Source: a virus (Duplodnaviria; Heunggongvirae; Uroviricota; Caudoviricetes). Taken from it: a stretch of DNA of 27,886 nucleotides. Position 1 is the first letter of the stretch, and each line of letters starts with the position of its first letter. This document shows positions 1 through 27,886 of the stretch, one piece after another. The stretch covers positions 64,001-91,886 of the IMG/VR virus record IMGVR_UViG_3300038443_000233. One strand, given 5' to 3'. The notes under the pieces were generated by a model that saw only the letters and a program-made list of their open reading frames with translations, made no database searches and had not been told where the DNA came from. Both the position numbers and the translations under genes were made by a program.

Positions 1-1
1 C

Positions 2-2572
2 CTAGCCCTCGCTGTTAGTACGCCGGTATTCCACGTGGCGACTGACGGTACACCATTCCCGACGACGATCACTATTCAAGCTACCCCTGTGAATATCGCC
101 GGAGCAGTCGCATCATTCGCTGTGTCTCCAGTCGGTAGTGCAACGTTGTCTGGAACTGGAAATACTCGTACATTGGCATTTAGCTCGATGTCGCTTGATA
201 ACGTAACTGTGACGGCAACTGTTACTGACAACGGGCAAATGTACACTGCGTCCCAAGTCATCTCGAAAGTGGAAGACGGCGCAGCAGGCCGGGACGGAAC
301 AAACGGTACGAACGGTACACAGTACGCCACATCATACTTGTACAAGTGGTCATCAACGCAGCCAGCTTTGCCGAATGGAACGGCTACATTTACTTGGGCT
401 AGCGGAGCGAATACGTCGTACTCCGGCACGGATAGCTGGAATACTTCTGTTCCAACTAATCCGGGTACAGCAGGCGTTCAGCTCTGGGTAGCTCAAAAGC
501 AGGTATCTGCCGCATCAGGTACGGTGACGACAAACGTTACGTACTCGGCTGGAGCGGTCCTTTCTGCAATCTCTCAAAACGGTGCTACCGGCCCTCAAGG
601 TGCTCCGGGTGTTAAGACCGTCAGGGCGGTTGCTTATCAGTGGGCGAACGGTCCAGCGCCTACTGCTACTGGCTCTGCTACGTACACGTGGGCTACTGGC
701 GATTACAATACCGTACCAGCAACCGGCTGGACTAAAACAAAGCCAAACGCTCCGTCAACAGGCTACACGTTGTACGAAGCAAGTGTCCTTCTGGTAGATT
801 CTAGCGGAGCATCGACAACTAGCATCGATTGGAGTACAGCCTCTATTTCTGGGATCAGCTACGTAGGTACGGATGGTTCTACCGGATCGGCAGGCTCTTC
901 AGCGACGATTGCCTACACCCTGATTGACGGTAGTAGCCTAAACACAACGCCAGCTACATTCACAGCATCGGGAACAAACCTGCCAACGACTGGGACATGG
1001 GGCGAAACCCGTGCATGGTCAACGACTGTACCAACAGCAGCAGCAGGGCAGTCTGTTTTCCAGTCGAACGGTATCTACAATCCAGTAGCGAATAATACGG
1101 TGTGGGGTATTCCGTACATGAGCAATTTCCGGGTGGGCAACCTTTCGGCGTTGTCTACGAACACAGGATCGCTAACTGTGTCCGGAACTGTTAGCAGTGC
1201 CAACGGTAACTTCACCGTCGATTCAAACGGTAATGCCGCGATGAAATCGATCACGATTAAGGATGCATCAGGTAATACAATCCTTAGTAGCGGAACTGCG
1301 CTGAATCCGGCTTATGCGGCTGCTGGCACACTTAATTCAGCGATTACACTGGCAAGTAACGGAACGCTATCTGGTGCAGGCGGCGGAGCGGTAACGATCA
1401 CCGGACTCGGCTACACTGGCGACATGAACGCTACTAACGGTGCAACGATTGGTGCAAACCTATTCGGGCAGATGACTTCCGCTAATATCGGTACGTACAT
1501 CGCCAATGCAGCAATCGGTGATGCGCTGATCGGCAACTTGAGTGCGAACAAGATTACGACCGGCACGTTGACGGGTTTGTTGATCCAAACTGCGACAGCA
1601 GGTTCCTCAAGTAGAATCTCATTAAACGAGAGTTCAAACAATAGGCTGATAGTCTACGGGGACGGTGGATCAGGTTACGGAACACTAATTGATATGGGGT
1701 ACACGGGTGCAACTAGTCCACTGCTAACGGTTGGTAACTTCGTAGCGTCTGCAACAGCTCCAGCCATCCGGGCGTACACAGGGAGCGGTATTGGTGTTGA
1801 TGCAAGAAGTACGAGTAATCAAGCTGTTTATGCTGAAAGTACTAGCGGCTACGCTGTATTCGCTATAACTACTTCCGGATCGTCTGCTGTATTCGGCCAA
1901 TCATCTACACGTGAAGCTATCACTGGTACTACTGCTGGAACTGGCTATGCGGGTGTGTATGGATCAAGCTCCAACGGTATCGGCGTAGGAGCCAGTGGTG
2001 CTACATATGATTTCTACGCAGGAGGTCTTGGTACTAACTACGGCCCATTCACTGGAGCGCACGATGGCCTAATTTCGAAAGAAATTACACCGCCGGTGGT
2101 AGGGGATATTATGGTAGACGTGAGAGTGGTTCGACGTGCAAACGTATCGAACACAATTACAGCTATCGAACTGTCTTCAAAACCTTGCCAGAAAAATGTT
2201 ATCGGGGTATTTGTTAAGTCTGTTGAACTTATCAGTGCCCGCCCACCGGCAGGTTTGACAGATAACGATACGCATATTGACATTGAAGGCCCACCACGGG
2301 AAGGTAATCCGTGCAGTGATTTCGATGAGATTGCTGATACGTATGACCGTTCTATTGTCAATGCTCTCGGTGAAGGCCAGATTAACGTCTGCGGTGAGGG
2401 CGGGGATATTGAGGCTGGGGACTACATCACAACCTCAAGTATTCCGGGTAAAGGGATGAGACAGGCCGACGACATCCTCCGCAACTACACAGTTGCTAAG
2501 GCACGTGAAAGCGTTACATTCTCATCTCCGGATGAAGTGAAAATGATTGCCTGCACTTACCATTGCGGATAA
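2..2572 (+). CDS. Central tail fibre / host-specificity (J-like) protein, 5'-truncated, with C-terminal peptidase-G2-like intramolecular chaperone
   Basis: Frame is open from base 2, so the GTG at 35 is probably not the start. Short collagen-like linkers (GRDGTNGTNG, GATGPQGAPG) separate ~95-aa Y-x-W repeats. J-like IANAAIGDALIGNLSANKITTGTL segment. C-terminal GQINVCGEGGDIEAGDYITTSSIPGKGM resembles autocleaving chaperone domains. Confidence 0.8.
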   Translation, partial: LALAVSTPVFHVATDGTPFPTTITIQATPVNIAGAVASFAVSPVGSATLSGTGNTRTLAFSSMSLDNVTVTATVTDNGQMYTASQVISKVEDGAAGRDGTNGTNGTQYATSYLYKWSSTQPALPNGTATFTWASGANTSYSGTDSWNTSVPTNPGTAGVQLWVAQKQVSAASGTVTTNVTYSAGAVLSAISQNGATGPQGAPGVKTVRAVAYQWANGPAPTATGSATYTWATGDYNTVPATGWTKTKPNAPSTGYTLYEASVLLVDSSGASTTSIDWSTASISGISYVGTDGSTGSAGSSATIAYTLIDGSSLNTTPATFTASGTNLPTTGTWGETRAWSTTVPTAAAGQSVFQSNGIYNPVANNTVWGIPYMSNFRVGNLSALSTNTGSLTVSGTVSSANGNFTVDSNGNAAMKSITIKDASGNTILSSGTALNPAYAAAGTLNSAITLASNGTLSGAGGGAVTITGLGYTGDMNATNGATIGANLFGQMTSANIGTYIANAAIGDALIGNLSANKITTGTLTGLLIQTATAGSSSRISLNESSNNRLIVYGDGGSGYGTLIDMGYTGATSPLLTVGNFVASATAPAIRAYTGSGIGVDARSTSNQAVYAESTSGYAVFAITTSGSSAVFGQSSTREAITGTTAGTGYAGVYGSSSNGIGVGASGATYDFYAGGLGTNYGPFTGAHDGLISKEITPPVVGDIMVDVRVVRRANVSNTITAIELSSKPCQKNVIGVFVKSVELISARPPAGLTDNDTHIDIEGPPREGNPCSDFDEIADTYDRSIVNALGEGQINVCGEGGDIEAGDYITTSSIPGKGMRQADDILRNYTVAKARESVTFSSPDEVKMIACTYHCG

Positions 2573-2582
2573 GTAGCACTAC

Positions 2583-2607
2583 GAGCCACCGTAAGGTGGC
2601 TCTTTTT
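2583..2607 (+). terminator. Rho-independent terminator
   Basis: GAGCCACC-GTAA-GGTGGCTC (8-bp stem, GNRA loop) followed by TTTTT, 10 nt after the stop codon. Confidence 0.9.
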
Positions 2608-2608
2608 C

Positions 2609-2637
2609 TTGACGGATAGAGGTATGGATGCTATAAT
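2609..2637 (+). promoter_or_regulatory. Sigma70-like promoter with extended -10, upstream of the long tail fibre gene
   Basis: TTGACG (2609-2614), 17-nt spacer, TGcTATAAT (-10 at 2632-2637). Confidence 0.8.
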
Positions 2638-2683
2638 CCTACCTATGATTATAACACAGTAAGAAGCACTTGGAAAGGGCTTT

Positions 2684-5458
2684 ATGTCAACAAGATTCTA
2701 CTACGGGCAGAAAGACTACATCGTCCAGCTTAATGCTATGGACGATATTGCTACTGCCAGTCAAACGAGCGCAGCGGCGTCCGCTGCGGCTGCTGCTGCT
2801 ACGCTAGCTAACGTGGTCCACGTTGATACGGCCACTCAAGGGCTTACAACAACGCAGCAGGCAAACGGACGAGCTAACATTGCAGCGGCACCCACAGCGT
2901 CACCTTCGTTCACCGGAGACGTGACGTTTGCTACACAAGGTTCTCGATTTATCACTGATTTTACCGATGCAACCCTCAGTAACCGCTTTAGCTTCCAGAC
3001 ATCGATTGCGAACGGGTTCACGTCTGTGGCGGTCAGGCCGAACGGCTCGGGCGCATCGGCACAGATCAACACATTTAATAGCTCCGACATGGGCAACAGT
3101 TCGTACATGTCGGCTGGTACGGATGTTAGTGCGTGTTTCCTGAACTCGAAAGTGTCCGGCACTGGTACGCTGCTGCCTATCGCTTTTCGGGTGAACAGCA
3201 CCGAGATTGCCCGCTTCGACACCAGCGGCAACTTCGGCGTGGGGTCTACGCCATCTTACCGCATGCACGTACAGGCGGATTCTGCATCGGCCGACACTTG
3301 GGTGGCATCGAAGAACGCAACCGCCGCCGGTACACTCGGCGGCGGCTTTATCGCCGTTGCCGGATCGAGCGGTTATTACGGCACCTTCAAGGCTCGTGCC
3401 AACGGCGATGTCGAGTGCTTTACGGGCGCCAGCAACCCCGGTGCGCTGCTGCTCGGAACGGCAGCGACAGAGCGCGTGCGAATCGACATCAACGGTAATT
3501 TCGGCCTCGGTCAGACTGCACCGTCCAAGTACACGCACGGTGGTTCAGCACGTGTGCTCGAACTCCTGAATACCGATACGGCGGCCAACTCACAGGCCCA
3601 CGCCATCATGTCGTCGAGCTGCACGGGCGCGAGCAGTGCGATCGGCACGGTATCGTTCGTCATGCCGAGTATTTCGGCTACCAACAAGATCATGGCGTAT
3701 ATCGGAGCGGGATCGGATTCAACGCACACTTCGGCGGCACCATCGAGTATCCTCTATTTCGGCACTCGCACTGCTGGCGGTGCTGTTAATCAGAACATGA
3801 CCCTCGACGGTAGCGGCAACCTCGGTATCGGCGTGACGCCATCCGCAAAACTTCATGTGGCTGGCAAGACTGTCCATGGTGTTCTGGGTACATCAGGGCA
3901 ATACGCCGTGACGCACATGCCGGATACACTGGGCTCAACGGTTTTCAGCTGGAAGAATTCGAGCGACGCATTCACATTGCTGACGGGAGGCGATCCGTAT
4001 AGTTCGCCCGTCGAGCGTTTGCGTGTGAACAGCAGCGGCAGGCTCGGACTCAGTACCAGCGGCCCTAACACGCTACTCGAACTGCGTACTGACAGTAATA
4101 CAGACGGGCCGGTGATCACTCTTAACAACCGTGGCACAGGGAATACCACCAATACGAACAACTACATCGCAGGGGGTATCTGGGGAGCAGCATACCGTGA
4201 CGTGCGCGATCCGGCTTACATCGCTGGCATCGATTTCCTGCGCAACTCGTCCACAAGCGGATTGGCTTCAGACGGCAACATCGTGTTCTACACAAGTAGT
4301 GGTGGCGACACGCTTGCTAATGTGCGTCCAGGGAGTGAACGAGCGCGTATCGATAGCAGCGGCAACCTGTTGGTAGGCACGACAACCAGCAACGGTACGG
4401 ATAAATTGCAAGTGAACGGAAGTGCTACCGTTGGAGGATTTAGCGTAGCCTTCCCCGGCACATCTGCGAATGCGATCCAGCGTGCCTCTATCTTCTCCGG
4501 CACCGACGCTTCGTCAAACGAAGTTAGGCTCCAGCTTAATCCGATCACAGGTAATACAGCTTCGCAAGGTACATACATCGGTGCAGCGAGAAATGGTACT
4601 AGTTACAATTCGTCGCTTACCCTAGGTACAGCGGATGTGGAGCGGGCGCGTATCGACGCCAACGGTAACTTGATGATCGGGACCACGACCCAAGCCAACG
4701 GGGTAAGCAAAGTCACCATTGCAGCATCTTCCAATGGTGCCGCGATCACTGTAAATGGCAAGTCGTCTTCCAATGTGGCTCCTGACATCGAACTCTCACG
4801 TTCCAGCACAGCTACGGGCGTAGGTCAAGGGACTGCGATTCAGTTCAGCGATACAGGGACAAACACTAATTCACGCCTTATCCAAGCCGGGGCAGGTAGC
4901 ATGCAGTTCTTCGGTTATGGCGGCGGGGCATGGGCTGAACATGCCAGAATCGACATCGGTGGGAATCTTCTGTTGAACACTACGTCGGCACTTGCTCTCG
5001 CCGGAAGAATGGCAATCAAATACACAGGTGGCGCTACCCAATACGGTATTGTTCTTCAACCGGGTACTGATAGCACGCACGCTATCGAATTCTTGAATGC
5101 AGCAGGTACATCTGTAGGTTCAGTAGTCACCACTGCTTCGGCCACAACATACAACACCACTTCGGACTATCGACTGAAGGAAGACGTTCAGCCGATGGTT
5201 GGCGCACTTGACACTGTTATGGGTCTAAAACCCGTGACGTATCGTTGGAAGGCAGATGGATCGGCTGGAGAGGGATTCATTGCGCACGAGCTTGGGGAGC
5301 AAATTCCTCTGGCAGTGTCGGGCGTAAAGGACGCTGTACGCGACGATGGAAGCCCTATGTATCAATCGATTGACACGTCGAAGGTAGTAGCGCATCTCGT
5401 GGCAGCACTCCAAGAACTGAAACGCGATTTCGACGCTTACAAAGCTTCGCATCCATAA
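2684..5458 (+). CDS. Long (side) tail fibre with C-terminal peptidase S74 intramolecular chaperone
   Basis: 924 aa, Gly/Ser/Thr/Asn-rich. Seven ERxRIDxxGNxxxG-type repeats. C-terminal TTSDYRLKEDV...YRWK...EGFIAHEL...YQSID followed by a coiled coil is the S74 signature. Confidence 0.9.
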   Translation: MSTRFYYGQKDYIVQLNAMDDIATASQTSAAASAAAAAATLANVVHVDTATQGLTTTQQANGRANIAAAPTASPSFTGDVTFATQGSRFITDFTDATLSNRFSFQTSIANGFTSVAVRPNGSGASAQINTFNSSDMGNSSYMSAGTDVSACFLNSKVSGTGTLLPIAFRVNSTEIARFDTSGNFGVGSTPSYRMHVQADSASADTWVASKNATAAGTLGGGFIAVAGSSGYYGTFKARANGDVECFTGASNPGALLLGTAATERVRIDINGNFGLGQTAPSKYTHGGSARVLELLNTDTAANSQAHAIMSSSCTGASSAIGTVSFVMPSISATNKIMAYIGAGSDSTHTSAAPSSILYFGTRTAGGAVNQNMTLDGSGNLGIGVTPSAKLHVAGKTVHGVLGTSGQYAVTHMPDTLGSTVFSWKNSSDAFTLLTGGDPYSSPVERLRVNSSGRLGLSTSGPNTLLELRTDSNTDGPVITLNNRGTGNTTNTNNYIAGGIWGAAYRDVRDPAYIAGIDFLRNSSTSGLASDGNIVFYTSSGGDTLANVRPGSERARIDSSGNLLVGTTTSNGTDKLQVNGSATVGGFSVAFPGTSANAIQRASIFSGTDASSNEVRLQLNPITGNTASQGTYIGAARNGTSYNSSLTLGTADVERARIDANGNLMIGTTTQANGVSKVTIAASSNGAAITVNGKSSSNVAPDIELSRSSTATGVGQGTAIQFSDTGTNTNSRLIQAGAGSMQFFGYGGGAWAEHARIDIGGNLLLNTTSALALAGRMAIKYTGGATQYGIVLQPGTDSTHAIEFLNAAGTSVGSVVTTASATTYNTTSDYRLKEDVQPMVGALDTVMGLKPVTYRWKADGSAGEGFIAHELGEQIPLAVSGVKDAVRDDGSPMYQSIDTSKVVAHLVAALQELKRDFDAYKASHP

Positions 5459-5470
5459 TAAGGAGCATTA

Positions 5471-6307
5471 ATGGCAAACGTTCGTATTCTTTACGATAAT
5501 GCCGCCGACCGTGCAACGCTATCAACTTCCTCGACAGCAGGAAGTTTGGTAGCTGCGAATATGCAGGCACCCATTAAGAGTGCGGTTTGGCGGTCCACTT
5601 CAACCACTGCAACGATTACCGCAACGTGGACGACGGCAGAGATTGTATCAGCCGTCGTTCTGCCTTTCTGTAATCTATCATCACAAGCTACTGTGCGGGT
5701 TCGTGGATACGCAGTAGCGACAGACCCTAGCCCTGTTTTCGATACAGGTGCAGTGCTAGCTTGTCCCGCTCCGGCTTTAGGGCTTTGGAATTGGGGACAA
5801 CCACTCGGCGTAAATGCATTTGCTTACGGCGGAGGAACGTATGGACGAGTGTGGGTGACGAACCCAGCTCAAGTAGCGAAGGTTGTTATCGACATTGTAG
5901 ACACAACAAACACGGCAGGATACATCGAATGTTCACGGTTACTTGTTGGTGATTACTGGGAGCCGGAAATTGGCCCAGAAGCGGGAAATGTTTCGATGTC
6001 CGTTACGGATACCAGCAAACATTACCGCACTGACGGTGGGGATCAGCTTACGGATGTTGGGACTAAGTATAGAAAGCAATCATTCTCTCTTCCTTGGCTT
6101 GCTTCTGCAACCGATAAAGCAAAGATGTGGAACATCTTGTGGGGTAATGGACTTGCACGTCCAATCTTCATTAGTATGTATCCTGATAATACGGACCCCT
6201 CACTAGAACAAGCAAATCAGTTGTACGGAAAGCTTGTAACCTCTCCGGTTATGAGTACTCCCTATTTCAACCGTAACAGTGCAACACTAGAAATTGAGGA
6301 AGTGTAA
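5471..6307 (+). CDS. Putative tail structural protein (distal-tail/minor-tail-like)
   Basis: 278-aa ORF with an AAGGAG RBS inside the tail module; beta-rich. Exact family is inferred from context only. Confidence 0.5.
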   Translation: MANVRILYDNAADRATLSTSSTAGSLVAANMQAPIKSAVWRSTSTTATITATWTTAEIVSAVVLPFCNLSSQATVRVRGYAVATDPSPVFDTGAVLACPAPALGLWNWGQPLGVNAFAYGGGTYGRVWVTNPAQVAKVVIDIVDTTNTAGYIECSRLLVGDYWEPEIGPEAGNVSMSVTDTSKHYRTDGGDQLTDVGTKYRKQSFSLPWLASATDKAKMWNILWGNGLARPIFISMYPDNTDPSLEQANQLYGKLVTSPVMSTPYFNRNSATLEIEEV

Positions 6308-6765
6308 TGCAAACAATCACCGTAATTTTTACAACGCGGAAGTGGAATCCTGTTTCATGGCTAATCCGGTTCTGCGTCCCACGTAGCCGTTTCAAGAATG
6401 CTGAAGCTTCCCACTGCCTTGTAAAAGACGGTGATTATTTGATTGAAGCTTCAATGACGCACGGATGTCGTCGTGTGCCTGCTGAGGAAGCACTGAAAGG
6501 CTCAGTCATTATCAAGACGGTTAACTATGAAGTACAGGATGCGGAAGCAGGACTTGAATACGCTCGTTCACAAGTCGGAAAGAAATACGACTTCAAAGGC
6601 GCCTTCGGTTTGGCTATCGCCCCTGATCGCGATTGGACTGAAGATGATTCGTGGTTCTGCTTCGAATTAACTGCCGCTACTCTCGCAAAAGCTGGCAGGG
6701 ATGTGTTCGTAAACAACGGACACGTTTCTGGTACTACTCTACTGGCATTGAAGCCAACTATTTAA
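6307..6765 (+). CDS. Permuted papain-like NlpC/P60 (YiiX/YebB-like) amidase
   Basis: N-terminal His (ASHCLV..IEAS), ARSQVGKKYDF and C-terminal WFCFEL Cys give the permuted His-before-Cys order. TAATG overlap with the previous gene. Confidence 0.75.
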   Translation: MQTITVIFTTRKWNPVSWLIRFCVPRSRFKNAEASHCLVKDGDYLIEASMTHGCRRVPAEEALKGSVIIKTVNYEVQDAEAGLEYARSQVGKKYDFKGAFGLAIAPDRDWTEDDSWFCFELTAATLAKAGRDVFVNNGHVSGTTLLALKPTI

Positions 6766-6776
6766 GGACTATCGAA

Positions 6777-7130
6777 ATGCCAAATGAAACCGTAGCACTC
6801 TGGATCGCAGGCGGTCTATTCACGTTTATCACTGCACTGGTAGGTATTGTGTGGAAGCTTCTACGGGATGAATCCAAAGGACACGCAGACGCGATCAAAG
6901 AGAAAGCGGACACGGATCGGGTTACTGACATGGAACGCCGTCTCCAATCCGAAATCGCAGAGGCGAAAGCCGACACAGAGAAACTTGTGAATAAGCTGGA
7001 AGCTAAACACGATAAAGAGATTGAACAACTCTCGGCTCGCTTGACGGACCAGATTCGTTCCACAGAAACAAACATTCTATCACAGCTCAAGCTGATGATC
7101 GAAATGGTACGTAAGCAAGAATCAAGATAA
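6777..7130 (+). CDS. Single-TM coiled-coil membrane protein (holin/antiholin or i-spanin-like)
   Basis: Start at ATG 6777 with AAGGA RBS (not 6651). N-terminal TM VALWIAGGLFTFITALVGIVW, then a charged coiled coil. Directly upstream of the endolysin. Confidence 0.55.
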   Translation: MPNETVALWIAGGLFTFITALVGIVWKLLRDESKGHADAIKEKADTDRVTDMERRLQSEIAEAKADTEKLVNKLEAKHDKEIEQLSARLTDQIRSTETNILSQLKLMIEMVRKQESR

Positions 7131-7141
7131 GGAGAAATGAA

Positions 7142-7687
7142 ATGGCTGATGTCGTTGATAAGGTTATTGACGACATTCTCGTAGCCGAGGGAGGCTATGT
7201 GAATGATTGTAATGACGCCGGGGGAGCAACGAATTACGGTATTACCGAAGTCGTAGCACGAGCTAATGGTTACTACGGTAGTATCAAGGACATGCCAAGA
7301 AGTTTCGCTGTTCAAGTATATCGTAATAAATACTGGCTTGAACCAAAGTTCGACCGGATTGCTGTCCTATCTGAAAAGGTAGCGGCTGAACTGGCAGACA
7401 TGGGCGTCAACATGGGGACAAAGGCAGCATCGGTAGCGTTACAAGAATGCCTCAACCTGTTGAACCGTCAAGGGAAAGATTACGTTGATATCAAGGAAGA
7501 TGGAGCGATTGGACAGGGCACGTTGGCTGTACTGGCTACCCTGTTGAGCAAACGAGGCGAAGACCTTCTGCTGAAGGCTCTCATCATCAATCGTGGTGCG
7601 CGCTACCTTGCAATCGCAAAGAATAACCCGGTACAGGAGGATTTCCTGATTGGTTGGATTACCAACCGGGTCCACTTCAAAGTGTAA
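7142..7687 (+). CDS. Endolysin, glycoside hydrolase family 108 with C-terminal peptidoglycan-binding domain
   Basis: AEGGYVND..DAGGATNYGIT catalytic motif, DMGVNMG, QECLN...EDGAIGQGT, FLIGWITNR. Confidence 0.92.
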   Translation: MADVVDKVIDDILVAEGGYVNDCNDAGGATNYGITEVVARANGYYGSIKDMPRSFAVQVYRNKYWLEPKFDRIAVLSEKVAAELADMGVNMGTKAASVALQECLNLLNRQGKDYVDIKEDGAIGQGTLAVLATLLSKRGEDLLLKALIINRGARYLAIAKNNPVQEDFLIGWITNRVHFKV

Positions 7688-7696
7688 GGAGGGAGT

Positions 7697-8245
7697 ATGG
7701 ATTTCAAAGACTTGGGTAGCGTTCTGACGAAGATCGCTCCTACCCTAGCTGCTGCTGTCGGCGGACCCCTCGCTGGAGGGGCTGTAGCGGCCATAGAAGG
7801 CGTTTTCGGGATGAACACTGACGGAACTACCAAGGACAAGCAAGATGCGCTTGTAGCGGCGATTAGTGGCGCTACGCCCGATCAGCTACTTGCCATGAAG
7901 AAGGCGGACCAAGACTACGCTGTCCAGATGGAACAGTTGGGCATCAAGAAGGAAGAGCTGGCAGGAACAGACCGAGACTCAGCCCGTAAGCGTGAGGCAG
8001 ACGTGAAGGACAACACACCGAAGATTCTAGCCTACGCTATCACGATTGGCTTCTTCAGTGTGTTGGCAGCTTTGATGTTTGGGACTGTACCAGCAAGTAC
8101 GAAGGAAGTGTTGTATATCATGCTAGGTACGTTGGGTACGGCATGGACAGGCGTTATCAGCTACTACTTCGGTAGCACAAGCGGATCAGCCGAGAAGAGT
8201 AAGCTTTTGGCTCAATCTGTCCCGGCTGATACAAAGGTTAAGTAA
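7697..8245 (+). CDS. Holin (GTA/3TM-holin-like)
   Basis: KIAPTLAAAVGGPLAGG N-terminus, DRDSARKRE, two hydrophobic helices ending in ISYYFGS; follows the endolysin. Confidence 0.75.
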   Translation: MDFKDLGSVLTKIAPTLAAAVGGPLAGGAVAAIEGVFGMNTDGTTKDKQDALVAAISGATPDQLLAMKKADQDYAVQMEQLGIKKEELAGTDRDSARKREADVKDNTPKILAYAITIGFFSVLAALMFGTVPASTKEVLYIMLGTLGTAWTGVISYYFGSTSGSAEKSKLLAQSVPADTKVK

Positions 8246-8265
8246 CACTCGTGGTAGGGTGCTTT

Positions 8266-8305
8266 GGAGGGATGGACTTTACGGTCCTCCCTCCTTTTTT
8301 TTTTT
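8266..8305 (+). terminator. Rho-independent terminator at the convergence of + and - gene blocks
   Basis: GGAGGGA(T)GGAC-TTTACG-GTCCTCCCTCC, an 11-bp stem with one bulge, followed by 11 T. Confidence 0.9.
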
Positions 8306-8309
8306 ACTT

Positions 8310-8738
8310 TCAGTCGTCCTTACCGAGAATCGACTCCAGCACTTCGAACATATCTCCCTTGTCGATCACCTTCTTGACAGGAGGCGTCTTACCTTGCTCG
8401 AACGGTTTGTTGCGAGCGACGAAGTACGGCTTCAGTTCACCAGCTTTGAACTCGTGGTCGGTGCCTTTGGTCGAACGTGCAGCAGCCTTGATGGCGAGCG
8501 TCAGCTCCTTCTCCAGCTCCTTAATTTCTTCCAGCAGTTCAGCGTTCTCCGTTTCGATGTACTTCTTCAGTTCTGCTTTCGCAGCTTCGGAAGCAGCCTT
8601 CGCTTCCTCTGCCATTTCGATTGCACGCTGATCGGTCGTAGCGAAGTCCTTGATGATCTGCTTCTTGTTGATGATGTCACGAACACGGGGACCGATTTCG
8701 CGGCTGTATTCGATCAGTGCTTGTTGCTTTGTGGTCAT
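8310..8738 (-). CDS. Hypothetical coiled-coil protein
   Basis: 142 aa, AAGGAG RBS, E/K/A-rich helices. Confidence 0.7.
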   Translation of the reverse strand: MTTKQQALIEYSREIGPRVRDIINKKQIIKDFATTDQRAIEMAEEAKAASEAAKAELKKYIETENAELLEEIKELEKELTLAIKAAARSTKGTDHEFKAGELKPYFVARNKPFEQGKTPPVKKVIDKGDMFEVLESILGKDD

Positions 8739-8748
8739 GTAGTGCTCC

Positions 8749-8976
8749 TTATTTCTTGGTTACGTCGATCTTGCTTGCGAACGGGATGCCACGGTCGTCC
8801 AGAATATCCTTCAGCTCCTTATACTTGTCGTACATGAAGTCGTCGGGCAGACCGTACAAGTCTCCGATGGTCCCCGGCGAACGCCCGAAGAAGTCAGCAA
8901 AAAGTCGCAGCTCTTCCTTCGATTCAATGGTAATCGTTACCGGGATGAACACCGTTTTCTCGCACGCGACCTTCAT
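8749..8976 (-). CDS. Hypothetical protein
   Basis: 75 aa; ATGA overlap with the upstream gene. Confidence 0.65.
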   Translation of the reverse strand: MKVACEKTVFIPVTITIESKEELRLFADFFGRSPGTIGDLYGLPDDFMYDKYKELKDILDDRGIPFASKIDVTKK

Positions 8977-9254
8977 TGGAACACCGCCTTCATCTTGGCA
9001 GCGATGTTGGTTGCCTTCAGCGACTCGGCTTCAGCGGCCAGCTTGGCAGCAGTACGTGCTTCGATTTCACGAGCATGCGCCACGGCGATGCCAGCGTGTT
9101 GAACAGCTACTTGTTCCAGATCGGCCACGGCAGCGTTGAACGCCATCAGGACGTTATCGACATTGCGAACCTCGTCCTTGATCTTCAGGATGCGACGGAC
9201 GAGCGGGATGCTCAGGAATTTGGCACGAATGTATTGGTATTGATACGTAAACAT
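8973..9254 (-). CDS. Hypothetical alanine-rich helical protein
   Basis: 93 aa; strong GAAAGGAG RBS. Confidence 0.7.
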   Translation of the reverse strand: MFTYQYQYIRAKFLSIPLVRRILKIKDEVRNVDNVLMAFNAAVADLEQVAVQHAGIAVAHAREIEARTAAKLAAEAESLKATNIAAKMKAVFQ

Positions 9255-9291
9255 TTGATTCTCCTTTCAGGTTAGTTGGTAGTGCTACATA

Positions 9292-9450
9292 TTACAGGGC
9301 GCCTAGGATTGCGCCCAATGGTGGGAAGAAGATGCCGACGACGCGAAGAGCCAGTACCAACGTGTCGCCGCACATATTCAACAGTTTCACGATGTTCAGA
9401 ATCCAACCGACGAAGCAGATAATAGTACACATGCCTAGTATAAAGTTCAT
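9292..9450 (-). CDS. Small two-TM membrane protein (not in ORF track)
   Basis: MNFILGMCTIICFVGWILNIVKLLNMCGDTLVLALRVVGIFFPPLGAILGAL, 52 aa, AAGGAG RBS. Confidence 0.75.
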   Translation of the reverse strand: MNFILGMCTIICFVGWILNIVKLLNMCGDTLVLALRVVGIFFPPLGAILGAL

Positions 9451-9461
9451 TGTATTACTCC

Positions 9462-9557
9462 TTATTCAATAGTTTTGCCACGGAACATTTCGTCACCTTT
9501 CGGATGTGGCTTATCCTCAAGTAACAGCTTCTTTAGCCAAGTCAGGAAGCGTTTCAT
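9462..9557 (-). CDS. 31-aa microprotein (not in ORF track)
   Basis: MKRFLTWLKKLLLEDKPHPKGDEMFRGKTIE; ATGA-coupled to the macrodomain stop and fills the gap exactly. Confidence 0.55.
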   Translation of the reverse strand: MKRFLTWLKKLLLEDKPHPKGDEMFRGKTIE

Positions 9558-10027
9558 TCTTGCACGTACAGCGTTGCATCGACATCATGGAAGACAGCTT
9601 GGAAGATAGCCGTCAGACGCTTTACGTCACCGCCACCCAGACCGCCACCGATCATCGGAAGGATGACTGGAGCGTTGTTACGAATAGCGAAATCACGCAC
9701 CTTCAGCATTGAATCTACGACAGCATCGTAGCTCATGTACAGCATGCCATCCCGGCCGTAGTTCTCTTGCGTGATAGCGTTCGCTACTATGACGCTGCTT
9801 TCTGGGTTCTTAGCGAGCACTACGTCGCCTAGCACGAGGCCGAAGTCGGTGTATTCATTGCGATAGGATTCGAAAGCGTACGGGTAGAGCTTCTTGACCA
9901 AAGCAGCCACACCGGAGCCCATGACGCCTTGGGCATTGCAGCCATGGACGAGGATGACTGGTTTGTTTGCTTCTTTCTTTTCGAGTGCTGCGTTGAACAG
10001 GTCGCCGGATTCGATTTTCAGTGCCAT
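9554..10027 (-). CDS. Stand-alone macrodomain protein (T4 Tk.4/TARG1/DarG-like ADP-ribose-processing family)
   Basis: SGDLF, HGCNAQGVMGSGVA, NAITQ and LPMIGGGLGGGD macrodomain loops. Confidence 0.88.
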   Translation of the reverse strand: MALKIESGDLFNAALEKKEANKPVILVHGCNAQGVMGSGVAALVKKLYPYAFESYRNEYTDFGLVLGDVVLAKNPESSVIVANAITQENYGRDGMLYMSYDAVVDSMLKVRDFAIRNNAPVILPMIGGGLGGGDVKRLTAIFQAVFHDVDATLYVQE

Positions 10028-10078
10028 TTTATTTACTGCCTTTCGTTTAACGTTCAGGGTATTGAGTAGACAGAAAGC

Positions 10079-10107
10079 ATTGTAATACTCCCTATCTACC
10101 CTGTCAA
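10079..10107 (-). promoter_or_regulatory. Sigma70-like promoter embedded in an 18-bp inverted repeat
   Basis: TTGACA (10102-10107), 17 nt, TACAAT (10079-10084); stem spans 10064-10101. Confidence 0.8.
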
Positions 10108-10114
10108 GAGCTAA

Positions 10115-11488
10115 TTACGCAACGTAGAAGCGCTTACCCTTGGCGAAGTTCGGACCTTGGTCGTACTGCTTCTTACCAGTGATTTTCGCAGCAGCACGTG
10201 CTTCATCGCGGGTAGTATAGAACTGCACACCAGCTCCTGCTAAATGGTAACGCACGCGACCGTCGAAACCTGCGTGCTTGAGCGGCAGCGGAACGGACTG
10301 GGCAACCGGAGCCTGTACGGCAGGAGCGGCAACCTTCGGAGTCGGCTTCAGCGGCGAAGGCGTCGGCTTGTTCGTCACCGGGACAGCAGGTAGTTGCACG
10401 ACAGCCGGAGCAGCAGGCTTCGGTGCAGCCGGTGCAGTGTAGCGGTCGATTTCTTCTTGGGTGAACGGCACGCCGATTTCTTCCCAATAGAGTACTCCCG
10501 TACTCGCTACCAGCTTACGGTTCACCGACTCCGACTGGATGAACAGATCGTAGTTACCATGATCCCCCGGATGCAGGCGGATGTTGTTCACCGCGGACAG
10601 GCCCAGCATGTCACGAGCTTCCTTACCAGCGAACACCTTGCCGTTCGAACGGTCACGGATCGCGATCATCTTCGACGGCGAGACACGTGCTTCAGTCTTC
10701 GTCAGTTGATAGAACGCCGAACCCTTCAGGTACTTCATGCGCTTCGTGAGGATGAAGTCACGAATCTGAATGCCATTCTGCCACGGTTCCACCACGTACA
10801 GGCTGACGGCCTTGCTGATGTCCTTCAGCTTCGACGTATCGACGTTCTGTGCGTTGGCGTAGAACACCGTCGTGGAAGTCTTACCAGCCGAGCGGGCAGC
10901 AAAGTAGCCGTCCATTGCAGCGGCCGTCTGGGTAGTCGATGCAGCCATACCAGCTTTCGAGGTTTCCCATTCTTGCACGTTGTCCAGCGGGATGCCCAGA
11001 TTCGACACGGAGCTGCGATTACCTTTCGGGACGCGCATCACGAACGTCCAGCGGCCCGTGCGTTGCAGTTGTTCGATCTTGGTACGGAGCGATTCTGCCG
11101 TGTACTTGGTCGAGTGGGCTTCTTCGCCATCCGTCGTAGCCATCACGAGGAACGAGACGTGCTGTTCATTGGCATCCGGCAGCGATTCGAACAGTTCGAT
11201 CATGTTGCCGATACCGTCGTACAGAGGCGTACCGCCCGGAGTCGGCCAGCTTGCCACCGGCTTCAGGACGTGCGGATTCGAGATGACGATCTGGCGAGTC
11301 GTTCCGTAGCCGCTGTTGCCGATGCCGATTGCGACGACGGACACGATGGTATCCTGCATCTCGCGGCTTGCTGCGTCTTTCACAGCAGTGATGGTAGCGT
11401 TGTAGTCGCTCTTAGCTGCTTCAGCGAGACGACCCATGGAGCCCGAGTGGTCGTTGACGAAGCCGATGTAGTTTTTCGATTGTGCCAT
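10115..11488 (-). CDS. vWA (MIDAS) domain protein with an unknown middle domain, Pro/Ala linker and small basic C-terminal domain
   Basis: GFVNDHSGSM (DxSxS), GGTPLYD (T) and ATTDGEE (D) form a complete MIDAS; linker APAAPKPAAP...; strong AAGGAG RBS. Confidence 0.85.
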   Translation of the reverse strand: MAQSKNYIGFVNDHSGSMGRLAEAAKSDYNATITAVKDAASREMQDTIVSVVAIGIGNSGYGTTRQIVISNPHVLKPVASWPTPGGTPLYDGIGNMIELFESLPDANEQHVSFLVMATTDGEEAHSTKYTAESLRTKIEQLQRTGRWTFVMRVPKGNRSSVSNLGIPLDNVQEWETSKAGMAASTTQTAAAMDGYFAARSAGKTSTTVFYANAQNVDTSKLKDISKAVSLYVVEPWQNGIQIRDFILTKRMKYLKGSAFYQLTKTEARVSPSKMIAIRDRSNGKVFAGKEARDMLGLSAVNNIRLHPGDHGNYDLFIQSESVNRKLVASTGVLYWEEIGVPFTQEEIDRYTAPAAPKPAAPAVVQLPAVPVTNKPTPSPLKPTPKVAAPAVQAPVAQSVPLPLKHAGFDGRVRYHLAGAGVQFYTTRDEARAAAKITGKKQYDQGPNFAKGKRFYVA

Positions 11489-11503
11489 TGTTATTTCTCC
11501 TTG

Positions 11504-11761
11504 TTAGTTGATAGTGGTACTACGATTAAGTTCTGCGGTCTTGTACACGTTACGAATCAATGCGCAACGCTTGTCGGTGTATTGGAGGTAGAATTGATTA
11601 CCAGCGTACTCTCCAGACATCAGGGTAGCCTTGATTGTGTTTTCACCGATTACCTCTTCTACCTCGTACACTTCCAACACGGCGGAGCCATCTCTGTCTC
11701 CGTCCGCGAACACGACAACATCACCAGTATATAGAGGATTACCAAAGATGTCTAGTGTCAT
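11504..11761 (-). CDS. Hypothetical SH3/KOW-like small protein
   Basis: 85 aa, DIFGNPLYTGDVVVF motif; similar to the C-terminal half of 17042-17416. Confidence 0.65.
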   Translation of the reverse strand: MTLDIFGNPLYTGDVVVFADGDRDGSAVLEVYEVEEVIGENTIKATLMSGEYAGNQFYLQYTDKRCALIRNVYKTAELNRSTTIN

Positions 11762-11773
11762 AGTGCTTCTTTC

Positions 11774-13342
11774 TTATTGCTTCAAACGTTCCACGATGGT
11801 AGCGAACGATTTGTCACGAAGCAGGAAGCCGTCAACGAAGACAGTTTCCAGTGCACCCTCACGCTCTTCTGCGATAGACTGCTTGTCATACAGGACGAAC
11901 TTGTCGCCTTCCTTCTCGACACGCAGCAGGCCCGTTGCTGACTTCTTCATACCGTCGCCGGTAGCCGGGTCTTTCTGAATGTCCAGAGACTTGCCATACA
12001 CAACGCCCCACGTGGCCTTGACAGCCATGCCGAACGTATCACGGGTGATGTACTGGTACGTAAAGCTACCAACACCGAACACGATGTTACCGGCACTGAA
12101 GCCTTTGTCCATTAGGCGTTGCAGAATTTGTTCTGCACGTTGCAACGTAATGCTATCACCGTAGATAAGTCCGACGCGTTGGTTCAGGGTTTTGTAACCC
12201 TTGGCCGTCGTGTCGCCACCGAAGATATCCCAGAGGCATTCAACAGCGCCCTTGATTTCTGCTTCAGTCAGCAGCTTGCCAGTTTCCTTGCAAGTGTAGC
12301 CGACAACCTTACCATCAGCAGCCAATTCCAGAAGCTCGTCGTCCTTGTAGCCAGTAATGATCTTCACCGGATCACCGGAGTCCGGACGGAACACTACCTT
12401 GGCTTGGCCCAGAGCGTTCACTTTGCGAGCCAGAATTTCTTCCTTCAGCTCACGAGCGTACACAGTGATGACACGCCAGAAGTCCCACGTGTCCGACACG
12501 ATGGAGACGATACCGCTCGGATACACCTTCGTGATGAGTCGGCGGAACGTAGCCAGCTCTTCTTCACCCAGCGGTCCTTGACCGCCCATGCACATTACGG
12601 AGTGCTCTGTAGCCGGGACCGAACCGGCAACCAGCTCCTTCGTCACATCAGCGTTGTAGTACTCTTCCAGATAATCGATAGCCGGAAGCGTGTCCGTACC
12701 ACGCGAGATGAATAGGTGGGCAGCACCGCCTTTAGCAGCACCATGCCAGCCGACCATACCACGCATCGAGAAATCGTGAATCTGCCAGTCAGCGAACGCC
12801 GGATCGGAACCCGTCAGCTCGACGTACTTATTCAGGATGCGACGGTATTCGTACGTAATGGTCGCTACCGTGATTTGTTGCCACAGCTCGTCCGACAGAA
12901 CCGTTTCGAGGTAGTTCGTCAGCCAGAAGAATTGCGGCAGCGTGTTACGGATCGTCAGGAATGGAACCTTGATATCCACACGCGAACCTTCCGGCAGAGC
13001 CTTGATGATGATCGGCAGATAGCCGAGGTCATGCAGGGCAGCGATGTGATCGACTCGTACCGAGTCTGGGCCGAGGAAGTTGTCGCAGCGGCGTTTGTAC
13101 TCAGCGATCACTTCGTCCTTCGGGCGCTTGAAGAAGTGTTCGTTCCATGCTTCGATCAGGAACTCTTTCACGAAACCTTGCAGACCGACGAACACTACCT
13201 TGTTGTCGTACAGGTCGCCCATCTTAGCGTGGCTGGCCGAACGTGCCGTCAGGTTGGAATACACGTACTCCGTGCCTTCCGGGTACTGATCGATGTGGCC
13301 CAGCTTGTACGAGTCGAGGATCAGGTGCGGTTTTACTTTCAT
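11774..13342 (-). CDS. nadV: NAMPT-family phosphoribosyltransferase, probably Namat of NARP1
   Basis: Real start ATG 13342 (AAGGAG RBS), 522 aa. Motifs DSYKLGH, YSNLTAR, HDFSMRG, SVPATEHSVM, SIVSDTWD, FRPDSGDP, GLIYGDSI, VFGVGS, TRDTFGMAVKAT. Confidence 0.95.
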   Translation of the reverse strand: MKVKPHLILDSYKLGHIDQYPEGTEYVYSNLTARSASHAKMGDLYDNKVVFVGLQGFVKEFLIEAWNEHFFKRPKDEVIAEYKRRCDNFLGPDSVRVDHIAALHDLGYLPIIIKALPEGSRVDIKVPFLTIRNTLPQFFWLTNYLETVLSDELWQQITVATITYEYRRILNKYVELTGSDPAFADWQIHDFSMRGMVGWHGAAKGGAAHLFISRGTDTLPAIDYLEEYYNADVTKELVAGSVPATEHSVMCMGGQGPLGEEELATFRRLITKVYPSGIVSIVSDTWDFWRVITVYARELKEEILARKVNALGQAKVVFRPDSGDPVKIITGYKDDELLELAADGKVVGYTCKETGKLLTEAEIKGAVECLWDIFGGDTTAKGYKTLNQRVGLIYGDSITLQRAEQILQRLMDKGFSAGNIVFGVGSFTYQYITRDTFGMAVKATWGVVYGKSLDIQKDPATGDGMKKSATGLLRVEKEGDKFVLYDKQSIAEEREGALETVFVDGFLLRDKSFATIVERLKQ

Positions 13343-13356
13343 TGTTGTTCTCCTTG

Positions 13357-13587
13357 TTAGTCGATGATTACCAGCTTGCCATCGCTGTCGAGCGGGAGGT
13401 CCAAAGACCTGTCGATCCATTTGTGCAGTTTGACGCCGTTTTCCGTGATGTCCAGCAGGTGTCCAGCAGACCACGGCGTACCGGAATCATCCACGACGAC
13501 AACGGATACGGCTTTACCCTTCGGTACGAGCTTAACCTTCAGAGTCTTCTCGACTGGGGTGGCTTGTTTGAACTCTTCGATTTTCAT
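13357..13587 (-). CDS. Hypothetical protein
   Basis: Start ATG 13587 with AAGGAG RBS (MKIEEF...), 76 aa. Confidence 0.7.
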   Translation of the reverse strand: MKIEEFKQATPVEKTLKVKLVPKGKAVSVVVVDDSGTPWSAGHLLDITENGVKLHKWIDRSLDLPLDSDGKLVIID

Positions 13588-13610
13588 TATTTTCTCCTTG
13601 GTTGTGTTGG

Positions 13611-13826
13611 TTAGGCTACGATCTTGGTCCACTTAGCAGTACCAGTCTCCGGATCGCAAGCGTAGTTGGCATCGCCCACATCGTCGTACACGAAGAATTC
13701 TCCGTTGCCTTCTTCGACTTTGTAAATCTTGCCGAATGTCAGATCATGGATGTCCGGGTTGTTACGGTTCGTTTTGCTGTCATGGAAGACCACCTTATCA
13801 CCGCTTTCCAGTTTCTTCTTTGCCAT
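13611..13826 (-). CDS. Hypothetical small beta-rich protein
   Basis: 71 aa, AAGGAG RBS; DLTFGKIY...DDVGDANY is similar to the N-terminal half of 17042-17416. Confidence 0.7.
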   Translation of the reverse strand: MAKKKLESGDKVVFHDSKTNRNNPDIHDLTFGKIYKVEEGNGEFFVYDDVGDANYACDPETGTAKWTKIVA

Positions 13827-13849
13827 TTTACTCTCCTTGGTAGTGGTTC

Positions 13850-14674
13850 TTACAGTTTGATTACTTTGCCGGATGCGATTGCGTCTTTCGCTTTCTGCCC
13901 GACAGGATTAGCAGTGTACACAACATCGATCAGGTTGTCAAACACTTCAGGACCAGCACTGAAGATACCGTGCGTTACGTACAGCATGATCTTTCCATCG
14001 GTGTACGGGCGCAGCACTTTCGCCAGTTCCGTGAACGTACGCCCACCGTCGCAGATGTCATCCACGATCAGGAAGTCGTGGTCACTATCATGATTGTGCC
14101 CTTCCGTGCTGATACGCGTCTCCAGAATCTTGCCGGTGGAGAGTTCCCGGACCTTTTCAGCTTGAATCAGGCCAGCGAACCCGCCCTCTTGAGCAAACTT
14201 GCGAGCCTTCTTCGAAGCGCCAGCGTCAGGAGCAACGATGACAGTGTTACCAGCGTTCACAGCACGGGCAACGCGGCTTGCTGCGAAGTCTTGCGTGAAA
14301 ACGTCAACGTTGTCTAACAGTGCCGGGGTCACATCCGAGTGCGGGTCCACGACGCAAACACGTTCGAACTTCAGCGAATTGATGAAGTCAGCTAACACCT
14401 TGATAGACAGACTCTCCCCCGGATTGCATACACGGTCCTGACGAGCGTACGGTACGTACGGCATGAATAATTTCAGCTTGACGCCGGGAAGATCACGGCG
14501 GATGGCGTCCGCCAGCAGTGCCAGATCGAACAGGTCGGAGTTCGACTCAAATGCGAGGTTCAGTGTGACATCATCTTCGAGCCACACCGGGGTCTTCACA
14601 CGAATGCAGCTTTCGCCAGCAGGGAACGTGGTCTTGGTAAGGGCGCTATCGTAGCCAACGATACTTACGCTCAT
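13850..14674 (-). CDS. prs: PRPP-synthetase-like pyrophosphokinase, probably Adps of NARP1
   Basis: Real start ATG 14674 (GGGAG RBS), 274 aa. Motifs FPAGE, MPYVPYARQDR, DPHSD, APDAGA, KVRELSTG, IVDDICDGGRTF, YVTHGIFS. Confidence 0.93.
   Translation of the reverse strand: MSVSIVGYDSALTKTTFPAGESCIRVKTPVWLEDDVTLNLAFESNSDLFDLALLADAIRRDLPGVKLKLFMPYVPYARQDRVCNPGESLSIKVLADFINSLKFERVCVVDPHSDVTPALLDNVDVFTQDFAASRVARAVNAGNTVIVAPDAGASKKARKFAQEGGFAGLIQAEKVRELSTGKILETRISTEGHNHDSDHDFLIVDDICDGGRTFTELAKVLRPYTDGKIMLYVTHGIFSAGPEVFDNLIDVVYTANPVGQKAKDAIASGKVIKL
13913..13941 (-). promoter_or_regulatory. Possible internal sigma70 promoter in the 3' end of the prs-like gene, upstream of the NAMPT-like gene
   Basis: TTGACA (13936-13941), 17 nt, TACACT (13913-13918). 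It lies in coding sequence, so it could be chance. Confidence 0.4.
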
Positions 14675-14675
14675 C

Positions 14676-14885
14676 TTACACTCCCGCACGCAGCGAGCGA
14701 ACGAACGACAAACCGGGGATGGTAGTGTAACCGTCGAATACGTCACGCACGCCTTTCACATCCGCATATTTTCCAGCACGGATGCAGGAACGGGTTACGC
14801 CGGTCTTATTGTCCCAGCGGTAGTTAGGGTTCAGGCACCAGCCCGGAATGAATTTACCTTCACGTTGGTTACGGCTCTTGCTCAT
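14676..14885 (-). CDS. Hypothetical basic protein
   Basis: 69 aa, AAGGAG RBS. Confidence 0.7.
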   Translation of the reverse strand: MSKSRNQREGKFIPGWCLNPNYRWDNKTGVTRSCIRAGKYADVKGVRDVFDGYTTIPGLSFVRSLRAGV

Positions 14886-15030
14886 GTTCTTCTCCTTGGT
14901 TGTAGTCCGAGTATGGACAGGTCTTTGGTCCGGGGCATGTACCCCATTTTACGTCGCATTGGCAACGTTCACTACGACCTTTCTTACGTTCCAACTTCAG
15001 TTCGTAGATGTCGTCGTTGAATGCATCCAT
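14869..15030 (-). CDS. Cys-rich microprotein (not in ORF track)
   Basis: MDAFNDDIYELKLERKKGRSERCQCDVKWGTCPGPKTCPYSDYNQGEEHEQEP, 53 aa; starts 3 nt after the SLOG stop. Confidence 0.6.
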   Translation of the reverse strand: MDAFNDDIYELKLERKKGRSERCQCDVKWGTCPGPKTCPYSDYNQGEEHEQEP

Positions 15031-15033
15031 TAT

Positions 15034-15519
15034 CTACAACTTCTTTCGTACCGTCAAGCTATTTGGGAAAATAATTTCGCACTTGTCTTGCAGCCGGTCG
15101 AGTGCATCAGCGTCAATACGCAACGGGAACAAGTAAGCAGGCTTGTCCAGAGCGATCATACGGTGCAGCATATCAAGCGAGCCAGTGCTACGACCGTCCC
15201 ACACGATCAAAGCGGCATCTGCCATCTGAGCCATCTCTTCGTTGCGCCAGTGACCCGCCAGAGCGTTGTACGGCCCACGGCTGTTATGACGAACGACGGC
15301 TCCACGAGCCTTGATATTGCTCCAGTCAGCGGGCTTCTTGTGCAGCTTGAGCCCCGCCTTCTCAGCGAAGATTTCCCCGTGCTTATCCGGGCCTTCAGCT
15401 TCCCCGGAAATCACCGCGATCTTCTTGCCGTATGTCGTCCACAGGCCACTTTCGATGATGGCTTGACGCGTGACGTTGTAATCCCGGATGGACCGGGAAC
15501 CAGCTATGACGAGCTTCAT
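15034..15519 (-). CDS. SLOG-superfamily protein (DUF2493/YspA-like)
   Basis: KLVIAGSR, VISGEAEGPD, PADW, AGHWRNEEMA, WDGRSTGSLDM. Confidence 0.85.
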   Translation of the reverse strand: MKLVIAGSRSIRDYNVTRQAIIESGLWTTYGKKIAVISGEAEGPDKHGEIFAEKAGLKLHKKPADWSNIKARGAVVRHNSRGPYNALAGHWRNEEMAQMADAALIVWDGRSTGSLDMLHRMIALDKPAYLFPLRIDADALDRLQDKCEIIFPNSLTVRKKL

Positions 15520-15882
15520 TTAAAAACTCCCTCTCAATCCTAGACGTTTGTTCTTCTGCGTGGCAGAGATTTCAAGCACAAGACCGGCCGTGATGGCGTA
15601 CTTCCTGTACTCAGATGGCAGTGCATACGTGATGGCAAGCCCAGCGAGGCTCATGCCAACGAAGTAGTTCCGGATTCTGTTATCGCTTGGGCACCGGCCC
15701 ATCAACACGTTCCGTTCGTACGCCCACTCATGGTTCTTGATGTCGAGCGTTTGCTTGTAGTCGCGGTAGGTGAAAGCTCCGAGAACAGCGAGTCCAGCTA
15801 CTTGCCCGTCCGTGAATGGGTCAGCAGCCTTCACCGGAGCAGCCAGCGACAGCATTGTAACCAAAGCAACTAACAGTTTCAT
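15520..15882 (-). CDS. Exported/membrane hypothetical protein
   Basis: Start ATG 15882 (GGAGG RBS). Signal peptide MKLLVALVTMLSLAAPVKA, YERNVLMGRCPS motif, C-terminal Phe. Confidence 0.65.
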   Translation of the reverse strand: MKLLVALVTMLSLAAPVKAADPFTDGQVAGLAVLGAFTYRDYKQTLDIKNHEWAYERNVLMGRCPSDNRIRNYFVGMSLAGLAITYALPSEYRKYAITAGLVLEISATQKNKRLGLRGSF

Positions 15883-15899
15883 AGTACCTCCAGTGTAAG

Positions 15900-16199
15900 T
15901 TATGCACGCTCCATATCTCTTACCCACGCGTGCGGCATATCGTCAATCATAACATCAATGCGAATGCCTTGTCCATACATAAATCGCTCTTTTGCCTTGC
16001 GATTTGTTGCGTAGATGCCTTCGCATTCAACCTTCCAGTATTGCATAGCCATATGTACTTCCTTGGCTTCTTCTTCGTCCCGCCACGTCACGATGTAGAC
16101 CTTATGTCCTCGTGCTGTGAACGCCTTAATGAAGTCAGCCCAGCCGATAGGATCACGGGTGAAGGTGTCGTCGTAGTCCAGTCCGATGTTCATTTCCAT
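15900..16199 (-). CDS. Minimal HAD-superfamily phosphatase
   Basis: IGLDYDDT (motif I), YIVTWR (II), K (III), MIDDMP (IV). Confidence 0.75.
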   Translation of the reverse strand: MEMNIGLDYDDTFTRDPIGWADFIKAFTARGHKVYIVTWRDEEEAKEVHMAMQYWKVECEGIYATNRKAKERFMYGQGIRIDVMIDDMPHAWVRDMERA

Positions 16200-16369
16200 A
16201 CCTCCACCAGAACAACAGCAAGCACTAGCGAGAACACCAGCAGCGTTACGACACGATGAATCGTGGATGTCTCCTTGTCGTTGATCGGACAGAATGCGTA
16301 TAGCATCCCGAGCGAAACTGTAAGGTACATGGCTAAAACCGTTGCGATGTATTTGAGCGGTTCAGTCAT
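16190..16369 (-). CDS. Small two-TM membrane protein (not in ORF track)
   Basis: MTEPLKYIATVLAMYLTVSLGMLYAFCPINDKETSTIHRVVTLLVFSLVLAVVLVEVWK, 59 aa; ATGA overlap with the upstream gene. Confidence 0.65.
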   Translation of the reverse strand: MTEPLKYIATVLAMYLTVSLGMLYAFCPINDKETSTIHRVVTLLVFSLVLAVVLVEVWK

Positions 16370-16560
16370 GGCTCGATCCCTTCAATCGGGAAGCCCAGCT
16401 CACGCTTAGCCCGTTGCTCCGGCGTCTCGTTAAAGCGGAAGTACGGATGTAGGGTGAATTCGTACGGCTCCGTGCTACGCCCTTTCAGGACACGTACGCC
16501 GGTACTGTTGCTACCTTGCAGGGTCAGGTAACTTTCGAGGTCGATAGTCATACAGGTCAT
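16366..16560 (-). CDS. Hypothetical protein
   Basis: 64 aa; ATGA-coupled to the upstream gene. Confidence 0.6.
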   Translation of the reverse strand: MTCMTIDLESYLTLQGSNSTGVRVLKGRSTEPYEFTLHPYFRFNETPEQRAKRELGFPIEGIEP

Positions 16561-16736
16561 TTCAATCCCGCCTTCGTAACGCAGTCGAAGTAGGCTTCTC
16601 TCTCGGTTGTGAAACCTCCGGCCACTTCACAGTTCTCTTTGCCATGTTTCGCGTCGTACCAGTACCAACGGCCTTCATGCAAGTGGGCAAGATAACCACA
16701 CATGCGGGCCAATGCTTTGTTCGTAAAGTGCACCAT
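16557..16736 (-). CDS. Hypothetical protein
   Basis: Start ATG 16736 with GGAGG RBS (MVHFTNK...), 59 aa. Confidence 0.65.
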   Translation of the reverse strand: MVHFTNKALARMCGYLAHLHEGRWYWYDAKHGKENCEVAGGFTTEREAYFDCVTKAGLK

Positions 16737-16750
16737 GTTTAACCTCCGAT

Positions 16751-16788
16751 AAAAGAAAAGGCCAGTGTACCCGAAGATACGCTGGCCT
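16751..16788 (-). terminator. Rho-independent terminator after the glutaredoxin gene
   Basis: AGGCCAGCGTATC-TTCG-GGTACACTGGCCT followed by TTTCTTTT (cUUCGg loop). Confidence 0.8.
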
Positions 16789-16793
16789 GTCAA
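16764..16793 (-). promoter_or_regulatory. Sigma70-like promoter superimposed on the terminator hairpin
   Basis: TTGACA (16788-16793), 18 nt, TACACT (16764-16769). Confidence 0.6.
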
Positions 16794-16803
16794 GTAGTGC
16801 TTC

Positions 16804-17031
16804 TTACGAAGCGTTGTTCAGATGCGACTCCAGCCCCTTGAAACCGCCGGGGATCAGAACATCGTCCTTGTAAATCTGCGGCATCGAGCGGAAGCCTTGT
16901 GCACGAATGAAGCGTGCAGCGTCCATGTCTTCGTCAATCTTAACGACCTTGTGTTCGATACCTTTAGCTTTCAGCAGGTTGACAGCCGAATTGCAAGCAG
17001 CGCAACCTTCCATGCTATACACGGTGTACAT
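16804..17031 (-). CDS. Glutaredoxin/NrdH-like redoxin
   Basis: YSMEGCAAC (CxxC), RSMPQIY, GGF; lies downstream of the RNR genes. Confidence 0.9.
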   Translation of the reverse strand: MYTVYSMEGCAACNSAVNLLKAKGIEHKVVKIDEDMDAARFIRAQGFRSMPQIYKDDVLIPGGFKGLESHLNNAS

Positions 17032-17041
17032 ACTTCTCTCC

Positions 17042-17416
17042 TTATTTGATTACGATGGCGCGTTGTTCGAACACGCCGAGGGTTACGACAGCACCGTCCG
17101 ATGCACGGCACAGGGCCGTTGGGCCGTTGATCTGCTGGACTTCGAACATGGCGAGATGACGGCTTTGGGCACCAACGAACGCGTAAGCGATGATATCACC
17201 GGCTTTGACTTCGTGGCCTTGAATGTCACGTAGCACGGGAGCACTCTTCGCCGGGACGACTTCAACCCAGTCGCTTTTCAGCTCTCCGATGATGCTGTGG
17301 CTGTAGTTCTTGTCGCCACGGTCGTCAATGACATGAGCACCGGAACCCGTGCCGATGGCTTCGTACACTTTGCCCTTCGTGATGTCGTGACCGTCTTTGG
17401 TGAATACGATAAACAT
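17042..17416 (-). CDS. Two-domain hypothetical protein (fusion of the 13611-13826-like and 11504-11761-like domains)
   Basis: 124 aa, AAAGGAG RBS; manual alignment to both small ORFs. Confidence 0.7.
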   Translation of the reverse strand: MFIVFTKDGHDITKGKVYEAIGTGSGAHVIDDRGDKNYSHSIIGELKSDWVEVVPAKSAPVLRDIQGHEVKAGDIIAYAFVGAQSRHLAMFEVQQINGPTALCRASDGAVVTLGVFEQRAIVIK

Positions 17417-17448
17417 CTGGTTCTCCTTTGGTTGGTAAGAAAGGCTAC

Positions 17449-17477
17449 ATAGTAGCCCTCCTTACGATTGGTGTCAA
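17449..17477 (-). promoter_or_regulatory. Sigma70-like promoter with -10 at the apex of a 14-bp inverted repeat
   Basis: TTGACA (17472-17477), 17 nt, TACTAT (17449-17454); stem spans 17435-17465. Confidence 0.8.
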
Positions 17478-17480
17478 GTG

Positions 17481-19220
17481 TTATTGGCAGGCAATGCACT
17501 CAGACTTCGAAGAAACAATCGCACGGCTTGAGTAGATGTAGTACAAGCTATGGATCAATTCGTTTTCGAACGCTTCCTTGTGCAGCAGAGCGATTTCACG
17601 CTCAGTCGTACCTTTCGCGATGTACACGTTGATGCTCTGACCTTGGTCGATGTGCTTCTGTGCAGCAGCAGCCAAACGCAGGACGACACGCTGATCGTAC
17701 TCGAATGCGGTACGGAACACAAGTTTCTCGAAATCATCTAGCCAGTCCACGTGTTGTACGGAACCGTAGCCATGCACCACGTCAGCAATGCACTTCTCCA
17801 CGTTCAGACCCTTACGCTTGATGAGGGCTAGCAACGGAGGATTAACACGGTCCACTTCACCCGCAGAGGTCTTCTGCGTGAACGACATTGCCGTATCGAG
17901 GCCACGGCCTTCCGAGATACCACCCATGATAAGGGCAGTGGATTTCGTAGGAGCCACAGCAATACGGTGCGTGAAGCGAAGACCGTAGCCAACACACCAC
18001 TCCGGTTCACCCAGTTCAACAGCCAGCCACCTCGATGCTTCCAACGATTTGTCGTCCAGATGCTTGAAGAACTCCGCGTTGAAGATGTACGCATCCACGG
18101 AGTCAGCAGGCATCATGTGCTCTTGCATGTACGTGTGCAGGCCACCACAACCCAAACCGATAGCACGTCCCGCTTTGGTAGCGTTGACAGCCTTCTCCAG
18201 CCCCGGAATCCCTTCAGCTTGCTCAATGAATTCCGAAATAACGCAATCGAGGAACACGGTAGCGACGAACACAGCATCCGTATCCTTCCACTCGTCGTAC
18301 TTCGAAGCATTCATCCACGCCAGAACACACGTGTACGTGTACTTCGTTGCATCGCTGTGCAGGAAGATTTCAGTACAGAGCTGCGAAGCCTTGACCATCA
18401 GGCCGAGGTCTTTGTACATCTGCGGACGGTTCCTGTTCACCTTATCGATGAAGAAGAAGTAGCCCTTGCCCGTTACCATCTTGACACGCATCATGCGTTT
18501 GAATCGACGGTGCGCTTCCTTGTCGCCCTTGTTCAGTTTGGCAATGAATTCGTCCGTGATGATCCAACCCATGTTGAAGTCGTCATCGTGCTTCTCAAGG
18601 TACGCGATCACTTCCCAGAAGTCGCCATGCATCACGTTCAGGTAAGCAGCCCACGCACCACGACGAGCTGTTCCTTGGGTCACGTTACGCATGATTTCGA
18701 TGTGCTCTTTAATGACAGGCATCACACCGTTCGCTTTGCCACCACGGCTGATCTTCGAGCCACGTGCACGGATACCAGACAGGTCCGTGGCAGTACCGAA
18801 ACCTTCTTGGCTCAGGATCGCGATTTCCAGCTCGTTACTGTAGAAGCCGTAGATCGAGTCGTGAGCTTCCGTGCCAGCACAAGACACTGTGCAGCCACGC
18901 TTCGTTCCCATGTTAGCCAGAACAGGCGTAGAGCAAGCCAGCCAGCCTTTCCACAGGATTTCGAAGAACTTGTCAGTCCAGTACGTGCTGAACGTCTCTG
19001 TCGGCATCAGGACGCGATCAACGTCTGACGGGGCCAGTTTCTTCGGTGCGTGCTTGGCAGCGGTAGCAGCAATACGGAGGTACTGTTGACGCGGGCTTTC
19101 CGCTTCGTACAGGTACTTATCCATGAACATCTGGTAGCCAGCGGTAGGCATCCACACCGGGACCGTACCGTCTAGCTGGCCCTGCTTACGCGCCTCACTG
19201 TAGCGCTCATACTTCGACAT
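17481..19220 (-). CDS. nrdA: Class I ribonucleotide reductase alpha subunit (no ATP-cone)
   Basis: Start ATG 19220, 579 aa. Motifs STPVLANMG, VSC, SQLCTEI, TCVL, APTKST, YYIYS and C-terminal CIAC. Confidence 0.95.
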   Translation of the reverse strand: MSKYERYSEARKQGQLDGTVPVWMPTAGYQMFMDKYLYEAESPRQQYLRIAATAAKHAPKKLAPSDVDRVLMPTETFSTYWTDKFFEILWKGWLACSTPVLANMGTKRGCTVSCAGTEAHDSIYGFYSNELEIAILSQEGFGTATDLSGIRARGSKISRGGKANGVMPVIKEHIEIMRNVTQGTARRGAWAAYLNVMHGDFWEVIAYLEKHDDDFNMGWIITDEFIAKLNKGDKEAHRRFKRMMRVKMVTGKGYFFFIDKVNRNRPQMYKDLGLMVKASQLCTEIFLHSDATKYTYTCVLAWMNASKYDEWKDTDAVFVATVFLDCVISEFIEQAEGIPGLEKAVNATKAGRAIGLGCGGLHTYMQEHMMPADSVDAYIFNAEFFKHLDDKSLEASRWLAVELGEPEWCVGYGLRFTHRIAVAPTKSTALIMGGISEGRGLDTAMSFTQKTSAGEVDRVNPPLLALIKRKGLNVEKCIADVVHGYGSVQHVDWLDDFEKLVFRTAFEYDQRVVLRLAAAAQKHIDQGQSINVYIAKGTTEREIALLHKEAFENELIHSLYYIYSSRAIVSSKSECIACQ

Positions 19221-20247
19221 CAGCAACTCCTTCGTCAACAGGCCAAATGAATTCTTCTTCGTTCCACGTGGTAGTGTACTCACGCCCCTTACCGACGAAG
19301 AAATCGTTCAGTTGGAACTTCTGCACGCCGCCGTAGAACCAGTCAGCGATTGGGTTGTGTTTCGTTTCACGCTTGCTGAAAATAGGCGGGAAGCCCAGAT
19401 CAGTTACGCAGATGTTGATACGGCTCTTTACGAACGTCTTGGCGTCCTCTACGGTCCAGCCAGTACCGACATCACCTTTTTCGCCCAGCATTTCAGCAAT
19501 GCGAGCTTCGTGTTCGTACAGCTTCAGTGCAGCCTTCTTGATGGCACGCTGGAGCTTCTTGTAAAGCTTCTTGTACTCTTCCGGCGACAGGATGTCTTCC
19601 CATTCCTGCATCGCAGTACGGAACAGTGTGGCCCCGCCAATCTGGTGCAGACCTTCATCCACGACGGATTGGTCGATGCCACGGACAACGTTGCCGATGA
19701 AATTGTTACCGTTCGCTTGGAAGCTCTTGAAGAACGCGAACGAGCTGAACAGAATTGCTCCTTCGAGGATCGAGAACACAGCGATAGATAGCAGATCGTT
19801 CTTACTGTCCACCATCTTGTCAAGGAACGCTACGCGAGCATTCAGGACAGGATCGTCCACGTACGAAGTATAGAACTCGTCGGTGTCGAGGCCCAGCACT
19901 TCGTTCAGTTTGTTGTAAAACGGTGCGTGGACGTGGAGTTCCATCATACCGTTGACAGATGCCAGTCGTTCCACTTCGGGCCGAGGGAAAGCCTTGATGA
20001 CGCGATTGAGCCAGTATTCCTTACCAGCGAACATCTCGTAACGGGTGAACAGCTTCAGGCCCGTCGTGATACCGTGATGGGCGTTGTCACCGACGTTCAC
20101 CATCATGTCTTGTTTGTCTTTCTCCACTGCAATCTCGTTTGCAGTCCATCGGCAATCTTCGAACTGGGTATCAGCCAGCTTGACGAATTGAGGATAGACC
20201 GTAACGTAACTTTCAGTGGGAGTCATAATTCTTGGTTTTTGCATCAT
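19207..20247 (-). CDS. nrdB: Class I ribonucleotide reductase beta subunit
   Basis: Start ATG 20247, 346 aa. Motifs WTANE, YEMFAGKEYW, ELHVHAPFY, LEGAILFSSF, DEGLH, FFVGKGREY. Confidence 0.95.
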   Translation of the reverse strand: MMQKPRIMTPTESYVTVYPQFVKLADTQFEDCRWTANEIAVEKDKQDMMVNVGDNAHHGITTGLKLFTRYEMFAGKEYWLNRVIKAFPRPEVERLASVNGMMELHVHAPFYNKLNEVLGLDTDEFYTSYVDDPVLNARVAFLDKMVDSKNDLLSIAVFSILEGAILFSSFAFFKSFQANGNNFIGNVVRGIDQSVVDEGLHQIGGATLFRTAMQEWEDILSPEEYKKLYKKLQRAIKKAALKLYEHEARIAEMLGEKGDVGTGWTVEDAKTFVKSRINICVTDLGFPPIFSKRETKHNPIADWFYGGVQKFQLNDFFVGKGREYTTTWNEEEFIWPVDEGVADVEV

Positions 20248-20262
20248 ACTCCCTTCTATGTG

Positions 20263-20284
20263 AAAAACGGGGCCGAAGCCCCGT
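20263..20284 (-). terminator. Terminator-like cUUCGg hairpin in the nrdB leader
   Basis: ACGGGGC-TTCG-GCCCCGT followed by TTTTC. Confidence 0.7.
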
Positions 20285-20296
20285 GGTTGGACGCCT

Positions 20297-20325
20297 ATTA
20301 TAGCATAGGTAGCCTTACTTATCAA
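20297..20325 (-). promoter_or_regulatory. Sigma70-like promoter with extended -10 for nrdBA
   Basis: TTGATA (20320-20325), 17 nt, TGcTATAAT (-10 at 20297-20302). Confidence 0.75.
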
Positions 20326-20869
20326 CCTTGACGGAACGCTTCCTGCGTTCCTTCTTGACCGGCTCAGGCGGCGGAGCATGGTATTCGAAGATGGTTTTCA
20401 GGCTGCCATCCTCACGTCGCATGTTCGGCCTCACTTGATCGATGAGGTTTTGTAGCACTTCGATCTGTTCCATGATAGCAGCTTCGTCCGGGTTGCTCAA
20501 CTCTGCCGGGAACGCTTCTGCAACACCGCTGTATTCGCGGCTGGTAGACAACGAACGTGACATTTCATTGGCAAGGCTGATGTCCTTGTAACCGGCAGCG
20601 ATGATACGGTCCTCTGCTGTTGCGAACGAACTGTTAAGGAAGTTGGAATTGATGTCCACTTCGCCAGCAATCATGTACGCGATAACAACTTCACCAGCGA
20701 GGTTGCGATGCTGTCGTGCCAGATATTCAATCGGGTAATCCAGATCGAAGCCCAGCACTTTCAGGTAAGGAGCGATCAGAGCGTCATTCGTCGGATCGAT
20801 GAAATCGATCATGCGCAAATGTGACAGCTCCGGGATGCGCTTCAGGTCGGTGACGCTAATCGTTTTCAT
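20315..20869 (-). CDS. Conserved-looking hypothetical phage protein
   Basis: 184 aa, AAGGAG RBS, basic C-terminal tail. Confidence 0.7.
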   Translation of the reverse strand: MKTISVTDLKRIPELSHLRMIDFIDPTNDALIAPYLKVLGFDLDYPIEYLARQHRNLAGEVVIAYMIAGEVDINSNFLNSSFATAEDRIIAAGYKDISLANEMSRSLSTSREYSGVAEAFPAELSNPDEAAIMEQIEVLQNLIDQVRPNMRREDGSLKTIFEYHAPPPEPVKKERRKRSVKVDK

Positions 20870-20872
20870 GAA

Positions 20873-21322
20873 TCACTCCTTCGGTACGAGGTCCGACAGA
20901 TCGACAGCCACGAAGTTATCCGGCTTGCGAACCTTGCCATTTTCATCCTTCAACACGATACGCTGGTACTTCTCGTTCAGCGTGACGGTGAAGCCGTTCT
21001 TGTTGCTCAGCAGTTCACCGACCTTCGGGAACTTCGACAGGTTGTTGGCGTTGACCCGGCCCAGTGCGTGAGCGACGTTGTAGCCCGCTGCTTCCAACTT
21101 TTGCAGGAGGCCAGCCACGGTGACGAACAGGTCGCATGCACCGTCCAGTAGTTCCACCCTGTTCCCGGCTTCCAGTGCATCAATTGTCTCGGTCAGCTCT
21201 TCGAAAATGAATCCGAGTTGGTTGTCGATGCTATCGATAGTGACGTTGGTAAGGTTGCCAGCGATTTCGTTGAATTGAACAACTTCGTCGTAGGCAACAC
21301 GCATTACTTTGGTCGTTTCCAT
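20873..21322 (-). CDS. MazG-like / PRA-PH-family nucleoside triphosphate pyrophosphohydrolase
   Basis: FIFEELTET...ELLDGACDL acidic helices, NNLSK, NGKVRKP. Confidence 0.82.
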   Translation of the reverse strand: METTKVMRVAYDEVVQFNEIAGNLTNVTIDSIDNQLGFIFEELTETIDALEAGNRVELLDGACDLFVTVAGLLQKLEAAGYNVAHALGRVNANNLSKFPKVGELLSNKNGFTVTLNEKYQRIVLKDENGKVRKPDNFVAVDLSDLVPKE

Positions 21323-21332
21323 ATTTCTCTCC

Positions 21333-21611
21333 TTAATGCAGTTGCAATTTTTGTTGAATCAGCCACGCCTTCAGGGCTGGCAGTTGTTTGTACTCGTACG
21401 CTACACCGTAGTCGTAGTCCGTCCACTTCCCTTCCGTATCGAGCAGACTGAAGCCTTTCGTATCGAACGCACCCGATACTCCGTCCAGTTGTTGATCGAA
21501 CATCGGCTCAAAGAACGGGGAACGCTCCATCAGAAGCGTCCCGTTGGAAAGGAGCACTAGGACCAGTCCGGTGTTGCCGATAGGCACTTCCAGAAAGGTC
21601 AGCGTGGTCAT
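21333..21611 (-). CDS. Hypothetical protein
   Basis: 92 aa; ATGA-coupled. Confidence 0.65.
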   Translation of the reverse strand: MTTLTFLEVPIGNTGLVLVLLSNGTLLMERSPFFEPMFDQQLDGVSGAFDTKGFSLLDTEGKWTDYDYGVAYEYKQLPALKAWLIQQKLQLH

Positions 21612-21835
21612 TTCAGCCAGCCCAGTTCGATTGCTTTGTTCAAGGCTTTGATGAGGTTTTCAGCGTGCTCCTTGTTCCGGATAACCAGCTCGCGGTCGGA
21701 GTCCGTCTCGACCAGCGTAGTTTGACGTGCTCCGCCGCCACGGATAACATCCGGGCAGTAATCGTACGAGTCTTTGTCAGCAAAGCGGATTTCGCTAACG
21801 TTTTCCAGCTCACCGCGTACATCGATAGTGCTCAT
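21608..21835 (-). CDS. Hypothetical protein
   Basis: 75 aa, strong AAGGAG RBS. Confidence 0.7.
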   Translation of the reverse strand: MSTIDVRGELENVSEIRFADKDSYDYCPDVIRGGGARQTTLVETDSDRELVIRNKEHAENLIKALNKAIELGWLK

Positions 21836-21876
21836 AATTTTCTCCTTGGTTAGTTGGTAGTGCTTCTTACGAAGCC

Positions 21877-22716
21877 TTACAGTTTCATCGCCTCTAAAAC
21901 AGGCACACCTTCAATAATCACCGCAGTGCCGATGATGGGACGGTGCGGGAAAATCTTGTTGTAGCTGAATGCCAGCTTCTTGTCATCGATCAGGCAACCA
22001 GCGTTCATACCGAAGTACAGACCTTTCGGATTCGCCCAGTATTCAATACCGAACGATTCGTGGTAGTGTCCGCACACGTGGCTCATGCTCATAGCCTTAC
22101 TCGTCATAATAGCACGTTTTGTCTTCCCGTGGTGAACATAAACGTCAGGAACGTTCCATTCGCTCATATCCAACGTTAGATCGTTGTGCCATTTCCACCC
22201 GCTACCCACTTCGAGGATTTCGTTGTAGGTACGCATGTAACGCTTCGAAAAGCCATGCGTCTTAGCTTTACGAAGATGCATCGATCCGTGGTTCGACTCC
22301 ACCAAATCCATTACCGGGAACATCGTTTCAAGCCGTTTGATGTACGGAAGCGAACGCTCCAGTTCATCACCAGCACTCGGAAGGTCAGGGTCCGAATCGT
22401 GGTAACTCATCGCATGCTTATCCAGCTCGTCTCCGAGATTGACAACACGCGTAGGGTCATACTTCTTCTTGAGCATTTCCAGAAATTCGAACATACCCTC
22501 GTGATGATACGGGATGTGCTGGTCCGAGATAAACAGGATACGGCTGTTGTCGTAGCCATCGTTACCTGCTGCGATCTTCTTCTGGGCATGATAGCCACGT
22601 AGGAAGTCGCTAACGGTGCTCTTCGGCTTCTTCAGCATCTCAGCAATCTCTCGCCAGCTCGACCCGGCCTCATCCAGCTTAACCGCTAGGACGGTCCAGT
22701 CAATTGTGTTGCTCAT
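21877..22716 (-). CDS. Calcineurin-like metallophosphoesterase with N-terminal HTH
   Basis: SDQH, GDELD, SNHG, HHG and GHYH metal motifs; SWREIAEMLKKPKSTVSDFLR helix-turn-helix. Confidence 0.88.
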   Translation of the reverse strand: MSNTIDWTVLAVKLDEAGSSWREIAEMLKKPKSTVSDFLRGYHAQKKIAAGNDGYDNSRILFISDQHIPYHHEGMFEFLEMLKKKYDPTRVVNLGDELDKHAMSYHDSDPDLPSAGDELERSLPYIKRLETMFPVMDLVESNHGSMHLRKAKTHGFSKRYMRTYNEILEVGSGWKWHNDLTLDMSEWNVPDVYVHHGKTKRAIMTSKAMSMSHVCGHYHESFGIEYWANPKGLYFGMNAGCLIDDKKLAFSYNKIFPHRPIIGTAVIIEGVPVLEAMKL

Positions 22717-23251
22717 GTTGCTCCTTCAAAATTTTGGTGACAAGCTCCTTACGCTTGGTAGCGTTACTTACAGAAGCTCCAGTGTATCCGTGCTGCATTA
22801 AGAATGCAAGGACTTGTTTCACAGGTTGTCGGGTAATTTCCAACACCCGTTTCGCGAACCTCGCCTCTTCGAACGTCAGCCCTTCACTCTGGGCATACGT
22901 GTGGACGCTATGGCATGGTTTGCACACAGCTCGTAGGTTATCCGTTTCACAGTAGAGCCGTCCAACGAACGGACCGATATCTTCCACGGACAGGATCGAA
23001 CCTGCATCGTGTGGGTGATGGTCCACTTCCATCTCTTTCAGTACGAACCACTGCTTACAAATCGCACACTGGTACTCCCACTTCTGCTGCTTCTTCGGTC
23101 CCTTGTAAGGGCGACGTGCCGCAGCAAGACAGTCGTTGCGAGGTTGCCAACGTAACCACTTGGAACGAAGTGCAGAGCGAATCCACGAAAGGTATTGACT
23201 CTCCGTCATCGTTCCGCCGCAGCGGGTCTTCGGGGCATCCTTCTTAGCCAT
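22700..23251 (-). CDS. HNH endonuclease
   Basis: CAIC...EVDH...NLRAVCKPCHSVH (Zn-binding HNH). Confidence 0.85.
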   Translation of the reverse strand: MAKKDAPKTRCGGTMTESQYLSWIRSALRSKWLRWQPRNDCLAAARRPYKGPKKQQKWEYQCAICKQWFVLKEMEVDHHPHDAGSILSVEDIGPFVGRLYCETDNLRAVCKPCHSVHTYAQSEGLTFEEARFAKRVLEITRQPVKQVLAFLMQHGYTGASVSNATKRKELVTKILKEQHEQHN

Positions 23252-23438
23252 CCGACTCCCCTACGACGTAGTAGATGCCAGCGAACCTCAACCACCGCCG
23301 ACCAAGCAGCGAACGAGGCACATTCGCCAGATTCTTTGGATCAGCCTTGCACACGTACGTGTACGTAGCCTTCACAGCGGGCAGGCGGAGGAACGCTTCA
23401 AACTGTTCCTTCGTCAGTTCCAGAATGTCATCCTTCAT
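23244..23438 (-). CDS. Hypothetical protein
   Basis: 64 aa; overlaps both neighbours in operon fashion. Confidence 0.6.
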   Translation of the reverse strand: MKDDILELTKEQFEAFLRLPAVKATYTYVCKADPKNLANVPRSLLGRRWLRFAGIYYVVGESDG

Positions 23439-24417
23439 ATTCGATCCCCGCTTTCTTCAACACCTTGCGCACATCGAACCTATCGCCTTCCCAGCGGCGC
23501 ATGAACGCACAATCAGCATACAACTGGAAGATGTCCACCCACGACTTGTTCTCCTGTAGTGAACCGTCCCATGCCCTGTAAGTAACCTTACTAGGATACC
23601 AAATCTGGTACTGCTTGGCAACGGCTTCCAGAGCCTCCTTATCGGTCTTACAGCCCTTCAATACGTTGTACGCACCAATGTCACCGAACTTCGCTTTCGC
23701 AAGCTCACAGGGCTTGTACGCGTCTACCGGATCACCGAACAGCATTTGGAAGTACAACCACACACGACCTTTGCCTTTGATGTCACGAGTAAGTATCGGC
23801 TTGCCAGCGGCCGTCTTACGTGCCGTCTCTTTGACAATCTCGATCAGTTCTCCGAAACCGTTGATGTGCTCTGGCTCCGTCATGTTGTCCCAATTGTACA
23901 ACCAACCGGGTCCGTGGTTGGCATCCTTGTCAATCGAGGCTTGCGTGTGTCCAGCGGTCATGTACGCAACGAGCACATCATCCGCTTCCACGCCGTCACT
24001 GATTTCAGCAGCATGCGAGTTGATGAGGTAGTTCTTGCAATCCTGAAGCTGCAACGGCTTCGTACTGTCCTTGCGTGAATCCTTGTAACGTGTCGGCAAC
24101 GGAAGGTCGAGACGGAAATTGTTATCCCCGCTAACGACGATGTGATAGCTCTCTGCCTTGCACGATTTCACGATGTTATCGATCATGTGATTTAGGATGT
24201 GGAAGGCGTTCTGCAACGGTCCTGCCTTTTGTCCCGGCGTGACATCGTACGCTCCGGCTTCATCGCCAGCCCATTCCCTGAACTTAGTCAGGGTGTCGAA
24301 CTCTACCTCGTCCGCTGTCTCCTTGTGGATGCATTTTACGAAGCGCTTTTCGTTCGCTGCTGATGCCCGATAGGCAAGGATATCTCCGTCGATGCACACG
24401 AGTTTAGGTAGCTCCAT
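23428..24417 (-). CDS. 5'-3' exonuclease (FEN/T7 gp6-like)
   Basis: Real start ATG 24417. Motifs IDGDILAY, SGDNNFR, YKDSR, EADD, SIDKD, GDPVD. Confidence 0.9.
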   Translation of the reverse strand: MELPKLVCIDGDILAYRASAANEKRFVKCIHKETADEVEFDTLTKFREWAGDEAGAYDVTPGQKAGPLQNAFHILNHMIDNIVKSCKAESYHIVVSGDNNFRLDLPLPTRYKDSRKDSTKPLQLQDCKNYLINSHAAEISDGVEADDVLVAYMTAGHTQASIDKDANHGPGWLYNWDNMTEPEHINGFGELIEIVKETARKTAAGKPILTRDIKGKGRVWLYFQMLFGDPVDAYKPCELAKAKFGDIGAYNVLKGCKTDKEALEAVAKQYQIWYPSKVTYRAWDGSLQENKSWVDIFQLYADCAFMRRWEGDRFDVRKVLKKAGIEYEG

Positions 24418-24572
24418 TATGTCCCTCCAAATGTACGGTAGGCCCAGAAGACAAACCCTACTGCGCTGATAGCACCAATCAGTATTGCGGACAGTGCTAC
24501 ACTCCATACCAACGCGTCCCGCATATCGACTGGCTCGTTCCACCAATCTAACGCCGCTCTAATTTTGCCCAT
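24417..24572 (-). CDS. Small single-TM membrane protein (not in ORF track)
   Basis: MGKIRAALDWWNEPVDMRDALVWSVALSAILIGAISAVGFVFWAYRTFGGT, 51 aa, GGAGG RBS, TAATG coupling to the exonuclease. Confidence 0.7.
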   Translation of the reverse strand: MGKIRAALDWWNEPVDMRDALVWSVALSAILIGAISAVGFVFWAYRTFGGT

Positions 24573-24586
24573 TATTCCTCCCAACG

Positions 24587-24617
24587 AAAAAGCCCGCTAC
24601 CCTTTCGAGTAGCGGGC
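24587..24617 (-). terminator. Rho-independent terminator after the SSB-like gene
   Basis: GCCCGCTACTC-GAAA-GGGTAGCGGGC followed by TTTTT. Confidence 0.88.
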
Positions 24618-24639
24618 GTGTTAGCTAACGTTCCTTACA

Positions 24640-25617
24640 TTAGAAGGGGATGTCGTCGTCCATGTCCGAGAAATCCTGTGCGACAGGTTTCTTCGGTTTG
24701 GCAGGCTTTGCAGCGGGTTTCGCTGCTGGCTTCTCTGCCGGGGTATCGTCACCATCATCGTTCGATGCAGTGCCAGTCTCGGCCTCGTAGGCTTCGATAG
24801 CTTTCTGCATGTTCGAACCGGCGTAGTTGTTTGCCAGTTTGATTTTCTTGATGAGGTCGCGACGAATCCACTTGATGACATCTTTCGTAGCGTTGTCGAA
24901 CGTGATGCACAGAGCCGGGTTCTTCAGCGGACGAACCGTAGGCAGTGCTTCAATCGGATTGCCGTCGTCATCCACTTCGCCCGTATCAACCGGGGCCAGC
25001 GGAGACAGACCCTTTGTGTTCACGTTCTTGTAGACGATATCGTTGCCGTCCTTGTCCTTCTTGCCACTGTTCGTTTCCTTAACTTCCAGCGTGATGTTCA
25101 GGGCTTGATCCAGCAGTTGTTCGATGTCAGTGTTGTCACCGACGCCAAGCTCGTTCAGGCCGGTAGCCTTCGCCAGCTTCGTGAGCATGTTCTGCGGGTG
25201 GAACGTCCACGGCTTACCTTCCAGTAGTTTACCGTTGGCGTCCTTCGGAGGAACTTGACCGAAGTTGATACCTTCGATTTCTCCCTTGAAGCCCTTGTTC
25301 AGCATATGACGGTAAGGTTGCTTGCCAATGTCACCACCGTAGTCCACGATGTTCGACACGAGGTCAACGAAGACAGCCACTTGGTCAGCGGGTTTCTGCG
25401 TCTTGGTTTCTGCACCGTCCGTACCTTCCGGAACCAGCTTACCGTTCAGTTCGTAGATGTCCTTACGGTTTTGCTCACCCAGATCAACGATCAGCGACAC
25501 ACGAGCGGGACGAACTTGCGTTACGCCTTTCTCGCTACCGTTGAACGGAGTAGGGAAGTTACGCGGAGTGAAATCGCCACCGTTGCCGCCACCGCTTTTC
25601 TTTGGTTTGAATGCCAT
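24640..25617 (-). CDS. Probable single-stranded DNA-binding protein
   Basis: 325 aa within the replication cluster; P/A/K linker and an acidic tail ending DMDDDIPF like the bacterial SSB C-terminus. Confidence 0.65.
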   Translation of the reverse strand: MAFKPKKSGGGNGGDFTPRNFPTPFNGSEKGVTQVRPARVSLIVDLGEQNRKDIYELNGKLVPEGTDGAETKTQKPADQVAVFVDLVSNIVDYGGDIGKQPYRHMLNKGFKGEIEGINFGQVPPKDANGKLLEGKPWTFHPQNMLTKLAKATGLNELGVGDNTDIEQLLDQALNITLEVKETNSGKKDKDGNDIVYKNVNTKGLSPLAPVDTGEVDDDGNPIEALPTVRPLKNPALCITFDNATKDVIKWIRRDLIKKIKLANNYAGSNMQKAIEAYEAETGTASNDDGDDTPAEKPAAKPAAKPAKPKKPVAQDFSDMDDDIPF

Positions 25618-25710
25618 GCTATATTTCCTTTATGTAAGTTCGTAGCCTTTCGGTCTTACGCAATCGCCGTTTTGTTTATAGACACTGACGGCATTTCGTC
25701 TCTCGAAACT

Positions 25711-25869
25711 TTAGCGGGCCTTACGAGCCGCGTCTTTCGCCGTCTTGCCCGGACGAGCCACCGGATGCAGGCCAGCAGCTTTCAGCAGGCGGATGCAGTT
25801 CTCGTGCGTACGTGGGGCGTTGCCGATGGCACGGGTCTGAGCGGCGGTCATGAAATTCTTACGATCCAT
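25711..25869 (-). CDS. Small basic protein (not in ORF track)
   Basis: MDRKNFMTAAQTRAIGNAPRTHENCIRLLKAAGLHPVARPGKTAKDAARKAR, 52 aa, AAAAGGAG RBS. Confidence 0.7.
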   Translation of the reverse strand: MDRKNFMTAAQTRAIGNAPRTHENCIRLLKAAGLHPVARPGKTAKDAARKAR

Positions 25870-25894
25870 TTGTATCTCTCCTTTTCAGTTTGGT

Positions 25895-25972
25895 TGGTAG
25901 GTCGTGTAGGACTTGAACCTACGACATCGGAGGTAGAAGCTCCGTGCTCTAATCCGTCTGAGCTAACGACCC
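25895..25972 (-). tRNA. trnR-UCU: tRNA-Arg (anticodon UCU), encoded CCA
   Basis: GGGTCGT/ACGACCT acceptor stem, GCTC/GAGC D stem with A20, CGGAG-CTTCTAC-CTCCG anticodon arm, GTAGG-TTCAAGT-CCTAC T arm, ACCA end; 78 nt. Confidence 0.95.
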
Positions 25973-25981
25973 AGAAACGCT

Positions 25982-26010
25982 ATCTTACACTACGTAGTGT
26001 TACTTGTCAA
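25982..26010 (-). promoter_or_regulatory. Sigma70-like promoter for the tRNA, with a 14-bp perfect palindrome in the spacer
   Basis: TTGACA (26005-26010), 17 nt, TAAGAT (25982-25987); ACACTACGTAGTGT at 25987-26000. Confidence 0.75.
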
Positions 26011-26013
26011 GAG

Positions 26014-26460
26014 TTACGCTTCGCCGGTCAGGTACGGCGACTCTACCATAAGTTCCCGGCAACCAAGGCCGAACAGGTCGAGAAAGTTCGGCATGTACAG
26101 TGTGTTACGGGTTTCGAACTTACCATCATCAAGTATGTACTTGATTTCCGAGGTCGTCACGAACTCGTTCGGCGGAAGCAACGGATGGTCAATTGCGAAC
26201 ACCGAACCACTCACACCCACGCTACCACTCATCGGCTTGGTGACATCGAAGTGAACGACATCCACCAGAGTCGAAGCGTCGTGGGTGCCTACGTCACCAT
26301 TTGCGCTCTTCAGGGTGACGGAATCACCGTCGATGGCAGTGATGCGGCCGATCTGGCTGACGATATCATCCTCGCTAAGTTCTTCGCCTGCTTGGATGCG
26401 TGCGGCATATTCAGCGAATCGGGTTGCTGCCAGTTGGCCTACGATGAATTGACGAGTCAT
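26014..26460 (-). CDS. Hypothetical protein
   Basis: 148 aa, AAAAGGAG RBS. Confidence 0.7.
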   Translation of the reverse strand: MTRQFIVGQLAATRFAEYAARIQAGEELSEDDIVSQIGRITAIDGDSVTLKSANGDVGTHDASTLVDVVHFDVTKPMSGSVGVSGSVFAIDHPLLPPNEFVTTSEIKYILDDGKFETRNTLYMPNFLDLFGLGCRELMVESPYLTGEA

Positions 26461-26474
26461 GTTGTTTCTCCTTT

Positions 26475-26834
26475 TCAGTTGGTTGGGTCGAACATACGAG
26501 TTATGGAGGCTTCCAGTCGCTCGTAGTTCTTGGTTTGTTGTACTAGCTGTTTAGCAGTGTAGGTACTATAACCGTTCTCGTAGAGCCAGTCAAGTAGTCG
26601 CACAGCATTTATTTTCCGTACGTTGGTAGTGAGCGTACGTTCCACTACGTACCCTTTCGGGAATCCTCTGCTGAACACTGCATCGCTAGGGAATTCTACC
26701 ATAACGAATTCAGGTTCACCAGATTTGCTTTGATGAGCCAGTGTACCGACCCTCGTACGCATCACTACCTCACTAGCTGCCGTCACAAGAGCTTGGTAGT
26801 CCTTGGACGACGCCTTCTTCTTTCTCAGTCCCAC
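26475..26834 (-). CDS. Hypothetical protein
   Basis: 119 aa; GTG start is uncertain and overlaps the upstream stop. Confidence 0.55.
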   Translation of the reverse strand: MGLRKKKASSKDYQALVTAASEVVMRTRVGTLAHQSKSGEPEFVMVEFPSDAVFSRGFPKGYVVERTLTTNVRKINAVRLLDWLYENGYSTYTAKQLVQQTKNYERLEASITRMFDPTN

Positions 26835-27799
26835 GAACCGCCACCACTGTCTGACGAAGACGACGATCCCCAGTCACTTCCGGAAGAGCTGGATGGCGAA
26901 TCAAACCAGCTATTGTCACTACCCGATGAATACGAGGAACGCTTAGTCTCGTAGTCAGTCGTATCACTTTGGTACGACGGTTGGTAAGCTGGGGCAGGCA
27001 CAGCTTGCACAACATCACGTTCAACGTACGTATCACGCTCGATGATCCGGTCTCGACCGTACGAATCGTGGTGATGGCTATGATGCATCATCTCGTTCAG
27101 CATCATACCATTCACCATACCGTTCATCTGTGCTGCTGCGCTGTTGTCACTATGCACCACTACCGTACTCGGTTGGACAACCACCGGACGCGGACTTGCA
27201 TCGTAGCGACTTTCCATCGGGGCCGAAGTGTACACCGGATGCGGCGGAGCGTCATACGTACGGCCATGGTTTGTGTACGTAATGGTAGGCGGAACCACTA
27301 CCGGGCGAGTGTTCTGCCACAACTTATAGACGAAGTAGATAATCAGACCGAGGATAGTCGCCCAGAACAGGAACTTCAGGACAGCCATGATTCCACTACC
27401 GCCAGCCGGTTTCACTTCGGTGTATGTCACCGGAACGGGTTCATATCGCCGTTGGGACGGAGCCAGCCGTTGAACCGGGCTTGGTGCACGTTCCAGCTCT
27501 GCCACCGTACGACCGAACAGGGCCGAGTCTTGTACCTTGTGGTTCTTGTCCAGCATACGGGCCGTCTTCAGTTCAGCAGCCGCACCATCACGGTTGTTGT
27601 CGGCCTTCAGCAGCACGTAGGCGTTGAACAGGTGTGCTTTCGCACTGTCCGGACGCTCACGGAGCACTTCTTGCGTCATCGACTTTGCCGATTGGTAGTC
27701 ACGAGCTGCCAGAGCGTCTTCGATGTCACGTGGTTGCGGCATTGCCAGAGCTGCGACGGTTGCCAGCGACAGAATGATACCAGCGAAAATCTTCTTCAT
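26825..27799 (-). CDS. Signal-peptide TPR-like membrane protein with low-complexity cytoplasmic tail
   Basis: Start ATG 27799 (AAAGGAG RBS). Signal peptide, TPR-like AKAHLFNAYVL helices, TM FLFWATILGLIIYFVY, then a Pro/His/Tyr-rich region and SSDWGSSSSSDSGGGSWD end. Confidence 0.7.
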   Translation of the reverse strand: MKKIFAGIILSLATVAALAMPQPRDIEDALAARDYQSAKSMTQEVLRERPDSAKAHLFNAYVLLKADNNRDGAAAELKTARMLDKNHKVQDSALFGRTVAELERAPSPVQRLAPSQRRYEPVPVTYTEVKPAGGSGIMAVLKFLFWATILGLIIYFVYKLWQNTRPVVVPPTITYTNHGRTYDAPPHPVYTSAPMESRYDASPRPVVVQPSTVVVHSDNSAAAQMNGMVNGMMLNEMMHHSHHHDSYGRDRIIERDTYVERDVVQAVPAPAYQPSYQSDTTDYETKRSSYSSGSDNSWFDSPSSSSGSDWGSSSSSDSGGGSWD

Positions 27800-27835
27800 G
27801 TTCTCTCCTTTGGTTGGATTGACCCTTACGGGCAA

Positions 27836-27886
27836 TTACTTCGAAACGTTGACCATGCCCTTGAAATCGTACGGTACGACGATGGT
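27836..27886 (-). CDS. C-terminal fragment of a probable SPFH/band-7 protein
   Basis: TIVVPYDFKGMVNVSK* resembles the C-terminus of phage SPFH proteins; only 16 codons are visible. Confidence 0.5.
   Translation of the reverse strand, partial: TIVVPYDFKGMVNVSK

Follow-up and report, generated by a model that had tools for sequence, protein, structure and literature searches.

Sigma70-like promoters superimposed on gene-end RNA stem-loops in a Nankokuvirus-related phage: probable terminator-promoter cassettes

Do the host-type promoters of a phage each sit on an inverted repeat, and if so, what is the paired structure for? The question arose from a 27,886-nucleotide stretch of phage DNA (the window), for which an original prediction held that every intergenic sigma70 promoter overlaps a dyad of differing sequence and proposed a structure-based switch, acting through DNA hairpins or cruciforms, or through RNA hairpins formed only in read-through transcripts. 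The phage clade is related to Nankokuvirus and FelixO1-type myoviruses and is not T4-like; the source phage is uncultured and from soil. We compared this phage (G000) with three relatives (G001, G002 and G003) and with further, distant relatives (L-numbered).

Promoters and their dyads

All six predicted sigma70-like promoters (P1–P6) were confirmed at their predicted coordinates as near-consensus matches, scoring 11/12 (P1, P2 and P5) or 10/12 (P3, P4 and P6), and they are the only matches of at least 10/12 in the gaps between gene calls in the window.

2609..2637, plus strand: P1 promoter, TTGACG-17-TATAAT with TGn; tail-fibre gene start 47 nt downstream; orthologues in G001 and G003
10079..10107, minus strand: P2 promoter, TTGACA-17-TACAAT; -35 begins 8 nt past the stop of a 457-aa gene; predicted to drive a macro-domain gene
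16764..16793, minus strand: P3 promoter, TTGACA-18-TACACT; 11 nt past the glutaredoxin stop; heads three ORFans
17449..17477, minus strand: P4 promoter, TTGACA-17-TACTAT; 4 nt past the nrdA stop
20297..20325, minus strand: P5 promoter, TTGATA-17-TATAAT; upstream of nrdB, with the -35 within the end of the preceding gene
25982..26010, minus strand: P6 promoter, TTGACA-17-TAAGAT; predicted transcription start site (TSS) ~3 nt before tRNA-Arg
25895..25972, minus strand: tRNA-Arg(TCT), for which P6 is the predicted promoter

The following paired elements lie at or beside these promoters.

2583..2608, plus strand: canonical intrinsic terminator for an 881-aa gene upstream, GAGCCACC-gtaa-GGTGGCTC + TTTTTC (terminator scan, sequence and fold)
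2620..2644, plus strand: P1 hairpin, arms AGGTA(t)GGAT / ATCCTACCT, 9 pairs, loop holding the -10
10064..10101, minus strand: P2 hairpin, 17 pairs (5 G.U, only 5 G-C), loop TACA within the -10
16751..16788, minus strand: P3 hairpin, terminator-like, GGCCAG-c-GTATC-ttcg-GGTAC-a-CTGGCC (16760-16787) + TTTTCTTTT (16751-16759)
17435..17465, minus strand: P4 hairpin, GTAAGGAGGGCTAC-tat-GTAGCCTTTCTTAC, 14 pairs (2 G.U)
20294..20309, minus strand: P5 short stem, 5 bp, CCTAT/ATAGG on both sides of the -10
20263..20283, minus strand: terminator-like hairpin near P5, CGGGGC-ttcg-GCCCCG + TTTTT
25987..26000, minus strand: P6 perfect 14-nt palindrome, ACACTACGTAGTGT, within the spacer

The long hairpins (12-17 pairs) are those of P2, P3 and P4, where the -10 occupies the loop or the 3' arm. 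At P3 the 3' arm contains it and the U-tract contains the predicted TSS; at P4 it extends over the last part of the 5' arm and the loop. The P4 stem has a GC-rich core followed by UUUCUUA pairing with an A-rich tract upstream, its U-rich tract lies inside the 3' arm, and the predicted TSS falls in this tract. No U-tract was present 3' of the P2 hairpin. The T-run of the terminator upstream of P1 directly adjoins the P1 -35. At P5, where the extended -10 (TGn) is kept in four genomes, the terminator-like hairpin lies ~7-28 nt downstream of the predicted TSS and is conserved and covarying in 4/4 genomes.

Hairpins compared with chance

RNA folds of the spacer, the -10 and a further 20 nt were scored against dinucleotide shuffles. 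P2 (-22.4 kcal/mol, z -7.3), P4 (-20.0 kcal/mol, z -6.4) and P3 (-18.5 kcal/mol, z -4.6) stood out, followed by P1 (-10.7 kcal/mol, z -2.5), and the folds of P5 (-9.1 kcal/mol, z +0.3) and P6 (-6.1 kcal/mol, z +0.65) were not above chance. As background, 43-nt windows drawn at random from this genome fell below z -4 in 1.0% of cases in coding and 3.3% in intergenic DNA; the corresponding figures for z<-2 were 5.8% and 11.6%. Chimeras with mismatched partners gave p 0.012 for both P2 and P3 (the floor), 0.024 for P4, 0.049 for P1, 0.13 for P5 and 0.37 for P6. Some dyad is therefore found at each promoter, as predicted, but only three of the six are singly far beyond chance, one (P1) is marginal and two (P5 and P6) are not beyond it.

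Genome-wide, 10/20 intergenic promoters of this phage had z<-2 and 5/20 had z<-4, and in the three relatives z<-2 was seen at 3/20, 4/22 and 6/20 promoters. The enrichment is genuine, yet hairpins are not a feature of every promoter; the expectation of a system-wide architecture gives way to about half of the promoters here and 15-30% in relatives.

Pairing is conserved where sequence is not

Compensatory substitutions, which the original prediction had named as a check, were found in related phages. The P2 stem in four genomes comprises 16 pairs, 4 of them compensatory, with 3/64 cells broken. Across 11 phages 87% of its cells are paired and 10/13 pairs show double changes, a level reached by 0/500 shuffles, and slid controls were 29-48% paired. 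The -35 and -10 boxes stay constant while the stems covary. These compensatory changes indicate that selection acts on the pairing itself. P3 differs from its G003 counterpart by compensatory changes (GGCCAG/CTGGCC to GGCTAG/CTAGCC, and GTA/TAC to ATA/TAT), and P4 keeps 13-14 pairs in 4/4 genomes, with 6/6 differences G.U-compatible on the sense strand and pairing retained even where the arm has shifted 4 nt relative to the boxes between lineages.

Evidence is weaker for P1, both orthologues of which (G001 and G003) flank the -10 with a stem (GGTAG/CTACC and TAAGTAG/CTACTTA), and for P5, whose stem position holds GACAG/CTGTC in G001, a 9-bp stem (z -3.6) in G003 and no stem in G002. The P6 palindrome is not retained as a palindrome in relatives; it is part of a TAGTG spacer box next to the -10, common to 5-6 promoters per genome, and P6 is thus of another kind, a promoter of a sequence-defined class. 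The prediction that structure outlasts sequence accordingly holds for P2–P4, less strongly for P1 and P5, and fails at P6, and its view that the stems are not the operator of one repressor agrees with the compensatory changes.

Hairpins and the upstream gene

Of 53 promoters that have a co-directional gene at most 150 nt upstream, 15 carry a strong hairpin (z<-3), compared with 1 of the 29 others (Fisher p 0.005); these counts include orthologous, and hence not independent, sites. That one promoter, too, has a co-directional gene, at a distance of 215 nt. For this phage by itself the figures are 5/14 versus 1/6. No such hairpin occurs at 38/53 co-directional promoters, and hairpins are weak at promoters heading transcription units in divergent regions, where none goes beyond z -2.25. 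Behind the same gene, nine distant relatives (L101, L103, L105, L112, L113, L116, L119, L121 and L137) carry a plain terminator of GC stem and U-run without a promoter, three (L106, L107 and L108) have unrelated stems around the -10, and the hairpin lies around the -35 in L128 and just upstream of it in L104.

A probable composite cassette and its alternatives

We consider it probable that P2, P3 and P4, and less clearly P1 and P5, are composite cassettes of terminator or attenuator plus promoter, in which a sigma70 promoter is superimposed on the 3'-end RNA stem-loop of the upstream co-directional gene. RNA polymerase coming from that gene would transcribe both arms, and the hairpin formed in the read-through RNA would end or attenuate the upstream transcript, at P3 and P4 with a U-rich tract exactly where the next transcript would start. 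Alternatively or in addition, the hairpin may shield the upstream mRNA 3' end from exonucleases; P2 is without a U-tract. The promoter would begin a new transcript ~7 nt past the -10 that carries the 3' arm only and so is unaffected by the hairpin. The placement of the -10 in the loop would follow from lack of space, as the -35 starts only 4-11 nt past the stop codon. From these arrangements we infer termination, attenuation or 3'-end protection at the hairpins, and promoter firing. Of the options originally offered, RNA hairpins confined to read-through transcripts are favoured, since the 5' arm, being upstream of the -10, cannot enter the promoter's own transcript. The cassette model does not account for the terminator-like hairpin downstream of the P5 TSS, which P5's own transcript would contain.

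A U-tract is lacking in 11/11 P2 orthologues, and the G.U/A.U-rich stems are followed by A-rich sequence. This sets P2-type stems apart from canonical intrinsic terminators, and they may act by attenuation, pausing, 3'-end protection or processing. An unlikely alternative, already part of the second option in the original prediction, is that the hairpins serve only in RNA processing or stability and bring about no termination: read-through RNA would be cut nearby by RNase E or III and trimmed back to a hairpin that sets upstream message stability, and promoter overlap would only reflect tight packing. The P2-type stems and the long (12-17 bp), RNA-specific pairing suit this, though stems of that length are short for RNase III, U-rich tracts are present at P3 and P4, and in distant relatives this gene ends in a canonical terminator. 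Moreover, comparable promoter-early stem-loops (PeSLs) of T4-type phages acted as terminators in vivo (PMC2839356).

We regard as quite improbable the DNA-level switch originally proposed, in which extrusion of a non-template hairpin or cruciform, governed by supercoiling or SSB, withholds the -10 from sigma70 or makes it available. The -10 does lie at the hairpin apex in most of the significant cases, and a cruciform-repressed E. coli promoter is on record (Horwitz & Loeb 1988, as cited in PMC6060812). As DNA, P3 (-8.3/-10.0 kcal/mol) and P4 (-7.9/-6.7 kcal/mol) can fold on either strand. P2, however, is essentially RNA-only, its DNA fold being marginal on the sense strand (-4.5, z -2.0) versus -22 kcal/mol as RNA, and its complementary strand being without a stem (-2.6), which makes a cruciform implausible. 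P2 stem cells show 14 G.U against 1 C.A, and the sense minimum free energy is far lower than the antisense in all P2 and P4 orthologues, which suggests sense-strand, RNA-specific hairpins; as G.T is tolerated in DNA, this bias alone also fits a non-template DNA hairpin. The switch is further opposed by the weak folding of divergent-region promoters, the promoter-less terminators of relatives, the 4-nt slide of the P4 arm and the spatial explanation of the -10-in-loop geometry.

Even less credence is due to the cassettes being chiefly recombination points for gene shuffling by PeSL-type modular exchange, with a secondary role in transcription. The P4 cassette stands behind nrdA in two genomes (G000 and G002) and behind grx in two others (G001 and G003), the gene downstream of it is variable among relatives, the three ORFans behind P3 are missing from relatives and the nrd module is missing from 4/5 further relatives; PeSLs do mediate such exchange (PMC2839356, PMC4122927). 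Mean identity outside the boxes among cassettes of one genome is only 31%, however, which leaves little homology for recombination, and the covariation points to selection on pairing. Equally hard to credit are functionless chance dyads in AT-rich promoter DNA, which would suit the P5 stem, the P6 palindrome (DNA folds z -1.0 and -1.6, respectively, and the palindrome lost in relatives) and perhaps P1, but cannot account for P2–P4 or for the -10-flanking stems of different sequence recurring in P1 and P5 orthologues.

Comparison with known systems

N4 virion-RNAP promoters likewise have a hairpin at the promoter whose structure counts more than its sequence. They lack -35/-10 boxes; a giant virion RNAP reads them from a hairpin of the DNA template strand, which has a 3-nt loop on a short stem and is extruded through supercoiling and SSB. 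Here, in contrast, there are consensus sigma70 boxes, 9-17 bp stems and sense-strand RNA-specific pairing, and gene calls gave no ORF >1850 aa. The cruciform-regulated E. coli promoter shares an inverted repeat over the sigma70 -10 region, but, as cited in PMC6060812, it is an engineered near-perfect DNA palindrome with supercoil-driven extrusion (Horwitz & Loeb 1988), whereas P2 cannot fold on its complementary strand.

Intrinsic terminators, including those whose A-tract pairs with the U-tract, are a further comparison. The class accommodates P3, with its interrupted GC-rich stem, UUCG loop and UUUUCUUUU, as well as the hairpins flanking P1 and P5; P4 has a GC core and then UUUCUUA. E. coli inverted repeats just past stop codons are mostly terminators (PMC6060812). 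The differences are that neither P2 nor any of its 10 orthologues has a U-tract, with G-C in only 5/17 P2 pairs, and that the terminator here is nested within a promoter.

The Pseudomonas phage PAK_P3 (Nankokuvirus, NC_022970) has a capsid protein 46% identical to that of our phage and uses host sigma70 promoters throughout; 58 sigma70-like promoters have been mapped in it, and several of these were validated in vivo (PMC10914365). In its annotated early promoters 04, 05 and 08, 7-10-bp G/C stems bracket the -10 (z -3.6 to -5.0), and in promoter_11 the -35 pairs with sequence past the -10. These four share the cassette design, differing in their G/C-rich stems, and z<-3 was reached at only 3/18 annotated promoters. 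Two papers on PAK_P3, searched for hairpins and stem-loops, make no mention of this feature.

The original prediction knew of no description of such structures at host sigma70 promoters; the PeSLs of RB49/phi1, PST/T4 and nt-1/KVP40 precede it (Arbiol et al. 2010, PMC2839356; Comeau et al. 2014, PMC4122927). PeSLs likewise place a near-consensus sigma70 promoter in the little room left between the stop codon of one gene and the Shine-Dalgarno of the next, with a stable stem-loop, including G.T pairs, between the boxes, over the -10 or abutting the promoter. Their stem-loop is also read as a terminator or attenuator of upstream transcription, and variable small genes are associated. PeSL promoters are very strong, and the stem-loops lowered lacZ read-through to an extent similar to that of rrnB T1 (PMC2839356). 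PeSLs differ in being repeated homologous ~100-bp units, unlike the divergent cassettes here, which are also without a clear AT-rich upstream tract; RB49 stems are polyG/polyC, while P2-type stems are A.U/G.U-rich and without a U-tract; and the present cassettes are from a clade outside the T4-like phages. The design is thus one already known from T4-like phages, and the cassettes described here are a well-supported example of it and not a new type of switch.

The source phage and its relatives

The IMG/VR record containing the window is 91,886 bp long, with direct terminal repeats and 51% G+C, the window being its final 27.9 kb. A megablast search of GenBank phage DNA with 25 kb gave no match, and the sole match in a distant blastn search of the same DNA was 63 nt in a tail-fibre gene. 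Its capsid protein shares 46-50% identity with the counterparts in Limnohabitans phage DC31, Pseudomonas phages vB_PseuGesM_254 and Boevelstad, and the Nankokuvirus group KPP10/PAK_P3, hence the phage is a distant member of the FelixO1/Nankokuvirus-type myoviruses. Its DNA was present in 12 sequencing sets, all of them soil or rhizosphere DNA metagenomes. Window genes include NAMPT, PRPP synthetase, NrdA/NrdB, glutaredoxin, a macro-domain protein and tail-fibre genes. A search for phage RNA polymerase (PF00940) gave no match but is uninformative, as control genomes had none either. A tRNA was the only match in Rfam.

Three related whole genomes (G001-G003) encode NrdA with ~80% amino-acid identity to that of this phage. 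A NrdA homologue was missing in four of five further ~90-kb relatives (G004-G008; relatives of L091, L095, L100, L107 and L108), hence presence of the nrd module varies within this phage group.

Genes lie on the plus strand up to 8245 and on the minus strand from 27799 down to 8310. Between these convergent arrays (8246-8309) is a promoter-less bidirectional terminator hairpin with T11. A second promoter-less terminator, an 11-bp GC-rich stem followed by TTTTTCG (24592-24617), lies just past a 325-aa gene, and the 170-nt stretch after it may contain an uncalled small ORF.

Six promoters with dyads of different kinds

The six sigma70 promoter-like matches (P1-P6) were found where originally predicted, each matching 10-11 of 12 consensus positions with a spacer of 17-18 nt, and they are the only such matches within intergenic gaps of the window. 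An inverted repeat had been predicted at every one; a dyad does overlap each promoter, but these dyads differ in kind and are of unequal weight.

Promoters P1-P6 and associated dyads (window coordinates)
2609-2637, plus strand: P1; bulged hairpin of 9 pairs around the -10
2583-2602, plus strand: canonical terminator upstream of P1, its T-run touching the -35 of P1
10107-10079, minus strand: P2, after a 457-aa gene; hairpin 10101-10085 with 10080-10064, 17 pairs (5 G.U, 5 G-C), loop TACA within the -10
16793-16764, minus strand: P3, after glutaredoxin (grx); hairpin GGCCAG-c-GTATC-UUCG-GGTAC-a-CTGGCC then TTTTCTTTT, with the -10 within the 3' arm
17477-17449, minus strand: P4, after nrdA; 14-pair stem GTAAGGAGGGCTAC-tat-GTAGCCTTTCTTAC, its apex holding the -10
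20325-20297, minus strand: P5, upstream of nrdB; stem CCTAT/ATAGG around the -10, the only dyad there
20263-20283, minus strand: terminator-like hairpin with T-run, ~7-28 nt past the predicted P5 start
26010-25982, minus strand: P6; perfect 14-nt palindrome in the spacer (25987-26000), tRNA-Arg directly downstream

The -35 box lies 4-37 nt past the upstream stop codon, or inside the upstream gene end in the case of P5, and start codons follow 28-52 nt past the -10. Seven T among the first eight nucleotides after the P3 stem fit a GC-stem and U-tract terminator. P4 resembles an intrinsic terminator in part, having a GC core followed by UUUCUUA inside the extended arm. The P2 hairpin, with no U-tract (2 T in 8 nt) and five G-C among its 17 pairs, is not of the intrinsic-terminator type.

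The 5' arm of P4 holds AAGGAGG and, 6 nt later, comes the start-stop pair ATG-TAG (17443-17462, minus strand); ATGTAG is kept in all four orthologues and is probably a by-product of the -10 plus stem. Upstream of P3, a mini-hairpin GCTTC-GTAA-GAAGC carries the stop codon in its loop (16803-16816). This mini-hairpin and the motif GCACTAC recur at gene ends and in leaders, just ahead of a CAAC-rich 5'UTR and AAGGAG (16803-16816, 21846-21876, 2660-2672). Back-to-back with P1 is a divergent match, TTTCCA-17-TATAAT (2648-2676, minus strand), arising from a TATAAT...ATTATA inverted repeat, and its predicted product is an RNA antisense to the structural gene upstream. A further promoter-like site absent from the original prediction, TTGACG-17-GATAAT (15029-15057, minus strand), is kept in G001 and G003 and has no hairpin; in this genome, the ATG called for the following gene overlaps its -10.

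Hairpins exceed chance at some promoters

We folded the spacer, -10 and following 20 nt of each promoter as RNA and scored them against dinucleotide shuffles, a check proposed with the original prediction. It bore out P2 (z = -7.3), P4 (-6.4) and P3 (-4.6), left P1 marginal (-2.5), and gave no such signal for P5 (+0.3) or P6 (+0.65). In the significant cases, the loop centre fell in or beside the -10 hexamer. Random 43-nt windows of the same genome fell below z = -4 in 1.0% of coding and 3.3% of intergenic cases, and below z = -2 in 5.8% and 11.6%, respectively. Raw minimum free energies did not differ between promoters and random genomic windows (Mann-Whitney p about 0.3), because promoter DNA is AT-rich, hence z-scores and mismatched-partner controls were used instead.

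In this stricter control, the spacer and -10 of each promoter were joined to the downstream segment of every other promoter. At p < 0.05, 18 of 82 promoters stood out where 4.1 were expected; individual values were 0.012 for both P2 and P3, 0.024 for P4, 0.049 for P1, 0.13 for P5 and 0.37 for P6. Among intergenic near-consensus promoters across the source genome (G000), z was below -2 at 10 of 20 and below -4 at 5 of 20, while the related whole genomes had z < -2 at 3 of 20, 4 of 22 and 6 of 20. The enrichment of hairpins at promoters is therefore real, but it does not extend to every promoter, and the system-wide architecture first proposed does not hold.

Stems covary while promoter boxes stay fixed

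Orthologous cassettes are present in G001-G003, and the compensatory substitutions sought in related phages were found at P2 and P3. In four genomes the P2 stem has 16 pairs, 4 of them with compensatory double changes and 3 of 64 cells broken, and G.U cells number 14 against a single C.A. Searching with a profile of the gene that precedes P2 brought in further relatives. In the resulting 11-phage alignment 87% of cells are paired and double changes occur at 10 of 13 pairs; none of 500 shuffles reached any observed value, and slid controls were 29-48% paired. The -35 and -10 boxes are unchanged across these 11 phages while the stems vary, and stems of unrelated sequence occupy the P2 position in three relatives (L106, GCTGAACTG; L107, ACCAGCAC; L108, GCAGGCAGTG).

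Compared with its G003 orthologue, P3 shows compensatory changes with the U-tract retained. P4 retains 13-14 pairs across the four genomes, its six differences all being compatible with G.U pairing on the sense strand. Lineages differ by 4 nt in where the P4 5' arm sits relative to the promoter boxes, with pairing retained, hence no consensus structure emerged when sequences were aligned on the boxes, and per-sequence folds were used instead. Three of the four genomes have a stem flanking the P5 -10; the stems, of 5, 5+3 and 9 bp, are unrelated in sequence. Contigs across P2-P4 from four DNA runs (covering 9500-21000) were identical to the window, and no variant was listed within the P2-P4 stems. 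A single operator shared by P2-P4 is ruled out by the unrelated sequences and the strand-specific G.U bias.

The pairing points to RNA and to the upstream gene end

The dyads had been explained either as a DNA hairpin or cruciform switch or as RNA hairpins in read-through transcripts. P3 and P4 do fold on both DNA strands under DNA parameters. For P2, the strongest case, the sense strand as DNA reaches only -4.5 kcal/mol (z = -2.0) and the other strand -2.6 in a different fold, against -22.4 as RNA, making a cruciform implausible there; with no stem on the other strand of P2, a DNA-structure switch is not supported. In all P2 and P4 orthologues, RNA of the sense strand folds much more stably than the antisense RNA, and this, together with genomic context and gene-end terminators in relatives, favour the read-through RNA option.

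Hairpins with z < -3 occurred at 15 of 53 promoters with a co-directional gene no more than 150 nt upstream and at 1 of 29 others (Fisher p = 0.005), the exception having such a gene 215 nt upstream; this test counts orthologous sites separately and so overstates independence, the source genome alone giving 5 of 14 versus 1 of 6. In distant relatives, the gene upstream of P2 ends in a plain GC-stem and U-run terminator without a promoter, and other relatives have a hairpin that surrounds the -35 (L128) or sits just upstream of it (L104), which suggests the hairpin belongs to the upstream gene end. Judged from sequence, the arrangement is a promoter laid over a gene-end hairpin in compact ~90-kb genomes. 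The original observation is partly confirmed and its interpretation partly supported, in that the RNA option holds and the DNA switch does not.

Proposed mechanism

The 5' arm always lies upstream of the -10 and a transcript starting ~7 nt past the -10 would carry the 3' arm only, hence the hairpin is expected only in read-through RNA. P3 and P4 have a U-rich tract after a GC-rich core with the predicted start of the next transcript inside the tract, and one transcript may end at the start point of the next. Stems of the P2 type, which lack a U-tract in every orthologue, might instead attenuate, pause polymerase or protect the upstream 3' end. With the -35 only 4-11 nt past the stop codon, the spacer and the segment after the -10 are the sole free sequence for two arms, hence placing the -10 in the loop requires no special function. 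The P3/P4 U-tracts, and the ordinary terminators that relatives carry at this gene end, lend indirect support to stem-loops that would end or attenuate upstream transcription.

We also considered whether the U-less, G.U-rich hairpins of the P2 type are more than terminators, forming a device in their own right that links transcription from upstream to the promoter within. For example, a hairpin in the nascent RNA or the non-template strand could stall or displace an incoming polymerase exactly over the -10, so that read-through and re-initiation would be mutually tuned. Such hairpins bracketing the -10 are kept in 11 phages with unrelated stem sequences. We regard a coupling device of this kind as very unlikely.

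The P5 leader and a sequence-defined promoter class

The hairpin at 20263-20283 is conserved and covarying in four of four genomes. Its position past the predicted P5 start places it inside P5's own nrdB leader, where it may act as a 5' stabiliser or as an attenuator.

The P6 palindrome is not conserved in relatives and is part of a TAGTG box (...GTA[C/A]GTAGTG) at the 3' end of the spacer. In each of G000-G003, 5-6 of the ~20 intergenic promoters have this box immediately before the -10 (~0.03 expected), with lineage variants TACGTAGTG in G000 and G002 and TAAGTAGTG or TACTTAGTG in G001 and G003. It looks like the mark of a sequence-defined promoter class, comprising structural-gene side and tRNA promoters, and is possibly the site of a phage factor. 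In this genome only, tRNA-Arg(TCT) (25895-25972, minus strand) starts ~3 nt past the predicted P6 start; in G001-G003 the same promoter is followed by an ordinary leader without a tRNA.

Promoter-embedded hairpins in PAK_P3 and their significance

In the cultured relative PAK_P3, a Pseudomonas phage, 58 sigma70-like promoters have been mapped, and several of them were validated in vivo (PMC10914365). Four annotated promoters share the hairpin-around-promoter design.

PAK_P3 promoters within hairpins (NC_022970 coordinates)
47904: promoter 04, G/C stem bracketing the -10, z = -5.0
49161: promoter 05, G/C stem bracketing the -10, z = -3.6
53107: promoter 08, G/C stem bracketing the -10, z = -4.5
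59332: promoter 11, 12-bp stem, -35 (TTGACGGGGGTC) paired with GACCCCCGTCAA past the -10

Term searches of the PAK_P3 papers found no description of promoter-embedded hairpins.

The promoter-inside-hairpin design of T4-like phages also occurs in ~90-kb soil myoviruses that are unrelated to them, where covariation is unusually clear, and is visible in the cultured PAK_P3 too. An over-general reading is corrected, as the window holds three kinds of site (hairpin cassettes, ordinary terminators beside promoters, and a sequence-box promoter class) and not one system-wide switch. Of most interest are the clean covariation and the P2 hairpin, which lacks a U-tract and is RNA-only. Promoter-embedded hairpins escape simple terminator scans because their stems are bulged or the U-tract is paired with an upstream A-tract, and those annotating phage transcription units should look for them. 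The cassettes also represent compact natural insulator parts.

Comparison with known systems

N4-type hairpin promoters lack -35/-10 boxes and use a template-strand DNA hairpin and the phage virion RNA polymerase; in contrast, the promoters here have consensus sigma70 boxes, with pairing favoured on the sense strand and in RNA, and the largest ORF is 1850 aa. A cruciform-controlled promoter, one repressed E. coli example of which is mentioned in the literature (PMC6060812), requires a repeat that folds on both DNA strands, as P3 and P4 do and P2 does not. Inverted repeats just past stop codons in E. coli are mostly intrinsic terminators (PMC6060812).

The closest likeness is to the promoter-early stem-loops (PeSLs) described in the T4-type phages RB49 and phi1 by Arbiol et al. 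2010 (PMC2839356) and extended to PST/T4 and nt-1/KVP40 by Comeau et al. 2014 (PMC4122927), hence the original statement that nothing like this was described for host sigma70 promoters was wrong. A PeSL stem-loop lowered lacZ read-through to a degree similar to rrnB T1, and ~13,000 Miller units were obtained with a PeSL promoter (PMC2839356). As in PeSLs, all six sites have a near-consensus sigma70 promoter (TTGACA-N17-TATAAT type), with boxes conserved in relatives, packed into the gap between stop and start codons. A stable stem-loop within or next to the promoter (over the -35/-10 or between these boxes, upstream of the -35 or just before the transcription start) is found at P2-P4, is marginal at P1, with its abutting upstream terminator, weak at P5 and absent at P6. 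The AT-rich tract upstream of the -35 in PeSLs is weak here (55.8% A+T in 20 nt versus 48.9% for the genome). There is some association of the cassettes with gene shuffling and variable genes at a few sites, as the P4 cassette comes after nrdA in two genomes but after grx in two others, three ORFans are headed by P3, and the nrd module is missing from four of five further relatives. PeSLs are similar, recombinable repeats of ~100 bp within a genome, unlike the hairpin promoters of G000, whose spacer plus 20 nt share a mean ungapped identity of 31% (maximum 54%). The cassettes would probably work like PeSLs but are no homologous repeat family, and so differ from them in one defining feature.

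Follow-up and report, generated by a model that had tools for sequence, protein, structure and literature searches.

A phage NARP1 locus with a putative Adpp-type macrodomain and probably unrelated SLOG and vWA neighbours

The stretch of phage DNA analysed here (the window; 27,886 nucleotides) carries, between positions 15519 and 9554, ten ORFs that were all confirmed at their predicted coordinates and all lie on the minus strand. In order of transcription they encode an SLOG-fold protein, two microproteins, a PRPS-like protein (Adps), two small ORFs, a NAMPT-like protein (Namat), a further small protein, a vWA protein and a stand-alone macrodomain (Macro). The SLOG, PRPS-like, NAMPT-like, vWA and Macro domains were each confirmed, and the ORF list together with the profile and structure matches shows that the domain set and ten-gene array of the original prediction are real. 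The further description of SLOG and Macro as bracketing an island is arbitrary, because the string of same-strand genes runs on past both ends; at one end a 135-aa ORF adjoins the start of SLOG, and at the other Macro is followed by five small ORFs. The order SLOG-Adps-Namat-vWA-Macro is common to nine related IMG/VR phages, the lineage relatives over which we counted the conservation of synteny and, by tblastn, of the small ORFs.

Adps (274 aa; 13850..14674, minus strand), a predicted ADP-ribose diphosphokinase, matches phrog_619 (7.5e-82) and TIGR01251 (123 bits), and Namat (522 aa; 11774..13342, minus strand), a predicted nicotinamide ADP-ribose transferase, matches PF04095 (4.7e-34) and phrog_448 (8.9e-196). 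Their likely true starts are the ATG codons at 14674 and 13342, respectively. Adps is 35% identical to that of Vibrio phage Gary, with K174 aligned to Gary K192, and Namat H247 aligns with Gary H243; both Gary residues were mutated in the NARP1-AP paper (bioRxiv 10.64898/2026.01.28.702374). Residues 425-435 of Namat, GSFTYQYITRD, form the diagnostic SCH selectivity-clamp motif and agree with the consensus published in PMC12774641. The best PDB matches of Namat are 9w5x/9w5w (E 7e-151), as against ~1e-55 for human NAMPT. The complete 91.9-kb genome yielded no NMNAT, NUDIX, NADAR or RyR genes. Judged by their sequences, Adps and Namat of this phage are NARP1, the known two-enzyme pathway for rebuilding NAD+. 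Adps would convert ATP and ADP-ribose (ADPR) to ADPR-pyrophosphate, Namat would join this to nicotinamide to give NAD+, and the NAD+ so rebuilt would offset NAD+-depleting host defences.

The small ORFs vary in their conservation. Upstream of Adps, a Cys-rich microprotein of 53 aa (14869..15030, minus strand) was found by tblastn in lineage relatives only, in seven of the nine, and a microprotein of 69 aa (14676..14885, minus strand), whose stop lies 1 nt ahead of the Adps ATG, is present in six; neither gave a match in Pfam, PHROG or NCBIfam. Two poorly conserved ORFs lie between Adps and Namat. The first, of 71 aa (13611..13826, minus strand; 2/9 relatives, with a weak match to phrog_15694), is doubtful or accessory. 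The second, of 76 aa (13357..13587, minus strand; 1/9 relatives, no family match), probably starts at the ATG at 13587, and would reach 91 aa from a GTG at 13632. The 85-aa protein after Namat (11504..11761, minus strand) is conserved in the lineage (7/9 relatives) and matches phrog_2251 weakly.

The vWA protein (457 aa; 10115..11488, minus strand) carries the MIDAS-like motifs DHSGSM and TTDGEE and matches vWA folds in Foldseek; it has no Pfam match, nor has any of its homologues, of which there are at least 995. It has four parts (AF2 model, pLDDT 80.6): residues 1-200 form the vWA domain and 225-340 a beta-rich domain, from which a disordered Pro/Ala linker (356-397) leads to a C-terminal domain of small size. 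NARP1, SLOG and Macro are all absent from about 55 of 75 loci anchored on the vWA gene, and in Caulobacter phage Cr30 the gene sits in the replication module, between the helicase loader and SSB. The vWA protein looks like a backbone gene that is mostly found without NARP1, and here it would be an unrelated neighbour from a region of replication, recombination and nucleotide metabolism.

The SLOG protein (161 aa; 15034..15519, minus strand) is of the DUF2493/YspA type with DprA-like motifs. It matches phrog_289 (7.5e-20), falls below threshold for the Pfam YAcAr family PF10686 (E 2e-5; 24.8 bits, cut-off 28.2) and matches PF02481 weakly. Its AF2 model (pLDDT 93) has MoCo-carrier, DprA, LOG, ShosA and ThsA-SLOG structures as top matches, with VIA-align Z scores of 12.2 for the MoCo carrier, 11.3 for DprA and 8.7-9.5 for the ThsA SLOG. 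The family is very large, with 16,394 clusters at 50% identity. The original prediction set out from the premise that the SLOG of ThsA and Macro are Thoeris sensor domains, which is correct. It went on to propose an extended island in which both domains would supply ADPR to Adps and Namat, with SLOG acting on cADPR-type Thoeris signals, by sequestration or cleavage, and Macro clearing His-ADPR or ADPR adducts. A general role of viral SLOG domains in ADPR metabolism is itself an earlier published prediction and is not new: Iyer et al. 2022 (PMC9503650) predicted that these domains process ADPR derivatives and degrade cADPr-like signals, and reported co-occurrence and fusions of SLOG, Macro and NADAR. 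Such an island is also consistent with the fold shared with ThsA, with the conserved adjacency of SLOG and NARP1 within a syntenic block in 9/9 lineage relatives, and with the precedent of RyDEP, a NARP1 neighbour that converts cADPR to ADPR.

We assessed linkage in 72-80 IMG/VR loci per anchor, using a proximity cut-off of 10 kb, counting loci outside the phage's lineage (71 for SLOG and 72 for NARP1) and applying statistics without phylogenetic correction. Adps adjoins Namat in 70 of the 72 NARP1 loci. By contrast, neither Adps nor Namat lies near SLOG in any of the 71 SLOG loci, and Namat occurs anywhere in just 1 of 49 SLOG-positive records. Three of the 72 NARP1 loci do have SLOG within the cut-off, which might favour an extended island, but SLOG is 3.5-6.4 kb off in these and adjacent in none. 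A sister lineage (genome G100) keeps Adps-Namat-vWA-Macro together, with SLOG some 35 kb from NARP1. SLOG occurs in 19-31% of medium and jumbo phages (PMC9503650), and chance closeness to NARP1 is therefore likely. The structural ranking, in which DprA and MoCo carriers come nearer than ThsA (10% identity), also argues against a Thoeris-directed function, and cleavage of the adenine N-glycosidic bond, the SLOG reaction predicted by Iyer et al., would give no ADPR. The prediction had named co-occurrence as its own check, and for SLOG that check came out against it; SLOG does not appear to be a working part of a NARP1 island, and we consider it improbable that SLOG and Macro act together as proposed.

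The position of SLOG beside NARP1 is specific to this phage's lineage. Elsewhere the recurrent neighbours of SLOG are genes for a Mre11-like phosphoesterase, a Rad50/SMC-like ATPase, RNR, a FEN-like exonuclease, Pol III alpha and UvsW. Pointing the other way, SLOG at one locus (L078) is a single gene away from Macro. We suggest that SLOG is probably a gene of the replication and recombination module that lies outside NARP1, a backbone member of the neighbouring region of DNA replication, recombination and nucleotide metabolism, whose ligand would probably be a nucleotide or ssDNA.

Macro (157 aa; 9554..10027, minus strand) passes the cut-off of PF01661 (23.5 bits against 22) and matches phrog_335 (6.7e-39), a family that also takes in the validated Adpp of Gary and the macro of Barba19A. 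Its H28 aligns with the catalytic H24 of Gary Adpp, at an overall identity of just 26%. The macros of the lineage cluster with one found at two further loci (L093/L094), their nearest relative outside the lineage, which sits between Adps and Namat; the order Namat-vWA-Macro is also retained in the sister lineage. Of the 72 Namat loci, 10 (14%) have Macro no more than 10 kb away, as compared with 1 of 71 SLOG loci (p = 0.009), in agreement with the published frequency of 15% near Namat (bioRxiv 10.64898/2026.01.28.702374). At the level of whole genomes, enrichment of this phage's Macro type in NARP1-positive records is weak (13/50 vs 6/48, p = 0.13). The top-scoring promoter-like site of our scan, TTGACA-17-TACAAT (10079..10107, minus strand), which is a consensus match only (11/12 positions), falls in the 87-bp gap upstream of Macro.

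By sequence, Macro is equally close to DarG, TARG1, BT1257 and Poa1p. Macro could be an orphan DarG/TARG1-like glycohydrolase, expressed from its own promoter independently of NARP1, that clears DarT-type ADP-ribose from phage DNA. The promoter-like site immediately upstream would suit such a gene, as would its likeness in sequence to 5m3i, the DarG macrodomain of Mtb (8e-7), and to SCO6735 (2e-6), the finding that antitoxin_DarG is the sole NCBIfam match, and the occurrence of phrog_335 macros distant from NARP1 in Felix O1 and Bacillus phages. However, the DarG match, at 30.7 bits, falls far short of the cut-off of 250, and the validated Gary Adpp resembles TARG1, SCO6735 and DarG to the same degree; DarG likeness is therefore a trait of the Macro family. 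With its nearest outside relative lodged between Adps and Namat, and its place after Namat and vWA kept in two lineages, we regard a NARP1-independent glycohydrolase as unlikely, if less so than the extended island. Far less likely still is that Macro has no part in counter-defence and lies close to NARP1 incidentally, clearing instead the ADPR-1''-phosphate or Appr>p that the 2'-phosphotransferase chemistry of phage RNA repair leaves behind. Poa1p, the closest characterised homologue according to bioRxiv 10.64898/2026.01.28.702374, does act in tRNA splicing; the Felix O1 macro is near a polynucleotide kinase, RNA ligases occur near NARP1-AP in Gary, and Iyer et al. (PMC9503650) drew a link between RNA repair regions and Macro domains of viruses. 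Yet the window showed no gene for an RNA ligase, Pnk or KptA, Macro is enriched beside Namat, and the Gary operon loses its anti-aRES activity without Adpp (bioRxiv 10.64898/2026.01.28.702374).

We therefore return to Adpp as the model for Macro, which is probably, to go by its sequence relatives and gene context, an ADPR-1''-phosphate phosphatase serving NARP1. It would strip the 1''-phosphate from ADPR-1''-phosphate released by RES-type (aRES) NADases and pass ADPR to Adps. The phage's host is not known to carry an aRES system, which we counted against an Adpp function. The idea that Macro feeds ADPR to Adps and Namat keeps its support in the shared PHROG and the catalytic His, with a different substrate, ADPR-1''-phosphate, from those first proposed; for Macro as a decoy or hydrolase of the Thoeris signal His-ADPR we found no evidence here. 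Taken as a whole, 15519-9554 is in our view best explained, with moderate confidence, as one functional module plus two unrelated neighbours, SLOG and vWA. A pathway larger than two-gene NARP1 is upheld as far as Macro goes, in a form already published as NARP1-AP, and is not supported for SLOG, which shows no linkage to NARP1 outside the lineage.

NARP1 was described as Adps plus Namat by Osterman et al. (bioRxiv 10.1101/2024.02.11.579819), with structures in PMC12774641 and PMC13586617. In the phage locus, as there, the PRPS-like gene precedes the NAMPT-like gene on the same strand, Namat bears the selectivity-clamp motif GSXxXxXxTRD, Adps keeps its catalytic Lys and Namat its His, and the genome lacks NMNAT; the locus differs in the two small ORFs that separate Adps from Namat. 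Compared with the studied enzymes, Namat is 42-52% and Adps 31-37% identical, and the activities of the phage enzymes are predicted from these likenesses.

The SLOG protein shares a Rossmann-like SLOG fold with DUF2493/YspA (PF10686) and DprA (PF02481) and carries motifs (AGSR, SGxAxGxD, AGxxRN, WDGxSxG) similar to those in the Rossmann domain of DprA, but lacks the SAM and winged-helix domains of DprA. The fold is common to the cADPR-binding SLOG of ThsA as well, although the protein here carries no fused effector domain such as SIR2 or TIR. RyDEP, an RyR-domain cADPR glycosidase beside NARP1 (bioRxiv 10.64898/2026.05.28.727677), offers a likeness in concept, an accessory enzyme next to NARP1 that turns an immune product into ADPR; unlike RyDEP loci, this genome has no RyR domain anywhere, nor is the SLOG fold related to RyR.

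Macro belongs to the same broad class as the DarG and TARG1 macrodomains, with weak PDB and NCBIfam matches that validated Adpp has in common with it, but it is a stand-alone protein without the DarT-binding C-terminal part of DarG, scores far under the DarG cut-off and has no DarT gene. Its closest parallel is NARP1-AP, in which NARP1 of Vibrio phage Gary is joined by the Macro phosphatase Adpp, which turns the aRES product ADPR-1''-phosphate into ADPR for Adps and Namat (Osterman et al., bioRxiv 10.64898/2026.01.28.702374). Macro shares its strand and region with NARP1, falls into the PHROG of Adpp, keeps the catalytic His, and has as nearest outside relative a protein flanked by Adps and Namat in the Gary-like order Adps-Macro-Namat; therefore, the Macro part of the original prediction had already been published. 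In contrast to Gary, Macro here is the third gene after Namat, with the 85-aa ORF and the vWA gene in between and some 1.75 kb separating it from the Namat stop, beyond the two-genes-either-side window of the NARP1-AP paper. Because of this position, behind a promoter-like site of its own, we suggest that the locus could be a dispersed form of NARP1-AP, a known combination of Macro and NARP1 in a looser layout than the published one.

The window closes a complete IMG/VR phage genome of 91,886 bp that has direct terminal repeats, making up its last 27.9 kb. The ORF listing of the window includes ten closely spaced minus-strand ORFs running from 15519 to 9554. In the direction of transcription these are the gene of a SLOG-fold protein of 161 amino acids, ORFs of 53 and 69 amino acids, a PRPS-like gene, ORFs of 71 and 76 amino acids, a NAMPT-like gene, an 85-amino-acid ORF, the gene of a 457-amino-acid protein and, after a gap of 87 bp, that of a macrodomain protein (Macro) of 157 amino acids. 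The PRPS-like, NAMPT-like and Macro assignments are backed by Pfam, PHROGs and NCBIfam. The genes of the island described in the original prediction are present where they had been placed, with ORFs and domains confirmed; the start codons were amended to 14674 for the PRPS-like gene (Adps), 13342 for the NAMPT-like gene (Namat) and 13587 for the 76-amino-acid ORF. SLOG and Macro had also been described as brackets, but same-strand genes run on beyond both sides, so neither delimits anything. A megablast comparison of the 6.2-kb stretch with 50,697 phage records returned zero matches.

The small ORFs had no Pfam or NCBIfam match even at E values up to 5. A small ORF was considered as a RyR-domain RyDEP, a candidate that was rejected because there was no RyR match. 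The 53-amino-acid ORF (14869-15030, minus strand) is cysteine-rich, with five Cys in about 16 residues (CQC...C...C), and is kept in seven of the nine lineage relatives; a small metal-binding protein is a possible product. A 446-amino-acid open frame at 10394-11734 on the plus strand, antisense to the gene of the 457-amino-acid protein, has tblastn matches in relatives; most likely it only mirrors the conserved sense frame and is no gene.

The core of this stretch is NARP1, the NAD+-rebuilding pair formed by Adps, a PRPS-like ADP-ribose diphosphokinase, and Namat, a NAMPT-like nicotinamide ADP-ribose transferase, and is predicted to convert ADP-ribose (ADPR), ATP and nicotinamide to NAD+. The two genes share a strand and are separated by 507 nt, in which two small ORFs lie. 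Namat carries the selectivity-clamp helix GSFTYQYITRD at residues 425-435, fitting the GSX-phi-X-phi-X-phi-TRD consensus with aromatic X residues, and it is this helix motif that separates Namat from Nampt (PMC12774641). A canonical Nampt in another phage record (G001), in contrast, reads GMGGGLLQKCDRD. The best PDB matches of the window Namat are 9w5x/9w5w at 7e-151, versus about 1e-55 for human NAMPT. Catalytic residues demonstrated by mutagenesis for Vibrio phage Gary in the NARP1-AP study are also aligned, with K192 of Adps corresponding to window K174 and H243 of Namat to window H247. Outside the lineage, by which we mean this phage and nine related IMG/VR phages that keep the order SLOG-Adps-Namat-vWA-Macro, Adps adjoins Namat in 70 of the 72 Namat-anchored IMG/VR loci. 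Neither PF01467 nor PF00293 had a match in the complete 91,886-bp genome, and no NMNAT, NUDIX, NADAR or RyR gene was found in it. NARP2 has a partner NMNAT, unlike the window locus, which goes without one as NARP1 does.

Two further records deserve mention. The NAMPT of Acinetobacter phage MD-2021a, at 56% the best "phage" match to the window Namat, was set aside as a phage relative because its region is bacterial-looking: on the two sides of prsA-nadV-nadM the record (CAKLQF020000015.1) has genes for ABC transporters, an AraC regulator and efflux, and it looks like a bacterial chromosome fragment inside a phage collection. The second, a relative (IMGVR_UViG_3300037193_000791, a contig of only 18 kb), has Adps, the 457-amino-acid protein and Macro in order at about 8905-11700, without Namat between. 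It could represent a form of the cassette that arose by deletion.

The SLOG protein scores 24.8 bits against Pfam PF10686 (YAcAr, the YspA/DUF2493 type of SLOG), below the gathering threshold of 28.2, and matches phrog_289 at 7.5e-20; many relatives at 55-75% identity have precomputed matches to PF10686 and/or PF02481. Its AF2 model has a pLDDT of 93 and comes closest in structure to MoCo-carrier proteins, DprA, LOG and ShosA, with the ThsA SLOG lower down. When overall folds were compared, Z was 12.2 for the MoCo carrier and 11.3 for DprA, versus 9.5, 9.2 and 8.7 for the ThsA SLOG, at 10% identity. The family is very large, with 16,394 clusters at 50% identity (profile search, E up to 0.001) and tblastn matches in 443 phage records, including phiEco32-like phages, Ralstonia jumbo phages and Campylobacter phages. 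Its invariant motifs (AGSR, SGxAxGxD, AGxxRN and WDGxSxG) resemble the DprA Rossmann domain. Recurrent neighbors of the family are a Mre11-like phosphoesterase, a Rad50/SMC-like ATPase, the RNR large subunit, a FEN-like exonuclease, Pol III alpha, UvsW helicase and a 3'-5' exonuclease, and the window SLOG stands at the edge of a similar module, with RNR, MazG, a metallophosphoesterase and an exonuclease at 17.5-24.5 kb. The protein probably binds a nucleotide or ssDNA and would belong with the replication and recombination genes.

The original prediction had proposed SLOG as a part of the NARP1 pathway, and the linkage counts do not bear this out. Eighty viral SLOG loci were anchored on alignment A1; nine belong to the lineage itself (SLOG at least 55% identical) and 71 lie outside it. 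Adps, Namat or an Adpp-type macrodomain, Adpp being the ADPR-1''-phosphate phosphatase of Gary, was found near SLOG only in the nine own-lineage loci of the 80, and Adps/Namat in none of the 71 others (0/71 within 10 kb; upper 95% bound 4%). A single outside locus (L078) does have a macrodomain close to SLOG, but of another subtype. This locus, at 9965-11480 of a complete 131-kb phage without NARP1, consists of SLOG, one ORF and a macrodomain in which Asn replaces the Adpp His, a layout that fits the SLOG-Macro neighborhoods of Iyer et al. 2022. Counted from the other side, SLOG occurs at three of the 72 outside-lineage Namat loci, 3.5-6.4 kb off, never adjacent and 26-39% identical to the window SLOG. 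Of 49 whole SLOG-positive records, a Namat-type gene occurs in one, at a distance of about 18 kb from SLOG, and a canonical Nampt in four. The background for SLOG proximity was taken from published prevalences and INPHARED counts, an NrdA control anchor having given only four loci, from the same lineage or fragments. For medium and jumbo phages, the reported prevalences are 19-31% for SLOG and 22-33% for NadV (Iyer et al., PMC9503650), and the rates that we observed are no higher than these prevalences.

The sister lineage, represented by a complete record (G100), keeps Adps-Namat-vWA-Macro and has its SLOG homologue about 35 kb away. That homologue (G100:C1:21110-21408) matches in two pieces in separate frames or ORFs, covering model positions 1-39 and 78-134, and may be a broken or shortened gene. 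G001, which has SLOG and the 457-amino-acid protein without NARP1 or Macro, was considered as a "natural experiment", a weak one, as it has few other genes in common with the window phage. Given the linkage counts, the sister lineage and the usual neighbors of the family, we take the SLOG-NARP1 adjacency to be specific to the window lineage, and adjacency inside one lineage is no evidence for a common pathway. A prediction from 2022 (Iyer et al., PMC9503650) has viral SLOG domains processing cADPr-like signals and co-occurring with Macro and NADAR. That general prediction is unrefuted here, yet it is not new and has no tie to NARP1, and ADPR would not be a product of the chemistry that it proposes.

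The 457-amino-acid protein (10115-11488) has MIDAS-like DHSGSM and TTDGEE motifs and a vWA fold predicted at its N-terminus, followed by a beta domain, a Pro/Ala linker and a small C-terminal domain. It has no Pfam match, and Foldseek returned ANTXR2, integrin I-domains and the Ku80 vWA at E values of about 1e-6 to 1e-7, and AFDB vWA clusters at up to 2e-13. Some of the Foldseek rows are Ku80 (vWA plus barrel). With at least 995 close homologues, none annotated, this is a large phage family. Its place between Namat and Macro is kept in two lineages. The original prediction had listed it among the genes of the island; a part in the pathway is not supported. It occurs mostly away from NARP1: about 55 of 75 vWA-anchored loci are without NARP1, SLOG or Macro within 10 kb. 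In Caulobacter phage Cr30 the homologue is a gene of the replication module, with a gp59-like helicase loader on one side and SSB on the other, and no NAD genes lie near that of mycobacteriophage Myrna. In L017/L018 it lies 1.5-2 kb from SLOG with no NARP1. It could be imagined that Adps-Namat-(85 aa)-vWA-Macro, plus SLOG in one lineage, is a true extended ADPR-salvage unit, in which vWA would scaffold or regulate the enzymes and the DUF2493 SLOG would act on immune signals of the cADPR type by binding or cleaving them. We regard this as very improbable. If it were true, the DUF2493 family, with its more than 16,000 clusters, would have a first function, and NARP1 would have a third class of feeder besides Macro and RyR.

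The macrodomain is a different matter. Fifteen percent of NARP1 operons carry the Macro protein Adpp, which converts ADPR-1''-phosphate, the product of the aRES NADase, to ADPR, so that NARP1 overcomes aRES; the pathway is called NARP1-AP, and an H24A mutant of Gary Adpp loses function (Osterman et al., bioRxiv 10.64898/2026.01.28.702374). The window Macro is of the Poa1p/TARG1-like class; its identity to the validated Gary Adpp is 26% (pairwise E 8e-9), and phrog_335 is the best match of both and of the NARP1-adjacent Barba19A macrodomain alike. Its H28 is aligned to the catalytic H24 of Gary Adpp, within an HGCN motif that is invariant among NARP1-associated macrodomains (alignment A5). In a tree, the lineage macrodomains are sister, with moderate support (82/72), to that of L093/L094, two loci in which the gene sits between Adps and Namat, as in Gary. 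Of the 72 Namat loci, 10 (14%) have a macrodomain gene no more than 10 kb away, versus 1 of the 71 SLOG-anchored loci (Fisher p = 0.009), and an Adpp-type macrodomain is present anywhere in the record in 13 of 50 NARP1-positive records and in 8 of the 20 complete ones. The main rival is a DarG-like macrodomain with an anti-DarT role. The window Macro does have a weak likeness to DarG, TARG1 and BT1257, but Gary Adpp itself shows the same weak likeness, which therefore does not discriminate between the two. At residue level Adpp and DarG/TARG1 are not told apart, the His being common to both. Against a DarG-like role, the window Macro reaches 30.7 bits where the NCBIfam equivalog cut-off for DarG is 250, it is a stand-alone domain of 157 amino acids without the C-terminal DarT-binding domain, and no DarT-like gene was found among the scanned neighbors of Macro.

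We think it reasonably probable that the Macro locus is a dispersed NARP1-AP, the window Macro being a putative ADPR-1''-phosphate phosphatase by its likeness to Adpp. The idea that Macro feeds NARP1 was right in kind and had already been published; the substrate would be ADPR-1''-phosphate, and not the Thoeris signals originally proposed. As judged from sequence comparison, the locus brings into NARP1 and, probably, into NARP1-AP a phage lineage (about 90 kb) that is divergent and uncultivated, with a looser gene arrangement. Counted downstream from Namat, its Macro is the third gene, just beyond the search window of two genes used in the published work, and this position after Namat is kept in the nine relatives and in the sister lineage. 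The two-gene rule was a search criterion for Macro and no functional definition, and a helper macrodomain can stand outside the window used to count NARP1-AP; therefore, the published 15% may be an underestimate. Other promoter-like sites lie at 16793-16764 and 17477-17449. The best of the region, TTGACA-17-TACAAT at 10079-10107 on the minus strand, matches at 11 of 12 positions, is the strongest sigma-70-like match in 9.3 kb and falls within the 87-bp gap directly upstream of Macro, an arrangement unlike the published form of NARP1-AP.

Follow-up and report, generated by a model that had tools for sequence, protein, structure and literature searches.

A candidate promoter/stem-loop cassette, conserved as RNA structure, upstream of a macrodomain gene in a family of uncultivated soil phages

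The sequence ahead of a macrodomain gene in an uncultivated soil phage combines a near-consensus promoter with a long hairpin, whose arms are the promoter spacer and the bases at and beyond the end of the -10 hexamer. We consider it probable that this site is a composite promoter/stem-loop cassette of the PeSL (promoter-early stem-loop) type. Compensatory changes among relatives, together with G.U pairs that are never replaced by A.C, constitute clean comparative evidence that selection acts on the stem as RNA rather than on a DNA palindrome.

All positions refer to the window, the 27,886-nt stretch of DNA that was analysed, unless a genome position is named. This window makes up the right-hand 28 kb of the source genome, which is complete at 91,886 bp and has terminal repeats. 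The sequence was found in soil and rhizosphere DNA metagenome runs only, with no RNA run among the runs listed, and a blastn search of the locus against GenBank phages returned no match.

Layout of the promoter and hairpin

The minus strand from 10107 to 10064 reads TTGACA GGGTAGATAGGGAGTATT AC AATGCTTTCTGTCTACTC, in agreement with the first-pass annotation of this DNA, and all 18 positions pair formally, 13 as Watson-Crick pairs and 5 as G-T pairs. A promoter scan scored the site at 11/12 as a sigma70-type promoter, TTGACA-17-TACAAT. The parts of the locus, with the evidence for each, are as follows.

10115..11488 (-): upstream gene of 457 aa, stop codon TAA, kept in 9/9 relatives (ORF list; tblastn synteny)
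10102..10107 (-): -35 hexamer TTGACA (promoter scan; CTTGAC invariant in orthologues)
10085..10101 (-): hairpin 5' arm GGGTAGATAGGGAGTAT, the entire 17-nt promoter spacer (folds, pair counts)
10079..10084 (-): -10 hexamer TACAAT (promoter scan; sequence)
10064..10080 (-): hairpin 3' arm ATGCTTTCTGTCTACTC, covering the tail of the -10 plus the start-site region (folds; covariation of the two arms)
10070..10073 (-): expected transcription start, about 7 nt past the -10 (from the usual sigma70 geometry)
10039..10044 (-): Shine-Dalgarno-like GAAAGG, 11 nt ahead of the ATG at 10027 (sequence)
9554..10027 (-): macrodomain gene, 157 aa, predicted to be served by the promoter (Pfam Macro, E 5.5e-5, 23.5 bits, cut-off 22)

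The TTGACA lies eight bases past the TAA of the 457-aa gene, and the hairpin begins 13 nt past it. In the -10 hexamer, the loop consists of TACA, and the 3' arm begins with AT as its first two pairs and runs on for about 15 nt; the stem thus spans the whole spacer, the -10 and the start-site region, just as initially described. A 51-nt leader containing the GAAAGG separates TACAAT from the macrodomain ATG, which is 80 nt past the start of the -35, compared with 56-62 nt in the sister cassettes described below.

This geometry bears on which transcripts could fold. RNA begun at the expected start would carry just the last 7-9 nt of the 3' arm, so the full stem would form only in RNA that comes from upstream. 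The first-pass annotation had likewise assigned the full stem to read-through RNA and no more than the 3' arm to the promoter's own transcript. Since just 7-9 nt of that arm would be present, we dropped the idea that it masks the Shine-Dalgarno sequence in the primary transcript.

The stem is followed by AAUACCCU, which contains no U-tract, and its top is weak, being rich in A/U and G.U pairs; it is therefore not a classical intrinsic terminator. Efficient intrinsic termination at this stem is unlikely, a terminator scan did not list it, and the classical terminator reading of the focal copy is ruled out by the missing U-tract and the missing G+C-rich stem. An outer pairing seen in the centroid fold, CAGGGTA/TACCCTG, was also discarded, as it is not kept in two of the relatives (G001 and G002). 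An Rfam search of the window gave one tRNA and nothing at the hairpin.

We also noted that a G after TACAAT creates an ATG, opening an 8-codon ORF (MLSVYSIP) in the 3' arm at 10054-10080 (-) with GGGAG ahead of it in the 5' arm. This mini-ORF is kept in G001 (MLPVYSTP) and absent in G004 and L138, and so is probably incidental.

Genes around the hairpin

The Pfam match sustains the macrodomain label of the downstream gene, and its protein has 128 relatives in viral contigs. The vWA label first given to the upstream gene fared worse: the 457-aa protein has no Pfam match even at E 10 and no PDB sequence match, and the label's sole trace is a partial tblastn match that falls on an ambiguous annotation. 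The protein matches phrog_26613 (unknown function) and, at 44% identity, a Caulobacter phage Cr30 protein annotated as hypothetical. After more distant homologues of this gene come plain terminator hairpins.

Farther upstream, at 11774-14746 (-), the window holds a NAMPT-like gene (Pfam NAPRTase at 4.7e-34, plus NAMPT_N) and a PRPP-synthetase-like gene (Pribosyltran_N, Pribosyl_synth). This pair, which has the same orientation as the macrodomain gene and is conserved in 9/9 relatives, looks like an NAD+ salvage or reconstitution pair of a NARP1-like kind.

The stem folds as RNA and is equivalent on both strands as DNA

A 2-nt loop is sterically impossible, and RNAfold accordingly opens the apical pair, giving a stem of 17 bp with a UACA loop. 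The 18-bp stem of the first-pass annotation is thus correct as formal pairing; it folds as 17 bp, of which 13-16 bp are conserved in relatives. The 87-nt intergenic RNA reached -25.1 kcal/mol (z -3.66; 1/200 shuffles as good by RNAfold), and a 61-nt piece reached -22.2 kcal/mol (z -3.87; 0/200 shuffles as good). The antisense strand under RNA energies was no better than shuffles (z -0.64). Under DNA parameters both strands folded weakly, at -6.7 kcal/mol for the sense and -6.6 kcal/mol for the antisense (z -1.8 versus -1.7). As the strand bias appears under RNA energies only and the strands are equal as DNA, we conclude that the asymmetry is a property of RNA. It had originally been ascribed to either the non-template DNA strand or RNA, and only the second of these is borne out.

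These values weigh on the proposal that the hairpin is a DNA-level device, a non-template hairpin or cruciform that would tune melting or the response to supercoiling in the manner of phage N4 promoters. Such a device would suit a stem centred on the -10 with arms flanking the melting region. We nevertheless regard it as very unlikely: the hairpin is weak under DNA energies and lacks strand bias, its equal DNA folds disfavour a structure in the non-template strand, and the A.C mismatches on the opposite strand disfavour a cruciform. In addition, a search for a T7-type, single-subunit phage polymerase gene (PF00940), which an N4-like reading would lead one to expect, gave no match, although the control of that search was weak.

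On neither strand of the 91,886-bp genome is there a longer uninterrupted stem than the focal one; the next reach 15, 14 and 14 bp, and in shuffled genomes single long stems reach 12-14 bp.

The arms covary among relatives

Four whole relatives of 88-92 kb (G001-G004) were retrieved by a macrodomain protein search, and four more contigs (L138, L139, L152 and L154) by the DNA pattern of the 5' half only, TTGAC..TAGGNAG..TACAAT. Together with the focal genome (G000), these made an alignment of nine sequences. The gene order NAMPT-like gene, 457-aa gene, hairpin-promoter, macrodomain gene is kept in 9/9 (tblastn synteny), and TACAAT is kept in G001-G004, which were found through the macrodomain protein and hence independently of the DNA pattern.

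Comparison with relatives had been put forward by the first-pass annotation, and it showed that the arms keep pairing. Across the nine sequences, 88.9% of cells are standard pairs, as opposed to 33-48% after a shift of the 3' partners by 1-3 columns, and the covariation score is 0.368, as opposed to 0.04-0.10 when shifted. None of 500 shuffles reached these pairing and covariation values, although the orthologues are few and related, which inflates such p-values. Five pairs are altered on both sides (for example U-A/C-G, A-U/U-A/G-C and A-U/U-G/U-A/G-U). When the five sequences that are independent of the DNA pattern were considered, 90.5% of cells were paired. Among the cells of the 14 central pairs, 22 are G.U and none is A.C; two G/A cells beside the loop are the sole non-pairs. 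Conservation is confined to the central 13-16 bp, with the apical pair present in 1/9 sequences and the two basal pairs in 5-6/9. As a control, 1 of 79 unrelated metagenome matches to the 5'-half pattern has a stem of at least 8 bp at the -10; among the 80 loci listed, this metagenome scan contained no further orthologues.

Selection on the single-strand structure of the sense strand, which had been proposed from the focal sequence, is therefore upheld by the compensatory changes and by the consistent use of G.U in place of A.C in the nine orthologues, as well as by the wider class described below. The same data leave little room for a palindromic operator through which a dimeric DNA-binding regulator would shut the promoter. 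Inverted repeats over the -10 are in a typical operator position, but the arm sequences differ between cassettes and covary between orthologues instead of being conserved as sequence, and the asymmetries are exclusively G.T on one strand, which a protein reading the duplex would not select; we consider an operator most improbable. It is just as improbable that the complementarity arose by chance and has no function. Single stems of 12-14 bp do occur in shuffled genomes, but the focal stem is the longest in its genome, shows compensatory changes in nine relatives and belongs to an enriched class.

What follows the hairpin directly is variable. It is the macrodomain gene in G000-G002; a stretch of 310-600 nt with one or more small ORFs, starting MIKLTLVS, in G003, G004 and L138; and, in L139, L152 and L154, a further promoter followed by an HNH-like gene. 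Given these differences in gene content, the cassette's downstream edge is a junction for gene gain and loss. The promoter of the HNH-like gene (MNEIFEYDETSPSG..) is TTGCAA-17-TATACT, at L139:4440-4520 and equivalent positions in L152 and L154, and a hairpin in the leader of this gene, CTACTACCT/AGGTAGTAG, covers its Shine-Dalgarno sequence.

A class of promoter/stem-loop cassettes

The focal site is not alone. The pattern TTGAC[ATG]-N16-18-TAnnnT occurs 26 times in the focal genome, and 6 of the 26 carry uninterrupted stems of at least 8 bp centred on the -10, a property of about 3% of random positions. Four relatives have stems of at least 8 bp at 3-5 of 22-28 promoter sites each, which with the focal genome gives 3-6 per genome; hairpin-bearing promoters were also put at 6-8 per genome. 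The promoter pattern itself was far above its reversed control in the relatives (for example 23 versus 1 in G001). At least four orthologous cassette families could be traced across genomes.

Family 1, the focal cassette: GATAGGNAG / CUNCCUAUC
Family 2: the cassette that follows the ribonucleotide reductase gene, at 17435-17477 of the window, with 14-16 bp
Family 3: GTAGGAAG / CTTCCTAC
Family 4: GTACGTAG / CTACGTAC

Two sister cassettes in the window illustrate the range of stems.

17435..17477 (-): cassette after the ribonucleotide reductase gene, with TTGACA and a 14-bp stem GTAAGGAGGGCTAC-TAT-GTAGCCTTTCTTAC centred on a TACTAT -10
16751..16793 (-): cassette of the same geometry, with terminator GGCCAG..UUCG..CUGGCC + UUUUCUUUU over TTGACA-18-TACACT

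The first folds at -20.3 kcal/mol (z -4.2) and has orthologues in G001, G003 and G004; the second, at -28.8 kcal/mol (z -5.1), is a canonical UUCG terminator with a U-tract. Other sister cassettes have stems of just 8-9 bp. Several cassettes share their hexamers, arms of the GTAGG/GTAAG type and a ACCAACCAAGGAG leader, and differ in their stems; the focal leader is different. The site had at first been seen as a special device of the macrodomain gene, a view that gives way here to one member of a family-wide class.

Mismatches across the class were counted in stems found by treating G.T and A.C alike, which leaves the count unbiased. Promoter stems contained 31 G.T and 2 A.C, compared with 50:50 in random stems (p 7e-8). 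Correcting for purine-rich 5' arms and pyrimidine-rich 3' arms raised the expected G.T share to 0.61 and gave p 4e-5; as orthologues are not independent, both values are generous. The focal genome alone had 8 G.T and 0 A.C (p 0.027).

Placement of the stems is similarly constrained. In the five genomes, 15/15 stems of at least 9 bp come directly after an ORF on the same strand that is at least 78 aa long and whose stop codon lies no more than 24 nt before the -35. Frequently this stop is the TGA within TTGACA, and the next ATG comes 56-80 nt past the -35. With the threshold lowered to 7 bp, stems were present at 19/36 promoters with such an upstream gene versus 7/31 without (Fisher p 0.014). 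An exception is one weak 8-bp stem, which has no long upstream gene and lies in a divergent promoter region. Where the -10 falls with respect to the loop varies between families and even between orthologues, from which it follows that the hairpin does not present particular -10 bases. Both this variable register and the occurrence of long stems solely after same-strand genes speak further against a DNA-level device.

Several other arrangements were observed in the same genomes. Outside the window, at G000:C1 19650-19700 (+; 19663), a terminator hairpin with a U-tract, AACCCC-TTGAC-GGGGTT, encloses the -35 of a promoter-like site, which is another register of terminator/promoter overlap. At 20270-20325 (-) in the window, a near-consensus promoter-like TTGATA-17-TGcTATAAT lies inside the end of an ORF, with a canonical terminator, CCACGGGGCTTCGGCCCCGTTTTT, within 15 nt. 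Taken together with the terminators after distant homologues of the 457-aa gene, the cases of terminators over promoters indicate that this phage family habitually overlays RNA 3'-end structures on promoters.

Two further repeated elements are of other kinds. At G000:C1 24849, 26850 and 27932 (+), outside the window, (A)GCTAATCAGC, a hairpin with a variable stem of 10-13 bp and TCGGAT precede small genes; this cassette could be another type of promoter or terminator. A second promoter class has a sequence-conserved, partly palindromic spacer, ..(G)TACGTAGTGTA(C/A)(A/G)AT, at the following places.

Second promoter class: window 26010 (-); genome 37312, 38096, 38665, 48629 and 55786 (+); several per relative

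One copy, CACTACGTAGTG, precedes the tRNA at 25898-25972. Since sequence and not structure is conserved here, the class may consist of regulator sites or of extended promoter elements.

Proposed function

We propose that the focal cassette would act at two levels. In DNA, TTGACA-17-TACAAT would be a host sigma70-type promoter for the macrodomain gene. In RNA, the spacer is complementary to the initially transcribed bases, so that read-through RNA from the upstream operon (the PRPP-synthetase-like, NAMPT-like and 457-aa genes) would fold the 17-bp hairpin. The hairpin would most likely set or protect the 3' boundary of the upstream, putatively NAD-salvage, message, possibly because it attenuates read-through or makes it pause, or because after cleavage it stops 3' exonucleases; re-initiation at the promoter would then serve the downstream gene. 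The macrodomain gene would in that case be expressed both with and independently of its NAD-salvage neighbours.

The position of the -10 at the apex can be understood as a matter of packing, because a promoter has letters free to serve as arms only in its spacer and its initially transcribed region. This would explain why the stems sit on the -10.

A related proposal, raised for RNase III in the first-pass annotation, is that the hairpin is a site for RNase III or another double-strand RNA nuclease that cuts read-through RNA and parts the macrodomain cistron from the upstream operon, in the manner of the T7 early-region sites; it seems to us unlikely. It agrees with a full stem confined to read-through RNA and with the stem itself, 17 bp, rich in G.U, free of a U-tract and conserved over 13-16 bp. 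Classical RNase III substrates, however, extend over roughly two helical turns, and the focal stem falls below this; sister cassettes of the same design have just 8-9 bp, and no RNase III gene was found in the phage genome. Judged by stem length, RNase III-type processing is plausible for the members of 14-17 bp, not for those of 8-9 bp.

It is doubtful, though conceivable, that the hairpin discriminates transcript isoforms, such that only the upstream NAD-salvage RNA folds and is cut or ended there, while the macrodomain message would have the same short leader either way. If so, a promoter spacer would double as half of an RNA processing signal, in a design that recurs across a soil phage family and that, unlike classical terminators, has no U-tract.

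Returning to the composite cassette that we favour, one practical consequence would be for annotation: hairpins over phage promoters may be better read as boundaries of upstream transcripts than as operators. Nothing in the findings on the focal hairpin overturns current understanding.

Comparison with known systems

The hairpin promoters of phage N4, which are used by the virion RNA polymerase, resemble the focal site in having a hairpin at the promoter, centred near -12. N4 hairpins have 5-7 bp and a 3-nt loop, form in template-strand DNA, lack sigma70 hexamers and are read by a phage polymerase. The focal hairpin instead belongs to the sense strand, with a bias specific to RNA, and sigma70 hexamers are present.

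The early RNase III hairpins of T7 and T3 (such as R1.1) are likewise intergenic, without a U-tract, and located in polycistronic phage mRNA just before the next cistron. The T7 sites are longer, have internal loops and do not overlap a host promoter, and the focal hairpin differs from them in these respects. Intrinsic terminators that overlap promoters offer another parallel, one to which the 16793 cassette conforms exactly, with its UUCG hairpin and U-tract in TTGACA-18-TACACT; the focal hairpin departs from it in having neither a G+C-rich stem nor a U-tract.

The closest correspondence is with PeSLs, which are composite promoter/terminator cassettes of the T4-type phages RB49/phi1, T4/PST and KVP40/nt-1 (Arbiol et al. 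2010, PMC2839356; PMC4122927). One PeSL stem-loop terminated transcription in a lacZ reporter, and PeSLs mark sites of modular shuffling (PMC2839356); further sets have other stem consensus sequences (Comeau et al. 2014, PMC4122927). Several differences are apparent. The present cassettes come from a 92-kb uncultivated soil phage that is not T4-type; a search for the Gp23 capsid protein in the focal phage genome gave no match, though the control of that search was weak. PeSL copies share sequence over about 70-100 bp, and their stems share a GN-loop-CN or A3-4G3-loop-C3T3-4 consensus (PMC4122927), which the stems of the focal family do not; here the stems, up to 17 bp and rich in A/U and G.U, differ between copies and are kept by compensation, not identity. 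The focal copy also lacks a U-tract, and its promoter is a predicted one.

The likenesses concern the design as a whole. Both kinds of cassette combine a near-consensus sigma70-type promoter with a stem-loop lying between the -35 and -10 hexamers or over the -10, and carry the Shine-Dalgarno sequence and ATG of the following gene at their 3' end. Both occupy short intergenic gaps after same-strand genes, occur in several copies per genome and are sited at points of varying gene content among relatives. Composite promoter/stem-loop cassettes, described until now for T4-type phages, would thus probably extend to uncultivated 90-kb soil phages of an unrelated family.

Follow-up and report, generated by a model that had tools for sequence, protein, structure and literature searches.

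A predicted sigma70-type promoter overlaid by a conserved RNA hairpin in the nrdA-orf124 spacer of an uncultured phage lineage

The DNA analyzed here, referred to below as the window, makes up the final 27.9 kb of one phage-like contig from an uncultured phage, 91,886 bp long and with a GC content of 51%. On the minus strand, nrdB and nrdA are followed by an ORF of 124 codons (orf124) and by a glutaredoxin gene (grx), and a compact element (17477-17435) is packed between the nrdA stop codon and the Shine-Dalgarno (SD) sequence of orf124. The genes and the parts of the element, all on the minus strand, are as follows.

Start probably at 20247, minus strand: nrdB (Pfam Ribonuc_red_sm)
17481-19283, minus strand: nrdA ORF (Pfam Ribonuc_red_lgC, E 1.6e-68)
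17483-17481, minus strand: nrdA stop codon, TAA
17477-17472, minus strand: predicted -35 hexamer TTGACA, beginning 3 nt past the nrdA stop
17471-17455, minus strand: promoter spacer, 17 nt
17465-17452, minus strand: 5' arm of the hairpin, GTAAGGAGGGCTAC, purine-rich, within the promoter spacer
17454-17449, minus strand: predicted -10 hexamer TACTAT at the hairpin apex (TAC closes the 5' arm, TAT is the loop)
17451-17449, minus strand: hairpin loop TAT, 3 nt
17448-17435, minus strand: 3' arm of the hairpin, GTAGCCTTTCTTAC, promoter positions -6 to +8
17429-17423, minus strand: SD sequence AAAGGAG, serving the 124-aa gene
17416-17414, minus strand: ATG of the 124-aa gene
17042-17416, minus strand: the 124-aa gene (orf124), function unassigned, downstream gene of the promoter
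16804-17031, minus strand: glutaredoxin (grx), 75 aa, assigned by Pfam, next gene after orf124

The sequence and coordinates of the element agree with a preliminary description of this DNA, in which TTGACA, 17 nt and TACTAT were laid over a hairpin; these can be read directly, as can the complete pairing of the stem, with all 14 positions engaged in 12 Watson-Crick pairs and two G.U pairs (pairs 6 and 8). The ribosome-binding site AAAGGAG, likewise, lies just beyond the 3' arm, where that description had placed it. Its account of the surroundings needs correction in two respects. The glutaredoxin gene is not the next gene, orf124 being interposed, and the AAGGAGG in the 5' arm, which was said to have no adjacent ATG, is followed after 6 nt by ATG-TAG. 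This start-stop mini-ORF (17443-17463, minus strand) is present in all six relatives but, because the conserved -10, ending in AT, precedes a conserved GTAG, it may be a by-product. Small ORFs that begin with the last letters of the -10 followed by G (the ATG-TAG here and 5-12 codons at a sibling element at 10107) were considered in their own right, but are not conserved as ORFs and are read as by-products. The protein product of orf124 (124 aa) had no match in Pfam or PHROG.

The full 14-bp stem is directly followed by CAACCAAAGG, without a U-run, as had been noted from the letters. Within it there is an inner stem of 6 bp, GGCTAC/GTAGCC, followed by TTTCTTAC (in RNA, GGCUAC/GUAGCC and then UUUCUUAC, a U-rich tract whose pairing partner is the purine tract AAGGAG). 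The 5' arm GTAAGGAGGGCTAC is located upstream of any start site that the promoter could use, and transcription is predicted to start (about 17446-17441) within the 3' arm GTAGCCTTTCTTAC, which also includes the U-rich TTTCTTAC. The sequence upstream of TTGACA is CCAATAACAC, which is mildly AT-rich; other promoters of this genome have AAAAC or AAAAG before TTGACA.

The predicted promoter matches the sigma70 consensus at 10 of the 12 positions and is among the ten best sigma70-like sites in its part of the window, all ten of which lie on the gene strand. The pattern TTGACA-N16-18-TAnnnT occurs 17-23 times per genome, compared with 3-4 occurrences for the reversed control (three related genomes), an approximately 6-fold enrichment. 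In the six homologous elements, the -35 TTGACA is identical and the -10 is TACTAT, TACGAT or TAAGAT, always at a spacing of 17 nt, so that all six genomes retain the -35, a TAnnAT -10 and their 17-nt separation amid varying flanks. The start is predicted near 17442, 7 nt from the -10, with the nearest purines at 17446 and 17445, and the leader from this start is CA-rich and unstructured (-3.4 kcal/mol, z +0.47). Like the role of the RNA hairpin, the activity of the promoter and its start site are inferred from the sequence. Two further candidates were rejected. Pairing of the CCUUU of the 3' arm with the genuine SD in the self-started leader, as an anti-SD, is contradicted by the weak fold of that leader (-3.4 kcal/mol, z +0.47) and is not kept in the relatives. 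The N4-type hairpin promoters, used by a virion RNA polymerase, have short stems of 5-7 bp and lack -35 and -10 boxes; here, the boxes are consensus sigma70 and the stems are 14-17 bp long.

The hairpin is strongly asymmetric between strands and between molecules. As sense RNA, the 41-nt stretch folds with -20.0 kcal/mol (z -6.19), and none of 200 shuffled sequences folds as well; the antisense RNA reaches -13.1 kcal/mol, and the same hairpin as DNA only -7.9 (sense) and -6.7 (antisense) kcal/mol. Thus, the earlier view of a near-consensus sigma70-type promoter overlaid by a strand-asymmetric hairpin is borne out. For the sibling at 10107, the corresponding values are -22.4 kcal/mol for RNA (z -6.3) and -4.6 (sense) and -2.6 (antisense) kcal/mol for DNA, with a z of only -0.7 for the DNA antisense fold. 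Ungapped stems of at least 14 bp around a given hexamer are found at 0.03% of random genome positions. Among stems of at least 12 bp, identified under a search rule that allowed both mismatches alike, there are 26 G.T and 3 A.C, compared with a composition-aware expectation of 54-64% G.T (P about 5e-4, a value that does not represent nine independent tests because the nine elements fall into only about three families); for short stems, the bias is marginal. Given that the DNA folds are weak, that the RNA reaches -20 kcal/mol and beyond only in the sense orientation and that G.T pairs are in excess in the long stems, these long stems are best read as sense-strand RNA structures.

The element is not unique in its genome. 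About nine sites share the layout, as judged by eye on the folds, with the 5' arm in the spacer, the -10 in or beside the loop and the 3' arm directly after it; these copies have the boxes and the CA-rich leader in common, and their stems differ. One copy elsewhere in the genome, outside the window, has ATCGTAAGGAG...CTTCTTAC in common with the nrdA-orf124 element. Among the 23 strong promoter-like sites of this genome, four enclose the -10 in the loop of an ungapped stem of at least 9 bp (P about 5e-5 relative to random positions). In a set of four related genomes, a stem of at least 8 bp that places the -10 in its loop is found at 18 of the 78 TTGACA-N16-18-TAnnnT sites, compared with a mean of 4.9 and a maximum of 9 when the downstream halves were exchanged among promoters (300 trials). 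The two siblings in the window that are most relevant to the argument are these.

10058-10107, minus strand: TTGACA-N17-TACAAT with a 17-bp stem (5 G.U), -10 at the apex, upstream of a macro-domain gene
16751-16793, minus strand: TTGACA-N18-TACACT, hairpin GGCCAGCGTATC/GGTACACTGGCC followed by TTTTCTTTT, a canonical terminator shape nested in a promoter

The former had already been recognized as the same design (10064-10107) with an unrelated stem sequence, and both it and the nrdA-orf124 element turn out to be conserved in relatives. In four genomes, 91% of the cells of the 10107 stem are paired, and four pairs show two-sided compensatory changes; the covariation score is 0.52, compared with 0.36 in shuffles, and was reached by 3 of 500 of these. 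The ortholog of the 16793 element in one relative (L003:5498-5560) also shows two-sided compensatory changes, and another relative has, at the same position (L001:5805-5860), a terminator without a promoter, with a different stem in a similar purine/pyrimidine, G.U-rich style.

Several other promoter arrangements in these genomes were observed along the way. On the plus strand (window 2573-2683), a canonical terminator, GAGCCACC...GGTGGCTC followed by TTTTT, is succeeded at once by the promoter TTGACG-N17-TATAAT (2609); its -10 lies in the loop of a 9-bp interrupted repeat, and two orthologs (L009 and L067) have a repeat of different sequence. The nrdB leader (window 20247-20325, minus strand) has TTGATA at 20325-20320 and a TG-extended TATAAT at 20302-20297, with a terminator-shaped hairpin, GGGGCTTCGGCCCC (20282-20269) followed by GTTTTT, downstream of the promoter and, after the hairpin, an SD and the ATG (20247). 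L001-L003 have the same succession of promoter, terminator and gene, with compensatory changes in the stem, the terminator thus being conserved in four genomes, so that the hairpin may be an attenuator or a 5' stabilizer; the layout also implies that NrdB has about 346 aa, as opposed to the 390-aa ORF that starts at 20379. A second promoter class, with TTGACAA, about 7 nt, GTAnGTAGTG, TAnnAT and AGCRYTAC, has a conserved spacer and start region, is found mainly before tRNA genes and plus-strand genes, and recurs in all relatives. Examples are the following.

25982-26010 of the window, minus strand: second-class promoter before tRNA-Arg
38096, 38665, 48629 and 55786 of the whole contig, plus strand: further second-class promoters

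This class may represent a different temporal class or promoters that depend on a phage factor.

Five related uncultured genomes of 80-91 kb were identified in IMG/VR, and all five carry the promoter and the hairpin directly upstream of the orf124 homolog. The -10 is at the hairpin apex in all six genomes, and the sense RNA folds with -11 to -20 kcal/mol, compared with -5 to -13 kcal/mol for the antisense. In the four closest genomes, all 60 cells of a 16-pair structure form standard pairs, and the seven variable pairs are all accounted for by one-sided changes among G-C, G.U and A-U, with none broken; in a slid control, with the partner shifted by 1-3 columns, about 42-54% of the cells pair. 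The 5' arm varies among the relatives only by transitions that preserve pairing, and the 3' arm is the most conserved part of the element across the six genomes. In two relatives (L001 and L003), the apex is 4 nt longer, which adds two pairs, and the interval from the -35 to the stem is 4 nt shorter, so that the 17-nt spacer and the stem are both preserved. In two others (L069 and L070), the stem is only 9-10 bp long, with the -10 still at the apex, which brings the range among the relatives to 9-16 bp. Covariation in the formal sense is limited to wobble changes in the nrdA-orf124 stem and rests on the 10107 sibling; for the nrdA-orf124 family, the shuffle control on counts of paired columns is uninformative, all changes being one-sided.

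The window and one relative (L002) share the gene order nrdA, cassette, orf124, grx, and the other four (L001, L003, L069 and L070) have grx, cassette, orf124. One of these has, in the same variable stretch, an insertion found in that relative only, a 95-aa ORF between nrdA and grx (L001:4823-5110) that, by eye, resembles a T5orf172 or GIY-YIG-type domain. None of the isolates in the phage collection is close to this lineage: the best match of NrdA among isolates is 55% (50,697 phage records), and near as well as distant DNA searches of the phage collection yielded no relative at the nrdA-orf124 locus. A scan of viral contigs with the 124-aa protein alone and a scan of metagenome contigs with NrdA produced no match, two DNA-pattern scans added only chance matches inside a polymerase gene (L006/L007), and a search of Rfam with window positions 9900-20500 at E up to 1 found no family.

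The closest counterpart among described systems are the PeSLs (promoter-early stem-loops) of the T4-like phages RB49/phi1, T4/PST and KVP40/nt-1 (Arbiol et al. 2010, PMC2839356; Comeau et al. 2014, PMC4122927). These combine a strong sigma70-like promoter with a stem-loop, in which G-T pairs were marked, between a stop codon and an SD, the stem-loop most often being located between the boxes or over the -10; the cassettes flank small genes of unknown function and mediate their shuffling (PMC2839356; PMC4122927). In a reporter, one PeSL stem-loop lowered lacZ expression to a similar degree as rrnB T1 did (PMC2839356). An AT-rich tract ahead of the -35, and numerous copies per genome that are alike enough to recombine and that cluster among variable small genes, are further PeSL features. 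The element described here shares with the PeSLs the near-consensus sigma70 promoter, the stem-loop with G-T pairs between stop codon and SD, its position over the -10, which is a described sub-class, its repetition through the genome and the small downstream gene of unknown function. Furthermore, the cassette changes place relative to its neighbor grx among the relatives; the two gene orders can be interpreted as a cyclic permutation of three parts, which would require a single rearrangement and shift the cassette relative to grx, an apparent echo of PeSL shuffling. There are also differences. The host genome, of about 92 kb, belongs to an uncultured lineage whose best NrdA match among isolates is 55%, and the element is filed as PeSL-like in its working and not within the T4 family; what the copies have in common is limited to the boxes and the leader and does not extend to a repeat of about 100 bp; the stems are long (14-17 bp) and purine/pyrimidine-asymmetric instead of polyG/polyC; the -10 sits at the apex in a more uniform geometry; and the promoter and terminator are predicted from the sequence. 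With these differences, this is a promoter/stem-loop cassette of a kind that has already been described, here outside the described T4-like phages.

Taking together the observed sequence, fold and strand asymmetry, the conservation of the promoter and the pairing, and the recurrence of the design, the element is probably, although with considerable reservations, a composite cassette of the PeSL type, in which a sigma70-type promoter is combined with a stem-loop whose target is read-through RNA, where it would serve as an attenuator, a terminator or a 3' barrier. A strong host sigma70-type promoter (TTGACA, 17 nt, TACTAT) would drive orf124. The self-started transcripts would begin at about 17446-17441, inside the 3' arm, and would therefore lack the 5' arm, leaving an unstructured CA-rich leader with a good SD; the hairpin would accordingly be confined to RNA that arrives from upstream. 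The term 'hairpin promoter', under which the element was originally reported, is thus apt for the overlap of promoter and hairpin but not for the promoter's own transcripts, in which the hairpin is not expected to form. In sense read-through RNA from nrdB-nrdA, and only there, the 14-bp stem-loop would form 15 nt after the nrdA stop, most likely attenuating or terminating transcription through the inner GC stem followed by UUUCUUAC, with the purine tract paired to the U-rich tract. The nrdA message may, in addition, be left with a 3' hairpin that resists nucleases, and the promoter would restart transcription for orf124.

The terminator component of this reading deserves separate scrutiny. The element resembles intrinsic (Rho-independent) terminators, among them those in which an upstream A/purine tract pairs with the U-tract: a stable sense RNA hairpin immediately follows a gene, UUUCUUAC comes directly after the inner GC-rich stem, the AAGGAG purine tract pairs with this U-rich tract, and the 16793 sibling has the full canonical shape. 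In contrast to such terminators, the 14-bp stem lacks a following U-run, the U-rich stretch is interrupted as well as short, and the hairpin overlaps an active-looking promoter. The conclusion of the preliminary description that the hairpin is not a terminator, drawn from the missing U-tract, does not follow, considering that a PeSL stem-loop terminated in a reporter (PMC2839356), that the inner stem is followed by TTTCTTAC and that the 16793 sibling is a textbook hairpin with a T-tract inside a promoter. Nevertheless, several findings weigh against a terminator role: the full stem is followed by CAACCAAA and not by a U-run; the inner-stem reading (6 bp and TTTCTTAC) satisfies only a loose consensus, for which there are 16 sites compared with 18.8 expected in shuffles; and L069 and L070 keep only 9-10 bp. 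In addition, two other promoters with repeats spanning the -10 adjoin a canonical terminator, located just upstream at 2609 and just downstream in the nrdB leader, and because of these adjoining terminators, such a role for the repeat would be redundant at both sites. Selection on the message leader itself may explain why the 3' arm is conserved. This counter-evidence keeps alive a role at the level of DNA, in RNA processing or in marking read-through.

The role at the DNA level would be a gating of the promoter, whereby the repeat centered on the -10 extrudes under negative supercoiling as a non-template hairpin or a cruciform and alters the geometry of the promoter, so that initiation depends on supercoiling or upstream transcription. 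Horwitz and Loeb reportedly engineered, in 1988, an E. coli promoter that was regulated by cruciform extrusion. Such gating would agree with the position of the -10 in or next to the loop in most elements, with the survival of this geometry through an indel in the relatives and with the presence of repeats over the -10 also at promoters that adjoin a canonical terminator (2609 and the nrdB leader). We consider it unlikely, however, since the DNA hairpins are weak (-7.9/-6.7 kcal/mol here and -4.6/-2.6 kcal/mol in the sibling, with an antisense z of -0.7), since each G.T on one strand is an A.C mismatch on the other, an asymmetry that disfavors a cruciform, and since only about a quarter of the promoters carry repeats, which are therefore not needed for promoter function. 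Read-through marking is a related proposition, in which the hairpins are not terminators but a switch that distinguishes read-through from self-started RNA, or else the DNA repeat couples the firing of the promoter to incoming transcription; this pair of readings, too, appears improbable. Under the switch, the hairpin, together with the AAGGAGG and AUG-UAG buried in it, would be found in polycistronic RNA only, and this RNA would meet a different fate, which could involve pausing, processing or the capture or release of ribosomes. If true, the switch or the DNA coupling would explain the repeats at promoters that already adjoin a canonical terminator. Slightly less credit still is due to RNA processing, that is, cleavage of the stem-loop in the nrdB-nrdA-orf124 RNA by RNase III or another double-strand-specific nuclease that would separate the messages in the manner of T7 early mRNA. 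This explanation calls for a conserved helix in intergenic RNA that is specific to the sense strand and has no U-run, and in these features, as in its location in a polycistronic region of a phage, the element resembles the RNase III hairpins of T7 and T3 early mRNA (R1.1). Classic RNase III sites comprise roughly two helical turns, which is more than the 14-17 bp of the stems here or the 8-10 bp to which several homologous or paralogous elements are limited. The 14-bp stem is uninterrupted, without an internal loop of the T7 R1.1 kind, and, unlike R1.1, overlaps a promoter; moreover, no Rfam family was matched.

It is very doubtful that the complementarity has no function of its own and arose merely as a side effect, either of conserved motifs in the promoter and leader or of past recombination of the cassette: although the 3' arm and the leader are conserved as sequence in the six genomes and the spacers of this phage group often contain GTAG-type motifs, the length of the stem greatly exceeds chance expectation, the 5' arm varies and yet is always complementary, the 10107 sibling shows two-sided compensation, and the compensated 4-nt indel argues for selection on both spacer length and stem. 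An operator, with the repeat over the -10 serving as the binding site of a dimeric regulator of the phage or the host that shuts the promoter off, appears the least plausible. Many arms do have GTAG or GTAAG at the 5' side and CTAC or CTTAC at the 3' side, and overlap with the -10 is the usual place for a repressor, but stem sequences, stem lengths (8-17 bp) and loop sizes (3-17 nt) differ among the promoters; evolution keeps the pairing, including G.U, and not the sequence of half-sites, with changes mostly in one arm; and the bias of G.T over A.C is unexpected for a duplex operator.

The element does not open a long-standing question. At 64 nt, it is small enough to be tested directly as an insulating expression part, and its natural variation shows clearly how a single stretch of 31 nt is constrained twice, by the length of the promoter spacer and by pairing in the RNA. 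In annotation, such hairpins should be called neither "just terminators" nor "just promoters". With regard to the PeSL-like cassette, the finding suggests that compact promoter-in-hairpin cassettes, known from T4-like phages, also organize the nucleotide-metabolism region of an uncultured phage lineage with genomes of about 90 kb.
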